The notes: a model not told the origin generated them from the letters alone. DNA of 64,000 nucleotides from Candidatus Cloacimonadales bacterium (GCA_963662655.2 CAXXTU010000002.1:576001-640000), one strand, 5' to 3'. Shown: positions 1 through 64,000, counted from the stretch's first letter. Program-made: numbers and translations.

Positions 1-1530
1 ATCAAGAACAACTTCAATCAACTGATCAACATTATGAACGGGCTTCTGGGCGAAACGAACATGCTCATCCAGAGCATCAAGGACGGTAAACTCGATGTCC
101 GCGGAAACGACGCGAAGTTCGATAACGCCTGGAAGGATCTCCTCAAGGGTATCAACGACCTCGTCGTTGCCTTCGTGGAGCCGATCAATATTACTTCCGA
201 ATACATTCAGAGAATCTCGATCGGTGACATCCCTTCCCTGATCAAATCCAACTTCAAGGGTGATTTCAATGTCATTATCGACAACCTGAACCAGCTCATC
301 AACATCATGAACGGGCTTCTCGGCGAGACTACGACCCTCATCGACGCGGCGAAGAACGGCAAGCTCAAGGTTCGCGGAAAGGACAAGCAATTCCAGAACT
401 CTTGGCAACAGCTATTACTCGGTATCAACCAGTTGATGGACGCGATTGTCGATCCGATCAATGAAGTGATGGACGTGATGGGACGTTTGGCCCGTAAGGA
501 TATGACGGCTCGAGTAAGAGGAAACTACAAGGGCGATCTTAATATCTTCAAGCAGAACGTGAACAACGCCGGCGACAACCTCGAAGACGCGTTGAGCCAG
601 GTTGAGCGCGCCGTGCAGCAGATCACTGCGGCGGCGGGTGAAATCGCCAACGGAAGCCAGTCGCTCGCGGCCGGGTCTTCCGAGCAGGCAAGCTCGCTCG
701 AAGAGATTGCCTCCAGCCTGGAAGAGATGAACTCTCTCACGCTGAACAACGCTGAGAATGCCAAGCAGGGCATGGAGCTTTCCGAGCAATCGCTCGTTCA
801 CGTAAGGACCGGTAACTCCGCGATGGATCGCATGAACCACGCGATGGACGCGATCAGCAAATCCGCAAGAGAAACCAGCAACATCATCAAGACGATCAAC
901 GACATCGCTTTCCAGACCAACCTGCTCGCCCTGAACGCTGCCGTGGAAGCGGCGCACGCGGGTGAGGCGGGTAAGGGATTCGCCGTTGTTGCGGAAGAGG
1001 TGAAAAACCTTGCGCTGCGTAGCGCGGAAGCCGCACAGAACACGGATGAATTGATCGAAGCTTCTCTAAAGAATTCCGAAGACGGCGCTAAGATCGTAGA
1101 AGAGGTCAGCGCTTCATTCGAGAACATCCAATCGAGCTTCTCGAAAGTGAACAACATCGTCAAAGAGATATCAATATCTTCAGAAGAGCAGTCGGAAGGT
1201 ATCCGCCAAGTGAACGTCGCCGTGGGCGAACTGAACAAAGTGACCCAGGGCAACGCGGCGAACGCCGAGGAATCGGCAAGCGCAGCGGAAGAGCTCAACT
1301 CTCAGGCTTCCGAGCTCAAGACGATGGTTCAGGAATTCGAACTCTCGAACAGCTCCGGCCCGATGACGCGGCGTAACAATGACATCCGTCAGGTTGCACC
1401 GCCTCAGAAGAAAGCGTCCCTTCCAGCGACTCCCAGGAACAACGCCGGAAGCAAATACGGTAACAAGGATATGGAAATTGTTCTCCCGATGGATGATGAC
1501 TACGATGGTGATGGAGATGGCGATTTCTAA
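1..1530 (+). CDS. Methyl-accepting chemotaxis protein, 5'-truncated by the window edge
   Basis: Frame is open from base 1. MCP signalling hairpin [37 protein letters not shown]; 91-aa HAMP-like repeats (MNGLLGET at 34 and 307). Confidence 0.95.
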
Positions 1531-1551
1531 CCGATAAACCATAAATAAGTG

Positions 1552-1584
1552 AGTCCGCCTCTCGTACGAGAGGCGGATTTTTTT
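1552..1584 (+). terminator. Rho-independent terminator
   Basis: TCCGCCTCTC-GTAC-GAGAGGCGGA followed by a T7 run, just after the MCP stop. Confidence 0.85.
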
Positions 1585-1693
1585 GTAGAACATGTTTCGA
1601 GCCGGGAATCTTTATGTTTGCAAATGGAGTCGTAACTTTTTTCATTGATCTTTTTTTCCGCAGATTCTAAAAATGTCATAAAGGAGAAACCCT

Positions 1694-2500
1694 ATGAAAC
1701 GATACATTCTCTTGATCCTCGTTATTCTTGTGGCGATGCAATGCCTTGGCCAGGGGTACCCCGATGTGAAGGATCCCACGCTTTTGATGCCGGTAAGCTG
1801 GCAGCAGAATTCCGCCGAGTATCGCGCCTTGTGTTACCAGGCGTACAACGTGGCCACATTCAGGTTGGAGCAAATGCTGGCCCGGCCAGCCGAACTCACC
1901 GACAGGCAACAGAAACCGGCGGTGGTTGTGGACATCGACGAGACGGTTCTGGATAACAGCCCGTACAATGGGGAAGACGCGTTGAACGGCACAATATACC
2001 CCGATGACTTCGCGATTTGGAACCAGGCCGCGAAAGCTACGGCAGTCCCGGGTGCGATCGATTTCCTCAAGTACGCCGACGAGCGCGGCTGCGCGATTTT
2101 CTACGTTTCCAACCGCAACGATAGTTACAAAGAAGGAACGAAAAGGAACCTCGATATCCTGGGCTTTCCTCAGGTCGACGATGAGCACGTGATGCTCCGC
2201 GCCGGAAGGGACACCAAGGAAAAGCGACGGGAGCGCATCCAGGAGAATCATGATATCCTGCTTTTAGTCGGCGATAATCTTAGCGACTTCGAACAGGTAT
2301 TCAAGACAGCCGACAGCAGCGCCGACAGGCTGAGAATGACCGACGATTGGCGACAAGAGTTCGGTAACCGTTTTATCGTGCTGCCCAACGCCATGTCTGG
2401 AACATGGCTCAAGCACGTTCTGGATTTCAAGCGAAACTTGCCCGTCGAAGAGAAGATCAGACGCCTCAAAGATTCAATAGAAGGATTCGAGAAAGAATGA
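1694..2500 (+). CDS. 5'-nucleotidase / class C acid phosphatase, e(P4) family (HAD)
   Basis: Signal peptide; HAD motifs VVDIDETVLDNSPY, YVSNR, VGDNLSDF, FIVLPN; AAGGAG RBS. Confidence 0.9.
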   Translation: MKRYILLILVILVAMQCLGQGYPDVKDPTLLMPVSWQQNSAEYRALCYQAYNVATFRLEQMLARPAELTDRQQKPAVVVDIDETVLDNSPYNGEDALNGTIYPDDFAIWNQAAKATAVPGAIDFLKYADERGCAIFYVSNRNDSYKEGTKRNLDILGFPQVDDEHVMLRAGRDTKEKRRERIQENHDILLLVGDNLSDFEQVFKTADSSADRLRMTDDWRQEFGNRFIVLPNAMSGTWLKHVLDFKRNLPVEEKIRRLKDSIEGFEKE

Positions 2501-2682
2501 TTCTACGCAAGCTTCAATCATGTCCGTATTGTGAGTCGGGTGATTTTACCCGGCTCATGCGCATCGGATTGATGAGACTGTTTCCCAATGGCAGGCACCA
2601 CGAGTGCATGGCCTGCGGGAATCGGTATTTCCTGTTCCTCAAGAAGTATGCACTGGGGCTGAGTCCCACAGAAAAGCCGTAG
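2497..2682 (+). CDS. Small zinc-ribbon hypothetical protein (61 aa)
   Basis: ATGA overlap with the upstream stop; CPYC...CMAC pairs. Confidence 0.55.
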   Translation: MILRKLQSCPYCESGDFTRLMRIGLMRLFPNGRHHECMACGNRYFLFLKKYALGLSPTEKP

Positions 2683-2685
2683 CGT

Positions 2686-3024
2686 TTATACCGCTGTACA
2701 GGTTGACAGCATAAGCATAATCCCGATGATGACTACGATGTGGATTGCGCTGATGATTGCCATTTGCTTCAGCTCGATCCGCAGCAGAAACGACAGGAAT
2801 GCTGTCTGAATCGCGAAACAAGCCAGACCGCGCACGAACACGGGTATGGATGGTATCGATACGCCAATGATGTAGACGATGATGGTCGAAACCAACACTT
2901 TCACGAAGAATTCACGGAATCCAGGGATCGCTCCCTCTCCTGCCACAACACGAATGAGAGCCGCGAGGATCCCGAGGTTGAGAAACAGGAAACACACAGC
3001 TAATATAAACGGCGCCAATATCAT
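2686..3024 (-). CDS. Hypothetical membrane protein, paralog of 3026..3337
   Basis: Four hydrophobic segments; shared AGE..PGFRE..KVL motif. Confidence 0.7.
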   Translation of the reverse strand: MILAPFILAVCFLFLNLGILAALIRVVAGEGAIPGFREFFVKVLVSTIIVYIIGVSIPSIPVFVRGLACFAIQTAFLSFLLRIELKQMAIISAIHIVVIIGIMLMLSTCTAV

Positions 3025-3025
3025 G

Positions 3026-3337
3026 TCAGCCCCCTATCGATCTTAGTTTTAAAGAGAACAAGACGAAAAATCCTTGATGTATCCCGCATACGATGGCCGT
3101 TTGCTTGAATTCCAATTGCAATAGTATCGATAAAGCTACGACCATGAGGATGAACCGAACGGCAATCGACAATATGATGTTGACTGGGTTCAGGAAGAAA
3201 CCGGCAAAACCTGTGATCAGCGAAGTGATAAGCACTTTGAACGCGAGCTCTCTGAAACCCGGCAGTGACGACTCTCCGGCAACCAGATAGAGGATTGCGC
3301 TGAGAACCGTAGCAGATAGAAGAAATCCCAAAATCAT
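3026..3337 (-). CDS. Hypothetical membrane protein, paralog of 2686..3024
   Basis: Hydrophobic; AGESSLPGFRELAFKVL and LE.KQ.AI motifs shared with the neighbour. Confidence 0.7.
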   Translation of the reverse strand: MILGFLLSATVLSAILYLVAGESSLPGFRELAFKVLITSLITGFAGFFLNPVNIILSIAVRFILMVVALSILLQLEFKQTAIVCGIHQGFFVLFSLKLRSIGG

Positions 3338-3640
3338 ATGCTAGCCTCGATTTCATTGCGTTTGCTTTCACAAAATCAACCCCATCATTAATGAAAGTCA
3401 AGGAAAAAATGACGGTATTGGCGAACAAGGATTGATGAGAGGGGTGCAAAATTTCCAGTGTCACTTTGCACCCATTTTCCGAGACCACGTCTTCCACATA
3501 ATGCTTGACATTCATAAACCGTTGAAATCGAATTTTGTCTGACTTGCGGGACAGGAACATTGGGGTTTTTGTAGAATAGGGAAATATCTTGTTTCTAAGC
3601 AAATCCCCGTTTCCCAGCCTGACTATTCACCAAAGAGAGG

Positions 3641-5266
3641 ATGTTAATCATGAAGAAGTACGGAATGCTACTCGGGTTGATGCTGATAGTATTGAGTTCT
3701 GCCGCTCAGAGCATGGATTGGCAATGGGTTTCAACTTATGGAAGTGGAGATTGGGATAGCGCTTACGATATCGCTGTCGATGACCAGGGATTCATCTATA
3801 CTACGGGAACTTTCAAGGGATTGGTCCAATTTGGAGATACCGAATTGCAATCTGCTGGAGCAGGCGATGTTTTTGTTACGAAACACGATTCTTTCGGGAA
3901 CCTTGTATGGGCTGTCAGGGCCGGAGGTTCGAGTGATGAGAGCGGTACCGGCATCGCAGTCGATGGCAATGGCAATATTTTTGTTCAGGGAACGTATCAG
4001 GGTTCGGCCATTATCGGATCCGTGACATTGAGCGGCTATGGTGGAACCGATATTTTTGCAGCCAAGCTCAATCCCGGCGGAGAATGGCTGTGGGCCATCG
4101 GCGCAGGATCGAATTACTGGGAGAGTCCCGCAACGATTGATGTAGATTCATCCGGTAATGCATACGTAGTTGGCTTTGCAGGACCAAGCTCCGTGTTCGG
4201 TGATTTGACGATGGGTTCGAACGGATACCACGATATCTATGTGGCAAAGATCAGCAGCAGCGGCGCCTGGCTCTGGGTTTCGAATGCCGGTGGAAGCAGT
4301 CAGGACTATGGACGCGATATCGCAGTTGCTTCCAATGGCGATATCTATGTTACCGGTAGTGTTTTTCTTTCGGTAACTGCCGGAACCTTCACTTTCAATG
4401 CGAATCACTACGACGTATTCGTGGGGAAACTCAATCCAGCCGGTGAATGGATCTCGGTCGCCAGATCCTCCGGGGCTGCACCCGAGTACGCCGAGGCCCT
4501 GACCATTGCCAACGACGGCAGTGTTTATGTCAGCGGTTATTTCTATACGCAGATGGGCGCGTCTGTCTTCGGGACACACTCACCGGGTGTGTATGGCGTA
4601 CAGACCATTTTCCTCTCCAAACTTTCCAGCGCAGGCGGATGGTCATGGGTTCGAAGCGCAGGCGGTGTCGGTGAATATTCTCAGGACAACAAAGGATATG
4701 CCCTGGACACGGATTGCGAAGGAAATGTCTATATGACAGGAATTTACGATTATACAGGCACCTTCGGCGGAACTCAGTTGCCCACCGTTGGTGTTTACGA
4801 CATGTTTCTAACAAGTTTCGACAGCGGCGGTAATTGGAGATGGGTAACAAGCGCGGGTGGATATGGAGCCGACCTCAGCTATGGTATTGCTGTCAGTTCT
4901 GTCGATGAGATGGTAATGTGCGGATATATTGGTAGCATAGGATTTTTCGGAGATATCACTTCCCCGTTCGGAGGAGAATACGATGCTTTTCTCGCCAAGT
5001 ATGGTCATGGCGCAGCAGCAGCGCCCAAAGCTCCGGAGAACCTGAACATCGAGCAGATGGGTAACGATGTTTTGCTTACATGGGATCCCGTGATCGCCGA
5101 TACAGACGATAATCCGATCACACCCACCGGATATCAAATCTATTATCATGATCGACCCGAAGGAGAATTCGTCTATCTCGGTCAAAGTGCGACCAACCAG
5201 TTTGTTCATCCGAATGCACACACAGCAGACCGAAGCTTCTACAAGGTTACCGCGATAACTGAATAA
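3641..5266 (+). CDS. Secreted SBBP-type beta-propeller repeat protein with C-terminal Fn3-like domain
   Basis: Signal peptide; about 7 repeats of W.W...AGG...D.G.DIAVD..GN.YVTG...D.F..K; C-terminal P.NL.I...V.L.W...Y.IY...FY.V.A domain. Confidence 0.85.
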   Translation: MLIMKKYGMLLGLMLIVLSSAAQSMDWQWVSTYGSGDWDSAYDIAVDDQGFIYTTGTFKGLVQFGDTELQSAGAGDVFVTKHDSFGNLVWAVRAGGSSDESGTGIAVDGNGNIFVQGTYQGSAIIGSVTLSGYGGTDIFAAKLNPGGEWLWAIGAGSNYWESPATIDVDSSGNAYVVGFAGPSSVFGDLTMGSNGYHDIYVAKISSSGAWLWVSNAGGSSQDYGRDIAVASNGDIYVTGSVFLSVTAGTFTFNANHYDVFVGKLNPAGEWISVARSSGAAPEYAEALTIANDGSVYVSGYFYTQMGASVFGTHSPGVYGVQTIFLSKLSSAGGWSWVRSAGGVGEYSQDNKGYALDTDCEGNVYMTGIYDYTGTFGGTQLPTVGVYDMFLTSFDSGGNWRWVTSAGGYGADLSYGIAVSSVDEMVMCGYIGSIGFFGDITSPFGGEYDAFLAKYGHGAAAAPKAPENLNIEQMGNDVLLTWDPVIADTDDNPITPTGYQIYYHDRPEGEFVYLGQSATNQFVHPNAHTADRSFYKVTAITE

Positions 5267-5286
5267 ACGACCCTATACGAATTTTG

Positions 5287-5317
5287 AAAGGCTGTGGACG
5301 TCGGTTCGCAGCCTTTT
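5287..5317. terminator. Probable bidirectional terminator between convergent genes
   Basis: AAAGGCTGTGGAC-GTCG-GTTCGCAGCCTTTT hairpin. Confidence 0.7.
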
Positions 5318-5384
5318 GAGGTTGACCAAGAGTAATGGTGTCACAATTCGACATCTTTGGTGTCACTTTGCAAGGGAAGCCGCC

Positions 5385-6737
5385 TCAGCTTCGCAGCTTC
5401 CGGAAGAACGCGAACCAAACCGCGACCCAGACGAAGATCGCCCCGAGCGATATCAGGAGGATCGGGAAGCCGCCGAGAAGAACGATGAGCGGGATCGCGG
5501 AGGACGTCCACAAGCCGCCGCCCATAAAAGGTTCATGCAATAGCTGCTTGTATGCGAAGGCCTGCGCGGCGTTGGTCTCGTTCTCGGGATCGGTGGCCCG
5601 CAGGAGAAGTAGTCCGGTCGCAGTCACGCCCATCGATTGCCCCATCTCTGCGATCGCGCGCTCGAACCAGCTATCGGCGAACCATCTCTTTGCGAGCAGA
5701 AGGACGCAGAGCACGTTCCATACGGTTCCGGCCAGAATGATGATCACGAATGGAATCAGGTTGTTCGAAATCACCTCGATGCGGATGGTCGCGATGGCCG
5801 CTACGACCAGGAAGTCGAGCGCCAGCCCGGCAAGGCGTTTGGACAGGCCGGAATCGATTACATCGAAGCGCTTGGATTTTGAGGAGACCATTTGCACGAT
5901 CAACCCGCCGATCATGCTGAGGGGGAAGAGGGGAAATCCCTGAAAAATCTTGTTGTGCTCGAGTACGGGAACAATGCTTTCGACTGCAAGAAGTCCCTGC
6001 TTGATTCCCCAGCCGATCAGCACCGCGACTCCGATCATCGAGAGGTGCAACGCCAGCGAATCGACCGAATCCGCAGAAACGGTTTCGTATCCGGCGACAG
6101 GGCGCTGTTCCTTTGGATAAATGCCGTCGCCACCGGTCATGAGCGTGCTATCGGAGTTCTCGAGCCAGTTCCTTCGCTTCGCGATGTTGATCAGCGCGAT
6201 TCCGACGATCACCGCGAGAATGATCCCCGCAGTGGCAGACGCGAGGCAGAAATCGGTTCCCGCTTTCCAGTTGAAGTTGATGAATGTTTCCTTCAGACCG
6301 CCTGCGGTTCCGTGACCACCTTCAAATCCAACGGGAATCACCACGCCGAAGAGATCGGGGAGCCCCCAGAGTGGTTTGATCAAGGCCAGCGTCAATCCGA
6401 TCCCCACAACGTATTGTCCCCATACGACGATCTGGCCGTATGCAAGCTGCGGGCCGGCGATCTTCCATGCTTTTGACAGCTTGGGGATACAAACGCCCAG
6501 AAATAATGAGGCGAAGACGATGTTGATCAGGAATCCCGGGAGCTTTCCCCAGCCGGCGGTCCAGTTCCCCACGAAAGTGCTGTCGCTACCCTGTAACGCT
6601 TGAATAATGACAAGGCCGATCACGCCACCGATTACGGAGGATGGAAGGTAGAGTTTCTGGAGAATGCCCACATGCGTGCGGATCCATTTCCCGAGGAAAA
6701 GGAGAACACAAATACCAATAAATGACGTAACGATCAT
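5385..6737 (-). CDS. gltS: Sodium/glutamate symporter family protein
   Basis: About 12 TM helices; GFEGGHGTA and GQSMGVTATG re-entrant loop motifs. Confidence 0.85.
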   Translation of the reverse strand: MIVTSFIGICVLLFLGKWIRTHVGILQKLYLPSSVIGGVIGLVIIQALQGSDSTFVGNWTAGWGKLPGFLINIVFASLFLGVCIPKLSKAWKIAGPQLAYGQIVVWGQYVVGIGLTLALIKPLWGLPDLFGVVIPVGFEGGHGTAGGLKETFINFNWKAGTDFCLASATAGIILAVIVGIALINIAKRRNWLENSDSTLMTGGDGIYPKEQRPVAGYETVSADSVDSLALHLSMIGVAVLIGWGIKQGLLAVESIVPVLEHNKIFQGFPLFPLSMIGGLIVQMVSSKSKRFDVIDSGLSKRLAGLALDFLVVAAIATIRIEVISNNLIPFVIIILAGTVWNVLCVLLLAKRWFADSWFERAIAEMGQSMGVTATGLLLLRATDPENETNAAQAFAYKQLLHEPFMGGGLWTSSAIPLIVLLGGFPILLISLGAIFVWVAVWFAFFRKLRS

Positions 6738-6820
6738 CGAACACCTCTCAATCCGGATAGGTTATATTTCAGTATCATACAGAATGCACTTTTTCATCGC
6801 GAACGTACAGGAAAACATTG

Positions 6821-7699
6821 TTAGCGAAAAGACGGAGTCCACTCCCGAGAAGGACGCAACTCCTGAACGTAGCCGTTTCCCAAGCCTGTTTCGGAAAGAA
6901 TTTCCAGTACTTTCTCGTATTCATCCTGTAGCAAGGATCGATCCAACGGTGGAAATTCATTGGCCCTGTAAACCGGGTAGTACTGCGACATCAGGCTGAT
7001 ATGCGTCTGACTCCCCAGCGCGTCGGCAATCCAACGCAAACCGTCGCCGATCCCGCCAATGTCTTCCGGAAGTACCAGGAGCCTGATCAAAAGACCTTTC
7101 CGGGCGATGTCGTCGTCATCAACAGCAAGGTGCCCCACCTGCCGATACATCTCCAAAATCGCTTTTCGTGCGTACTGGGGATAATCGGAAGCGCGCGAGA
7201 ATCTTCCCGCGGCGTCAGCCGAGGTGTAGCGTAAATCGGGCATGTAGATATCGATCAAGCCGTCCATCAATTCCAGCGTCTCGGGAAGCTCGTAGGCGTT
7301 GCTGTTCCAAACAATCGGGATTCGCAAGCCTTGTTCCCTGGCAAACAGGATCGCATCCCGAATCTGCAGTGTGAAGTGCGTTGGCGTTACGAGGTTGACG
7401 TTATGTACATGCTTGTCCTGAAGCTCCAGCATCATCTGAGCGAGCTCTTCAATCGATATCACTTTCCCACGCCCCTCTTGACTGATGGTGTGGTTCTGGC
7501 AATAGACGCAGGCGAGGTTGCAGTTGCTGAAGAAAATAGTGCCGCTCCCGCGTGATCCGCTGATACATGGCTCTTCGCCATAGTGTGGCATCGCCAGATT
7601 GACGATCGGATTCTCCCCGCTACGGCAGAACCCCTTTTCCACTTCGCGGTTCACTCCGCATTTTCTCGGACATATTTTGCATAGCATATTCGGCTTCAT
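6821..7699 (-). CDS. Radical SAM protein, PflX-like
   Basis: CKICPRKCGVNR, PHYGEEPCISG..GSGTIFF, CNLACVYCQN (CxxxCxxC), NLVTPTH. Confidence 0.9.
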   Translation of the reverse strand: MKPNMLCKICPRKCGVNREVEKGFCRSGENPIVNLAMPHYGEEPCISGSRGSGTIFFSNCNLACVYCQNHTISQEGRGKVISIEELAQMMLELQDKHVHNVNLVTPTHFTLQIRDAILFAREQGLRIPIVWNSNAYELPETLELMDGLIDIYMPDLRYTSADAAGRFSRASDYPQYARKAILEMYRQVGHLAVDDDDIARKGLLIRLLVLPEDIGGIGDGLRWIADALGSQTHISLMSQYYPVYRANEFPPLDRSLLQDEYEKVLEILSETGLGNGYVQELRPSREWTPSFR

Positions 7700-7860
7700 T
7701 CATTTCCTCACGCATTTGGATGAATTGGTGCAGGATATTCAGGCCGACCTTTTGTCGTCAAGCACGATGAGAGCATTTTCAAACAATATGAAGGCCGAGC
7801 ATTTCAGTAAAAACGATTGTCATTGGCGAGAAAAGGGGATAATGAACTAACACGTCAAAT

Positions 7861-7892
7861 TGAAAAACCCCGGTGGGACCCCGGGGTTTTCA
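7861..7892. terminator. Terminator hairpin ending the sugar operon
   Basis: TGAAAAACCCCGG-TGGGAC-CCCGGGGTTTTCA with A/T tails on both sides. Confidence 0.8.
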
Positions 7893-7910
7893 TATATCAT
7901 CAATAGTGAT

Positions 7911-8945
7911 TTAATGCAATTCCAGTTTTCCGGATTTGGTAATGATGCGGATATTCTTCATCCACTCGATTCGTCTCCACCACGCTTCATTGTCCTTGTA
8001 CCAGCGAATGGTTTGTTCGAGGCCTTCCTCAAACGATCTGCCGGGCTTGATACCGAGAACTTCACTCGCCTTCTGTGTTGAGGAAACGTGATTGTTTACC
8101 TGGCCGAGTCGATCACCGATATAAGTCATTAAACTGGATGGTTTACCAAGTATTTTCAGGATCATCTCGGCAATTTCGAGAACGCTGTACACTTCGCCAG
8201 AACCAAGGTTGAACACTTCGCCCTTGATCAATTCGAGAGGTGCGTTAATCACTTTCTCAATCCGGTCGCAGGTGTCTTCGACATAGAGCCAGTCGCGACG
8301 GGCATCGCCTGCGCCGTGAATGGTCAATTGCTCGTCCATCAGCGCTGACGTAATGAAGCGGGGAACCACTTTTTCAAGATGCTGGTTCGGGCCATATTGG
8401 TTGAATGGGCGCAAGATAACGGCCGGTAAATCGTAGGTCTTCATGAATGAATAGACCAAACGATCCGCGCCGCATTTGGCCGCAGCATACGGGCTGCATG
8501 GGTTCAACGGGTGTTTCTCGTCCATTGGCTCGTAATCGGAAGTTCCATAGACCTCCGAAGTTGAAATGTGAATGAATCGATCGACTGTTTCATAATACTT
8601 TATAACAGCGCTTGCAAGTGCCTGAGTACCCAGAACGTCCGTTTCGAAAAAGACCTTGTTGTCGTAGATCGATCTGGCCACATGGGTTTCAGCTGCAAAG
8701 TGAACGATAATATTCGATTGAGAAACCAGGGAATCGACAAGATTTCCATTACAGATGTTTCCATACCAGAACTGGAAGCGCTCATTGTCATTACGGATAT
8801 CATCTGGAATATTGTCCGGATTTCCAGCGTAGGTAAGGTTATCCAGAACAAGAATCCGATCGTTTGGATACTTTCGATACCAGTGTTCAACGAAATTGCT
8901 GCCGATAAAACCAGCTCCACCAGTTACTAAAACAGTACGTCTCAT
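7911..8945 (-). CDS. rfbB: dTDP-glucose 4,6-dehydratase
   Basis: TGGAGFIGSNF, DNLTYAGN, HFAAETHV, HISTSEVYG, SPYAAAK, RDWLYVED. Confidence 0.88.
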   Translation of the reverse strand: MRRTVLVTGGAGFIGSNFVEHWYRKYPNDRILVLDNLTYAGNPDNIPDDIRNDNERFQFWYGNICNGNLVDSLVSQSNIIVHFAAETHVARSIYDNKVFFETDVLGTQALASAVIKYYETVDRFIHISTSEVYGTSDYEPMDEKHPLNPCSPYAAAKCGADRLVYSFMKTYDLPAVILRPFNQYGPNQHLEKVVPRFITSALMDEQLTIHGAGDARRDWLYVEDTCDRIEKVINAPLELIKGEVFNLGSGEVYSVLEIAEMILKILGKPSSLMTYIGDRLGQVNNHVSSTQKASEVLGIKPGRSFEEGLEQTIRWYKDNEAWWRRIEWMKNIRIITKSGKLELH

Positions 8946-10108
8946 TTGTCATCTTCCTTCTTATCTTGATTATTGAAGAAACTTCTGATTTGATCACACA
9001 CCGTGTCAACCTTTTTGTTGCTCAGGCCGATGTAGAATGGAAGACTCAGTGTGCTATCGCCGATCCTCTCAGCGTTCGGGAAACTTCCTCGCGGAAGGTT
9101 ATAGCGCTCCTTGAAGAATGTCAGGAGATGAATGGCTCTGTAGTTGACAGCAACGCCAATCTGGTGTTTTCCCATCCAGGCCAGAAGGTCGTCTCTGAAC
9201 TTAGCCGGAACCTGTATCGTGAACAGGTGCAACGCGCTCTTGCTGTTTGGCTTGATCGTTGGAATTGTAACTTGCTCGATACCGCGCAGGCCTTCAACAT
9301 AAGCATCATAAACCCGTTTCCGATCTTCCCATTGGCGGTCGATCCGTTCGAGCTGAGGCAGGAGCATGGCAGCTTGGATATTGCTCATATTCGCTTTCCA
9401 TCCGAGGCATACCATATCCCAGTGCTGGTAATTTCCATGATAGCGCCCGGCCGCGTCTTTGCTCATGCCGTGAAGCCGTAACAGCAGCAGTCTCTCGTAA
9501 AGCTCGGTGGAGTTGACGCCGATCGCGCCGCCCTCGCCGCTGGTGATGTTTTTTGTGGCATAGAAGCTGAAGGCAACCGCGTCGCCCAATTGCCCCGGCT
9601 TGATTCCGTCGCGTTGCGCTTCGACGCAATGCGCAGCATCTTCGAGGATTTTCAGACCGTGTTTGTCAGCGATCTCTCGAATCCTTCTCATATCGCACAT
9701 CTGACCGTAGAGGTGCACAGGGAGGATCGCTTTTGTCCTGGGGGTTATCGCTTCTTCGATAAGCTCGGCGTCCATGAGTCCCGTATCGTCTTCGACATCA
9801 ATGAATACCGGGGTGGCACCCGCATGGAGAATGGCGGTTGAGGAAGCGATAAAGGTCTGAGGAATTGTAATCACCTCGTCGCCTTCACCGACATCGAGTC
9901 CGAGAAGAGCCAGATGCAGGGCTGCCGTGCAGGACATTACGCCAATGGTATGTTTGATCCCCAAATATTCAGCCAGTTTTTCTTCGAATTCACTTACGTA
10001 GCTTCCCGTAGTGAGGAAGATATCGTTCATGCATTCCAATACTTTATTCTTTTCCGCTTCACCAACATTGTGGCGATAGAATTCTACTTGCATCTGTATG
10101 ACCTCCAA
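8942..10108 (-). CDS. DegT/DnrJ/ArnB-family sugar aminotransferase (start may be at the second Met)
   Basis: SCTAALHLAL, PVHLYGQ, EDAAH, FSFYATKNITSGEGG (PLP lysine). Confidence 0.92.
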   Translation of the reverse strand: MEVIQMQVEFYRHNVGEAEKNKVLECMNDIFLTTGSYVSEFEEKLAEYLGIKHTIGVMSCTAALHLALLGLDVGEGDEVITIPQTFIASSTAILHAGATPVFIDVEDDTGLMDAELIEEAITPRTKAILPVHLYGQMCDMRRIREIADKHGLKILEDAAHCVEAQRDGIKPGQLGDAVAFSFYATKNITSGEGGAIGVNSTELYERLLLLRLHGMSKDAAGRYHGNYQHWDMVCLGWKANMSNIQAAMLLPQLERIDRQWEDRKRVYDAYVEGLRGIEQVTIPTIKPNSKSALHLFTIQVPAKFRDDLLAWMGKHQIGVAVNYRAIHLLTFFKERYNLPRGSFPNAERIGDSTLSLPFYIGLSNKKVDTVCDQIRSFFNNQDKKEDDK

Positions 10109-10121
10109 TTTATCTCTGAAA

Positions 10122-10589
10122 CTAGGGTTTAACCGGTAAAAGCACGCGCCTTCTCAAGGTGAGTACCTTCTCTCCTCTTTGATTGTGAGCGCGAGTCTCG
10201 ACGTAGACGATCCCACGGTCCGGCTTCGAGCGGGAAATTCTTCTCTCGAGAATTTCGGTTTCGGCATACAAGGTGTCGCCGATAAACACGGGTCCGTCAT
10301 GGGTGATCCTCTCGTATTCAAGGTTGGCGATGGCTTTTCCAGAAACAACCGGAACCGTCATTCCTACGACCACGCTGATAACCAGTGGCCCGCACACAAG
10401 GATTTGCTTGTGCTGGTGATCTTCACAGTAGTGGGTGTTCAGATGGACAGGATGATGGTTCATCGTGAGAAGCGAAAACAGGTTGTTATCGCTCTCGAAG
10501 ATGGTTTTCCCGGGATAGTGTTTGTAGATATCGCCAGGTTCGAGTTCATCGAGGTACCGGCCGAATTGTTCTTTCATTTCGTGTATCAT
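10122..10589 (-). CDS. MaoC-family (hot-dog fold) dehydratase
   Basis: GRYLDEL.PG, DNNLFSLLTMNHHPVHLN, PVFIGDTLYAETEILE. Confidence 0.88.
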   Translation of the reverse strand: MIHEMKEQFGRYLDELEPGDIYKHYPGKTIFESDNNLFSLLTMNHHPVHLNTHYCEDHQHKQILVCGPLVISVVVGMTVPVVSGKAIANLEYERITHDGPVFIGDTLYAETEILERRISRSKPDRGIVYVETRAHNQRGEKVLTLRRRVLLPVKP

Positions 10590-10600
10590 ATATGTATCCT

Positions 10601-11269
10601 CTATCCTTCTTTGATGTCCAATGTTTTCAGGAACCGCGCCGGATTGCCTGCGACAACGCTATAATTGTCGACATTCTTCACGACGACCGACCCCATACCG
10701 ATGATTGCGTACCGACCAACAGAAATATCTTCCCGTATGCAACTGTTCAAACCGACATGCGCGCCTTCCGAAACCTTTACGCGAGCGCCGATAATGGAAT
10801 GCGCCGCGATAGTAACGAAATCCTCAGTGGTGCAATCGTGCCCCAGAAAACCGGCAGTGTAGATATGCGAGAAGTTCCCAAGAGTTGCTCCATAAGAGCT
10901 TGCAGCATTTGCGCATACAACGCACCCATAACCGATTTTGGTCTCGGGAGCTAGAATAACCGAGGGATGAATGGCTGTCGCGTTAGCTTCGAGAGGCACG
11001 TTGTATTTCAAGAATTGCTGAACTCGCTCGAACTTCTTCTTCGCGTTGAACTGAAGCGCGTAATGTATGTAATAACCTTTATTTACATAATCGGGTGTGG
11101 CAGCTGTTACGTCCAAAACGGGGTACTTACCGAGCATTTCACCCGGGCCGGGATCGTCACACAGAAATCCTTCTAGTTTCCACTCCTGCTTTATTGCGTT
11201 AGCTGCTTCGAAAATGGTCATTGCGATCTCAGCGGATCCTTTACCTCCGACAACGACAAGTCTTTTCAT
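10601..11269 (-). CDS. NeuD/PglD-family sugar acyltransferase (hexapeptide repeats)
   Basis: IHPS, GHD catalytic His, IG.GSVV.KNV...VVAGNPAR. Confidence 0.88.
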   Translation of the reverse strand: MKRLVVVGGKGSAEIAMTIFEAANAIKQEWKLEGFLCDDPGPGEMLGKYPVLDVTAATPDYVNKGYYIHYALQFNAKKKFERVQQFLKYNVPLEANATAIHPSVILAPETKIGYGCVVCANAASSYGATLGNFSHIYTAGFLGHDCTTEDFVTIAAHSIIGARVKVSEGAHVGLNSCIREDISVGRYAIIGMGSVVVKNVDNYSVVAGNPARFLKTLDIKEG

Positions 11270-12204
11270 TCGTATTGCTCCTTTATTCGAACCGAATTTA
11301 CATCGGATATTTCTGCTAGAATTCTACCGATGTAATTACCGAGAATTAGAAACGCGATCATCGTTACTGCGTTGTACATCGACATAAGTACAACGAGGGC
11401 GGTCCATCCAGGAGGAACCTGTCCCAATATCAGTTTCCTAATTATAAAAGTAGTTGAGACACCAAACGATGATATCGATATGATTAATCCCATCCAACTC
11501 AATGCTTTCAAAGGAAGAAGCGAATAGTTCAATATGAGCTGGACTGCCAGGTTGATCAAGCTGCTTAGTTTATATGAGGACTTACCTAGCAGTCTCTGAT
11601 CGTGCCTTATCAAAACATTTGTGATACTGTTCGTTACAGACATCAACATGCCCGATATATACGGGAAATCGACCTTGATCTGGCTTATCGCTCGAACAAC
11701 ATCGCATTTGATCATTCTGAAACTCGTGAACTTGATCTCTTCTTTATTGTTGAAGATATGGTTGCTGAGCTTTCTGAACAGGAAACTGCCGATGTTCTGG
11801 ATTTTCCGATGTTGCTTCACCGCGTATTTCCCAATGACGACATCGAAGCCCTCTAACATTTTGTTATAAAGGATAGGGATTTCTTCCGGTGGATTTTGCA
11901 GGTCGTCATCCATCGTGATGACATATTCGCCTTGGGCTTTTCGTAGGCCGGTCATCAATGCCTTTTGTTGCCCGTAGTTCTTGCTGAGGTTGAAGATACG
12001 GACATTGTCATAAGTTTCGTGCATTTGCTTCAGAATGTCCCAGCTTTTGTCGTGACTTCCGTCATTGACAAATACAACTTCGAAACACAGCCCCATCTCA
12101 TCGATTGTTTTCTTGACTCTTTCGTATAAAAGGGGAATCATTTTCTCGCTGTTGTATATCGGAACAACAACTGAAAAAACAGGTTTGGTCATTTTTTGTT
12201 CCAT
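11266..12204 (-). CDS. GT2 glycosyltransferase, ArnC/polyprenol-phosphate type
   Basis: SVVVPIYN, VNDGSHD, NYGQQKAL, TMDDDLQNPPEEIP, two C-terminal TM helices. Confidence 0.9.
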   Translation of the reverse strand: MEQKMTKPVFSVVVPIYNSEKMIPLLYERVKKTIDEMGLCFEVVFVNDGSHDKSWDILKQMHETYDNVRIFNLSKNYGQQKALMTGLRKAQGEYVITMDDDLQNPPEEIPILYNKMLEGFDVVIGKYAVKQHRKIQNIGSFLFRKLSNHIFNNKEEIKFTSFRMIKCDVVRAISQIKVDFPYISGMLMSVTNSITNVLIRHDQRLLGKSSYKLSSLINLAVQLILNYSLLPLKALSWMGLIISISSFGVSTTFIIRKLILGQVPPGWTALVVLMSMYNAVTMIAFLILGNYIGRILAEISDVNSVRIKEQYE

Positions 12205-12431
12205 AATAATCTCTCAATAATCTCGGCAGATCATACTATCATTATTTTCTGATTCTTTCATTCCATCCATGATGGATCATCACGTATGTGCTATCGTCAC
12301 ATTTCCATAGCTCATGCTTTTTCCAACGAAATATCCAAATATTACTTGGTGAATCACAGAATTGCTGTCAATAAATAAATGACAGAGAAAGCATATACAA
12401 ATGCTATATTGTGAAGCTTATCTGGTTAAGC

Positions 12432-13421
12432 TTAGATATCTTGCGAAACGCTCTTCGCCTGAGGTATACTTCCCTTTCTCTCGCCAATCAGATACAGAAT
12501 CATGCCCATGAATATTGGAAAGCTCGCTGTAATCATATAATACAATAACGATACGATGAGCGATATATCGCCTGATACCCCGGCAAACTTATAGAAATAG
12601 ACAAATCCACTTTCTCTGATCCCAAAACCCCCAATGGATATAGGTATTGCTGAAACAATGAATATCAGTGGGCAGAAAACGATATGGTAATAAAATGGTA
12701 CATCTACACCCAAGGCGTTATACAGACAAAAGACGAAAACGAATGAAGCCATCTGCATCAAGGTGATAAGTGACAGGGAGGTAAGAAACACTCTCTTGAT
12801 CGGGAAATAATGTAAAGAGTTCACAACTTCATTCAGATAAACAACAACCTTGTTCTTCTTTCTCATGATGCTGATATTTGTGACCAGCCTGAAGAGGATG
12901 GGAACGCGGATTAGTACAATCAGCAACGTTAGAATCGTAGTGGTGAACAGGGTTAGATAGAAAACACCGATCGGGAGACCGCTTCTAAGGGAGCATATTG
13001 CGCCGATATTACTCATTATTGAAAGGATATACAGTCCAATCAGTCGGTCGATAATGACTGCTGCGCTGCCTTTTCCGATGCTTTTTGAATGGCGTTTTTC
13101 CACCAGATACATTCTGATCGCATCTGCTCCGTTGGCTGAAGGCATGAGAACACCCAGAAAATAAGAGATGAATGTTAGCCTGAGTAGTGAGAAAAATCGA
13201 TCCTGTATTCCCTGTACCTTCAAGAAGGCTTTGAGTCGATTATTTGATACAAAAGGAACGATGATTACAGGGAAGAAAAAAGAAAAAAGCAAAAATCGGG
13301 GAGATTTCACACTACTGAAAATGTGACGAAAATCAATCTTCGTTTTGTATATCAATATTGTGAGTATTATGACTGACAAGGCAATCTTGATAAGATTTTT
13401 AAGGTTTTTTGACAGTTTCAT
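12432..13421 (-). CDS. Lysylphosphatidylglycerol-synthase TM / flippase-like membrane protein (UPF0104 type)
   Basis: Polytopic; PSANGADAIR, DRLIGL, PISIGGFGIRE motifs. Confidence 0.8.
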   Translation of the reverse strand: MKLSKNLKNLIKIALSVIILTILIYKTKIDFRHIFSSVKSPRFLLFSFFFPVIIVPFVSNNRLKAFLKVQGIQDRFFSLLRLTFISYFLGVLMPSANGADAIRMYLVEKRHSKSIGKGSAAVIIDRLIGLYILSIMSNIGAICSLRSGLPIGVFYLTLFTTTILTLLIVLIRVPILFRLVTNISIMRKKNKVVVYLNEVVNSLHYFPIKRVFLTSLSLITLMQMASFVFVFCLYNALGVDVPFYYHIVFCPLIFIVSAIPISIGGFGIRESGFVYFYKFAGVSGDISLIVSLLYYMITASFPIFMGMILYLIGERKGSIPQAKSVSQDI

Positions 13422-13572
13422 TGCTTTCCTGAATTACGCTAAGTATCGAGATTCGATACTATTAAAATTATCCAACAAATTCACAAGTTTATGGATACAG
13501 GTTTGACGTGAATGTACCATCTTCTAAACGACTAACAAGTGTTGTTCTAGTACAAATCAAAAGAAGATTGGG

Positions 13573-14496
13573 TCACGCCTGCCCCTTATCTTTATATTCC
13601 TCAAAAGCTCTTATCGCTTCATGGCGTGCCACGAGGTTGATCGCTCTCTTCAGTGTCGGAGGGGAAATGAAATGCTTCCCTGCAATAGCCACACCCTGTT
13701 GGGCTTGCTCGTTCTCCTGTGATATCTTGATCATCTCGTAGGCCTCGTCGACCTTTTCTTTGTTCGGCGTGTACATCTCTTTTACGATGGGAATTTGCGA
13801 AGGGGAGATGAGCAGCATTCCCTCGTAGCCGAGTTCACGGGCCGGTTTGATAAACTCGCGGAGTCCGTCGTCATTGCCAACTTGAATGTACGGCGTATCG
13901 ATCGGCATGATTCCCGCCGCACGTGCAGCCATGAGAACGTGGCTCCTGGAAGGCTGCAGGGATCTGCAATCGACAGCGTGGTATCCTTCCATGTCGCTAA
14001 GAAGATCTTCCGCTCCGTAGAGAAGACCCTTGACGCGGTTTGCTGCAACAGCGATATCGAAAGCCTGGATGATCGATTGGGGTGTCTCGGTTATAACGAT
14101 TAGTGAAAAATGGTCCTGCGGTAGTGATAATTGCTTCTCTTTTGCGGACAGGATTTTATCCAGAAGAACGATCTCGCCCGGAGAATAGGTTTTCGTAACG
14201 ACGAAACCGTCCAGATTCGGGTGGGCAACCGCATCGATATCCAGCTTTGTGAGGCCGGTTTCAAGCGAGTTGAGTCGGACGAAGATCAGCCTCTGTTTGG
14301 CGATATCTCTTTCGAGATTGGCAGCTATCGTTCTCCTGCCTTCTTCCTTCAATGCAGGAGGAACTCCGTCTTCAAGATCAAGGATAATCGCATCGGCGTC
14401 GCAATTCAGCGCTTTATCGACAAGTTTTTGCTTGTGACCCGCAGTAATCAATGGCGTACGTAATACTAATCGTTTATTATATTTCATGTTACACAA
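13573..14496 (-). CDS. CitE / HpcH-HpaI family CoA-ester lyase
   Basis: DAIILDLEDGV, FVRLN, ITETP, YGAEDL, PIDT, GYEGMLLISPSQI. Confidence 0.88.
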   Translation of the reverse strand: MCNMKYNKRLVLRTPLITAGHKQKLVDKALNCDADAIILDLEDGVPPALKEEGRRTIAANLERDIAKQRLIFVRLNSLETGLTKLDIDAVAHPNLDGFVVTKTYSPGEIVLLDKILSAKEKQLSLPQDHFSLIVITETPQSIIQAFDIAVAANRVKGLLYGAEDLLSDMEGYHAVDCRSLQPSRSHVLMAARAAGIMPIDTPYIQVGNDDGLREFIKPARELGYEGMLLISPSQIPIVKEMYTPNKEKVDEAYEMIKISQENEQAQQGVAIAGKHFISPPTLKRAINLVARHEAIRAFEEYKDKGQA

Positions 14497-14685
14497 CTAC
14501 TCCATTTTTTTACTCACAATCTGGTCACCTGTAATATGCGTCAAGCTTTTTTTGGAAGCGGAAAGCCGGCCACGGCAGCTCCCGGAAGAGATGTCCCGTC
14601 CTGAAATAAGTTGACCGGAGGATAGGAGGAGGCCAGGTATGGAAGACAAAGGAAAAAGCAGAACGATAGAAAAAAAAGAAAAATA

Positions 14686-14714
14686 TTGACGGCGTTAGGC
14701 TGGCCTAATAAAAT
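14686..14714 (+). promoter_or_regulatory. Sigma70-type promoter with a DtxR-like operator in the spacer
   Basis: TTGACG-17 nt-TAAAAT; palindrome TTAGGC-TG-GCCTAA at 14695-14708. Confidence 0.75.
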
Positions 14715-14743
14715 GTGATCCGACTAAAATGAAGAGGTGAAAC

Positions 14744-15508
14744 ATGAGCATTGCGGACGAACTCAGCGCCAGCCTGGAAGATTATCTCGAGGCGATTTAT
14801 CATATTATAAAAGAGAAACAAGCCGCTCGCGTAAAGGATATCGCAGAGCGCTTGCAGGTTAAGGCCGCTTCCGTAACGGGTGCGATGCGCTCGCTCTCGA
14901 GCAAGGGGCTGATCAATTACGCACCGTTCGAGATCATCACCTTCACACATGAGGGAGAGGTGATCGCGAAAGACGTTGTCCGCAGGCACAACGCGCTCAA
15001 GGACTTCTTCGTGAAAGTGCTGTCGGTTGACGAGACGCTGGCAGACAGCGCGGCGTGCCAAATGGAGCACTGTATTACTAAGCCGCTGCTCGAACGCTTC
15101 ATCCAGTTTGCCGAGTTCGTGGAGGTTTGTCCGCGAGCCGGGGGCAAATGGATACGTGGGTTCGGATATTTCTGCGACCACGATTCCAGCAGGGAAAACT
15201 GCGAGCAGTGCATGCGCACGAACCTGGATGAGTTGATTGAAGAACGTAATCATAAAGGAGAAACAATGAAGGAACAATTGCGACTACGGGATATCAGGCC
15301 CGGGAAGAAGGTGAAAGTCGTGCGGATAACCCTGACGGACGCTGCCAGCCGGCGGATGGTCGAGATGGGTATGACAACCGGCACGGTGGTCGAGGTGGTT
15401 AAGGTTGCCCCGCTGGGGGACCCTGTCGATATCAAGCTCAAGGGGTACCATCTGAGCGTACGCAAGAAAGAAGCGGAAGGCATCTATGTGGAAGAAATTC
15501 CTTCATAG
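14744..15508 (+). CDS. DtxR/MntR-family metal-dependent repressor with Cys-rich linker and C-terminal FeoA domain
   Basis: SLEDYLEAIY, RVKDIA...SVT, RRH..L..F, ACQMEH; C-terminal RRMVEMGM..G..V.V...APLGDP...KGYHLSVRK. Confidence 0.92.
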   Translation: MSIADELSASLEDYLEAIYHIIKEKQAARVKDIAERLQVKAASVTGAMRSLSSKGLINYAPFEIITFTHEGEVIAKDVVRRHNALKDFFVKVLSVDETLADSAACQMEHCITKPLLERFIQFAEFVEVCPRAGGKWIRGFGYFCDHDSSRENCEQCMRTNLDELIEERNHKGETMKEQLRLRDIRPGKKVKVVRITLTDAASRRMVEMGMTTGTVVEVVKVAPLGDPVDIKLKGYHLSVRKKEAEGIYVEEIPS

Positions 15509-15785
15509 AGGGAGAAGGCATCTCCACGCGCACGTCGCTGCGCACTGTGATCACTCCTGCCCGATGGCTTTTCCGCTGTCGTTCTGCAAGGCCGGACAGC
15601 AGGTAACCGTACAGTGTGTATGGGGTGGAATCGAGATGAAGAATCGGCTGGAAGCGATGGGCTTCACGCCCGGAACTCCGGTTTCGATCGTGTGCGCGCA
15701 TCACCACGGACCTTTCATCGTAAAGGTGCGCGACAGCCAGATCGCCCTCGGAAAAGGAATGAGTCACAAGATTCAGGTGGCATAA
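15486..15785 (+). CDS. feoA: FeoA family protein (start may be 15564)
   Basis: RLEAMGFTPGTPV...GPFIVKVRDSQIALGKGMSHKIQV. Confidence 0.88.
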   Translation: MWKKFLHRGRRHLHAHVAAHCDHSCPMAFPLSFCKAGQQVTVQCVWGGIEMKNRLEAMGFTPGTPVSIVCAHHHGPFIVKVRDSQIALGKGMSHKIQVA

Positions 15786-15802
15786 TTTTTTTGTCATTAA
15801 AG

Positions 15803-15816
15803 TTAGGCACGCCTAA
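15803..15816. promoter_or_regulatory. Second DtxR-like operator, upstream of feoB
   Basis: TTAGGC-AC-GCCTAA, with the same arms as the box at 14695. Confidence 0.75.
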
Positions 15817-15847
15817 AAACATTAGCATTAGCTATAGCGGAGGATGA

Positions 15848-17971
15848 ATGAAAAAATCCATTACCATCGCGCTTGCCGGTAACCCGAATGCCGGAAAGAC
15901 GACGATATTCAATAACATAACCGGCGCACGGCAGCATGTGGGAAACTACCCGGGCGTCACGGTTGAAAGAAAAGAAGGTTTCAAGGAGTACAAAGATTAC
16001 GAATTCAAGGTGGTCGATCTCCCGGGGACATACAGCCTTACGGCCTATTCCCAGGAAGAGGTTATCGCCCGGAACTTTCTCATCGACGATAAACCGGATG
16101 TGGTGATCGACATCATCGACACCTCCAACCTTGAGCGCAACCTTTACCTTGGCGTCCAACTCATCGAGATGGGCGTTCCGCTTCTGTTCGCGTTCAACAT
16201 GAGCGACGTCGCTGCCGCGAAGGGTTACGAATTCGATCTGAGAAAGCTCTCGTCATTGCTTGGGGTGCCGATCGTCAGTACGACGGGCCACAAGAACAAG
16301 GGAACGATGGAGTTGCTCGACGCGGCGATAGCGGTTCACGAGAAGCAGAAGAAGGCGGATCCGCTGATTATCCGCTACGGGAGCAAGATCAACGAAGCGC
16401 TCGAAGAGTTGTCCGAGGCGATCTATGCCAACCAGAAGGTGAGCTGCGAGCAGGCACGATGGATTGCATTGAAGATGCTCGAGGCTGATGAGGATGTGCT
16501 GGAACGCTATCTGAAAGAAAACATACATAACACATTCAACACCATCAAGGAGCATCTTGAGCCCCGACTGGAGGAACTGCTCCCGACCGCGATCGCCTCG
16601 CATCGTTACGGAATGATTTCCGGTGCGTGTACGCAGGCAGTGCGTTCGACAATCGAGCGAAGGCACTCGGTATCGGATGTGATCGACATGGTGGCGACAA
16701 ACCGATTCCTGGGAATCCCGATATTCCTGGGCCTGATGTATCTGGTTTTCTGGTTGACGTTTACGGTTGGCGCACCGCTCATGGACTGGATGGACATGGG
16801 TTTCGGCTGGCTGGGAGACACCGTGAGCGGATGGTGGGCGCCGGGCTCGGAAAGCGCGCTTCGCTCGCTGATGGTCGATGGAATCATCGGCGGGGTCGGT
16901 GGGGTATTGATCTTTCTGCCTAATATTCTGCTGCTCTTTCTGGCGATCGCTATCCTGGAAGACTCCGGTTATATGGCGAGAGCCGCATTTATCATGGACC
17001 GCCTGATGCACAAGATCGGTTTGCACGGCAAGAGCTTCATCCCGATGCTCATCGGCTTCGGCTGCTCGGTGCCGGCGATCATGGCGACCAGAACTCTGGA
17101 TAACCGTCGCGACCGCCTGGTGACCATGATGGTGGTTCCGCTCATGAGTTGCGGAGCGAGGCTCCCGATCTACGCACTGATCATTCCGGCGTTTTTCCCG
17201 CAAGCGTGGCACGCGCCCATGCTCTGGATCATCTACGTAATCGGGATTCTGCTGGCGATTATCAGCGCGAAGCTTCTTCGCTCCACCATTCTCAAAGGTA
17301 AATCGGTGCCGTTCCTGATGGAGCTCCCGCCGTACCGCATGCCCACGATCAAGGGTATTTTCACCCACATGTGGCAACGTGGCTGGCTCTATCTGAAGAA
17401 GGCAGGAACTATCATTCTCGGTTTCGCTATACTCATGTGGATTATCACGACCTACCCGCAGAAGGCTGTCTTCGATCGTGACTACGACGCTGAAATTGCG
17501 CAAATCGAACAGACAACGACCCTCACCCAGGAGCAGATCGACGACCAAATCGGCAAGATCGAAAACCAGCGTGGAGCAGAAGCGCTTTCATATACGGTGG
17601 CCGGGCGCATTGGACATTTCCTCGAGCCCGTTATCAAGCCGATGGGATTCGACTGGCGGATCGGCACGGCGATGATCGGGGCGTTTGCAGCGAAGGAGCT
17701 CTTCGTGGCGCAGCTTGGGATTGTGTATTCGGTAGGAGAGGCAGACGAGGAATCGGAGAGCTTGCGAGACAAGCTCCGGGAGCATTACACGCCGTTGATC
17801 GGCTTTGCGATCATGCTGTTTTCACTCATAAGCATGCCGTGTATGGCAACGGTTGCCGTGACCAAGCGGGAAAGTAACTCGTGGAAATGGGCGTTGTTCC
17901 AGGTCGCGGGATTAACCATCATGGCCTGGATTGTCACGACCATCGTGTACCAGGTGGGCTCGCTATTTTAA
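15848..17971 (+). CDS. feoB: Ferrous iron transporter FeoB
   Basis: GNPNAGKTT, GNYPGVTVE, DLPGTYSL, NMSD; EDSGYMARAAF, GFGCSVPA, MSCGARLP, FLMELPPY. Confidence 0.97.
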   Translation: MKKSITIALAGNPNAGKTTIFNNITGARQHVGNYPGVTVERKEGFKEYKDYEFKVVDLPGTYSLTAYSQEEVIARNFLIDDKPDVVIDIIDTSNLERNLYLGVQLIEMGVPLLFAFNMSDVAAAKGYEFDLRKLSSLLGVPIVSTTGHKNKGTMELLDAAIAVHEKQKKADPLIIRYGSKINEALEELSEAIYANQKVSCEQARWIALKMLEADEDVLERYLKENIHNTFNTIKEHLEPRLEELLPTAIASHRYGMISGACTQAVRSTIERRHSVSDVIDMVATNRFLGIPIFLGLMYLVFWLTFTVGAPLMDWMDMGFGWLGDTVSGWWAPGSESALRSLMVDGIIGGVGGVLIFLPNILLLFLAIAILEDSGYMARAAFIMDRLMHKIGLHGKSFIPMLIGFGCSVPAIMATRTLDNRRDRLVTMMVVPLMSCGARLPIYALIIPAFFPQAWHAPMLWIIYVIGILLAIISAKLLRSTILKGKSVPFLMELPPYRMPTIKGIFTHMWQRGWLYLKKAGTIILGFAILMWIITTYPQKAVFDRDYDAEIAQIEQTTTLTQEQIDDQIGKIENQRGAEALSYTVAGRIGHFLEPVIKPMGFDWRIGTAMIGAFAAKELFVAQLGIVYSVGEADEESESLRDKLREHYTPLIGFAIMLFSLISMPCMATVAVTKRESNSWKWALFQVAGLTIMAWIVTTIVYQVGSLF

Positions 17972-17989
17972 GCGAAAGGAACGAAGAAT

Positions 17990-18175
17990 ATGGAAATGAT
18001 AATCATTATACTGCTCGGGCTGGGTTCCGCGATCTTTCTCGGCTACAAGCTTCGCAAGAGCTTTCAGGGGGAGACGGAATGCTGCGGAACCTCTCAGTGT
18101 AGCGGCAATTGCAAGAGCTGCGCTCTGCTGGAGCAGGCGCGGCTGGATATACATCAAGGAAAGGAAGACAAATGA
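17990..18175 (+). CDS. FeoB-associated Cys-rich small membrane protein
   Basis: N-terminal TM helix then CCG..CSGNCKSC, directly after feoB. Confidence 0.8.
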   Translation: MEMIIIILLGLGSAIFLGYKLRKSFQGETECCGTSQCSGNCKSCALLEQARLDIHQGKEDK

Positions 18176-19188
18176 AGAACGTAATAATAATCATGATTGC
18201 GCTTGCGATCGCTCAGACGGCCTTTGCGGAAATACCGATGCCGAATCTGCATTATAACATCATGCTGGATGCGAAGTTCTACAGTGGCGACGGGGCGAAC
18301 GAAGGAACGTACGACACCACCAATCGCTACCAGATCCGTAAGGCATCGGTTGCGGCAGAAGGCGAGCTTACAGATCGCGTGACCTACGGCGTGGAGTATG
18401 GAATATCGACATGCGTGGGAACCAGCGACCAGCTCAAGCTGATGGAAGCGGAGGTGATGTACGCGGTTTTCGACAACATTCACGTTGGGATCAAGCAAGG
18501 TCATGTGCTCCGGGGTTTTGCGTCCAGGACAGAATGTCCTGCTCGTCTTTCCATGGAGAAGCCGGTATTCCAGAAGACATTTGGCGCATGTCATCCGCTC
18601 GGAGTGGTCGCCGGCGGTTACTTCGAGATGGGTGACAACATGGGGTTGGAGGCGGAACTCGCGCTCATGAACGGGGCGAACGGTACGCTTGATGGCGAGC
18701 ACGACTACAACTTCGGTATAATTTTCGAAACACCGGTGTCCGGACTCGCGGTTACAGGATCCTATAATCATGTGGAACGCCAATATTACGATGAAAGTTA
18801 CCAGCAATACTCGGAAGACGGTTCTCGTTATGGTGGCGGCGTCAACTACCAGAATTACAATGTGTGGGCGACTGCCGAGTATTTCACCGGCGAAGGTTTC
18901 GAGCGGGACGACCAGAAGATGAACGCTTGGTATACCCAGCTCGGATACGATATTCGAATTGGATTGGAACGGCTTTCATCCGTTCAGCCGTACGTGATGT
19001 ACGAATCTTGGGACCGTGATGTCGATGCGGACGATGAGCAACTTTACGAGTATCTCGAGGCCGGATTGAACATCAAGATTTCCGCCAACACGATGCTGCG
19101 TGGCGCGTGGCGTACCAATCAGACGGCTCCCGACGGAGTGGTCGAAGAGCCTGAAAGCGTAATCATCCGGTTACAAACCGGATTCTAA
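18172..19188 (+). CDS. Outer-membrane porin-like beta-barrel (OprO/P-like)
   Basis: Signal peptide from MKNVIII (ATGA overlap with the upstream stop); amphipathic strands; terminal RLQTGF. Confidence 0.7.
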   Translation: MKNVIIIMIALAIAQTAFAEIPMPNLHYNIMLDAKFYSGDGANEGTYDTTNRYQIRKASVAAEGELTDRVTYGVEYGISTCVGTSDQLKLMEAEVMYAVFDNIHVGIKQGHVLRGFASRTECPARLSMEKPVFQKTFGACHPLGVVAGGYFEMGDNMGLEAELALMNGANGTLDGEHDYNFGIIFETPVSGLAVTGSYNHVERQYYDESYQQYSEDGSRYGGGVNYQNYNVWATAEYFTGEGFERDDQKMNAWYTQLGYDIRIGLERLSSVQPYVMYESWDRDVDADDEQLYEYLEAGLNIKISANTMLRGAWRTNQTAPDGVVEEPESVIIRLQTGF

Positions 19189-19199
19189 TTCAAGGAGAG

Positions 19200-20087
19200 A
19201 TGATGAAAAAGAAAGCGACAATTCTCTTTTTTGCGCTCGTTATCGCGATCGGAATGTTCGCGGAAACGGTAACGCTCGAACCGAGCGACGACATGTACAC
19301 CGACGCAGAACATCCGGGTGAAAGTCCGGTGATTACCGAACTCTGGACTGCCGACTTCAGCGCATCAGGGCATTTCGAACGCATTATGATCCGGTTCGAT
19401 GTTGATGATTTTCACAACGTGAACCTCCAATCAGCCACGCTTCATCTTACTCGTTTTTATAGCTGTCCATCGGGAGGAACAACTGCGGCGACTTTCTATG
19501 CGATTGACGAAGTGTGGGACGAAGAAACCTGGAATCACACGCAGCATATCGCATACAATAGCGCTGTTTCCATGCCATACGTGTTCAGCGGAACCGGCGG
19601 AAATGCAATCGTCGATTTCGAGGTCGATGTGACGGAATTCATTCGTACCTGGATAGAGAATGATCTAACAAACAACGGTTTTGTCATTTTGGCAAACAGC
19701 AATCAGAAGTTTTCCAAGTTCTACTCCAAGGAACACGTAAACAGCGATTACCATCCAACGCTGACGCTCAACTACGAGGCGTCGGCAAGTCAGGAAGATG
19801 AAATGACTCCCTACGAAGTCACTGCCATGAACTTCCCCAATCCGTTTAATCCGCAAACCACGATCAGCTATTCCATTCCCCAAGACTCCCTCGTCCGCGT
19901 GGATATTTTCGATGTCCGCGGTCGCCTTGTCTATGAGATGTGTGAAGGTTATCAATCACAGGGGCAACATCAGGTAACCTGGGATGGGAAGAACCGATCG
20001 GGGAAAACGGCTGCAAGCGGAGTGTATTACTATCGGATTACAACCAATCGCGGCACGATTACAAGGCCGATGGTCATGCTTAAATGA
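19200..20087 (+). CDS. Secreted DNRLRE-like domain protein with FlgD/T9SS-like C-terminal domain
   Basis: TLEPSDDMY, RIMIRFD, SATLHL, W.E...TW, NNGF, FYSKE...PTLTLNY; CTD NFPNPFNPQTTI...ASGVYYYR...MVMLK. Confidence 0.75.
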   Translation: MMKKKATILFFALVIAIGMFAETVTLEPSDDMYTDAEHPGESPVITELWTADFSASGHFERIMIRFDVDDFHNVNLQSATLHLTRFYSCPSGGTTAATFYAIDEVWDEETWNHTQHIAYNSAVSMPYVFSGTGGNAIVDFEVDVTEFIRTWIENDLTNNGFVILANSNQKFSKFYSKEHVNSDYHPTLTLNYEASASQEDEMTPYEVTAMNFPNPFNPQTTISYSIPQDSLVRVDIFDVRGRLVYEMCEGYQSQGQHQVTWDGKNRSGKTAASGVYYYRITTNRGTITRPMVMLK

Positions 20088-20566
20088 GTCGATTTCTCAT
20101 CTTATGGCTAGCATCTCTGCTGCCTGCTCTACTCCTCGGAGGGCAGGCAGCTCCCTTGTCAGACGAAGGATTACTGAGGATGGCAAGGGAAGCGCTCGGT
20201 GCAGAGAGTTGTGAACTGGTGAAAAAAGATTCTTGCCGGGCCGCTGCGGTAACGGAGCAAGGCAAGATAGAGCAGTTGTGTGTGCTGAGCGACGACTACT
20301 GCTGCATCCGGGGATACAACGGGATCACGCGCCTGGGGATTGTCTTCGACGGTGATGGAACCGTGCAGTCCGTTTGGATTATCGATAGCGAGGATACGCC
20401 TTCCTTCGTAAGAAGGATCAAGCGATCGAGTTTTCCAAACCAGTTCAACGGCTATCACGGGGAAAGGTCTCTCAATACGGTGACCGGCGCAACGATAACC
20501 AGTCAGGCGATTCTACAGACGGTCGGAAGGGTACGCGAGAGAGTAGTCGAAGTCTTTTTGCAGTAA
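20084..20566 (+). CDS. Exported FMN-binding domain protein (RnfG/NqrC-like flavinylation site)
   Basis: Signal peptide; GYNG, EDTPSF, NTVTGATITS ([S/T]GA[S/T] motif). Confidence 0.8.
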   Translation: MSRFLILWLASLLPALLLGGQAAPLSDEGLLRMAREALGAESCELVKKDSCRAAAVTEQGKIEQLCVLSDDYCCIRGYNGITRLGIVFDGDGTVQSVWIIDSEDTPSFVRRIKRSSFPNQFNGYHGERSLNTVTGATITSQAILQTVGRVRERVVEVFLQ

Positions 20567-20574
20567 TGGATTCT

Positions 20575-21018
20575 TTATTGATCTGGCTTTACACGTTGAA
20601 GCTTCAATCGATTTAAAAACGGCTTGGGATATGTCCAGGGCGCGGTTATCATGATTGATCCCACTAGTTGATCGTGCTCCAAATTGAATGGTATTGTAAA
20701 CGTTCGATGTGTTAAATTATCATCAGGGAAGGTTTTCCCTTCGATAAAACCGTTTGTGATAATGAAGTCTGTCTTCATGTTGAGCTTCCTGCAAATCGCT
20801 CCCCGATTCGATTTTACGATGCAATTTTTAAGAACCGCGTCACCCACAGACCCGGTTACGGTATTATCCGGGTGTATCGTGATATCAACGGGAATGTCCA
20901 CATTCTTACTTTTCCAGTGTCCCAAGTAACTCCATTGACAGTATAACGATATGGGAAGCGGTGTAGAGCAGGATAAAACAAGCGATATCAGAGTAAGCAG
21001 GAATAGAGTATTTCTCAT
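20575..21018 (-). CDS. Hypothetical lipoprotein
   Basis: Lipobox-like LVLSC; GGAGGA RBS. Confidence 0.65.
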   Translation of the reverse strand: MRNTLFLLTLISLVLSCSTPLPISLYCQWSYLGHWKSKNVDIPVDITIHPDNTVTGSVGDAVLKNCIVKSNRGAICRKLNMKTDFIITNGFIEGKTFPDDNLTHRTFTIPFNLEHDQLVGSIMITAPWTYPKPFLNRLKLQRVKPDQ

Positions 21019-21079
21019 ATGGATTCCTCCATAAATACAACCACTATTTATTAAGCATGTTTCATAAAATGTCGATATC

Positions 21080-21233
21080 GGCGTGGAGCCTTCGCCCGAT
21101 CAGCCCGTTCCGCCGTGGATATAACACGATTCCATGCGTGAAGGTCGATTTCCAGCAAAACAAAGTATTCCTCACGCATTGCATCGTGTAACACCACGTC
21201 TTCACGTTCTGATCGAACGAATTCTCTCACGCC
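21080..21233 (-). repeat. Dispersed rod-shaped palindromic element, copy A
   Basis: Plus strand GGCGTG..CTTCGCCCGATC-12nt-CGTGGATATA-[hairpin]-AACACCACG-12nt-GATCGAACGAA..CACGCC; boxes shared with copies B and C. Confidence 0.85.
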
Positions 21234-21247
21234 TTGCTGTAATGGTA

Positions 21248-24200
21248 TCATTTAAGCAGCAGGCATTTCCTGGTCGGCATCGCCTTGCCGTCGATCTGGA
21301 GACGGTACAGGTAGATACCGCTTGCGACTGCCTTGTTCTGTTCGTCGTCACCGTGCCAGACGTAATTGTATCGACCTGCATCGTGATTACCGCTGGCGAT
21401 GGTGCGAATCCTCTGCCCTCTGATATTGAATACTTGTAAAACGACTTCCGCCTTCTTTTTCAGATCGAAGGAGAAGGTTGTTTCGGGATTGAATGGATTC
21501 GGATAATTCTGCAGGAGGCGATCCATGCACGGGAGTATGTCGTCGGAATCGACGTCGATGTTTTCGAAGATGCTCGCCTGATCGAAGACCGCTTCAGCGA
21601 CGACGTTGTCGTCATGAGCCGAGAGCGCGATGCCGGCAAAGGCTTCCGTGTTCATCTGGATATCGATGCCGTTTCCCATGATAACCCATTCGTCCGGGTC
21701 TTCTTCTTCAGAATAATAGGCCCGGAAGAAATTACCGATTCGAACCAGCCGCAGCCATTTTGGGCCTCCCGTGCCTCCGGTGGTGTAACCGATCCACGAA
21801 GCGCTTTCGCCGTCCTCGGTTCGATACTGGAAGGTGACATGATTGTCGGTAATCTGCATGGCGAGCGCAAATGCAGATCCCGGATCGCTCCAGTCATTTC
21901 TCATCATGATGCCGGCTTTCGTCCAGTCTTCCTGGCTATCAACCGACACGCAGCGAATTATGAAGTCGGTGTCTCCTTCGAACTTCTTGAAAACGTAGTG
22001 GAGTTCGTCGGAAGAATTCCAGATATCCGCGCCAGATGCAGTGACCGAGTATGTTTCGTCCAGAAATGAAACGTTTCCGGCGGTATTCACTTCGCCAACA
22101 TCTAGATGGTTCGTGAATAAACCGAGTCCGCTTTGACCAGTGGTGAAGCTCCAGACTTCCCCGGTCGTTGTGCCCATGTTACTTACCGGATCGATCCGCC
22201 AGAAGTACTGTGTTCCGGGTTGGATTCCCTGTGGTTTATAATAAGGCGCGGTGGTGCTTGTAACCTGATCGAGTTGCTGGGTTGTACCGAAATAGACGTT
22301 GTACGAATCCGCGTTGGACGATGGCGCCCAGAGCAGGGCGCAGTTCGACGGAGCGTTAGCCTCTCCGTCGACAGGATTGGGATTGGCCACCTGCTGGGGC
22401 GGTAGACCCACGTTCCAGTCGAAGACTGCGGTGGCAGGCTCGGAGCGTTCGCCGTCAAGTCCTATCGCGAAAACTTCGAGCGTGGTTTGCAGCTCATCGG
22501 GAATGCGATGGATTTCGGGAATAAAGCAGGCTTCCGAGCAGCATCCCCACAGGAACTGGCGGTTCCCGTCGGGCTTGACGCGATAGACGTGGTAGGTCTG
22601 GACGTCGTCGGTCGATGCGTCCCAACGGAGCCGGATGGAGGCCATATTCAGTTCGTCTTCGGCCTTGCTGTCGATTACCACATTCATGGGCGCTGCCGGT
22701 GGCGTTGGTTCTCCCGTGTAGATCCGCATACCTCCAATCTTTATCTCGAAGTCGTTCATTGGGTTGCTCCAATGCAGAGCAAGCCATTCGAGAACACCGC
22801 GATCGCTTCCAGAGAGCGTGAAGGTTGAAGTATGCCATTCGCCATCGGGAGCAGAATCAAAGTCGCTATTCAAAGAGAACGAATCTTCATATTTTATTTC
22901 AAGGACCATCCCGTGATCTCCGCCTGCAGGATATTTCCATGTAATATCTAGATGGGTGTTTGGCTGGAGGTCGATATGTGTTTCCATTAAATAAATCCAG
23001 TTTGTACTGGTAAAATCACCGGTGATTTTGATACAGTTTCCGCCCTGCCATGCGTCCGTCCAATCGAATTCCGGATAAAGCAATTCTCCATCACCATTCA
23101 TTCTCCAACGATGAGTTGGGAGAACATCTTGCATCGCCCGGTTATACCACGCCTGATCGGAGGTCTGCACGCCGTCGGTAAACCAGCCGTAGCCCTGGCC
23201 GGTACAGAAGTTCGTGCTGAATGGCGTTTGCGTTACTGCGCGATCTGCAGGTATATAGTTGGCGATTCCCTTCCAGTCGTCGGTCGTTTCTGTGTTGAGG
23301 GGATCGCGGTTTGCCCCGACCCAGAAACGGCTGGCTCGTTCGTAGTAGTCTTGCAGGTCTGTCGAGCTTTCGTAACACCAGCTTGGGCAATATAGTCCGA
23401 CAGACAGATTGTGCGGTGCGCTTTCAGGTAATAGCAGCGACCAGTTTGCGTTTGTATTGTAGCCATTCGCCTGGACGTCGATGCCTGCATAGAGTTCGTA
23501 TTGGCTGCGGCCCAGGGCAATTGCGTTGGTCACGGAGGTGGCGACATCGTTGCTGTTCCATCCGAAGTCGAGGAACATGGTTTCCGAGACAAGCTGGTCA
23601 CCGTACTGAAAGAACATATCGTTGTTCTCGTTGAGCTGTTCCTGCCAGGAGACGGATCCCGACTCGGTCATTGCGTCATACCACATCAACTCAAGATCGG
23701 AATTCTGCTGGAAGTAGATCATGAAGTCTCGCATCGCTTCGGCTGTCGCGGCATTTCCGCCGGCGGTCTCCTGATTGATGAACCAACCGTCGAAGCCGTA
23801 GTACTCGCAGACTTGGATCAGCTTGTCCGCTACAGGGTACGTCTCGCCTTCCATCTGCAGGAGGTCGTTGACCCACTGAATCTGCCCTCCGTATGCGGTG
23901 GGCGGGAAGAATATTGTTCCGAGTATGGGGACGCCGTTACGGTGTGCCGCAGCGATGACATCCGTGGTGGGAGCGAGGATCAGGCCTTCTCCCGCAGAAC
24001 CGCCCCAGAATACGAAACGATCGGTGTATTGCCAGAAGTGGAATGCCGGACCTTCCGCCTCTGGCCACCCCTGCGACGGGTTATTGCTGGTCCCTGCGCT
24101 GATATAGAGATTGGCAACACGCCCCGCGTTGGGGTAATTGTTGCTGTTGTCCACCCGATAAGGGATATAACGATCGGCCAACGGAACGATACAACGGTTG

Positions 24201-24352
24201 TACGGCGCGTCGGGATCAGCCTCCGGGGACCAGTTCAGAAGCGTATTGGGGTGCCAGTAGGAAGCATAGGGTTGATTGGATGGATACGCCAGCAGGCTCG
24301 TTGCAATGGCCAATAATGCAAGAATCAATAAACAGCTTCGATTGTCTCTCAT
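21248..24352 (-). CDS. Secreted GH85 endo-beta-N-acetylglucosaminidase with Fn3-like modules and FlgD/T9SS-like CTD
   Basis: Start MRDNRSC with signal peptide; FWQYTD.FV.WGGS, AAHRNGVPILGT, YYGFDGWFINQET (N-x-E catalytic motif), WYDAM; CTD NYPNPFNPETT...CLLLK. Confidence 0.9.
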   Translation of the reverse strand: MRDNRSCLLILALLAIATSLLAYPSNQPYASYWHPNTLLNWSPEADPDAPYNRCIVPLADRYIPYRVDNSNNYPNAGRVANLYISAGTSNNPSQGWPEAEGPAFHFWQYTDRFVFWGGSAGEGLILAPTTDVIAAAHRNGVPILGTIFFPPTAYGGQIQWVNDLLQMEGETYPVADKLIQVCEYYGFDGWFINQETAGGNAATAEAMRDFMIYFQQNSDLELMWYDAMTESGSVSWQEQLNENNDMFFQYGDQLVSETMFLDFGWNSNDVATSVTNAIALGRSQYELYAGIDVQANGYNTNANWSLLLPESAPHNLSVGLYCPSWCYESSTDLQDYYERASRFWVGANRDPLNTETTDDWKGIANYIPADRAVTQTPFSTNFCTGQGYGWFTDGVQTSDQAWYNRAMQDVLPTHRWRMNGDGELLYPEFDWTDAWQGGNCIKITGDFTSTNWIYLMETHIDLQPNTHLDITWKYPAGGDHGMVLEIKYEDSFSLNSDFDSAPDGEWHTSTFTLSGSDRGVLEWLALHWSNPMNDFEIKIGGMRIYTGEPTPPAAPMNVVIDSKAEDELNMASIRLRWDASTDDVQTYHVYRVKPDGNRQFLWGCCSEACFIPEIHRIPDELQTTLEVFAIGLDGERSEPATAVFDWNVGLPPQQVANPNPVDGEANAPSNCALLWAPSSNADSYNVYFGTTQQLDQVTSTTAPYYKPQGIQPGTQYFWRIDPVSNMGTTTGEVWSFTTGQSGLGLFTNHLDVGEVNTAGNVSFLDETYSVTASGADIWNSSDELHYVFKKFEGDTDFIIRCVSVDSQEDWTKAGIMMRNDWSDPGSAFALAMQITDNHVTFQYRTEDGESASWIGYTTGGTGGPKWLRLVRIGNFFRAYYSEEEDPDEWVIMGNGIDIQMNTEAFAGIALSAHDDNVVAEAVFDQASIFENIDVDSDDILPCMDRLLQNYPNPFNPETTFSFDLKKKAEVVLQVFNIRGQRIRTIASGNHDAGRYNYVWHGDDEQNKAVASGIYLYRLQIDGKAMPTRKCLLLK

Positions 24353-24369
24353 AAAGCCCTCCCGATTTT

Positions 24370-24846
24370 CTACGCGGTAACAAAATTCTTCAATGTTTCC
24401 AGAACCTTCTCCGCATGGCCCTTCGCGCGGACATTGTCCCAAACCTTCTTGATAAATCCATCCGGATCGATCAGGAACGTGGAACGAACCACGCCCATGT
24501 ACTCCCGTCCGTAGTTTTTCTTGAGACGCCAGGCGCCGTAGGCTTCCAGCGCTTCTTTATCCGGATCGCTGAGCAGAGTCAGACTCAACTCCTGCTTCGC
24601 GATGAATTTCTGATGGCTGGAGATGGAATCCGGGCTGATGCCGATCACTTCAGCGTTCAGCTCCCTGAATTGATCGATCATGCAGGTAAAATCTTTTGCT
24701 TCCAGCGTGCAGCCGGAAGTGTTGTCTTTCGGATAGAAGTATAGGACGATCCATTTTCCCTGAAAGTCCTGCAATGACACTGCGATATCATCCTGGCTGG
24801 TCAATTGGATTTCCGGGGCTATTTGTCCTGTTTCTGGAATTGGCAT
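24370..24846 (-). CDS. bcp: Bcp / PrxQ peroxiredoxin
   Basis: LYFYPKDNTSGCTLEA, GISPD, RSTFLIDPDG. Confidence 0.92.
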   Translation of the reverse strand: MPIPETGQIAPEIQLTSQDDIAVSLQDFQGKWIVLYFYPKDNTSGCTLEAKDFTCMIDQFRELNAEVIGISPDSISSHQKFIAKQELSLTLLSDPDKEALEAYGAWRLKKNYGREYMGVVRSTFLIDPDGFIKKVWDNVRAKGHAEKVLETLKNFVTA

Positions 24847-24977
24847 GCTGGCCTCCTTCTAGCTTTACAAAATGATAGGACACCCGCATTCAATGACAAG
24901 GAATTTTATAAGATTGACAATATCGATGTTCCCATGTAGTTCTCGAACTCGGGAAAACAAATCACTTCGGAGGATTC

Positions 24978-25529
24978 GTGAAGAGGATATTGATCGCATT
25001 GATTATTGTCGTAATTTCCGTGATCGTAGCTGCAGAAGAAAAAGAATATCAGGTCGGGGACAATCTTGTGTGTGCTTCAGGCTGCGATTTCCGGCTTTCC
25101 AGATGGGACGACGTACGTCAGAAAGTAATCGATTCAGAGATCGGCTTCCTTGCCGAGTCGGACGAGGCGTCCGTGTATTTCACCGGCATGGCTTTCGATC
25201 TCACCATGTTGGTGATGTATCATTTTGAGGAAGGGTCGTTTTATCAGGGCGATCTGATTGTCGTGGAAGAATTTACCGAGCCACAGCAGTATGTGGAAGC
25301 GTATAGGAAGATTCTGCGGGAGATGACGCAGAAATATGGCGATCCGATTGTCAGCGATATACTTGCAGAGGATGAGACTCACATGCTGGAAGAGAACTGG
25401 GTTGAGGGCCTCCGTTTACAGGACCTCGTTGTAACGCACTATTGGGAGACGGAACGTTCGGTGATCGGGCTCACGATGGCAAGCGACGATGGAGCGATTT
25501 ACGTGATTACGGAGTTCGCGAAGCAGTAA
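24978..25529 (+). CDS. Hypothetical exported protein
   Basis: GGAGG RBS with GTG start; signal peptide. Confidence 0.7.
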   Translation: MKRILIALIIVVISVIVAAEEKEYQVGDNLVCASGCDFRLSRWDDVRQKVIDSEIGFLAESDEASVYFTGMAFDLTMLVMYHFEEGSFYQGDLIVVEEFTEPQQYVEAYRKILREMTQKYGDPIVSDILAEDETHMLEENWVEGLRLQDLVVTHYWETERSVIGLTMASDDGAIYVITEFAKQ

Positions 25530-25534
25530 GATCG

Positions 25535-25984
25535 TTACTTCTTCGGTAAATGCCCCAGTTCGAAAACTTTTTGCTTATGTTCCTGCTCTTCTTTGGCGAT
25601 CCTGCGAACGGTTTTTGCCGAGTTTAACATCAAGTGCCCTGCCATTTCCATGTGGCCGGCGATCTGATCGTAGGCATATCCCATGATACCCTCCGCGTCG
25701 GCAAGCATGTCGCTCAGCTTCGCCACGTGATCCGCAGTCGGGATTTCCTGGAGCAGTTTATTCTTCAATTTGTTCTCGAGCTTCAAGTACTTCTGCTTGT
25801 TAAGTGGAATTTCACTGATTTTTTCCGCAATCTCACGTATTGCTAGGCTGTGCTCGTGAGAGTGCTCGCTCATGAACTTGAAAAGCGCTTCGAATTCCTG
25901 CATTTTCTTCATGCTGGCGAGCCGCTGGTAAAACAATGAAACGTCGTCTTCCAGTTGTATCATAAGCTCGAGTATTTCTTTCAT
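25535..25984 (-). CDS. Ferritin-like / rubrerythrin-like protein
   Basis: Start MKEILE with AGGAG RBS; E..FY, HSHEH, IAKEEQEH (ExxH-like) helices. Confidence 0.65.
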   Translation of the reverse strand: MKEILELMIQLEDDVSLFYQRLASMKKMQEFEALFKFMSEHSHEHSLAIREIAEKISEIPLNKQKYLKLENKLKNKLLQEIPTADHVAKLSDMLADAEGIMGYAYDQIAGHMEMAGHLMLNSAKTVRRIAKEEQEHKQKVFELGHLPKK

Positions 25985-26268
25985 GATTTGCTCCTGATAT
26001 ATAATATACTCGATCCGTTCGGGGTCGTCAAGAAATTGAGGGAATGGACAGATGGAAAAGGGTGTCGGGTGGGTAAATCCTGGGCTATCTGATTCTGGAA
26101 AAGGGAGAACCTCCTCTCGACTTAGGCAATACAGGCAGCAAGTCACTCGTCAAGAGGAGGTTTCTGAGGTGTATGAGATAACAATTACGATTTTCCCTTG
26201 TGAGACATACTACTTCTTCGGAAAAATCTTGCACTCTATCATAATCCGCATAAGTCGCGGAGGTTTAA

Positions 26269-26790
26269 TTAATTGCGTTGCGGAGGCTGTCCGCCGAAAC
26301 CTCTACCAGGCCTGGAACCCGACATCGCCTTCATCCATACAGGATGGCCTTCGTTATCGATGAGATCGTAATCTTCGTCCTCGTAGTGAATGAATGTTGC
26401 CATGTAGGTGTCGCAATCCGGGCGCTTGATACCTTTCAGGCGGATGGACGTTCCGGTTGCAACGTCCACTTTTTTCGATTTCCAGTACGATTTGGTTCCG
26501 ATGTCCACTTTGTCTCCCGAGTAAAGCTCGATGAAGAGGTGTTCTTCCTGCTGAAGTCCCTGCCCCTGCTCTCTGCGTGCGCCTCCACGTCGCGATGAAT
26601 CGTCACGGTTCGGCATGGATGGCGTCTCTACGGTTACTCCTTTGACTACGCCCACGAGTTCTACGGCATCGTCTTCATTGAAGGCCATACCGCCCCCGTT
26701 TCTGTCGCGTTCGAAATCCATGGGTTGGGCAAGGAGCGCTAACGACGAAAGCATCGTCAGCCCTGCGAGAAACATGATTATTATTTTCAT
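26269..26790 (-). CDS. Hypothetical exported protein
   Basis: Start MKIIIMF after GGAGG; signal peptide. Confidence 0.65.
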   Translation of the reverse strand: MKIIIMFLAGLTMLSSLALLAQPMDFERDRNGGGMAFNEDDAVELVGVVKGVTVETPSMPNRDDSSRRGGARREQGQGLQQEEHLFIELYSGDKVDIGTKSYWKSKKVDVATGTSIRLKGIKRPDCDTYMATFIHYEDEDYDLIDNEGHPVWMKAMSGSRPGRGFGGQPPQRN

Positions 26791-26929
26791 CTTCGTTATC
26801 CTCCGTTGATTTGCACTATTAGACAGATTCGAATGGATAATCCTGCGATTTTTCCTGCACACGACGATGAGAGTTGACAAAAAAAACGATCACCGGTATT
26901 AAAGAGACGCTCCCAGAACAGGATCGATT

Positions 26930-27832
26930 ATGCGAAAACAAGCCATTATAGCCTTACTGCTGCTCTCAGGAATGCTTTGGGCGCTCAAGCCCTCCCGCGA
27001 ATACACCCGTCATCCCGATCAGTTCGGATTAATCTATAAATCGCTCGAAGTTACAACCGCCGATAGCCTCCGAATCGCTTCATGGTTCTTCCCCGCGCAA
27101 CGGATGCCGCAAGAGGAGACAATGCTCAAGGCCATGCGGGAAGGGATTCTGCCTGAGTATACGGCTGAATCCGAACCTCTGCCGACAATTGTTGTGGCGA
27201 ACGGTGACGCGGGGAACATGGGCGACCAGATCAATTTCGTGGTTGCGTTTTGTCCGCTGGGATACAACGTCGTGTTGTTCGACTGGCGTGGTTTCGGCGA
27301 GAGTGATCCGTGGGAAACGGAGCGGGATATGCTCTCCTATAAAGAGTATATCGACGATTACATCGCCGTTCTGGATGCGGTGTTTGCCCAGCCTGAAGTC
27401 GACAACGCCCGTGTAGTCGTATACGGTGGTTCGACGGGAGCGTATCTGTCGCTTGCCGCTGCGGTGCGCGATGAACGGGTAAGCATCTGTGTGCTTCGGG
27501 CCTTGATGACCAGCTTCGATGACGTGATCCCGATCTTGCATTCGGCCAAGCCGGATCGAGATATCAGGGCTCCGGAAGGTTATCCGGAAGAGCTGATTCC
27601 AGTCAACGCGGCAAAGAATTTCAAACGCCCGGTTCTTCTGATCGTGGGGGAGAAGGATGAAGTAACGCCCGTCTGGATGAGCGAAAAGATTTACTCCATG
27701 CTTCCGGGAGAGAAGGAATTGTGGGCCGTTCCCGACGCCACGCATGGAGGAGGGACGGGGCCCGTATACAGCGATTTCACGCGCTTCACGAACAAGGTGG
27801 ACGGTTTCCTGAAGGCGCAGTGGGAGCAGTAA
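26930..27832 (+). CDS. Exported alpha/beta hydrolase
   Basis: FDWRGFGES, GGSTG nucleophile elbow, GEKD, DATH. Confidence 0.88.
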   Translation: MRKQAIIALLLLSGMLWALKPSREYTRHPDQFGLIYKSLEVTTADSLRIASWFFPAQRMPQEETMLKAMREGILPEYTAESEPLPTIVVANGDAGNMGDQINFVVAFCPLGYNVVLFDWRGFGESDPWETERDMLSYKEYIDDYIAVLDAVFAQPEVDNARVVVYGGSTGAYLSLAAAVRDERVSICVLRALMTSFDDVIPILHSAKPDRDIRAPEGYPEELIPVNAAKNFKRPVLLIVGEKDEVTPVWMSEKIYSMLPGEKELWAVPDATHGGGTGPVYSDFTRFTNKVDGFLKAQWEQ

Positions 27833-27834
27833 GC

Positions 27835-28608
27835 TTACCGGGAGATCAGCGTTCGATTTCCAGAGGACACAGCGAACCTCACCGGCGATATCGGCACACG
27901 GTTGGCCAGAAAAACGTGCTGCAGACAGGTAATCGCGCGTTCGATATCCTCAACCGGAGCATCTGCCTCTGCGGCGAACCATTCTCCCTGCGGGAGCTCG
28001 AGCATCACGAGTCCCTCCGTTGCTGTTTTTTGCGCAATCCCTGCAAACGAATATATCTGTCCCGGCAGGTTCTCCGGGTACCAGCGTACGTACCAGATAT
28101 CTTCTGTAACTCCCGTTATTTTGCTGAAGAGCCTCGCAAGCTCCGTGCCGTCATCGCATGACATGATGCCCCAAAGCCGCGGGGTAACATCTCCGGATTC
28201 CGGTAGAAACTTCAGCTTGTGGATGAGGTTAAGCAATTGTTCGTCGATGGCAGGTATGAGGAGCGAAGGATGGTGTCGGGGGGATTTCCTCCACTCACTG
28301 GGAAGCATCCCGTAGTACCGCTTGAAGGCCCGGGCGAATGTCTCAGGCGAGCTGAACTCGTAGTCAACGGCGATCCTGCCGATGTTGTGCTCGGTTTGTT
28401 GAAGCTCCAGCGCAGCTTTCGCAAGTCTTCTGCGGAGCATGTACTGGTAGGGAGTCAAGCCGGTTGTGTGAGCGAACACACGGCAGAAGTGGAAGAGCGA
28501 GTAGCAGGCGGCATCGGCCATATCCTTCACCGAGAAGGTTTGCCGGATGCAGGCCTCGAAGGATTCGATAGCACGGGAAACGGATTCGATCTGATAGGAA
28601 TCAGGCAT
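27835..28608 (-). CDS. AraC-family transcriptional regulator
   Basis: N-terminal HTH: YSLFHFCRVF, RRRL..AA..L, FSSPETFARAFKRYYG..PSEWR. Confidence 0.9.
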   Translation of the reverse strand: MPDSYQIESVSRAIESFEACIRQTFSVKDMADAACYSLFHFCRVFAHTTGLTPYQYMLRRRLAKAALELQQTEHNIGRIAVDYEFSSPETFARAFKRYYGMLPSEWRKSPRHHPSLLIPAIDEQLLNLIHKLKFLPESGDVTPRLWGIMSCDDGTELARLFSKITGVTEDIWYVRWYPENLPGQIYSFAGIAQKTATEGLVMLELPQGEWFAAEADAPVEDIERAITCLQHVFLANRVPISPVRFAVSSGNRTLISR

Positions 28609-29113
28609 CTTCTCGTATTACCGGAATGAGTATGTCGAGCTCGCTTTCCTCGATCCTGTCCATGCCCTTGAAGCGTTCGTCGTAGCGCTGGATGCTGATG
28701 GGATGGCTTTGCTTCAGCTTTGCCTGCGGGAGCCACTGGTTTTCCAGCGGGTATCCCCAGTCGCTTGTAATCACGCTTCCCTTGAGGGTGAATATGGCGT
28801 ACTCACCATCGGGAAGAGCGCGATAGAGTGGCCCTTGCGGCACGCCCGAGATTTCACTTACTTCGACGCCGACGAATACATCGAAGAAGCCTTTTGCCAC
28901 TGTTTCCGGTGTGTGTGTATGGACTTCATACCAGTATCGATCGTTCAGATAGGGAAGATGCTTGCCTTCTTTCTCCCAGTATTCCATAAATCGTTGCCAT
29001 AGCCTTCCGATCTCGTTTTCCTCCGTCCAGCCTGAACTTTGCGTAAACGGGTCGCCGTAGAAATTGAATCCCAGCAGGACGACTCGATCGAGCGTTATGA
29101 TCCGGGGTGTCAT
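28601..29113 (-). CDS. GyrI-like small-molecule-binding protein
   Basis: IGRLWQRF, VGVEV, LPDGEYAIFT.KG, QWLP, ELDILIPV. Confidence 0.85.
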   Translation of the reverse strand: MTPRIITLDRVVLLGFNFYGDPFTQSSGWTEENEIGRLWQRFMEYWEKEGKHLPYLNDRYWYEVHTHTPETVAKGFFDVFVGVEVSEISGVPQGPLYRALPDGEYAIFTLKGSVITSDWGYPLENQWLPQAKLKQSHPISIQRYDERFKGMDRIEESELDILIPVIREDA

Positions 29114-29468
29114 GATGCCTCCACACGTTTGATGTCATACTATGATATTGGAAATTCCTGGTTGTCAATGATATTTTTAATTTTTGGAATACTCTCATTT
29201 TTCTGTGGAATCCTGGTTCGATGAATATTGATCGATGTTATCCACAATGTCCTTCGACTCTATGGGTGATCCAGGTTATCACTTCGTGAAACCTACAACT
29301 CAAGGATGACACGATTATTTTGCAACATACTGGCAGGTTGATAACATCTTCAAACAGGCAACGAAGCATAGCTTTATGAATAAATGGGGGTATGCGTGTT
29401 TGACAATTATCCTTGACAGGAGAGATCGGTGATTCATAAGCTCTTCCCGAATAATCAACGAGGGATGT

Positions 29469-30428
29469 TTGATGAAGAAAATCATGCTTTTATCCGTATT
29501 GTTAATCATGGTCGCAACCTGTTTTTCATACAAGAGAAAAAACGAGTTGGATAGCACATATCAGCTTTTTACAATTGGTTACAGTTTCATGAGCGACGCC
29601 AAGTTCAACGATCCATACAAGAACGACGACGAGTGGAACAACGCCTCGGTCGGTATGAAAACAATGGATGTCGATGTCGCATACCCGATGTTTTTCAACA
29701 ACAACCATACGGTATTTATTCCTTCCGTTGAATACAGCTACGTGCAGTCGTACTACAAGGACGAACCGAAGCATACTCCCAAGGAAGAGCTTCACGATGT
29801 GCAGGGTGTGTTGCGCTTTCAACAGAAGATCGGTAGTGCGTTCATGGTCGAGGCTCATGCCGCCCCGGGGCTTTCCTTCGATTGGAAAAACGGCATCGAA
29901 TCCGATGACTTCATCATGCGCGGCGGCTTGACGCTAGACTGGAAGTTTAACGACAAGCTTACGGTTCGGGGAGGAGCTGTTTACGATACTCCGTTCGGTA
30001 AGCAGGAGATTGTTCCGCTTCTCGGGGCTACCTATCAAACCGGTGACCTGGTTGTCTCCGCACTGTTGCCTTTAAATGTCGATATTCACTGGATCGTGAA
30101 TCGCGAAGTCGCCGTGGGCGTTCTTGGCGATGTCAAGGGCTATCGATTCAACCTGCAAAACGGGGAACCGGCGGACCAGTACGAGGCGACCGATCCCGAT
30201 TTCCAGTCGGTGGATTACCTGGAATACTCTCGAGTTGATCTCGGTCCGATTATCTACTGGAATATCTTCGATAACTTCTGGTTCGATATCCACTCGGGTG
30301 TCACACTCCGCAAGCAGTACAGTTTTTACGATACCAAGGATGAAGAGATGCCTGTCGGAAACCGTTCCGGCGAGCCGTCGTTCTTCCTGAGCGTCAATAC
30401 GCGTTATCGCGTTCCCATGCCGGAGTAG
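29469..30428 (+). CDS. Outer-membrane beta-barrel protein (DUF6268-like)
   Basis: Signal peptide; amphipathic strands; FG...VPLLG.TY and LLP motifs. Confidence 0.65.
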   Translation: MMKKIMLLSVLLIMVATCFSYKRKNELDSTYQLFTIGYSFMSDAKFNDPYKNDDEWNNASVGMKTMDVDVAYPMFFNNNHTVFIPSVEYSYVQSYYKDEPKHTPKEELHDVQGVLRFQQKIGSAFMVEAHAAPGLSFDWKNGIESDDFIMRGGLTLDWKFNDKLTVRGGAVYDTPFGKQEIVPLLGATYQTGDLVVSALLPLNVDIHWIVNREVAVGVLGDVKGYRFNLQNGEPADQYEATDPDFQSVDYLEYSRVDLGPIIYWNIFDNFWFDIHSGVTLRKQYSFYDTKDEEMPVGNRSGEPSFFLSVNTRYRVPMPE

Positions 30429-30466
30429 TTTGCATACAATTAATTATACGAAAAGAAAATAAGAGG

Positions 30467-30495
30467 AACCGGCAGTCAGCAGGCTGCCGGTTTTC
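30467..30495 (+). terminator. Rho-independent terminator
   Basis: AACCGGCAGTC-AGCA-GGCTGCCGGTT followed by TT. Confidence 0.8.
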
Positions 30496-30584
30496 TATGT
30501 CCATTTGCGCTATCTCACTTTGTGTAAGCTGAAAATACCTGCTCATATAATTTCATTGCATGAAATTACAACGCTCACGTCATT

Positions 30585-30877
30585 GTTTTCGCAATGCGAA
30601 AGCCGGAGAGATATAAGGAAAATGATTATCCACTTTCGCCTTTCGCTGTGCGAAAGGCTTACGTTCGAAGATTTCGTTTTTGCTTCGCAAAAGCCAGAGA
30701 GAATTAAGGAAAATGATTATCCACTTTCGCATTTCGCTGTGCGAAAGGCTTACGTTCGAAGATTTCGTTTTTGCTTCGCAAAAGCCAGAGAGAATTAAGG
30801 AAAATGATTATCCACTTTCGCATTTCGCTGCGCGAAAGGCTTACGTTCGAAGTTTTCGTTTTTGCTTCGCAAAAGCC
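30585..30877. repeat. 91-bp tandem repeat array (about 3.2 units) with two hairpins per unit
   Basis: AAGGAAAATGATTATCCACTTTCGC recurs at 30615, 30706 and 30797; hairpins TTTCGC-TGT-GCGAAA and TTTTGC-TTC-GCAAAA. Confidence 0.95.
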
Positions 30878-30884
30878 GAAAATA

Positions 30885-33860
30885 TCATTTAAGAAGCAGC
30901 ATCTTCCGTGTGCCGATAGCCTTACCGTTTGCCTTGAGCCGATAAAAGTAGATGCCTGTGGCAACCTGTTTGCGATTCTGGTTGGTTCCATCCCACACGA
31001 CCTGATGGCGTCCTGCGGTGAAATGCTCGTCAACAACGGTTCTCACGAGCTGTCCACGGATATTGTAGACATCCAGTTCAATTTCCGCCGATTGCTTCAG
31101 GCTGAAATCGATTTTGGTCACCGGATTGAAGGGATTGGGGTAATTGCCATGAAGCTTTGCAAAGACCGGAGCGGAAGTGGCTGCACCTCCCGAATGGGGA
31201 TTCTCGTCGTATGTCAGCTCCTCGTAGGCGATGTTCAGCATTCCAACCTGCTCCGTCGTGCGGATTTCGATGAAGTAGTAATCGTTCGGCGTGGGGATGT
31301 CGATCATCCCATCGATGTCCTGCCAGTCGTTCCACTCGATCAGGCTGACATCGTCAAACCAGTTGTGGCCCGTTGGGGAGTCGTTGAACTCGCTATACAC
31401 ATGCACGTCGAAGAAAGTAGCGCCTTCCGGCGGATCGATTTCGGACCAGTAGTAGTTCCAGTCGCTGGTTCCGCTGATGTAGTCGCCAAGAGCTTGTTCG
31501 CTGAGGACATAGTTTTGCGTGCGGGAATTGTAACAACGAACTTTAAGCGTCGCTTCCACCGCGTTTTCCGTCTTGATCCAACCGTTGATGGTGTACGTCA
31601 ATGTGTCGGAGGTGCAGGGGATGCGGTTCTCAAGGTTGACGGTAACGCCGTCGTTTCCGCTCCAATCCTGCTGGCGGAGTGATCGTTCTCCACGGTAGAA
31701 CACATCGTTGTCGTATGCCTCGTAACTGCTGTTCAGGTTCCAGAGCGAGCACCCCTCGTCTTCCATGTTTCCCCACCAGAGCCTTTCGCGACCAACGCGG
31801 AACTGGCAGCCGGTGACGATGTCCGATATCTGTATTGACGAGATATTGCCGCTGCGAGTGAGTCTGACGGGTCCTGAAGTGTAATACTCATCGCTTTCCA
31901 CCATCTCGAGTGTTTCGGAATAGAGCTCCGTCTCCGCAGTGTACTGCGATGTGTCCATGATCACATGGGCGATGACGTTTTCACGGTCGATGTCCAGCCA
32001 TGTATCGAGTTCCCATGATTTCTGGGCGAGGTAGTCGAGGATATGAAGTCCCATTTCGCCTTCTGCCCGTTGAGGGATGTAGTCGTCGATAAAGACAGGC
32101 GTGATGCTGAAGTTCTTGTAACCGTCCTCGTCGACTTCCGCGTTGAGCACCATGGAGGGCATCGTTTCGGGGTAGTCGAGTTCGAAAATGAAGTTACCCA
32201 GCGAATGGGCGATGAGAGTACCGTTGTAGACCTCCAGACCTTGAATGATGTGCGGGTGGTGGATAATGACCAGATCGGCTCCGCTATCTACTGCGAAGTG
32301 GCGCAGCTCGCGATCCCACATTTGCGGGACGTCGTAAAGCGGGGAGTAGTCTTCGTCCCCGTTGTAGTCGATGTCTGGCTGTTCGGGGATATCATAGTTG
32401 TCGCCCGGTTCCGTGGAGTATTCGCTTCCGGCATGCAGAAGCAGGGTGACCAGATCTGCGGTTCCTTCGACCGATGCGATCTGTTGCATGATGTTGTAGG
32501 GGGTGAGGTAGGCGAAGCCAGCTTTATTCGCCCCGGCGTTGAGATACGGCTGGAAGTTGTTGTACTGACCGGTACGATCGCTGGACATCAGGAACGCCAT
32601 GTTAATGCCTGAGATATTTGCGTAAACGGGTAGATTGGCTTCGTATTCATCGAGCCCCGCACCTGAAAATTTGATGTTTTGTTCAACAAGCATCTCACGG
32701 GTCTCGATCAGCCCTTCTTCCATGTAATCGAGGATGTGGTTGTTTGCCAGGGAGACGATATCGATCCCGCCGAAAGATAGTCCTTCGACGTTGTTTGGGT
32801 TACCCTTGAAGCAGACTGTTTTCGTCGGATGTTGGTTGTAGGACGAAGTAAGCTGGCACTCGAGATTGGCAACGGTCAGGTCGGCCGCATCTCCGAGGAT
32901 CGGCAGTGTAGGCTCGTAAAGGGATGCAACTCCCTGGGTGGGAATAATCCCGCCAGGAGCATCGTAGCGACGGGCCATCATGATGTCGCCAACGAAGTTA
33001 ACGGTAACGGGCAACGTCGATTCGCCTTCGTCCATCCATATCGTGCAGGTTGCATCGCCCCACGTGCCTGTGTCGTCGCATACCTGAAGCAGTATCGTGT
33101 AGTCGTGGTCGTCCTGAACAAAATAGGTGTGTACGGGATTCTCTTCCTCGCTGACATCTCCATCGCCGAACGACCAGTAATACTGGAATTCGTCGCTATC
33201 GGGATCGTCGATTTCGCACGAGAACTGCACGGTCATGTCACGGGTCGACTGATCGTTAATCACGTAGGAGATGGATACCTCCGGTGCGACGGGCAGGTCC
33301 TCGGTGATGTTCACGATGTGATCGAAATAGGTTATACCATCCCATCCGCTATCGCTGTCGTTGATGTAGACGATGGACGTGATGGTGGGATAGTATTCGA
33401 ATCTCGCCATCCAATCATGCGCGACAGGCAGCATAATCTGGTTCCATTGATTCTCGCTGAAGGCCCCCTGGTAAACGGTGACCCATTCATCGATGTCGAG
33501 CATTTGCGATCCATCGAACGAATAGAAAAGCGTGTGGGCGCTGTCTTGCAGGGCGAATCCCTGGATTTCGCTGTCTTCATCGACATAAAAAGCAATCTGC
33601 CACATATCGCCCTCGCAGATTTCCAGCGAATCGATGGGTTGGACCTTCCATGTATTACCGTACAGGATGAGCGAGTAGTCTGAATCGTTAAAAGTGTTCA
33701 GGCTGTCGATTGCCCAGTCGTCCGGATCGGCGTCTTCATCCGGATATGAGAAGAGCTCGATATTGGGATTCTCGAAATCTTCTATGACGATTTCGCGATA
33801 GCTCGAAGCAAAGAGGCCCAGAGAGGCACAGAGAAATAAAAAGAGTATATTCAAGCGCAT
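30885..33860 (-). CDS. Secreted CapA/PgsA-family metallophosphoesterase with PKD domain and FlgD/T9SS-like CTD
   Basis: Start MRLNIL; PKD YYWSFGDG...NPVHTY; CapA motifs VGDIM, ANLE, LANNH..DY, HAG.EY, HHPHIIQ, SLGNFIF; CTD NYPNPFNP...MLLLK. Confidence 0.88.
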   Translation of the reverse strand: MRLNILFLFLCASLGLFASSYREIVIEDFENPNIELFSYPDEDADPDDWAIDSLNTFNDSDYSLILYGNTWKVQPIDSLEICEGDMWQIAFYVDEDSEIQGFALQDSAHTLFYSFDGSQMLDIDEWVTVYQGAFSENQWNQIMLPVAHDWMARFEYYPTITSIVYINDSDSGWDGITYFDHIVNITEDLPVAPEVSISYVINDQSTRDMTVQFSCEIDDPDSDEFQYYWSFGDGDVSEEENPVHTYFVQDDHDYTILLQVCDDTGTWGDATCTIWMDEGESTLPVTVNFVGDIMMARRYDAPGGIIPTQGVASLYEPTLPILGDAADLTVANLECQLTSSYNQHPTKTVCFKGNPNNVEGLSFGGIDIVSLANNHILDYMEEGLIETREMLVEQNIKFSGAGLDEYEANLPVYANISGINMAFLMSSDRTGQYNNFQPYLNAGANKAGFAYLTPYNIMQQIASVEGTADLVTLLLHAGSEYSTEPGDNYDIPEQPDIDYNGDEDYSPLYDVPQMWDRELRHFAVDSGADLVIIHHPHIIQGLEVYNGTLIAHSLGNFIFELDYPETMPSMVLNAEVDEDGYKNFSITPVFIDDYIPQRAEGEMGLHILDYLAQKSWELDTWLDIDRENVIAHVIMDTSQYTAETELYSETLEMVESDEYYTSGPVRLTRSGNISSIQISDIVTGCQFRVGRERLWWGNMEDEGCSLWNLNSSYEAYDNDVFYRGERSLRQQDWSGNDGVTVNLENRIPCTSDTLTYTINGWIKTENAVEATLKVRCYNSRTQNYVLSEQALGDYISGTSDWNYYWSEIDPPEGATFFDVHVYSEFNDSPTGHNWFDDVSLIEWNDWQDIDGMIDIPTPNDYYFIEIRTTEQVGMLNIAYEELTYDENPHSGGAATSAPVFAKLHGNYPNPFNPVTKIDFSLKQSAEIELDVYNIRGQLVRTVVDEHFTAGRHQVVWDGTNQNRKQVATGIYFYRLKANGKAIGTRKMLLLK

Positions 33861-34009
33861 AGAACATCCTTTGTTTTGGTTGTGGTGGAAATCCTCATCT
33901 ACAAATAAATCAAGAAACGTTCCAATATGCAAGCAAAATTATTACGTGGAAACTTCGAATCGTTGAATCAGCCCGGCAAGCTGGAGTTTTAATCCTTACG
34001 AAACCAAAC

Positions 34010-34136
34010 GGCGGGGCATCTTCGCCCGATCATGCCGCTCCAACGTGGATATAGCACACCATCGGAACAATCGAACGTAAAAAAATGGTGTGCAACACCA
34101 CGTCTGCGCGGCAGATCGAACGAATCTGCTCCCGCC
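34010..34136 (-). repeat. Dispersed rod-shaped palindromic element, copy B
   Basis: GGCGGG..CTTCGCCCGATC-12nt-CGTGGATATA-GCACACCAT..ATGGTGTGC-AACACCACG-11nt-GATCGAACGAA..CCCGCC. Confidence 0.85.
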
Positions 34137-34203
34137 TCGATGAACGTTTCAGGTAAACATTGACAGTAAAAAGTGATCAACGTTGTTTACATACGAGGTG
34201 AAA

Positions 34204-36177
34204 ATGAACATCGTATTATATATATCCCATCATGGTTTCGGGCATGCAACGCGGATGAACGCGCTTGCAGGGGAGCTGAAAAAATGCGGAATCTTCTGTC
34301 ACATCCGGTCCGGGAAACCGGAATTCCTTTTTCAAGCGCTCGACGACCAGTTTTACGAGTTAACGCCGGTTACAATCGATGATGGACTCAAGCATCGCAA
34401 CTGGTGGATGATCGATCTCGAAGCGACGCGCAAAGCGATTCAGGATCGTTACGGAGATTATCGCGAATTGGTGGAGGGGGAAGTGCGATTCATCCGCGAG
34501 AACGAGATCGAGATGGTCGTCGGAGACATTCCTCCGCTGGCTTTCGAGATCGCTTCGCAGGCGGATGTGTTTTCGATAGCGATATCCAACTTCGACTGGT
34601 ATTACAACTATCTGCCATTCTTCAAGGGGGATGCTGAGATCATGCCGATTCTGGAGAAGATATCGAGCATGTATCATAAAGTGGATTACGCGATCAAGCT
34701 GCCGTTTTCGGACGAGGATAGCATGGCGCAGTTCCCGGTGATGGATGAAGCCGGCTTGCTCACGCGCGAGATGCATCCCGATCGGGCGGCTTTTTGCGAG
34801 AAAAACGGAATCGATCCTGGGAGCCTTTTGATTAGGGTTTCCTTCGGCGGCGAGGGAGGCAATCCGATAGATATGGCAGTGCTTTCGGGCGTTGAGGGGA
34901 TTACAATTATCGCGAAGGGCTCGCCGGAGAACGATTACGGCTGTGTGCGGCATTTCAATACGCACGAGGCCTTCACCGATGCGATGAGCGCTTGCGATAT
35001 CTGCATAACGAAGCTCGGATACAGCACCCTCGCCGAGTTGACGCAACTGGGTAAATTTGTGATCTACACCTACACGAGCGTGCTGCCTGAGAATGTGGTT
35101 CTGGAGCGTGGGCTGGACGAATACTCCCGCAAGATGTACATCCCGCTGGACGAAATCGGGCACGCCGACTGGCAGGAGATTATTGAAGATATCCGAGGAC
35201 AGTTGGACAAGCCGTACAACGAGGAGAAGTACCGCAACAGGAATCGCGAAGTGGGGAAGATGTGCATTCGCAAACGATTCGAGAGCACCGAAGGAAAGGT
35301 CGCGATCATCGATGTGGGCACGAACAATATCCAGATGCTGTGGGCGATCCATTCTATGGACGGAATCAGGGTTGTGCATCGCGCCTCCCGGATTTCCGCG
35401 CTCGGTAAGGGCATGAAGGACGGAAGGTTGACCTCTGCCGGGATTCAACGCGCGAAGGATATCCTGGCGGATTACGCCGATTACGCGCAGGCTTTCTCCG
35501 ATCGCGTGATCATTACCGGCACGAGCTGCTCCCGCGAAGCGAGCAATATCGCCGAACTCTCCGACTGGATTCGCGAGAAGTACGGAATCGAGTATCGCAT
35601 CCTTTCCGAGGAAGAGGAAGCGCTTAACACTGCCGAAGTCATGCGCGAGGATTTCCCGGAATACGAGCGGATCGTTTCGTTCGATATCGGCGGAGGGAGT
35701 ACGGAGTTCAACTTGCTGGTCGACGGTGAATTACAGAGATCGATAAGCCTGCCTGTCGGCATTCGGCGTCTGGAGACGCTCTTTGGGAACGATTACGGCA
35801 GACAACGCGAGTATATCCTGCATCAACTCGAACGAATCAGGGGCTGGAAAGCTCAGGACGTACATCTGACGGGCATCGGCGGCAGCATCGCAAACCTTGC
35901 GGCGATCAAGGCTGGATTGAAACGATATCGCCCGGAAATTGTACACAAGATGACACTCGAATCGGCGGACTTGAAGAATTTCATTGACATTTTCGGAAAT
36001 TTAACCTACAAAGAAATCCAGACGCTAATGCCATTCGAACCGGCACGAGCCGATCTGATCCGTTCCGGTTCCGTTTTCATCAAAATGGTGATGGATTTTT
36101 TCGAGCAGGATACCGCTGTCGTAAGCGACCGCGGCTTGATGTTTGGCGTTCTGTATCGGTTGATCAAAGAGAGTTGA
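34204..36177 (+). CDS. Fusion of a GT-B glycosyltransferase-like domain and a Ppx/GppA phosphatase
   Basis: GAGGTG RBS with ATG at 34204. N-terminal YISHHGFGHATR, GDIPP, SNFDW, SFGG, TKLGYSTLAE; C-terminal IDVGTN, GTSCSREASN, EEEA, DIGGGSTE, GIGGS, RADLI, SDRGL..G. Confidence 0.85.
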   Translation: MNIVLYISHHGFGHATRMNALAGELKKCGIFCHIRSGKPEFLFQALDDQFYELTPVTIDDGLKHRNWWMIDLEATRKAIQDRYGDYRELVEGEVRFIRENEIEMVVGDIPPLAFEIASQADVFSIAISNFDWYYNYLPFFKGDAEIMPILEKISSMYHKVDYAIKLPFSDEDSMAQFPVMDEAGLLTREMHPDRAAFCEKNGIDPGSLLIRVSFGGEGGNPIDMAVLSGVEGITIIAKGSPENDYGCVRHFNTHEAFTDAMSACDICITKLGYSTLAELTQLGKFVIYTYTSVLPENVVLERGLDEYSRKMYIPLDEIGHADWQEIIEDIRGQLDKPYNEEKYRNRNREVGKMCIRKRFESTEGKVAIIDVGTNNIQMLWAIHSMDGIRVVHRASRISALGKGMKDGRLTSAGIQRAKDILADYADYAQAFSDRVIITGTSCSREASNIAELSDWIREKYGIEYRILSEEEEALNTAEVMREDFPEYERIVSFDIGGGSTEFNLLVDGELQRSISLPVGIRRLETLFGNDYGRQREYILHQLERIRGWKAQDVHLTGIGGSIANLAAIKAGLKRYRPEIVHKMTLESADLKNFIDIFGNLTYKEIQTLMPFEPARADLIRSGSVFIKMVMDFFEQDTAVVSDRGLMFGVLYRLIKES

Positions 36178-36239
36178 GAAAGGAATTGATCGAAAACCTC
36201 CATCTGATGCCCTGAATAGATTCAAAACAGAGGTTTGAT

Positions 36240-38432
36240 ATGTCGCCTGGAATACATTTGGAATATCTACCCCGAGGCGGTGTTGTTTTCGGCACCGGTG
36301 CAGACCGCATTCAGTTCGCCGCTCCGCCCGAGACGATCAAGGATACCATGAAGCTCGCAGATGGCGTACCAAGCCACTTCATGATTCCTCCGCACATGTT
36401 CGACATTCAGCGTGGTATCTCGCTGGCGGATATGGAATTCCCCGTGTATTACAACTTCTTCCAGGGTGGGAACAAAACGGCGGTGATCTGCACCGTCGAG
36501 CAGAAGAAACGCTTGCAAAATATCCTCAAAGAAGCTCTGTTCGGCCCAGAATCCCTCGATGTGATCAGGGATTATTCCTCCCAGTTCGCGCCAGAGATGA
36601 TTCCCGATCTGACAAACGAAATCAAGTATTTCCGCAAGCATCCGTTTATCGAGAACCACCAGATGACCCTCTCCGATCTCGTTCAGTTCAAGGTTTTCAA
36701 GGATAATCAGATCGAGATCGGATCATTCAAGATTAGAAGACAATCTGATGGGTGTTATTCCGTTGTGGATTGTGACGGAAATCATCTTACGCTCGACCAG
36801 ACATCGATCTTCGCAGGTGAGAGGAAAGAGCCGGAGGTCAACTACTACGCGTTCCGGCAACCCGTTTACGGCGTAACGATTCTCGGAGCCGGAGACGGCT
36901 TCAATCCGGATTCGACCACATCGGGCATGATCGTGTGGGTCAACCGCAGGGGAATCATCGTCGATCCCCCCGTGAACACGACGGAGGAGCTGGCAAAATT
37001 GGGTGTCAGCCCCAAGCTGATCGATGGCGTGATCCTTACGCATTGCCACTCGGATCACGACGCCGGCACGATTCAGCTTCTCATGCAGGAAGGACGCCTG
37101 AATCTGTACACCACGCAGACGATTTTCAAAGGATTTTTGCGCAAGATATCGTCCCTGACCTGCATCGAGAAGGAGCACCTTCGTAAAATGGTCGTCTTCC
37201 ATCCGGTGAAGGTCGGCAACCCGGAGAGGATCGGGGGCGCGGTATTCCACTTTCAGTACAACCTTCATTCGATTCCAACGATATCCTTGCGGGTGTCGCT
37301 GCAGGATGTGCGGATGGTTTACAGCTCCGATTCGCAGAACGATCCCGATTTCATCTTGAAGATGTACCGCGACGGAGTCATCGGGGAAGCGCGAAAAGAT
37401 CAATTGTTGCAGTTCCCCTGGGACAGCGATATCGTGTTCCACGAAGCCGGCGCAAAGCCTCTTCACACGCCCATAGAATTTCTGTGCAATCTCCCCGAAT
37501 CGGTTCGGAAGAGGATGTACCTGCTGCATACTGACCTTTCCAAGATTCCGCCCGATTCAGGTTTGAAGATCGCGCCGACCGGCCTGGCAAACACCATTGT
37601 GATCGATGTCGGCAAGCCGTTGTTCGATAGCTCAATCGAGGTCCTCGATGTGCTGGCGCACGTTGACCTCTTTCATGAACTGCCGATCGAGAAGGCGCGA
37701 GAGATACTCCTGTACATCCGGCGTTACCTCTTCAAGAAAGGCGAGTATATCTATCACCAGGGCGATGAGATTCACTTCTTCAACATCATCCTGCATGGAG
37801 CCGTGGAAATCGTTGAGGACCAGCGAGCCATCACAACCCTCAGCAAAGGGGATTTCTTCGGTGTGAGCGCTCTGCTCGAGGGGCATCCCCACACAGCTGA
37901 CGCGAAGGCGTTGACGGATGTGGAGATTCTTGCCTTCAAGAAGGACGATTTCCTGGCTTTGATCCAGGGAACCGGCATCGCGGAAGTTCTGGCGCACCTT
38001 GCCCGTATCCAGAATCGCGAGCTCTGGGACCTCGTCTGGCAGAACCCGGTGTTCTCCAATCTCACGCCCACGCAGATCATCCATTTGCACAGATCGTTCA
38101 AATCCGAGCTTGTTATCGTCCCGCCCGAGCGTTACTTTATCAAGGAAGGACAGAAACTTGATTCCTGTTATGTGATACGCAAGGGTAAAGTGCGCGTCTT
38201 GAAGAACGAAGAGGAGATCGACCTGATACAGGCGGGGGAAATCTTCGGCGTTACAGCGGTTTTCGAACCCAACAGCAAGGTCATGCACGGCTTTAAAAGC
38301 GTTGGAGAAGTTGAATTGTACCAGATCAGCAGAGATGTGATGATACAGTACATGGAGAAGTACCCGGGAGTATACGTTCGCCTTTACTACGCCAATTACA
38401 TTCAGGATATCGCGGAGGCATCATGCTTGTAA
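36240..38432 (+). CDS. Metallo-beta-lactamase-fold hydrolase with two cNMP-binding domains (putative cAMP/cGMP phosphodiesterase)
   Basis: LPRGG...PPETIKD, VDPP, THCHSDHDAG, HSIPT, YSSD, HEAG...LHTP; two CAP-like domains (GDFFG, GEIFG). Confidence 0.85.
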   Translation: MSPGIHLEYLPRGGVVFGTGADRIQFAAPPETIKDTMKLADGVPSHFMIPPHMFDIQRGISLADMEFPVYYNFFQGGNKTAVICTVEQKKRLQNILKEALFGPESLDVIRDYSSQFAPEMIPDLTNEIKYFRKHPFIENHQMTLSDLVQFKVFKDNQIEIGSFKIRRQSDGCYSVVDCDGNHLTLDQTSIFAGERKEPEVNYYAFRQPVYGVTILGAGDGFNPDSTTSGMIVWVNRRGIIVDPPVNTTEELAKLGVSPKLIDGVILTHCHSDHDAGTIQLLMQEGRLNLYTTQTIFKGFLRKISSLTCIEKEHLRKMVVFHPVKVGNPERIGGAVFHFQYNLHSIPTISLRVSLQDVRMVYSSDSQNDPDFILKMYRDGVIGEARKDQLLQFPWDSDIVFHEAGAKPLHTPIEFLCNLPESVRKRMYLLHTDLSKIPPDSGLKIAPTGLANTIVIDVGKPLFDSSIEVLDVLAHVDLFHELPIEKAREILLYIRRYLFKKGEYIYHQGDEIHFFNIILHGAVEIVEDQRAITTLSKGDFFGVSALLEGHPHTADAKALTDVEILAFKKDDFLALIQGTGIAEVLAHLARIQNRELWDLVWQNPVFSNLTPTQIIHLHRSFKSELVIVPPERYFIKEGQKLDSCYVIRKGKVRVLKNEEEIDLIQAGEIFGVTAVFEPNSKVMHGFKSVGEVELYQISRDVMIQYMEKYPGVYVRLYYANYIQDIAEASCL

Positions 38433-39418
38433 TCCTCAAGCCGAACATGGATCCGGGGATCGAAAAGAGTTTCATCAAGAGCATCGAGACGATGGGGCTC
38501 GATTACTATCAATATGAATTGCCCGATCGTAAGGCGATCTATGTTCGCCATGATTTACCGCAGATCGATCTGAATTTACTCACGCACCACGAGGCCGTGC
38601 AGAACGTCGTCCGCCTGAGTGGTCAATATAAAAAAGTCTCCAGCGTCAATCCTCCGGTTCGTGTCGATTTCGGGCAGGATTCGATCTCGCGCGAAGATTT
38701 CACAATTATAGCGGGCCCATGTACGTTCGTGGACGAGAAAGAACTCCACGGGATCGCGCAACGCCTGAAGGAAACGGGCGTGAACTTCTTACGGGCAGGT
38801 GTCTTCAAGCTCAGGACATCTCCGTATTCATATCCAGGTCCGGGCGAGAAGGGTCTGGAGATTCTCCGTAAAGTAGCGGAGGAACTCGGTATGCACTCCA
38901 TCACCGAGGTCACTTCGATCGAGGATGCGAAGCTTTCATCCCAGTTTGTGGATATACTCCAGGTTGGAACGCGAAACATGTACAACGTGCCGATGCTGAA
39001 GGTATTGGGCGAGATCGGCAAGCCGGTTTTGTTAAAGCGTGGACTTTCCAGCACGTACGAGGAATGGCTTTACGCCGCGGAGCATATCGCGGTTCAAGGA
39101 AGAAGCGACATCATCCTCTGCGAGAGAGGCATCCGAACGTTCGACTCATACCTGAGAAACACGCCCGATATCGCAGCGATCCCGGTGATGAAATCGATGA
39201 GCTGCCTTCCGGTGATTTTCGACCCCTCCCATGCTACGGGCAAGCGGGAGATGGTTAAACCGCTTTCACTGGCTGCATGCGCAGCAGGTGCCGATGGATT
39301 GCTTGTCGAAGTACACAGCGAGCCGGATCAGTCCTCGATCGACGCGCATCAAACCATAAGCATTGAAGACCTGATCGATATCCAGAAGGCAATCAAGACC
39401 ATCCGGAGTATCTTTTAA
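38423..39418 (+). CDS. aroF: DAHP synthase, type I-beta, with N-terminal regulatory domain
   Basis: IIAGPC, FKLRTSPYS, QVGTRNMYN, PVLLKRG, LCERGIRTF, DPSHATG, GADGLLVEVH. Confidence 0.9.
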   Translation: MLVILKPNMDPGIEKSFIKSIETMGLDYYQYELPDRKAIYVRHDLPQIDLNLLTHHEAVQNVVRLSGQYKKVSSVNPPVRVDFGQDSISREDFTIIAGPCTFVDEKELHGIAQRLKETGVNFLRAGVFKLRTSPYSYPGPGEKGLEILRKVAEELGMHSITEVTSIEDAKLSSQFVDILQVGTRNMYNVPMLKVLGEIGKPVLLKRGLSSTYEEWLYAAEHIAVQGRSDIILCERGIRTFDSYLRNTPDIAAIPVMKSMSCLPVIFDPSHATGKREMVKPLSLAACAAGADGLLVEVHSEPDQSSIDAHQTISIEDLIDIQKAIKTIRSIF

Positions 39419-39421
39419 CCA

Positions 39422-39667
39422 TTAGCTTACGCCAGTCTCCCGGCTATTTCTCATATCCTTTACTTCTCGTAGTATTTTCTGGCCGGTCCTGGTTTTTCTC
39501 CAGCTCTGGTAGACAGGATTCAGGATTGCCTGAATGTCTTCGGCAGCCTGCGAAGCTTCCTCTCCCTGAGGCCCATTTTCCTTCGCCTCAAGGCCCTTTA
39601 TCATTTGCGAAAGCAAGTTGATGAGGCGCATGGATTGCTTTACGCCAACATGGAGCGTGATTTTCAT
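39422..39667 (-). CDS. Hypothetical protein
   Basis: 81-aa ORF with GAGGG RBS, filling the gap between genes. Confidence 0.55.
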   Translation of the reverse strand: MKITLHVGVKQSMRLINLLSQMIKGLEAKENGPQGEEASQAAEDIQAILNPVYQSWRKTRTGQKILREVKDMRNSRETGVS

Positions 39668-39805
39668 AGTACCCTCGGCTGAATATCGTCTTGCGACTTC
39701 GATTTGATAAAGACAGGTCGAGACGACAGGAATACCCTAACTGACAGTCTCGACCATGCGATGAAAATTTCTTCTGCCGACAAATCTGTTGTCGTTTCTG
39801 AATGG

Positions 39806-40522
39806 TTAATTCATTACTTCCTTGGAAACCTGGATGATATCGCCGGATCCATGCACGGATCGGCTGACGGATGACGGAGAGCCGATGTACTTCACGTCTC
39901 CCGATCCGTTGATCGCTGCGCTCAGCGCGGAATCTACCATGACGTTTACATCGCCTGATCCGTTGATGTGGACGGCGCAACTGCTGGCAAGCATATCGAA
40001 TGCCTGTACATCTCCCGAGCCGTTCACCGCGACCTGCAAGCTGCCGGTCTGTCCTTTGAGATGGCAGTCGCCGGACCCGTCGATACTGACGTTGGTGTTT
40101 TCATACTCGGCAACAAGACTACAGTCTCCCGATCCGCGGATCGCGACACTCAGGTCTTTGCCCTTCAGCGAGCCATTGGAATCGATGTCTCCCGAGCCGT
40201 GAATCGCGATATTCTCAATTACCGGCATGCTCAGGTCGATATGAATGTTCTTGTGCGAGCGGATATTCACCTGTTCCTGAAAGCGAATTCGAAGCGTGCC
40301 GTTGTCAACCTCGGTAACGATGTACTCCATCAGGTTGTCTTCGGCGGAAATCTCGCACGAGTAGGTCTTGCTCTGGGTTATTGTGACATCGCCCGAGAAG
40401 TGGAGAGAGACTCCGGTGAAATCCGATACTTCTCGGAATTCTTTGACGATATTGCCTGAGCCAGAAATGGCCATGCACGCGATGGAAACGATTAGCAGTC
40501 CAAAAACAAAAGCTGTTTTCAC
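39806..40522 (-). CDS. DUF2807 / head-GIN domain (adhesin-like) exported protein
   Basis: GSGNIVKE.R.VSDF, repeated I.GSGD motifs. Confidence 0.88.
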   Translation of the reverse strand: MKTAFVFGLLIVSIACMAISGSGNIVKEFREVSDFTGVSLHFSGDVTITQSKTYSCEISAEDNLMEYIVTEVDNGTLRIRFQEQVNIRSHKNIHIDLSMPVIENIAIHGSGDIDSNGSLKGKDLSVAIRGSGDCSLVAEYENTNVSIDGSGDCHLKGQTGSLQVAVNGSGDVQAFDMLASSCAVHINGSGDVNVMVDSALSAAINGSGDVKYIGSPSSVSRSVHGSGDIIQVSKEVMN

Positions 40523-40568
40523 AAAACCTCCTGGGTTGTTGACATATCTGGAAGTCAGTTGGTTATTA

Positions 40569-40838
40569 TCAATCTGTTTTCTCTTTCACGTTTTTTACAA
40601 TGTGAAGGTTCGTGAATTGTCTTCTCACTCGCCGATTGGCAATCCTCTCAAGAATGAAAAACACGATGATGCCGAAACTGACGCTCATGATTGCGTACAT
40701 GAGCAAGTTGTCATTCTCGGTGTCCTTGAAATATTGAAATGATAGAACACACATTCCCAACAAACCAATCACGAAAACAATAATCCCGACAATCACCATC
40801 CTCTTGCTTGATTTTGCTGTCTTTGTAAACATAAACAC
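40569..40838 (-). CDS. Small two-TM hypothetical protein
   Basis: Two hydrophobic segments; GAGG RBS. Confidence 0.55.
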   Translation of the reverse strand: MFMFTKTAKSSKRMVIVGIIVFVIGLLGMCVLSFQYFKDTENDNLLMYAIMSVSFGIIVFFILERIANRRVRRQFTNLHIVKNVKEKTD

Positions 40839-41393
40839 CTCTTTGAATAAAAATTGGAAAATGAAAGCTGGCTGTCAAGGATTATCGCGGTGTCGCACAT
40901 CTCCGGCTATGGCGTTGTGGCATAACACCTTTCAACAGCGAGAAATAATACCCCATACAAGCAAGGATAATAGTGGTTTACAGTACAAAGTTTGTTGACA
41001 CCATTCTTGAATAAACGAGTATTCTAAGTCGTTGCATCGATTGCTGAATCCGAAAAAATAATAGAATATTTATGCCGGGAAATTCATTTTGGGCCGTTTT
41101 ATGCACTACGAATCTTGATTTGCTCAACTGAATCGACTCGTGAGATGCATGCGCTGGATAATGTCCATTCATGTGTTTACGATGTGTTAACTTCGTGGGC
41201 AACTCAAATTGCCATGTACGATTGCGTAAAATATGTACGTTTTCGTGCATTGCGGATGTTCTTTGAAATGCGATTGAACGTTTTAACGCGCTCGCTTGAA
41301 AATCATTCTGATATCATAATCGAATTGAATTCATACTGACATGGATGTAAACAACGACATCACAATAGAAATCACACTGAAAATGGAGGTGGA

Positions 41394-44300
41394 ATGAAAA
41401 TGAAACATTCACGGAAATTGATGTTATTAATCGTTTTATTGATGGCAGCGTTAAGCGCTCAAGCGCTTTACGTCGAAATCGGTGAAGGGACAAGTACAAC
41501 GTACTACTCTCCTGTTACCGGTTTATGGGACTACGGTTGGTCCAGAACGATCTTTTTGGCCGACGAACTCGGTACTGCAATGGATATCACAGGTTTGAGC
41601 TTACAGGTAAGTAATTCAGCCGCGCTAGATTATACCTTTGCAAACCAGAGTATCTATCTTGTTCACACTGCAGATGCAGAATTCACGGATCCTTCCTATC
41701 TCGATCCAGAAACTGCCGGTTACACACTGGTTAGGAATGGCGATATCACTTTCACCGGAACGGACTGGATAGAAATTCAGTTCGATAACGCTTTCTCCTA
41801 CAATGGCACGGACAATCTCATTCTCTGCTGGGTCAATAACGACGGAGACTGGGACTCGGACTATCCTGTCTTCTACTACACTTACATTTCGGGTCGTTGT
41901 TTATACGACAACCAGGACACAACTTTCCCCCAAATCGATGGAGCAATATCGGGTTATGTACCCAACATTCGTTTCCATTACACCATCGAAGGCGCACCGG
42001 AAGTCGCCTCAGATCCCAATCCTGGAAACGGCGCGGAAGATGTTCCTACAGACCTGAGTTCCCTGAGCTGGACCTTTGGCGCGAACACAAACAATTTCGA
42101 TGTTTACTTTGGGACGGACAATCCTCCTACGACGCTTATCGCTGACAATCAGGCAGCGTTCTCACCAATCGTAAGCCTTGAAGAAGAGCTTCTCGCAGAG
42201 ACGGATTATTACTGGAAAGTGATCTCCAGAAACAGTATCGGAGAAGTCTCCGGACCGGTATGGAGCTTTAAAACCGAAGACGTTTTGATCACCGAGTTCC
42301 CATACGGTTCGGATTTCGATGTGTTCCCTCCGGCCTATTTCGATCTTACAGGTGGTACAAGGAACTGGGCGCGGTATTCTTCCAACGGAATTACTGCCGC
42401 GTATTGTAATCTGTGGTCATGGGAAGAGGGCAATACAGCCTACATGAAACTTCCTCACATGACGCTTCCCGAATCACCGGCATTGACTTTCAACTGGTCT
42501 CATTTTTATAACGATGAATATCTTGAAGATGCTTTGACAGTTCAGATTTCCACAGACGATGGTGAAACTTGGACAAACCTTTGGTATAAAGAAGGTGTCG
42601 ACCTTGATTCAAACGATGGCGCTGGAAACACATCCCCCGGCGATTTTTCAACGATAGAAAACATCTCCCTCAACGACTATACTGGCCAGACGGTCGAGAT
42701 TCGCTTCTATGCACTCTCTGGATACGGCCCCAATCTCTATGTCGATAACGTTTACGTTTATTCCACGGGCACACCTCCCGGCCATGTGACTGCAGTAAGC
42801 CCCGAAGATGGCGAGGAAGGCGTTCTTCTGGACGGTACCCTTCAATGGAGCGCTGCTTTTGGAGCTGAGGGTTACAGTCTGTCATTTGGTACGGACAACC
42901 CACCAACGAACATTGTCAACAATGCCGACCAGGGCGAAAACACGACGTACGCATTCGAGAACCTCGATATCAATACCGTGTACTACTGGCAAGTCGTGCC
43001 TTACAATGGAGGCGGAAACGCCGTTGACTGCCCTGTATTCAGTTTCACGTCGATCGCAGTTCCTCTTCCTGCATCCGCTGTTGCGCCGACAAACTACGCT
43101 ACTGAAATTCCAAACGCAGGCACCCTGGAATGGTCGGACGCCTATATCGCTACCGGATACAAACTGTTCCTTGGAACAGACGACCCTCCCACAGACATTG
43201 TGAATGGAACGGACCTCGGCGAAGCGACTACATACAACTTCTCCGATCTCGACCTCAACACTACCTACTACTGGCAGGTTGTTCCTTACAATGGCAACGG
43301 CGATGCCGTCGATTGCCCGGTATGGAGATTCACTACGTTCAATTTGCCTGAAGTAACGGATTACAAAGCGCCTCGTGAAGAAGAACTCGATGTTCCCGAA
43401 TCGGGCGTACTTGTTTGGGATGAAATCGATGCTGACGGCTACTGCTTGTTCTTCGGAACCGACAATCCTCCAACAAACGTTGTGAATGGAAGCGACCTTG
43501 GTTTGGATAACTACTACCAATACCAAAATCTGGCGTTGAACACAACCTACTACTGGCAGGTCGTTCCTTACAACGCTGCCGGTAATGCAATCGAATGCCC
43601 GATCTGGAGCTTCACGACTGTCGCGACAAGTTCCAACTTCGGTACGGACGGTACGTACTACTTCGCGAACAGCATCTCCGATGGTGCTGCGCCCAGCTAT
43701 CCAACTTATAACTGGATCGATACGACGGATCATACAGAGTTGGTTCTGAACGGTAGTTCCCCTGATAACGGCAGCGCTGATGATGGAAACTGGAAGGTTG
43801 CATTACCGTTCAGCTTCCCGTTCTACGGAACGATGCAGGATACCGTTTGGGTGTCGACCAACGGAACGATCACATTCAGCAATTCCGCTCCGTACCAGAA
43901 CAAGCTCATCCCGGATGCAACAGTTCCCAACGGCTTAATTGCACCTCTGTGGGACGATTTCGAGTATTCGAACGATGCTCAGGTGTTTGTCGGTTCGAGC
44001 TCGAACAGCGTTACCATTACATACTGGCATCTGCCTACCCATACCTCTCCAACCAGCTACTACATGACGACACAGGTTACCATGTTCACAGACGGCAAAA
44101 TCATCGTGTGCTTCAACTACGATGAAAGCGCCGGCTATGTCAACTTTGGTGGCGCTTACGAATACGACTGTACAGTCGGTATTGAAAACATGGATGCAAC
44201 ATCCGGTATCCAGTATCGTGCATGTACGGATTACAACGGTGAATCCCCTCTGTATAACTTTGTCGGCGGACCAATCTATGATGTGAACGGCGGAAACCTG

Positions 44301-44609
44301 GCTCTGGCATTCGGTACCGACCAGAACGATCTCGACTGGCCTGTTGCCGGTCCTGGCGCACCGACAAACGTTGCGATCACCGTTGCCGAAGGCGCGACCC
44401 AGCTCAGCTGGAGCGCAGTCGACGGAGCAGCTTGTTACCACATCTACTACTGTGAGACACCGGACGGCACATTCGAGCTGCTCGGAACCACGGCAGAGAC
44501 GAGCTACACGCACAACGTTGTGAGTGGCAAATATTTCTACCATGTGAAATCGGACGACAGCGGAATCCTTCGCAACAACGTCCGTAAGTCCAGAAAGTTC
44601 TCAAAATAA
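41394..44609 (+). CDS. Large secreted multidomain surface protein (four Fn3-like repeats, nidogen-like region, C-terminal Fn3-like domain)
   Basis: GGAGG RBS, signal peptide; four GTD.PPT...YYW.V..W.F.T repeats; LPFSFPFYG...VSTNG...IAPLWDD motif. Confidence 0.85.
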   Translation: MKMKHSRKLMLLIVLLMAALSAQALYVEIGEGTSTTYYSPVTGLWDYGWSRTIFLADELGTAMDITGLSLQVSNSAALDYTFANQSIYLVHTADAEFTDPSYLDPETAGYTLVRNGDITFTGTDWIEIQFDNAFSYNGTDNLILCWVNNDGDWDSDYPVFYYTYISGRCLYDNQDTTFPQIDGAISGYVPNIRFHYTIEGAPEVASDPNPGNGAEDVPTDLSSLSWTFGANTNNFDVYFGTDNPPTTLIADNQAAFSPIVSLEEELLAETDYYWKVISRNSIGEVSGPVWSFKTEDVLITEFPYGSDFDVFPPAYFDLTGGTRNWARYSSNGITAAYCNLWSWEEGNTAYMKLPHMTLPESPALTFNWSHFYNDEYLEDALTVQISTDDGETWTNLWYKEGVDLDSNDGAGNTSPGDFSTIENISLNDYTGQTVEIRFYALSGYGPNLYVDNVYVYSTGTPPGHVTAVSPEDGEEGVLLDGTLQWSAAFGAEGYSLSFGTDNPPTNIVNNADQGENTTYAFENLDINTVYYWQVVPYNGGGNAVDCPVFSFTSIAVPLPASAVAPTNYATEIPNAGTLEWSDAYIATGYKLFLGTDDPPTDIVNGTDLGEATTYNFSDLDLNTTYYWQVVPYNGNGDAVDCPVWRFTTFNLPEVTDYKAPREEELDVPESGVLVWDEIDADGYCLFFGTDNPPTNVVNGSDLGLDNYYQYQNLALNTTYYWQVVPYNAAGNAIECPIWSFTTVATSSNFGTDGTYYFANSISDGAAPSYPTYNWIDTTDHTELVLNGSSPDNGSADDGNWKVALPFSFPFYGTMQDTVWVSTNGTITFSNSAPYQNKLIPDATVPNGLIAPLWDDFEYSNDAQVFVGSSSNSVTITYWHLPTHTSPTSYYMTTQVTMFTDGKIIVCFNYDESAGYVNFGGAYEYDCTVGIENMDATSGIQYRACTDYNGESPLYNFVGGPIYDVNGGNLALAFGTDQNDLDWPVAGPGAPTNVAITVAEGATQLSWSAVDGAACYHIYYCETPDGTFELLGTTAETSYTHNVVSGKYFYHVKSDDSGILRNNVRKSRKFSK

Positions 44610-44634
44610 GGGTATATTCCCCCCTTATTGCCAT

Positions 44635-44661
44635 AAAACCGGCTGCCCCACAGCCGGTTTT
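44635..44661 (+). terminator. Terminator after the surface-protein gene
   Basis: AAAACCGGCTG-CCCCA-CAGCCGGTTTT. Confidence 0.8.
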
Positions 44662-44672
44662 CTTATTATGCG

Positions 44673-44706
44673 AAAAGGCCAACATCCTCATGGACGTTGG
44701 CCTTTT
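44673..44706 (-). terminator. Terminator after the peroxiredoxin gene
   Basis: AAAAGGCCAACATCC-TCAT-GGACGTTGGCCTTTT. Confidence 0.8.
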
Positions 44707-44730
44707 GTCTTGCAGAGGGACTATCTATGA

Positions 44731-45414
44731 CTATAACTTGAGCTCTTTGAAGCAGAGGAACCAGTCGAGGCACTCGTATTCTTCGCCGGCGCCTTTAACG
44801 CGATCCGCAGCCTGTCCGCATGATCCTGGCGGCGGGATGATCACCTTGTCGCCGGGACGCCAGTCGGCGGGAGTAGCAACTCCGTACTTCTCAGCGGTTT
44901 GCATCGCGATGAGGAGTCTCTTGATCTCATCGAAGTTGCGGCCATTTGCCAACGGGTAGTAGACAAGCGCCCTGATCTTGGCGTTCGGGTCGATGAAGAA
45001 CACCGCGCGAACCGCCTGGGTGTCGGACGCTTCCGGCATCACCATGCCAAACGCCTTCGCGACGTCCATCTTCAGGTCTGCGATCACCGGGAATTTCACT
45101 TCGACATCCTTCATTCCCTTCCACTGGATTTTCTCTTTGATCGTACGAAGCCAGGCGATGTGCGAGTAATGGCTGTCGATGGAAAGGCCGATCAACTCTG
45201 TGTTGAGCTTCTCGAAATCTTCCTTCATGGAAGCGAATGTCATGAACTCGGTGGTGCATACGGGTGTGAAATCGGCCGGATGGCTGAAAAGGACGACCCA
45301 TTTGCCTTTGTAATCTTCAGGGAACTTAATGACGCCCTGAGTCGTCATAGCTGTAAACGATGGGGCTGTTTCTCCGATTAATGGGATGCGGGGAACGTTC
45401 TGTTCTTGGTTCAT
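44731..45414 (-). CDS. Peroxiredoxin, Prx6/TDXH type
   Basis: FSHPADFTPVCTTEF, GRNFDEI, ATPADW.PG, CLDWFLC. Confidence 0.95.
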   Translation of the reverse strand: MNQEQNVPRIPLIGETAPSFTAMTTQGVIKFPEDYKGKWVVLFSHPADFTPVCTTEFMTFASMKEDFEKLNTELIGLSIDSHYSHIAWLRTIKEKIQWKGMKDVEVKFPVIADLKMDVAKAFGMVMPEASDTQAVRAVFFIDPNAKIRALVYYPLANGRNFDEIKRLLIAMQTAEKYGVATPADWRPGDKVIIPPPGSCGQAADRVKGAGEEYECLDWFLCFKELKL

Positions 45415-45438
45415 TTCTTTCTCCTTGGTTTTTCTTGT

Positions 45439-45897
45439 TTATTCTGTTGTGTTTTGAATGCAATTGTTGCAGATACCCCGGACTTCGATGGTAATCCTCT
45501 CGACATTCCCGATTTCCGGCAGGTCGGAAGGAATATTCAGGCAGTTCAAATGATCGTTCATGAAGTCGTAGACCTCTCCACAGACTTTACAGGTGAAGTG
45601 GTGGTGCTTGTCGAAATTGGCGTCGAAACGAGTTCTTTCCCGCGAATTGCCCAGCGCTTGGAGAATGTCCATGTCGACGAGCAGCCACAGCGTTCGATAA
45701 ACGGTATCGAGCGAGACAGTGGGCAGACGTTTGCGGATATTCTTGTAGATATTCTCCGCCGAGGGGTGATCGTGTGACTTCAGAACCTCTTTGAATATCT
45801 CCATCCTCTGATGGGTCGCTTTCACTCCGGATTCTCTTAAGCGGTCCTTGAGAATCTCCAGCATTTGATCTACGTTTTCTCGTTTGCTCTTTTCCAT
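45439..45897 (-). CDS. perR: Fur-family regulator, PerR-like
   Basis: THQR..I, DHPSAE, SLDTVYRTL, RFDAN...HHHFTCKVC, GICNNC; upstream of a peroxiredoxin. Confidence 0.8.
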   Translation of the reverse strand: MEKSKRENVDQMLEILKDRLRESGVKATHQRMEIFKEVLKSHDHPSAENIYKNIRKRLPTVSLDTVYRTLWLLVDMDILQALGNSRERTRFDANFDKHHHFTCKVCGEVYDFMNDHLNCLNIPSDLPEIGNVERITIEVRGICNNCIQNTTE

Positions 45898-45910
45898 CGG
45901 TTATTCCTTG

Positions 45911-45927
45911 TTAGTAATCATTCCTAA
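45911..45927. promoter_or_regulatory. Candidate PerR/Fur operator
   Basis: TTAGTAAT-C-ATTCCTAA, an 8-1-8 inverted repeat with one mismatch, just upstream of the regulator start. Confidence 0.55.
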
Positions 45928-46051
45928 ATAGGATAATTCACGAATGGGAAATGTCAAATTCTTTTTTGTTCTTCTAGCGAATGATCCGATAATCGATGTT
46001 AGATTATTGTGCAATAGTTTGTAAAATAAGATAGATAAATACGTTAGGGTT

Positions 46052-46912
46052 TCACTCTTTCAGGGATTTATTATGGATGACGCTTGTGATCTCGGCTCCG
46101 AAAAAGATGATCTGGATTGTGTAGTAGAGCCAGAAAAGCAGTAGCATGATAGATCCGGCTGTTCCATACAGCGAGCCAATCATACTCCGAGAGAGGTAGA
46201 AACCGATCAATTGTTGACCGAGCAGAAAAAGGATCGTGGTTGTGATCGCTCCCGGGATTACCTCGCGCCACTTCGTCCGGGAGGATGGCAGGTAGTGGAA
46301 GATAACGGTGAACAGCGCGGTGATGATCACGAACCCGCCGATGACGTTGAGGGTCTCCAGAAAGCTGGGGAAGCCGGGGAGGATTCGATCAAGGAAGTGC
46401 ACGAACGTCGTGATGAACGTACTGACGAAGATGACGAGAACCACCAGGAAACCGATCCCGATCACGATGAGGATGGAGTAGAAGCGCTCGATCAATCCGT
46501 GAACGATGGGATTGCGAGAAGAGGGCGGCACTTCGAGAATCGTGTTCATCGCGTCTCGAAGTTGCAGGAACACCCTCGACGCGCCGAAGAGGAGGAAGAT
46601 GAAGCCGAAAAGCGCGGCAACGATGTTTGTGGAGTTTTGGGTGTGTTCGCTCAGGAAGTATTTCAGTACCTCCTCTGCCTGGTTGCCCGAGAATTCCCCC
46701 AGTTTCTGCAACAGCTCTGTCTGGGCGGATTGCTCGCCATAGAAGAAACCCGCGATCGAGATCGCGATAATCGCGAGGGGAGCCAGCGAGAACAGCGTGT
46801 AAAACGTAACGGCGGCCGCGATGGCAGAGTTCTTGTGCTTGGACCAGTTATCCAGAACCTTGTTGAACATCCGCCAGGAAGTTTTTATAGAGTCTATAAT
46901 GTTTACACTCAT
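46052..46912 (-). CDS. YihY / BrkB family membrane protein
   Basis: AAAVTFYTLFSLAP, ASRVF.QLRDAMN, YG.AGS...LLFWLYY...FFGAE. Confidence 0.92.
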   Translation of the reverse strand: MSVNIIDSIKTSWRMFNKVLDNWSKHKNSAIAAAVTFYTLFSLAPLAIIAISIAGFFYGEQSAQTELLQKLGEFSGNQAEEVLKYFLSEHTQNSTNIVAALFGFIFLLFGASRVFLQLRDAMNTILEVPPSSRNPIVHGLIERFYSILIVIGIGFLVVLVIFVSTFITTFVHFLDRILPGFPSFLETLNVIGGFVIITALFTVIFHYLPSSRTKWREVIPGAITTTILFLLGQQLIGFYLSRSMIGSLYGTAGSIMLLLFWLYYTIQIIFFGAEITSVIHNKSLKE

Positions 46913-46978
46913 TGCTGAATTGTACGCTGCCGGGAAAGGAAGTCAAGAAATTCGATACATCGAGTGAAGCGTTACTCG

Positions 46979-47242
46979 CTACGGGTTCGTCTCGGGAAGG
47001 TCTTCTTGTTCGCAAAGGTGCTGAGTTATCTTGAAGTGAAGTTGTTCCATATCACGTTGTACCTTCTTCTGGTTATGCTCCGAGTACTCGTGCAGCACGT
47101 TGATAATCTCTTTGTCCTTCAGGTTTATTGTGAAGCAGTACATGCGCGTGTGGTTTTGCTGGATATTCAAAATCTCGCTCACGGCGGATATCAAACTGAG
47201 TTCAACCTTCCGGTTTTCATCGATAACAAGATACTTTGCCAT
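46979..47242 (-). CDS. Small hypothetical protein (87 aa), candidate sigma-54 target
   Basis: ATG at 47242 (MAKYLVID), 36 nt downstream of a -24/-12 motif. Confidence 0.6.
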   Translation of the reverse strand: MAKYLVIDENRKVELSLISAVSEILNIQQNHTRMYCFTINLKDKEIINVLHEYSEHNQKKVQRDMEQLHFKITQHLCEQEDLPETNP

Positions 47243-47277
47243 TGTCACATCCGGATGTTTTAATAAAAATGTAGATT

Positions 47278-47293
47278 TGCAATAGCAATGCCA
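47278..47293 (-). promoter_or_regulatory. Sigma-54 (-24/-12) promoter
   Basis: Minus strand TGGCAT-TGCTA-TTGCA, matching TGGCAC-N5-TTGC spacing; directly downstream of a bEBP gene. Confidence 0.7.
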
Positions 47294-47453
47294 AAAAACA
47301 TTCGTGGAAACTCGCTCGTGTAACGTTTTGCATGATAAACGGATAGGCAGATGGCGGATATTTTGCGTTTGCCAGAGAGAATAAGTCAAAATAAACGAGT
47401 CAATCAAATTGCTCATTCAAAATGACAGAAAGAAGCGATCGAAGGCAGAAAAA

Positions 47454-49577
47454 TCACCTGGAATTCGCGTCGATATCCCTGAGCTTTCGCTGGATCGTCG
47501 AGTAGGATATTCCCAGAAGCTTGGCAGCATTGGTTTGGTTGTTATCGGCTCTTCTCATGGCCTCGAGGATCAGCCTTTTCTCCATTTCCGCCATGGTTCC
47601 GAATGCTACTTCGCCGCTTGGGCGTTCTTCGACTTCCGGCTGATCCAGATCGAAGTTATCGATATCCAAAACATCGCCAGTGAACATGATCATGGCCTTT
47701 TCTACCATGTTTCTGAGCTCCCGGACATTCCCCGGGAAATGGTAATCGACGAGTTTATCGAGTAGATGCGGTGTGTACGACGGCGCTTTTTTCTTGAGCG
47801 CTCTGGCGAACTCATCGATGAAATACTGAAGAAGAGGCTCAATGTCGTCCTTCCGCTCGCGCAGGGGAGGGATATTGATTTCGATGGTATTGATCCGGTA
47901 GAGGAGGTCGGCTCTGAACACATTCTGCTTGATGAGCCCTCCGATATCCTTATTGGTAGCGGCAATCAGACGAAAATCGATCTTGATTTCCTTGTTCGAG
48001 CCGATCTGTTTGATCTTCTTATTCTCGAGCACGCGCAGGAGCTTTGCCTGCAGGGCGGTGGGCGTATCTGCAATCTCGTCGAGGAACAGCGTACCCATGT
48101 TCGCTTCTTCGATGTAGCCCGTCTTGTTCATCAGCGCGCCGGTGAATGCGCCCTTGATGTGGCCGAAGAATTCGCTCTCGACAAGCCCGTCGGGGATTGC
48201 GCTGCAATTGACCGGCACGATCAGATAATCCTTGCGTTTACTCGCGTAATGAATGATGTGCGCGATGATCTCCTTGCCCGTACCGCTTTCACCGGTTATC
48301 AGCACGCTGGTCTCCGAGTGGTTGGCAGCCGTCATCGCCAGGTCCATCACATCGCGGATTGCCCTGCTGCAACCGATGAAATTCATATTCATGTTGCGCT
48401 TCAAAGCGTCTGTGATCAACGATTTGTGCCGACGTGTCTCCTGAAGTTCGCGGTTTGTCTCGTCGTATTTCTCCTGAAGCGATGTCAGCTTCTCGATGAT
48501 GTTGTCGTTGAAGAATTTATCGTGGTATTCCGTGTACTTCTTGTAGTGATCGAGCGCTCCCTTGAAGTTGCCTTTAAGCTCTTCGATTTCGCTGAGCAGC
48601 TGGTAGGCGTCCTGGGTTTCTTTCTGCTTCCCGAATTTATTCGCGAACTCCAAGCTTCTCATCGTGAAGCTTTCGGCGTGATCGTATTGCCCCATTTTCT
48701 TGTAAACGGTTCCAATGTGTAACAGGAATTCGGCCATGAACCGGTAGTTCTTGTGGTGATCACATAACCTTTGGGCCTCGAGATACTGCTTCAGGGCGTT
48801 GGGGTAATCGCCGAGGTCCTCGTAAACGCCACCGATGTTGTTCGTGAGAACGATGATCATGGTGTGGTAATTGATTTGCTCCGCGACCTGCAATGACTCC
48901 TTGTAGTACGCCAGCGTTTTCTGGGGGTCTTCCTGGCTGTACGATACGCCCAGATTGTTCAACGCCTGGATGATTCCGCCCTGGTGATGGATATTTTTCA
49001 TCAAAATCAACGACTTGTTCAGGTATTCTCTCGATTTATCCATCTGATTGAGAATGCCGTAGATGACGCCAACCGATTCCACAACGCTTGCATAATTCAG
49101 ATACTGGTCGGATGAATCGGTCAACAGCCCCTTGTCCTGAAGGTTGGTATAATACTCCATCGCTTCGAGGAAGATTGAAAGCGCTTCGTCGTGCTTGCCC
49201 TGAAATCTGCAGAAAGTACCTTTAAGTACGTGCGCTTTAATATATCCGGCCGTGTTGCTGAGGGATGTAAATATCGCTTGCGATTCTTCGATGTCCTCGA
49301 ACGCCTGATCGATCAGCCCCAGACGGTTGTTCACAAAAGCGCGAATACGGAGCATATCCGCGACCTTGCTCTGATCATTGTTCCTTGAATAAAGCTCGAT
49401 CAGTTCATTGATGTATAAGATCGCCTTATTGTTCTCGTTCTCATCAATGCAAATCTTGAAGAGATCAGATAGCAGCTTGCCGAGTGAGGTTTTATCTTTT
49501 GCGCGTCTTGCTTGCGGGAGTTGCTTTTCGATATCTTGAATAGAAAGCTTTATATTATCATTCTGGGCCATACTCAT
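47454..49577 (-). CDS. Sigma-54-dependent activator (TPR repeats, AAA+, HTH)
   Basis: TPR motifs (LNNLGVSY, TNNIGGVY); GESGTGKE, ESEFFGH.KGAFTGA, LFLDEI, FRADLLYRI, PGNVREL, AAKLLGIS. Start approximate. Confidence 0.93.
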   Translation of the reverse strand: MSMAQNDNIKLSIQDIEKQLPQARRAKDKTSLGKLLSDLFKICIDENENNKAILYINELIELYSRNNDQSKVADMLRIRAFVNNRLGLIDQAFEDIEESQAIFTSLSNTAGYIKAHVLKGTFCRFQGKHDEALSIFLEAMEYYTNLQDKGLLTDSSDQYLNYASVVESVGVIYGILNQMDKSREYLNKSLILMKNIHHQGGIIQALNNLGVSYSQEDPQKTLAYYKESLQVAEQINYHTMIIVLTNNIGGVYEDLGDYPNALKQYLEAQRLCDHHKNYRFMAEFLLHIGTVYKKMGQYDHAESFTMRSLEFANKFGKQKETQDAYQLLSEIEELKGNFKGALDHYKKYTEYHDKFFNDNIIEKLTSLQEKYDETNRELQETRRHKSLITDALKRNMNMNFIGCSRAIRDVMDLAMTAANHSETSVLITGESGTGKEIIAHIIHYASKRKDYLIVPVNCSAIPDGLVESEFFGHIKGAFTGALMNKTGYIEEANMGTLFLDEIADTPTALQAKLLRVLENKKIKQIGSNKEIKIDFRLIAATNKDIGGLIKQNVFRADLLYRINTIEINIPPLRERKDDIEPLLQYFIDEFARALKKKAPSYTPHLLDKLVDYHFPGNVRELRNMVEKAMIMFTGDVLDIDNFDLDQPEVEERPSGEVAFGTMAEMEKRLILEAMRRADNNQTNAAKLLGISYSTIQRKLRDIDANSR

Positions 49578-49700
49578 CACATCCTGATTATAGATAATGT
49601 ATTGATTAAACAAGTGTATGAGACGATTTAAAGCGTATTCTGTCAAGTGGGATTTAATAATTTAAAACGGAGGATCGCGTAAGGATTGTGAGAATGAATT

Positions 49701-52700
49701 TTAAAACTCCGCCCGTATCTCGAGCGTCATCTCGTGGCTGGTTTCCTGATCCGGGTAAGCATCGCCGGAATACTGGAAACTTGCGCTGGTAAACTGGTTG
49801 ACCTTGTAGGAGAGATTTACGCTCCACTCGAACAAATCGCCTTCCCGCTTCTCGGCAAGGTAGTTCAGATAATCCGAACCGCTACGCTCGTTGTGCTTAT
49901 AGGCGAATCGGGAGAAAATCCTGTACTTCGTCAGCAGATAGAGCGTCAGGTTCTCCGAAAGCCCCAGGCTGCGGATGGCGTAATCCTTCTTGTTGATGCG
50001 CTGTACGCCGTCCTCCGCGGCGTAACTCAGATCCGTATTGAGCAGCAAGCTCTTCGTGGCTCTTGTGACGACGGTGAATGTGTAGGTGTTCGTCTCGATT
50101 TCGGATTCATAGTAGGAATCCTCCTCCACGGTGTTTTCCCAGGAGAGCTCGAGATCATTGTTCTGCAGTTTCTTGTAGTTCGCAGAAAAGAACCACGTCT
50201 CGTCCGAGTAATCCGTTGGCTCCTGGTAACGGTTGTCCAGATTCTGATCTTTGCTGTATTGCCCCTTCAGCAGCAGCGTCTTGGTTATAAGGTCGTACCA
50301 TAGCGTTTGCTGGAAGGAGTTGCTACCGTAAATGGTGTAATTACTGTCCATCATGCGGTCGGAGGAGAGGAGGTACACCTTCCACTTGTCGTTGGAACGA
50401 GAGTTCTCCGTAATGGCCACGTATGTCTCGGACTGGAGCTTGCTCAGGAACGGGTGCGTAGGGAAGAGCAGCTTGGGATTCAAGAAGAGCGAGGCATCGG
50501 TGTTGACCTCGATGGAAAGCTCCGGTTCGCCGGAAGTGATGTAAAACCAGTCGTAATCTCCCTCTTCTACGTATACACCGGTGCTGTCGTAGTCGCCGAT
50601 GCCTTCACCGACGAATTGTAGCTCGCGGACTTTCGGGTAGAATTCGAGGTTGCTCAGGGAGTAGTTCAAACTGATCGATACCGCGTCGTCGAGGAAGTTG
50701 TTCACGCTGCTGAGTTCCGCGATATCGTACTGGTCGTCGTCGTCTTGTTTCTCGACGATGCGATGCAGATAACGCAGCTTCATGCGGTGGTTGCTGTAGT
50801 TCATCAGGTAATCGAGCTCCCAAGTCTCCGTATTTTGCTGAAAATCGCTGCTGACGATCTCGTAGCGGTCGTTCGTGTAGGAAACCTCGGTAGCCACGAC
50901 CTTCGTTTCCCAGGTTCCGGCAAAGAGCTTCCAGGTCAGGTTGGTGTCCTCGTAGTCGGATTCGTTGCGGTACTGCTCGATGAACCGGTTGCGATAGTAA
51001 TCGCCACCCAGCCGGTAGTTCCGGTACGTGTAGTGCGATGTGAGGTTGATACGGTCGATGGAAGCCGCCCTCTGCTCAGAGTCGGGATCGGTGTAGTCCT
51101 GGCTGGATTCCTGGTATCGCATGAAAACATACGGAACAAAGCTGAACTGATTGAGCGTCCCGGTGTAAACGGTTCTCTTGAAGGCTGCGAAATCCTTGTA
51201 TTCTTTTTCGGTGTAGGTGATCGAAGGCGTAAACAGCTCGAAGAGCCGCATGCTGTAGTTGCCGAAGATCTCCTGCCTGCTTACGGAATCGTTCCGGGTG
51301 AATTCGTAGGTATCGTAGCTCGATGCTGGATCGTCGATTTCCGCGAAGGGTGCGAGGCCCTTTTTGAAATGGCGATAGTAGCCTGTCAATTGCGGTTCGA
51401 ACCGGTCGAAGCGCGGCGCGAGCTCGAATCCCGTATGGGTTGCCCAGGAGTCGTTGTCGCTGTCGTCTTTGGACGACCATGTGTTCTTATCCAGCGATGT
51501 AACAAGCGCTTCGGTGTCGATTTTCAGATAATCGCCCTTCCAGCCGGCGGAGAAATCGTAATTGATCAGTCGTTCGGGAGATGGGAGTTCCCGCACCGGT
51601 TCGTAGCGCCCCATGCCTTCGCCGACGTAGTAGTAGATGGACGGCGTCTGCTGCTCGTATGAACCGTTTCCCGCTCCTACGTATGAAAACGAGAGCGCGT
51701 AGGTTCCGGTGGAGTCATACCCGACATACTCGTAGTAGGATTCATCGCCTTCGGTGACGAGGATGTAGCTACCGTCACCGGCTTCCACCTCGTAGATACC
51801 GTTTCCCCAGGCGATTTCGTCGCCTGCCGCCTTGAGAATCGCCTTGTCCTCGTCGCTGAAGGTTTCCTGAAGCGGGTTGTTGCGGTCGTCGTTCGAGACG
51901 ATGGCGTGGGCATCGAAGTAGAACCGGCCGAAGGGCTTCGTCTGCGCGGACGCCATGTAAAGATTTTTGCGGTAGTCCTCGTCTGAGTACTGAAACACAA
52001 CCATGATGAAACTATCTTCGTCGATAAAGTGATCGTTGGTGAAGGTGATGGTGCCCTCTTCATAATCGATGGTGTAATCGCTACCGCGCTGCATGGCAAC
52101 GCCGTTGAGGTATACCGTTTCCGATCCCGCAACAACCAGCAGGGTGAATCCGTCCAGGTTCAGGTAATAAGGCCCTTGCTTGGCCTGTTCGCCGTTGAAT
52201 TCCACCGTTTGCGTTTTTGCCCGTGAGACTGCCAGCGCGCCACGGAACGTGTTTTCTCCGTACCAGCCGGCACGCAAGCCCTCGAACTGTAGATCGACGT
52301 TCATGAACTGCGTGCCCTCGATGGGGTAGTCCAGGTCGCCGAAAGCGACCTCATAGTGGTTTCCATACAGCTTGATGAACACCTGATCGAGGTTGCTGAT
52401 CTCCCGTGAATCGCCCTCCGGCGTTATGGGGGACTGGCTGTCCGAGAGTTGAGCCTGTACCTTGATGCCCGGGGAGAGTTCGCCGTCCATTTTCACGAAG
52501 AGCGATTGATCGATGCTGACATCGTCCTGGTTGCCGACCGTCAGCGAAATGGTTTTGCTACCGGTAATCGTGAGGTCGGTTCGGCCTGTCAGGTCCCACT
52601 GTTTGCGCCTACTCATCTTCGGTGCGGAGGTGGAGTCGGAAGAGGCCATGCGGTAGAAGTAGTACCGCTCGCGAAGGTTCTCCGGGTAGATCCTATACGA

Positions 52701-52997
52701 AAGCGTTATATACTGAACACCCTGAGGGATCGTGGCAATGTGCAGGATGCCGTTCTGATAATCGACACGATAGTCGCGTCCTCGCACAAACAAGAAGCTC
52801 GCCGCATCGTCGGGATTCATGACGGAAAGGGTATCGGTGTTCACGATGATATTGCGGTGTTTGAGGGGAATCTCCGTGCCTTTTCGCGTGAGATCGAACG
52901 TCTCCTCGCGCTGAATGGGGGAGAAGTAATTATATGCAAAGGCGTGGCTTGCCAGGAAGACCAGTAGAAGGAATAGACTCGCCTTACTCCGATTCAT
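49701..52997 (-). CDS. Very large outer-membrane beta-barrel protein
   Basis: Start MNRSK with signal peptide; GSETVYLNG...RGSDYTIDY..G.I.F motif; Tyr-rich strands; terminal IRAEF. Confidence 0.75.
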   Translation of the reverse strand: MNRSKASLFLLLVFLASHAFAYNYFSPIQREETFDLTRKGTEIPLKHRNIIVNTDTLSVMNPDDAASFLFVRGRDYRVDYQNGILHIATIPQGVQYITLSYRIYPENLRERYYFYRMASSDSTSAPKMSRRKQWDLTGRTDLTITGSKTISLTVGNQDDVSIDQSLFVKMDGELSPGIKVQAQLSDSQSPITPEGDSREISNLDQVFIKLYGNHYEVAFGDLDYPIEGTQFMNVDLQFEGLRAGWYGENTFRGALAVSRAKTQTVEFNGEQAKQGPYYLNLDGFTLLVVAGSETVYLNGVAMQRGSDYTIDYEEGTITFTNDHFIDEDSFIMVVFQYSDEDYRKNLYMASAQTKPFGRFYFDAHAIVSNDDRNNPLQETFSDEDKAILKAAGDEIAWGNGIYEVEAGDGSYILVTEGDESYYEYVGYDSTGTYALSFSYVGAGNGSYEQQTPSIYYYVGEGMGRYEPVRELPSPERLINYDFSAGWKGDYLKIDTEALVTSLDKNTWSSKDDSDNDSWATHTGFELAPRFDRFEPQLTGYYRHFKKGLAPFAEIDDPASSYDTYEFTRNDSVSRQEIFGNYSMRLFELFTPSITYTEKEYKDFAAFKRTVYTGTLNQFSFVPYVFMRYQESSQDYTDPDSEQRAASIDRINLTSHYTYRNYRLGGDYYRNRFIEQYRNESDYEDTNLTWKLFAGTWETKVVATEVSYTNDRYEIVSSDFQQNTETWELDYLMNYSNHRMKLRYLHRIVEKQDDDDQYDIAELSSVNNFLDDAVSISLNYSLSNLEFYPKVRELQFVGEGIGDYDSTGVYVEEGDYDWFYITSGEPELSIEVNTDASLFLNPKLLFPTHPFLSKLQSETYVAITENSRSNDKWKVYLLSSDRMMDSNYTIYGSNSFQQTLWYDLITKTLLLKGQYSKDQNLDNRYQEPTDYSDETWFFSANYKKLQNNDLELSWENTVEEDSYYESEIETNTYTFTVVTRATKSLLLNTDLSYAAEDGVQRINKKDYAIRSLGLSENLTLYLLTKYRIFSRFAYKHNERSGSDYLNYLAEKREGDLFEWSVNLSYKVNQFTSASFQYSGDAYPDQETSHEMTLEIRAEF

Positions 52998-53442
52998 GCA
53001 ATGCTTGATTGAGATGAATCGAATCGATCCAGGATTGATTGCCTTCCAGCGTAACCTTGCGATGTTGATTGCAATATTCGAATCGAAGCTTGAGGGTGTT
53101 TTCCGGAAGAACGGACTCTGCAAGTTGCGGCCATTCGATGATGACGATCTTCCGCCCGAAGATTTCGTGCAGGCCGAGCTCCCACACCTCTTCCTCGCTT
53201 TCCAGGCGATACAGATCGATGTGGACGATGTCTTCGCCGTACTCGTGCATGATCACGTAGCTGGGGCTGCTGACGATGTCCCTGCTGTCCAGCGCTGCGC
53301 AAAAGGCGCGCGTGAAGAAGGTCTTGCCGGCTCCCAGGGGCCCGGACAATGCCAGTGTATCGCCTTTCCGAACGTTCATGGCGATATGTTTCGCAAAAGC
53401 GTTTGATTGATCTTGATCAAGCAGTTCGATTTCTTTTATCAC
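52984..53442 (-). CDS. tsaE: t6A biosynthesis ATPase TsaE
   Basis: LSGPLGAGKT, VSSPSY, HIDLYRL, IIEWP. Confidence 0.95.
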   Translation of the reverse strand: MIKEIELLDQDQSNAFAKHIAMNVRKGDTLALSGPLGAGKTFFTRAFCAALDSRDIVSSPSYVIMHEYGEDIVHIDLYRLESEEEVWELGLHEIFGRKIVIIEWPQLAESVLPENTLKLRFEYCNQHRKVTLEGNQSWIDSIHLNQALHESE

Positions 53443-53567
53443 GTTAACTCCAAATAAATAACACCTGAATCACGAATTGTTTCAATCATCGGGATTGTCA
53501 ATAGATATGTAATGCCCTATCCTTTGATTGGTAGAGCATTTAGTCGTGAAAACTTATTTAATGTAAA

Positions 53568-53942
53568 CTATTTGAGTTTCTCGAGTTCGGCTTCAAAATC
53601 CTCCAGCGCTTTGCGAACCCCTTCGTCATCCTTGTACTGGGTCGCGGTCAGTGCAATGACTTCGATGCTTTTGAAGAGTGTCTCGAAGGCGTCGGCCAGC
53701 TCTTGTTTCTGCGCGTCGTCAGTCAGGGAAAGCTGGGCGTTGGCTTCGAAAACGATGATGATTTCCTTCTTCAATTCAGCGAGAATCTCTGTGAAATCTT
53801 CGGGTTGCTGAACTGCTTTCGCCTGGATGGCAAGCTCTTTCACGCGGTTTGCGGCTTGAACAATGCTTTCTTCGGGAGTTTGTTCGGCCGAGATGGCGAT
53901 CGCCAATATCACAAGGATCGTCAGTGCGAGTATCTTTTTCAT
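53568..53942 (-). CDS. Hypothetical exported helical protein, paralog of 53968..54393
   Basis: Signal peptide; helical; QYKDDEGVRKALE resembles KYQNHPEVKASIE. Confidence 0.7.
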   Translation of the reverse strand: MKKILALTILVILAIAISAEQTPEESIVQAANRVKELAIQAKAVQQPEDFTEILAELKKEIIIVFEANAQLSLTDDAQKQELADAFETLFKSIEVIALTATQYKDDEGVRKALEDFEAELEKLK

Positions 53943-53967
53943 ATTCCGTGATCTCCTGTTCTAAAAT

Positions 53968-54393
53968 CTATTCTTCGATGTGTGGGGTTGATTCCTGCAT
54001 GATTTCATCGAGCTTCTTCATCTGTTTCATGTATTTCTCGATGGACGCCTTGACCTCTGGGTGATTCTGGTATTTTTTTACAGCTTTTTGCACTTCGATC
54101 ATGCTGCTTTGCATGTTTTTGGCAAAGTTCCTCATCGTGGCATCGAGTGAATCCGGGATGGTCTGGGTCTCTGCGATCTCTTTCTGTAAATCCATCGTTG
54201 CATAAGCGTATGTGGACATTAGGGATGTCAGGTCGTCGAGCAGACGCACAACTTGATCGACAGTGGTTGCTTTTTGTGCGTTCGTAGCAATCGCCTGAAG
54301 TTGTGTATCGACATCCTGCATTACCTCCATCGGCGGTTTTGCGTATAGGAGTGTGCATGACATAATCGCCATGAGAATAATAAACTTCTTCAT
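53968..54393 (-). CDS. Hypothetical exported helical protein
   Basis: Signal peptide; GAGG RBS. Confidence 0.7.
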   Translation of the reverse strand: MKKFIILMAIMSCTLLYAKPPMEVMQDVDTQLQAIATNAQKATTVDQVVRLLDDLTSLMSTYAYATMDLQKEIAETQTIPDSLDATMRNFAKNMQSSMIEVQKAVKKYQNHPEVKASIEKYMKQMKKLDEIMQESTPHIEE

Positions 54394-54561
54394 GAATACC
54401 TCTTAAACATTGTGTCTCCAGATGGGCAATAAAACCTGATTTCCTAATTATCTGGAGACCATCCGGCTAATATCCGAACCGGAAAAACATTTGTCCACTT
54501 TTTTCCATGGAAAAAATCGGACAGGCACATGGGGAGGGTTGGGTGTTTCAGACGAAAGGGA

Positions 54562-57500
54562 TTATGAGATGTCTTTATCGAGCAGTTTTCGTATCAGACG
54601 GGCTATGTCGGGAAGCATGAATGGCTTGTGGATGATGGTCGATACATGCTGCAGGTTGTCGAGGTCATCTGTTTGATTGTAGCCAGTGCAGAGGATGATC
54701 GGCAGGGAAGGCTCGATGCGATGGATCTCCGCAGCGAGCTCGTCTCCGTGCAGTTCGGGCATGGTGAGGTCCGTGATCAGAATATCGTATCTCTGCGGGT
54801 GATCTTTATATGATTCAAGCGCTTTTGTGCTGCTCGAATGCACTTCGACGCGATAGCCGAGTTTTTCGAGTGAAACCTTGACCACTTCGCCGATCATCAC
54901 TTCGTCGTCCACGAAGAGGATTTGCTCGTTTCCTCTGGGAATGACATGCGCGTCATCTTCGATCGAGGTCTCTACTGGCTCAATCAGTGGCAGGTATATC
55001 TCGAATTTCGTACCCAAGCCAAGCTGGCTTTCCACGGTGATCTCTCCGAAGTGTTCATGGATAATGCCGTAGACAATGGATAGTCCAAGGCCCGATTTCC
55101 CATGTTCGCGTCTTGTTGTGTAGAAGGGATCGAAGATTTTGGGGAGGTTTTCCGCGGAGATACCGCTTCCGTTATCGACGATTTCGAGAAGGAGGTAGTT
55201 ACCTTCGTTCAGGGAGTGCCGGAGGCTGTGCCGCTCATCGACCATTTCTTCGTAAACGCTGATCCTGATGGTACCGCTTGTCCCGAAAAGAGCCTGGCTC
55301 GCATTGGTGCACAGGTTCATCAGAACCTGATTCATCTGCATGGGATCTGCCATGATGGTGTCGTTATTCGTCTTGAAATCGACTTTGATGTTAATCGTTA
55401 TCGGCAGGGTGCTCCGAAGCAGGTCAACCGTACTTGTTACAACCGATTTCATTCTGATCGGCTTTCGCTCGGGTTGCGAATGCTTGCTGAACGCGAGGAT
55501 GTGGGCCACCAGCTTGCGAGCTCTCTCGGCAGCCGCCATGATCTCCTCATTGTACTCATGAACGCTCGAATCAGGTGGGAGCTCCTGAAGCGAAAGTTCC
55601 GTGAATCCCATGATTGCGCTGAGGATGTTGTTGAAATCGTGTGCGATGCCACCGGCCAGCGTTCCCACAGCGTCGATCTTCTGGGATTGAGCGATTTGCT
55701 TTTCCAGCCTTCTTTTCTCGGTGATATCCTTCACGACGAAGACGTAGTTGATAATGCGGTCGTTGATGTCTTTAAGGGGTGATATCGTCGTGTCTGCATC
55801 GTAGGTTACTCCTTCCCGGGTTTGGTTGAGAAGCATACCGGACCACGGGTTTCCCTGGTTCAACTCGCGAAGGACCATGTCTTCGATTTTAAGTAGTGAC
55901 TTATTCTCTATAACGGCGCTGTACTGGCTTCCGAAAATTTCTTCGAAGGTGTACCCGTTGAGCTTTTCGAATGCCTTGTTGACATAGATAATCTTGCCGC
56001 CGGTGTCTGTGATGAAGATTGACTCGGATACCTGCTCGATCGCTTTGAGTATTCTGTCCCGGTGTTCGTAGGCCATTTTCTCGTCGGTGATGTTCTGATT
56101 GATCCCGATGATACGAATCGCGTGGCCTTCCCGGTCGCGGTCAACGACCTTGCCCTGGCTGCGGATCCACAGGATGGATCCATCTTTCTTCAGGATGCGG
56201 TGTTCAATTTTCAGGGTGTCGTTCCCGGTTTGATTGAGCGCTTCCATCTCTTTGATTACCCGGTCGAGATCATCCGGGTGCTCTACTCTGAAGATTAAAT
56301 CAAAGGGATCGATGTCTTCATTACTGGCGTAGCCAAACATATTGTACCATTCATCGTTGAGACTGACTTTCTGAGATAACGGATAGATGTCCCACAAGCC
56401 GAGGCTAATCCCGTGGATTGCCAGATCGCACCGTTCCTTTTGTTCGCGAATAGTGTTGCTGGCATGTGTTTTAATGAAGATGATGATGGCTCCAAACACT
56501 ATGCAAACGCCGAAGAACATGCCCATAAGGACGAACCATGTCTTCAATTTCCGGTAGTCCTTCACGATGGGTTCCGGTTCTCCTATTATAATAGAGCTCC
56601 CCGGCAATTGCTTTCTATCTATCCCAAACCTTTGGAGTTGTTCATAGTAAAACATAGGGAAAAAGGTTGATTTGGAGTCGATCGGGATGGCTTCGGGCCT
56701 TTTTCCTTCCAGGATTTCCATCGCCATTTTCGCAGCGACCGATCCCTGCGCTTTGGAATTGACGATGTAGCCTCCCGTAGCGCCGTATTGCAGAAGATTG
56801 TCCCAGGCTGTGTAGATGGGGTAAGCAATGTTGTCTGCAACGAATTTCAGGTCTTTTTCCGATACCACATTTCCTTTATTGTCCAAATAGTAAGATAAAA
56901 CGAAGATTACAGTGGGTTGATCGATGGCGTTTATCGATTGTATCAATTCATAGGGTGGGGTACCGACGAATTCATGGTACTGATATTGTTGAAGGTACTG
57001 ATTGATATTCCTGCGGAAGGTCAGCAGATGTTCGTATCCTGTTCTCGTATGATCTGCGACGACGGCTATATGTCTTGTATCCGGGTGAAGGCCCAAGGCC
57101 AATCTGATGGTGCTTGCAAGGTCGTATTCTTCGAGAATTCCTGTGCATTTATTTCGTCCATCGAGCATTTCTTCCGTGAAGAAATTGATGCCGGTGAAAA
57201 CCAGTGGGATATCCGTGAAAAGCTCATTTTGATGTGAAATAACGAATTCAAGAGCGTTGTTATCGGACACAATCACGACGTCCGGTGGATTTTGAGAATA
57301 TTTCTGGTCCAGTAAGTTGAAAAGCGGGGCTTCTATATTCTTCAGGGGGTAGCGCTTGCTGTCCATGTATTCTGTGAAGATACCGAGGTCGTAGGGTGAA
57401 TCAGACAAAGAAGACATGATGCCTTGGTGAATGGATGCAGTCCATGTGAAATCGGAATGATACGAGTGCAGAATAAGAATGTTCTTTTTTAGAGGGACTT

Positions 57501-57588
57501 GTTCGGAAGCTAAACCGGATGCGACGATCAACGCCATGAAACAGAGGAGAACTCTTGCAAAAAAGGCAATATGTATCCGGTGTTGCAT
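54562..57588 (-). CDS. Hybrid sensor histidine kinase (periplasmic ABC-substrate-binding-like sensor, PAS domains, HisKA, HATPase, receiver)
   Basis: ILILHSYH..F.W, HPDD, AGGIAHDFNNIL, QVLMNLCTNA, DNGSG, GLGL, FVDDE, ITDLTMP, KPF. Confidence 0.95.
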   Translation of the reverse strand: MQHRIHIAFFARVLLCFMALIVASGLASEQVPLKKNILILHSYHSDFTWTASIHQGIMSSLSDSPYDLGIFTEYMDSKRYPLKNIEAPLFNLLDQKYSQNPPDVVIVSDNNALEFVISHQNELFTDIPLVFTGINFFTEEMLDGRNKCTGILEEYDLASTIRLALGLHPDTRHIAVVADHTRTGYEHLLTFRRNINQYLQQYQYHEFVGTPPYELIQSINAIDQPTVIFVLSYYLDNKGNVVSEKDLKFVADNIAYPIYTAWDNLLQYGATGGYIVNSKAQGSVAAKMAMEILEGKRPEAIPIDSKSTFFPMFYYEQLQRFGIDRKQLPGSSIIIGEPEPIVKDYRKLKTWFVLMGMFFGVCIVFGAIIIFIKTHASNTIREQKERCDLAIHGISLGLWDIYPLSQKVSLNDEWYNMFGYASNEDIDPFDLIFRVEHPDDLDRVIKEMEALNQTGNDTLKIEHRILKKDGSILWIRSQGKVVDRDREGHAIRIIGINQNITDEKMAYEHRDRILKAIEQVSESIFITDTGGKIIYVNKAFEKLNGYTFEEIFGSQYSAVIENKSLLKIEDMVLRELNQGNPWSGMLLNQTREGVTYDADTTISPLKDINDRIINYVFVVKDITEKRRLEKQIAQSQKIDAVGTLAGGIAHDFNNILSAIMGFTELSLQELPPDSSVHEYNEEIMAAAERARKLVAHILAFSKHSQPERKPIRMKSVVTSTVDLLRSTLPITINIKVDFKTNNDTIMADPMQMNQVLMNLCTNASQALFGTSGTIRISVYEEMVDERHSLRHSLNEGNYLLLEIVDNGSGISAENLPKIFDPFYTTRREHGKSGLGLSIVYGIIHEHFGEITVESQLGLGTKFEIYLPLIEPVETSIEDDAHVIPRGNEQILFVDDEVMIGEVVKVSLEKLGYRVEVHSSSTKALESYKDHPQRYDILITDLTMPELHGDELAAEIHRIEPSLPIILCTGYNQTDDLDNLQHVSTIIHKPFMLPDIARLIRKLLDKDIS

Positions 57589-57755
57589 CCAGACCCCTAC
57601 TACTTAGGATGTAATAATTACTTTATGTATTCAACTTCCTTCATGTGAGCTTCTTATTTACAATATACTGGTACTCGGTAAAATGTGACAAATTCTTTTT
57701 GGATTATTCTTTCGCATAGAGTACATGGTATGATTCTTTCACAAGCTGGTATACC

Positions 57756-57883
57756 GGCGTGGCATCTTCGCCCGATTCCCCTTTTCAACGTGGATATACC
57801 GCGCCTTCGAGACTACCGGACACGAGATAAAAAGGCGCGAAACACCACGTTGAAAAGGTGGATCGAACCAATCTGCTGCCGCC
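57756..57883 (-). repeat. Dispersed rod-shaped palindromic element, copy C
   Basis: GGCG..CTTCGCCCGATT-11nt-CGTGGATATA-CGCGCCTT..AAGGCGCG-AACACCACG-11nt-GATCGAACCAA..CGCC. Confidence 0.85.
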
Positions 57884-57921
57884 TCGTGCGAGGGCCTGGT
57901 GCGTGGTGGCTTTTTCATGAA

Positions 57922-59928
<2,007 letters not shown>

Positions 59929-61137
59929 TTATTCTTCGGGTCTCTCGATCTTGCCGACAAACAGGAGTGCACCGGTCGTGTTGTGACGGATAACGAAAAG
60001 GAATGGGTGATCCGCGACGAATTCGGGTACGGGCTGCGGCATGGCAGATTTCATTCTCATCTCGACAACAGTTGCTGCGGCAGCTTCGGTGCCGGCTTCG
60101 TTGACTTCGATGAACGCCTTGTGCACAACTCGATCGATATAAAGCATACCTTCGGGTTCGATTTCGCTGAAATCCGCCCGTTCGTCGAAAGCGCTTTCCA
60201 TCCCAAGCGCGATCAGCGCGCCGTTGAGGTTGGACAACGTTTCAAACTTGAATCGAGGTATGAACACGTTTGTTTTACGGGCTGGATCGATTTTTTTCAC
60301 CGGAAGCCACTGGCGCAGATTAGAGATGTTAGCTTCAAGCTTGGAAAGGCCATCCTGCTCGCGTGGAAGGATGATGATCATGGAGACGTCCTCACCGAGG
60401 TACTCGATCTCCAGCGCGGTCATCAGCTCGTCGCTACGCGTGCGGAAGCGTTCCTCGATGTTCATGAACGGCGTCGTGTATTCGCTCGCGTTGATCGGAT
60501 AGAAAGAAGCGTCGCGGGTTTTGCTTTTGTCGAACTCATGGAGCCAGTGACCGTAGAAATAGACGGCGTTACCCAGCACCATAACGGTTTCGGGCGTTAT
60601 CGATCCATCTGCGAGGATGTCTTTGATCTTGTCGTTGGTCTGCTCGGCGATCCAGTCATTGATAGCTTTGCGCGATTTCTTGGGATTCTTCGAAAAATCC
60701 AGCGTGTAGAGTCCCGCATTGTAATACCGGCGGTTGTTATCGATGAAGCGCTGTCGAAGGCGGAAGCCTTTCTCCACCCAGATAGCGTTCGCCGTGTTGA
60801 GCGAGACGTTGCCGAATTTCCCCACCGAGTTAAGCGATTGTATCACCGTGCTGAAATCGCTGTTATAGTTCTCCCCGCTGCAGTGGAGTACGCTTTGCAT
60901 CTCCTCTTTCGTTGTGCCCATTGCACCGAGCGATGTCATGGAGAGCACGCTGGAGATGCTGTAGGGCGAGAAGAGGAGATTGGTCCCCGGCGTCGATAAC
61001 TCACCGAAGATATCGGCACAGAAGGCATCCGTGCTGTCCGCCCACTGACTTAGCTGCTGTGGAGCCTGTGCTGTGGCTTTGATGGGCATAAGCGCTATGA
61101 TCGCGATGAGGATAAAAATGGAGGTAACTTTTTTCAT
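59929..61137 (-). CDS. Secreted serpin
   Basis: NLLFSPYSI, INDWI...T..KI, NAVYFYG.W...F, VNEAGTEAAAAT hinge, FVADHPFLFVIR. Confidence 0.95.
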   Translation of the reverse strand: MKKVTSIFILIAIIALMPIKATAQAPQQLSQWADSTDAFCADIFGELSTPGTNLLFSPYSISSVLSMTSLGAMGTTKEEMQSVLHCSGENYNSDFSTVIQSLNSVGKFGNVSLNTANAIWVEKGFRLRQRFIDNNRRYYNAGLYTLDFSKNPKKSRKAINDWIAEQTNDKIKDILADGSITPETVMVLGNAVYFYGHWLHEFDKSKTRDASFYPINASEYTTPFMNIEERFRTRSDELMTALEIEYLGEDVSMIIILPREQDGLSKLEANISNLRQWLPVKKIDPARKTNVFIPRFKFETLSNLNGALIALGMESAFDERADFSEIEPEGMLYIDRVVHKAFIEVNEAGTEAAAATVVEMRMKSAMPQPVPEFVADHPFLFVIRHNTTGALLFVGKIERPEE

Positions 61138-61182
61138 AATTTCATCTCCTGTAAAATGTTCAAACTACTACAATTGGTTATT

Positions 61183-61299
61183 CCCGGAGTCAGATTGGTT
61201 CGAACCCGTCCCGGAAATGTATTCAGTCACAGCGATAGCTGTGGCAATATACATTGGAGGGTGAGCGGAGCTCAAGGGATCGGGCCAATGTGGCCCGGG
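61183..61299 (+). repeat. Diverged, inverted copy D of the rod-shaped element
   Basis: CCCGG..CAGATTGGTTCGAAC-11nt-ATGTA[hairpin]TACAT..GATCGGGCCAA..CCGGG; the outer box matches the reverse complement of copies A-C with a compensatory change. Confidence 0.6.
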
Positions 61300-61325
61300 G
61301 TGCCTTCGTTGAGCTGCTCGTTTCC

Positions 61326-61778
61326 CTAAAACAGCACCTTGCTGAGAATCCGGGGTTCCAGCCTGAACTTGGAGCCTTTCCCCTGGAAGAAGTGATGCTC
61401 CCGAATCAGATGAATGTTCAAAGGCGTCCACTGCACCTGGAAGTTGTGCTTCAGATTGGTGAAGTAAATTATCCCCTTGCGGTAACCACCTCCATGCATG
61501 AACGGACACACCAGCTTCCCTCGGAACGATTTGTATTCGACCTGGAATTGCTCCTCGATCACGATCGGTCCGTCGTATGAGTCGAAGGCTCTTTCGGTGA
61601 AGAAATCCATGCGATCGGCGATTTCTTCCGCGGTGATGCCCAGCGCTTGGAGCTCGCCCTCATCGGTCTCGATGATTTCGTTCAAGTGCCTCTCGTCGTA
61701 GCCGAGAAATCCGTCGCGCGTCAGGATGCCGGGTTGCATCCGCTCGATAATCTGTATTTCTTTGGGAGTCTGTTTCAT
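61326..61778 (-). CDS. Conserved-looking hypothetical protein downstream of the nqrF-like gene
   Basis: 9-nt gap from the upstream stop; motifs MQPG.L..DGFLG.D.R, CPF.H, HLIREHHFFQGKGS.FR.EP. Confidence 0.75.
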   Translation of the reverse strand: MKQTPKEIQIIERMQPGILTRDGFLGYDERHLNEIIETDEGELQALGITAEEIADRMDFFTERAFDSYDGPIVIEEQFQVEYKSFRGKLVCPFMHGGGYRKGIIYFTNLKHNFQVQWTPLNIHLIREHHFFQGKGSKFRLEPRILSKVLF

Positions 61779-61787
61779 AAATTCCCC

Positions 61788-62891
61788 TTATGCAAAGCTG
61801 TCGTAGAAGATGCGATCCTCGGGAACGCCGAGCTTCTTGAGTTCTTTGGTCACTGCGCTGATCATACCCGGGCTGCCGCAGAGGTAGGCCTCCGTCTTTG
61901 CCGGATCGCGCATGAATTCCTGGAAGTACGGCAAGACGTATCCGGTTCTGCCGTCCCAATCCGAGCCTTCCTCCGGCTGGGAAAGGACGGGAACGTAGGT
62001 GAAATCTGGCAGTTTCTTCTCATACTCGCGGAAATGCTCCGTGAGGTAGAGGTCTTTTTTCGTCCTTGCACCGAAGAAGTAAACCATGCGCCGTTTGCTA
62101 CCGTGGTTGTGAAGATACTCCACCATCGATTTGATCGGCGCTTTGCCGGATCCACCCGCTATGAAGAACATGTCCGCTTCCGTATCCTGAATCACGAAAT
62201 CGCCGAAAGGACCGGTGAAGGATATCTCGTCGCCCTCGTTGAGGTGGTCGTGAACCCAGGTTGTGCAAATGCCTTCCGGCACGCGCCGTATGATGAGCTG
62301 CAGGATGTCCTCGTGATCGGGATTGCTTGAAATGGAATATGCGCGGGAGACGGTCGACTTGTTCTTCGCGTAGGGCTTTGTTTCGAGTTGAACGTACTGC
62401 CCGGCCTTGAATTCGATCCGGGTCGGTTCGATGAGCTTGAAGGTGAGACCTTTGATATCGTACGTGTAATCTTCAATCTTGGCGACTTTCGCACGGAAAC
62501 GCTTGATCGAGAAGAGCTCCGGCGGAATCCATATCTTGATATCCTCTTTGACCTTGATCTGGCACGAGAGGCGAATGTTATCCTTGAGTTCCTGCGCGTT
62601 CAGATACGGTTTCTCGGTGGGGAGAAGTGGTCCTCCGCCTTCCAGCACTTTGACTTTGCAAAAACCGCAGCTTCCTCTTCCGCCGCAGGCCGATGGAATG
62701 AAGAGGTTGTTGTCGCCCAGCAGCGTAAGCAGCGAGCTTCCGCCCTCGACTTTGATCTGCTTCTTGCCGTTGTTGATGTCGATCGTGCATTCGCCGTAAT
62801 TGGCGATGAACATGTCCGCCAACACCAGAAGCAGCGCAAGGCCACCGCTGATGCCCGAGACGATAAGGATATTCCATAAGATGAATGTCAT
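61788..62891 (-). CDS. nqrF: NqrF-like 2Fe-2S/FAD/NAD oxidoreductase subunit
   Basis: Start MTFILW with TM anchor; SACGGRGSCGFC, RLSCQ, RAYSISS, GPFG.F, AGGSG.AP, YLCG.P. Confidence 0.8.
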   Translation of the reverse strand: MTFILWNILIVSGISGGLALLLVLADMFIANYGECTIDINNGKKQIKVEGGSSLLTLLGDNNLFIPSACGGRGSCGFCKVKVLEGGGPLLPTEKPYLNAQELKDNIRLSCQIKVKEDIKIWIPPELFSIKRFRAKVAKIEDYTYDIKGLTFKLIEPTRIEFKAGQYVQLETKPYAKNKSTVSRAYSISSNPDHEDILQLIIRRVPEGICTTWVHDHLNEGDEISFTGPFGDFVIQDTEADMFFIAGGSGKAPIKSMVEYLHNHGSKRRMVYFFGARTKKDLYLTEHFREYEKKLPDFTYVPVLSQPEEGSDWDGRTGYVLPYFQEFMRDPAKTEAYLCGSPGMISAVTKELKKLGVPEDRIFYDSFA

Positions 62892-62902
62892 AGGATTTCC
62901 TT

Positions 62903-63490
62903 CTATTGTATAACGACCACGCCGGAGAACCCGATGAACGCCAGCGCCATGATTCCGGTGATGATCAATGTTATCCCCGCGCCCTGCAATCCGGTGGGGA
63001 TAAACTTGTCTTTCAGCTTCGCGCGGATACCCGCCAGCGCCAGGATGGCCAGCATCCAGCCGAGACCGCTTCCGGCTGCGTAGCCAACGGTCTGCATGAA
63101 GGTGTATTGCCGAATGACCATGAAAAGCGATACGCCGAGAATCGCGCAATTCACCGTAATCAAAGGAAGGAATATCCCCAGCGTGTAGTAAAGTACCGGC
63201 GATACCCGCTCGATGATCATTTCGGTGAGCTGCACCGTGGCGGCAATCACGATGATGAAGATGATGTATTGAAGATAGACGATGTCCAGCGGTACCAGGA
63301 TGTAATGGTAAACCAGGTAGTTCAACACGGTTGTCAGGATCGTGACGAACGTGACCGCCATGCCCAGCCCGAACGACGACTCGATCTCCTTGGATACCGA
63401 AAGGTACGAGCACATCCCAAGGAAGTTCGTAAGCAGGATGTTGCTGGTGAATATCGCAGCAAAGAAGATGATTATTGGACTCAGAACCAT
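62903..63490 (-). CDS. nqrE: NqrE / RnfA-family membrane subunit
   Basis: Start MVLSP after GGAGG; FLGMCSYL.VSK, LGIFLPLITVNCAILG, GLQGAGIT. Confidence 0.85.
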   Translation of the reverse strand: MVLSPIIIFFAAIFTSNILLTNFLGMCSYLSVSKEIESSFGLGMAVTFVTILTTVLNYLVYHYILVPLDIVYLQYIIFIIVIAATVQLTEMIIERVSPVLYYTLGIFLPLITVNCAILGVSLFMVIRQYTFMQTVGYAAGSGLGWMLAILALAGIRAKLKDKFIPTGLQGAGITLIITGIMALAFIGFSGVVVIQ

Positions 63491-63492
63491 GA

Positions 63493-64000
63493 TTACCTCC
63501 TTCCCGCTTTCGCTTTGTGTGCCGCGATGGGGCCGTTGATGATCCAGATGAGGATGGCCAGCATGAAGAACGCGCTGGGCGCCATCACCATGATCGACCA
63601 GTTGGTCCACCAGCTTCCCATGATCTTCGAGCCGAAGATCGTTCCGAAACCGGTAATTTCACGAACAAACGAAATCAGCAGCAGCACCAGCGTATAGCCG
63701 GTTCCCGCACCGATTCCGTCGATGAACGAATCGAACGGCGTGTTCTTCGCAGCGAATGCCTCCGCACGTCCCATGATGATGCAATTGGTGATGATCAATC
63801 CCACGTACGGCCCGAGCGCTTTGCTCATCGCCGGCATGTATGCCTTGAGGAAGATGTCCACGATGATCACGAACGAGGCGATGACCAGTGTCTGCGCCAT
63901 CATGCGAACGTTCTTCGGCGTGAATCTGCGGATCATCGAGATGGTGAAGTTGGAAAACGCCAGCACGAAGATGACGCCCAACCCCATCACCAGGCTGTTT
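63493..64000 (-). CDS. nqrD: NqrD / RnfE-family membrane subunit, 5'-truncated by the window edge
   Basis: VGLIITNCIIMGRAEAFA, RE..G.G, MAPSAFF. Confidence 0.85.
   Translation of the reverse strand, partial: NSLVMGLGVIFVLAFSNFTISMIRRFTPKNVRMMAQTLVIASFVIIVDIFLKAYMPAMSKALGPYVGLIITNCIIMGRAEAFAAKNTPFDSFIDGIGAGTGYTLVLLLISFVREITGFGTIFGSKIMGSWWTNWSIMVMAPSAFFMLAILIWIINGPIAAHKAKAGRR

Follow-up and report, generated by a model that had tools for sequence, protein, structure and literature searches.

A genus-restricted family of rod-shaped hairpin repeats in Candidatus Cloacimonadales with a replication-linked orientation bias

Results

The window analysed here is a 64-kb stretch, C2:576001-640000, of the Candidatus Cloacimonadales genome under study (G000). 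Both two-box patterns matched it at exactly three places, all on the minus strand, with no match in 100 shuffles, and R1, a covariance model built from a trimmed alignment of 20 short copies, agrees with these patterns on where the copies end (G000:C2:597080-597233, 610010-610136 and 633756-633883). Counted from the first letter of the window, copy A (21080-21233, minus strand) belongs to the medium size class, with 154 nt, a longer apical domain and an R1 score of 87.2 bits, and lies 14 nt past the stop of a GH85 gene (21248-24442, minus). Copy B (34010-34136, minus; short class, 127 nt, 127.3 bits) occupies a divergent gap, with a Ppx/GppA gene (34183-36177, plus) on one side and a PGA_cap/T9SS-tail gene (30885-33932, minus) on the other. 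Copy C (57756-57883, minus; short class, 128 nt, 115.3 bits) is found 38 nt past the ligA stop (57922), with a hybrid histidine kinase gene (54562-57588) downstream of it. The patterns and R1 therefore reproduce the coordinates and strand of the three copies with a shared layout described in the original prediction. Its figure of three to four copies in 64 kb holds for three, whereas neither the two-box patterns nor R1 nor nhmmer finds a fourth within the window.

The family is a rod-shaped palindromic repeat of about 126 nt with a conserved fold on one strand, which is the window minus strand for all three copies. The fold runs from P1 through a tandem G.A loop, P2 with two U.G wobbles, a variable P3, P4 and a TGTT/TATAT loop to a variable tip. 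On the minus strand of copy B, the P1 5' strand GGCGGG (34131-34136) pairs with CCCGCC (34010-34015), and a tandem G.A 2x2 loop sets the GA before box 1 (34125-34126) opposite a second GA (34019-34020). Box 1, the P2 5' strand TTCGTTCGATC (34114-34124), pairs with GATCGGGCGAA (34021-34031) through two tandem T.G wobbles, which are present just as had been claimed. In box 2 (34094-34102) the P4 5' strand CGTGG pairs with CCACG (34044-34048), and the TGTT that follows it within the box lies opposite TATAT (34049-34053) in a conserved asymmetric loop; the variable apical hairpin (34054-34093) consists of GCACACCAT ... ATGGTGTGC and its loop. The stems quoted earlier for the window, namely TGCCGC/GCGGCA, CCTTTTCAA/TTGAAAAGG and three terminal stems, can all be read in the sequence. 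Long-class copies carry a nested second repeat of about 72 nt at the position of the apical hairpin.

The stems genuinely covary. In 29 copies RNAalifold predicts 39 pairs, of which 20 show compensatory changes, and P1, the most variable helix of the family, covaries at all five of its modelled pairs. Across 87 copies from four species, 96.0% of pairing cells can pair against 77.7% in shuffles, double changes occur at 29 of the 38 pairs, and the covariation score is 0.513 against 0.06-0.105 with slid partners, values that none of 500 shuffles reached; the 87-copy alignment was fitted to the model, which biases it towards structure, and the alignments behind the pair counts were either model-fitted or made with MAFFT. 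Among 18 independent closest copy pairs, 81 base pairs have changed: 21 by double compensatory substitution, 22 with pairing kept by a single change, and 38 broken in one copy. G-U and U-G together outnumber A-C and C-A by 362 to 28, or by 222 to 28 once the two conserved wobbles are dropped, and this excess implies that one strand is the folding strand. With RNA parameters, the element's top strand is the more stable in 82 of 84 copies (-73.0 vs -59.7 kcal/mol), and with DNA parameters in 77 of 84. Selection on structure plus box sequence and strand specificity, both proposed beforehand, are supported by these results, and the proposed lack of coding function is supported too.

Tandem G.A, tandem U.G and a conserved asymmetric loop are common in structured RNAs, and together with the G-U excess they would fit stand-alone small RNA genes, or a retro-mobile RNA copied through RNA in the manner of a bacterial SINE. 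However, the flanks hold no conserved promoter or other motif, information content falling to about zero at the foot of P1, within some 10 nt of the fixed inner boxes. Rfam gave no match in the window at gathering score, with only chance microRNA and snoRNA rows at E up to 10, and none for long-class copies at E up to 0.01, so that the expected absence from Rfam is upheld. The sole reverse transcriptase of G000 is a split AbiP2-type defence enzyme and not a mobile one. Finally, self-transcribed copies would mostly run head-on to replication. I regard this explanation as very improbable.

Genome-wide, nhmmer finds 127 loci in G000 (3.81 Mb), 120 full and 7 partial, and R1 gives at least 125 matches (150 of 1558 candidates scored), four of which (784440, 2660519, 277341 and 193387) read as reverse-strand shadows of stronger overlapping matches on the other strand. 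The left-box pattern alone matches the genome 50 times against none for its reversed control, and a loose two-arm regex recovers 85 copies. With about 120 full copies by nhmmer and R1, the expectation of many copies genome-wide was correct. The best pair in G000 is 95.7% alike and most pairs are 70-80% alike, so copy similarity gives no sign of recent transposition. All three other species of the genus (G001, G002 and G003) also carry the element, with 32, 39 and 61 matches in a like-for-like search against 85 in G000 (85 candidates scored per genome), and their copies resemble each other no more than those of G000 do: the within-genome maxima are 0.84-0.90 among sampled copies, one local tandem duplicate aside. 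The element is absent from all 148 other genomes sampled across the phylum. This phylum, Cloacimonadota, is uncultivated. A metagenome scan with a 22-base pattern returned four rows, none of which matches R1, and a scan of viral contigs returned nothing. A 17-base pattern run against genome contigs gave, among the matches listed, chance matches in unrelated taxa and one row (L080) that coincides with an R1 match in G001. No such element appeared among the matches listed in the literature on Cloacimonadota repeats, and the box sequences themselves retrieved only unrelated primer-type matches among those listed. R1 is a marker of the genus, and it flags about 120 intergenic sites where gene callers may place spurious ORFs.

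The copies are intergenic and lie mostly at gene 3' ends. With gene contexts derived from a crude custom gene caller, convergent gaps account for only 355 of all 3068 gaps yet for 52 of the 120 copies (p 2e-18), and 10 of the 120 lie in divergent gaps. Copies stand at a median of 29.5 nt from the stop codon of an upstream same-strand gene (n 74) and of 31.5 nt from that of a downstream opposite-strand gene (n 88), and in co-directional gaps the folding strand is sense to the genes 22 times and antisense 36 times. Spacing is uneven; some copies form tail-to-tail pairs 38-44 nt apart, and higher-order tandem clusters occur at G003:C4:433682/433989 and 971208/971640.

Occupancy of orthologous sites differs among the species, a site filled in one being empty in another. 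The thi operon is flanked by copies on both sides in G000; in G001 a copy stands only upstream of it, in G003 only downstream, and in G002 it has no copy. The upstream copy of G001 stands opposite to that of G000 relative to the operon, and its insertion point is about 30 nt away. For three further sites filled in G000, no copy was found in any of the three other species (nine stretches). At the site of window copy B, which was assessed by alignment only, the G001 stretch does not align to the element. One G000 copy and one G002 copy are 91% alike in unrelated flanks. The filled site of G001 compared with the empty one of G003 shows that P1 is part of the inserted unit; it is the one usable comparison of this kind because DNA identity between genes of the four species is only about 70-79%. 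In all four the boxes are conserved.

Orientation follows replication. In G000, 91 of 123 copies (74%, p 1e-7) carry the lagging-strand sequence on their folding strand, which hence lies on the leading-strand template. The bias is present in each gene context: 36:14 in convergent gaps, 10:0 in divergent gaps, 15:9 beside lagging-strand genes and 25:7 beside leading-strand genes. The origin of G000 is placed by dnaA at C2:2766490, which is the minimum of the cumulative GC skew, and orientation switches there (2.77 Mb) and at the skew maximum (0.8 Mb). Orientation also switches at the skew switches of G001 and G003, and the bias is repeated in 22 of 22 copies in G001 and, in regions of clear skew, in 16 of 19 on contig C4 of G003. 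Minority-orientation copies have weaker hairpins (-34.4 vs -38.7 kcal/mol; Mann-Whitney p 0.003). Over a proxy for copy age the bias is flat (27:10, 24:13 and 30:7), and for this reason it does not separate polar insertion from differential loss. As to the means of loss, the best SbcD match scores 34.5 bits against a cut-off of 77.65, and cleavage by SbcCD was dropped as a loss mechanism on that account.

These orientations bear on a host-domesticated element acting on transcripts, in which the rod would sit in the 3' (or 5') UTR of mRNAs as a stabiliser, RNase barrier, terminator or insulator of convergent genes. Roles of such kinds have been reported for REP, ERIC and Correia elements. The short distances to stop codons, the enrichment in convergent gaps, the recent compensatory changes, and the G-U excess and top-strand stability expected of an RNA fold all suit it. 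On the other hand, the folding strand is more often antisense than sense in co-directional gaps, replication and not transcription predicts orientation, no U-run follows P1, and occupancy of orthologous sites is not conserved across species. I consider a role in transcripts unlikely. The cis-regulatory or ncRNA reading offered in the original prediction likewise finds no backing, since orientation is not linked to the flanking genes, the flanks hold no motif and occupancy is not conserved across species; the element is not a riboswitch-type RNA. The alternative of a single-stranded DNA substrate, raised in the same place, fits the replichore-dependent orientation.

A polar chromosome-organising DNA site might also be oriented in this way. 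By analogy with skewed motifs such as KOPS and Chi-type motifs, a host protein would bind the boxes, as duplex or extruded cruciform, and orientation within the replichore would itself be the function. The switches of orientation at the origin and skew switches of G000, G001 and G003 could be so explained, as could boxes conserved among species with such diverged genes and the opposed upstream thi copies of G000 and G001, which both obey the replichore rule. However, the bias in G000 is only 74%, a duplex-binding site has no need of a long, structured element with covarying stems, the spacing is uneven with tail-to-tail pairs close together, and a family confined to one genus is not expected of motifs that belong to conserved machinery. 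Such a site seems distinctly improbable.

The genome of G000 (98.95% complete) contains no match to Y1_Tnp/RAYT (PF01797), no TnpB-type zinc ribbon and no IS110 DEDD domain, and its best match to the integron integrase (TIGR02249) scores 67 bits against a cut-off of 265. The proposed HUH enzyme encoded elsewhere was therefore not found in G000. Sister species do have Y1 genes (three in G001, three in G002 and seven in G003), but no copy lies within 1.5 kb of any of these 13 loci even with filters off, and behind the 137-aa Y1 gene of G001 stands a REPIN-like palindrome that differs from the element. Operons with inverted copies at either end were considered as a source of the enzyme and rejected, their genes being housekeeping ones (thiamine synthesis, a UmuC-like polymerase, PPIases and DUF58). 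ISL3-like (12 copies) and IS3-like (8 copies) elements were likewise rejected as autonomous parents because their ends are unrelated to the element, in a comparison that covered these two multi-copy families. The aligned ends of the ISL3-like copies are almost identical, unlike the diverged hairpin copies. No target-site duplication or target motif is enriched (3-8-mers at all boundary offsets, in the 109 of 120 full copies that match both anchor motifs).

Could the copies be the decaying remains of a family driven by IS200/IS605 or RAYT (PATE or REPIN proper), its Y1 enzyme having been lost in G000 and kept in the sister species? The distribution of Y1 genes, the age of the G000 copies (at most 95.7% alike) and the lack of a target-site duplication, as in HUH transposition, agree with this. 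Against it, copies and Y1 loci do not coincide, the one palindrome found behind a Y1 gene is a different one, the Y1-less G000 had the most matches in the like-for-like search, sister-species copies are no more alike than those of G000, and pairing still stands at 95-96%. Moreover, a folding strand on the leading-strand template is the reverse of the IS608 rule as given in the available part of PMC6006769. I doubt strongly that the family is of this origin.

Discussion

The explanation towards which I lean, with little more than even confidence, is that of a genus-restricted family of REPIN-like, non-autonomous mobile DNA elements that acts through the single-stranded fold of one strand. A protein would recognise the conserved boxes once single-stranded DNA has folded, and would cut at the foot of P1 irrespective of the P1 sequence. 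The bias may then arise by either of two routes: copies whose strong-folding strand falls on the single-stranded lagging-strand template could be excised or deleted more often, for which sedentary integrons offer a precedent, or insertion at the fork could be polar. The mobilising enzyme may be of an undescribed kind. With a probability that I put well below even, this is a new kind of replication-polar hairpin element, which would spread and persist without a known transposase, through an undescribed structure-specific enzyme or the replication machinery itself, with its folding strand systematically on the leading-strand template genus-wide.

Dispersed hairpin repeats such as REP, REPIN and ERIC have been described chiefly in Proteobacteria, and among their mobilisers the Y1 transposases are the best understood. 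The present family unites very clean covariation, a strong replication-orientation rule in three species and no recognisable mobilising enzyme in G000, and this combination makes it a good test case for how hairpin repeats move or persist and for whether the asymmetry of the fork alone sorts them by strand.

ERIC, Correia and MITE-like palindromes are intergenic, about 100-160 bp long and near gene ends. The element resembles them in size, in the inverted symmetry of the whole and in position, but it has no target-site duplication, no autonomous IS with matching ends among the ISL3-like and IS3-like families compared, and copies whose sequences differ strongly but whose fold is kept. With IS200/IS605 elements and PATEs it shares hairpins recognised in single strands, the lack of a target-site duplication and an orientation tied to replication. 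However, G000 lacks both the Y1 transposase and TnpB, and the polarity is opposite: the available part of PMC6006769 has IS200/IS605 elements inserting into and excising from the lagging-strand template, whereas the folding strand here lies on the leading-strand template.

The likeness to integron attC sites, noted at the outset, is one of analogy only. Both have two boxes per arm, conserve structure over sequence, mark one strand by asymmetric unpaired features and end in a variable terminal structure. They agree in polarity too, since the recombinogenic bottom strands of attC sites in sedentary integrons are located on the template of the leading strand in 25 of 30 cases, as reported in the portion available of PMC5371416. 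Yet the RYYYAAC/GTTRRRY R boxes are absent, the ends being GGCG.../...CGCC with different inner boxes, and the copies are dispersed singly rather than gathered in a cassette array by intI/attI, with no integrase over the cut-off.

The closest known kind are REPINs, which the original prediction did not name. A REP is a short block that is itself an imperfect palindrome, and its cognate RAYT is typically flanked by repeats. In the element each arm instead consists of two separate boxes, and the arms pair with each other and not with themselves; G000 has no RAYT/Y1 gene, and the Y1 genes of the sister species are not flanked by the element. The terminal P1 is its most variable part, the tip is modular and the folding strand lies on the leading-strand template. 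REPINs, as described in the available text of PMC3116915, have conserved ends and a spacer with compensatory changes; like them, the element is extragenic, is present in about a hundred copies, and has a less conserved spacer, still paired by compensation, between two inverted blocks that are conserved. Both are predicted to form a long hairpin in single-stranded DNA or mRNA, and both also occur in tandem clusters.

Distribution and structure of the hairpin family

The three stretches of the window reported in the original prediction (copy A, 21080-21233; copy B, 34010-34136; copy C, 57756-57883) were recovered as described, all on the minus strand, and two two-box patterns each hit the window at these three positions and nowhere else, and gave no hit in 100 shuffles. 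The cmscan comparison that had been proposed agreed with the impression of an unfamiliar motif: the window matched no Rfam family at gathering score, and a permissive Rfam search with copy B returned only chance microRNA and snoRNA rows. The expectation of many copies genome-wide was also borne out: in the genome containing the window (G000; an assembly of 3.81 Mb in two contigs, 98.95% complete), nhmmer detected 120 full copies and another 7 that are partial. A covariance model built from short copies gave 125 matches in the same genome, 4 of which read as reverse-strand shadows. The hairpin family was present in all three sister species of the genus (G001, G002 and G003), with at least 32-61 matches each, and the total over the four genomes is expected to exceed 300. 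It was not found in any of 37 other genomes of the taxonomic family and order, nor in a sample of 148 further genomes from across the phylum. Literature searches found no published description of it among the papers listed. Proteins of the window carry T9SS-type sorting domains, consistent with an organism of the FCB group.

An alignment of many copies gave the following layout, read 5' to 3' on the top strand, from base to tip. The basal helix P1 (GGCGyG paired with CrCGCC) is followed by a GCA/TGC step of three pairs, a symmetric 2x2 tandem G.A loop (GA opposite GA), P2 (TTCGTTCGATC paired with GATCGGGCGAA and containing two U.G wobbles side by side), a variable helix P3 of 8-11 nt on each side, and P4 (CGTGG paired with CCACG, the variants CGGGG/CCCCG and CATGG/CCATG preserving pairing). 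Above these lie a conserved asymmetric loop, TGTT opposite TATAT, and a variable apical stem and loop. Conserved sequence continues past P1 for ~4-10 nt in the 3' direction (GGTA...) and for 2 nt in the 5' direction (GA).

Classed by the span of the nhmmer hit, which is a few nt under full unit length, G000 contains 77 copies of 120-129 nt, 13 of 130-159 nt, 20 of 170-189 nt, 7 below 120 nt, and one each at ~210, ~230 and ~390 nt. In the long class a second repeat of ~72 nt is nested in the tip; it forms four tandem units in the 392-nt copy and also stands alone at other G000 sites. A tandem array at window positions 30599-30877 (91-nt period, 3.1 copies, 96% match), directly after the stop of a PGA_cap/T9SS gene, has a unit related to this tip module, and the array and the module are a second, small structured repeat family.

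Covariation and strand of folding

RNAalifold predicted the rod from 29 copies, with compensatory change at 20 of 39 pairs. When 87 copies from the four species (86 distinct) were fitted to the covariance model, 96.0% of cells were paired and double changes occurred at 29 of 38 pairs, with 0 of 500 shuffles attaining the observed values; the covariation score of 0.513 dropped to 0.06-0.105 when partners were slid. The claim that the stems covary under selection for pairing is thus upheld. Cells with G-U or U-G number 362, against 28 with A-C or C-A, and the top strand is the stabler one in 82 of 84 short copies under RNA parameters and in 77 of 84 under DNA parameters. Among 18 independent closest copy pairs (86-94% alike), 81 base pairs have changed, 21 by double compensatory change and 22 by a single change that preserves the pair, so pairing has been under recent selection; the other 38 are broken in one copy, and some copies are decaying.

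Genomic context and orientation

Gene contexts were taken from a gene caller made for this analysis (3070 genes, 92% coding). Of the 120 full copies, 52 lie in convergent, 58 in co-directional (22 sense, 36 antisense) and 10 in divergent gaps, and copies are enriched in convergent gaps, which make up only 355 of all 3068 (binomial p 2e-18). The adjacent stop codon lies at a median of ~30 nt from a copy, and three copies fall within called genes. Neither a sequence motif nor a direct repeat was found in the flanks. Separately, the downstream flanks of several copies (for example G000:C2:1591832-1591920, 1608290-1608380 and 2247425-2247510) have in common a pyrimidine-rich motif, consisting of a CT-rich run, TCCTGCTAATC with several spaced AATC, and then GATTCAAAC, which may be another repeat or a common regulatory region read on the opposite strand.

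On contig C2, cumulative GC skew bottoms out at 2.76 Mb, the location of dnaA (C2:2766490), and peaks at 0.8 Mb. Relative to these points, the top strand is lagging-strand sequence in 91 of 123 G000 copies (p 1e-7), and therefore the folding strand is on the leading-strand template. The bias appears in all gene contexts, at 36:14 in convergent and 10:0 in divergent ones, and 15:9 beside lagging-strand and 25:7 beside leading-strand genes. The same rule was followed by 22 of 22 copies among the matches listed for G001 (a single contig), judged against sampled skew, and by 16 of 19 copies in clear-skew regions of G003 contig C4. Hairpins of G000 copies in the minority orientation are weaker (-34.4 versus -38.7 kcal/mol, p 0.003), and the bias shows no variation with a proxy for copy age. 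As for the genes themselves, most of those called in G000:C2:0-800000 are on the strand opposite to the GC-skew leading strand (275 plus, 373 minus), and the remaining two thirds of the chromosome has the usual leading-strand excess.

Orientation bias that differs from one insertion-sequence family to another is known in general (PMC3971601). In the hairpin family the rule would arise either by polar insertion or by preferential loss of copies from the lagging-strand template. I lean towards preferential loss because of the weaker minority-orientation hairpins and a precedent in sedentary integrons, whose recombinogenic attC strand is found on the template of the leading strand in 25 of 30 cases (PMC5371416).

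Turnover between species

Empty orthologous sites, which the original prediction had proposed seeking in relatives, were found. At the thi operon G000 has copies upstream (antisense to the operon) and downstream (sense), G001 has a single upstream copy ~30 nt away and in the opposite orientation, G003 has one copy, downstream, and G002 has none. Despite their differing orientation to the operon, both upstream copies obey the replichore rule. Comparison of the filled G001 site with its empty G003 counterpart places P1 within the inserted unit. At three further sites filled in G000, no copy was found in G001-G003 (9 stretches, filters off), and at the site of copy B sequence alignment, as distinct from a model search, gave no alignment of the G001 stretch to the element. 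The G003 region orthologous to that intergenic region (G003:C4:2235300-2236400) contains several ~190-nt tandem units of a different repeat and no hairpin element.

One G000 and one G002 copy at unrelated sites are 91% alike, in species whose genes are ~70-79% identical. Among G000 copies, likeness reaches at most 95.7% and is mostly 70-80%, so no recent burst is visible. Two 243-nt stretches, each one copy with 60-nt flanks, differ at only 2 positions between G002 (G002:C9:11532-11774) and G003 (G003:C4:1074052-1074294), whose genes are also ~70-79% identical; this suggests a recent exchange of a DNA segment inside the genus.

Partner enzymes and other mobile elements

A search for a co-occurring Y1/RAYT transposase or reverse transcriptase had been proposed, and G000 offered no such partner. 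Searches of this genome found no Y1_Tnp, TnpB-type zinc ribbon or IS110 DEDD domain and no integron integrase above cut-off; SbcD likewise gave nothing above cut-off. It has a single reverse transcriptase, a defence enzyme of AbiP2 type that is interrupted by a stop. This gene, outside the window (G000:C2:981049-982608; positions 1141-2700 of stretch L031), consists of frames of 148 aa and 358 aa separated by one TGA within the RVT_1 match, and must be a pseudogene or else have undergone recoding. Y1 matches number 3, 3 and 7 in G001, G002 and G003, and no hairpin copy was found within 1.5 kb of these 13 loci. In a G001 stretch (L284:1335-1425), a different REPIN-like rod palindrome lies directly 3' of a 137-aa Y1 transposase gene, between Y-family polymerase and XerC/D-like genes; with its two inverted CCCACGG...CCGTGGG hairpin units, it and the Y1 gene look like a classical REP/RAYT pair.

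The multi-copy insertion sequences of G000 are ISL3-like (12 copies) and IS3-like (8 copies), and the ends of both are unrelated to those of the hairpin family. At the 12 ISL3-like sites on C2 (for example 1506285-1507292) the ends, aligned for 8 of 12 copies, are almost identical, with inverted ends GGCACTGTTGCAAAC... and A/T-rich flanks. Both elements look recently active, in contrast to the hairpin family.

Classification

The original prediction had offered either a non-coding RNA or cis-regulatory motif or a single-stranded DNA substrate. An orientation that is independent of genes and dependent on replication, unconserved flanks and turnover between species argue against both a cis-regulatory RNA and a stand-alone RNA gene, and equally favour an element that acts at the DNA level as a folded single strand; the second part of the proposal fits these observations and the first is not supported. 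REPINs have the same layout and covariation (PMC3116915), but no cognate RAYT was found for the hairpin family. I therefore file it among dispersed hairpin repeats, as REPIN-like and a candidate mobile family without a mobiliser found in G000. Its folding strand has the same template polarity as the recombinogenic attC strand of sedentary integrons (PMC5371416) and the reverse polarity to IS200/IS605 elements (PMC6006769).
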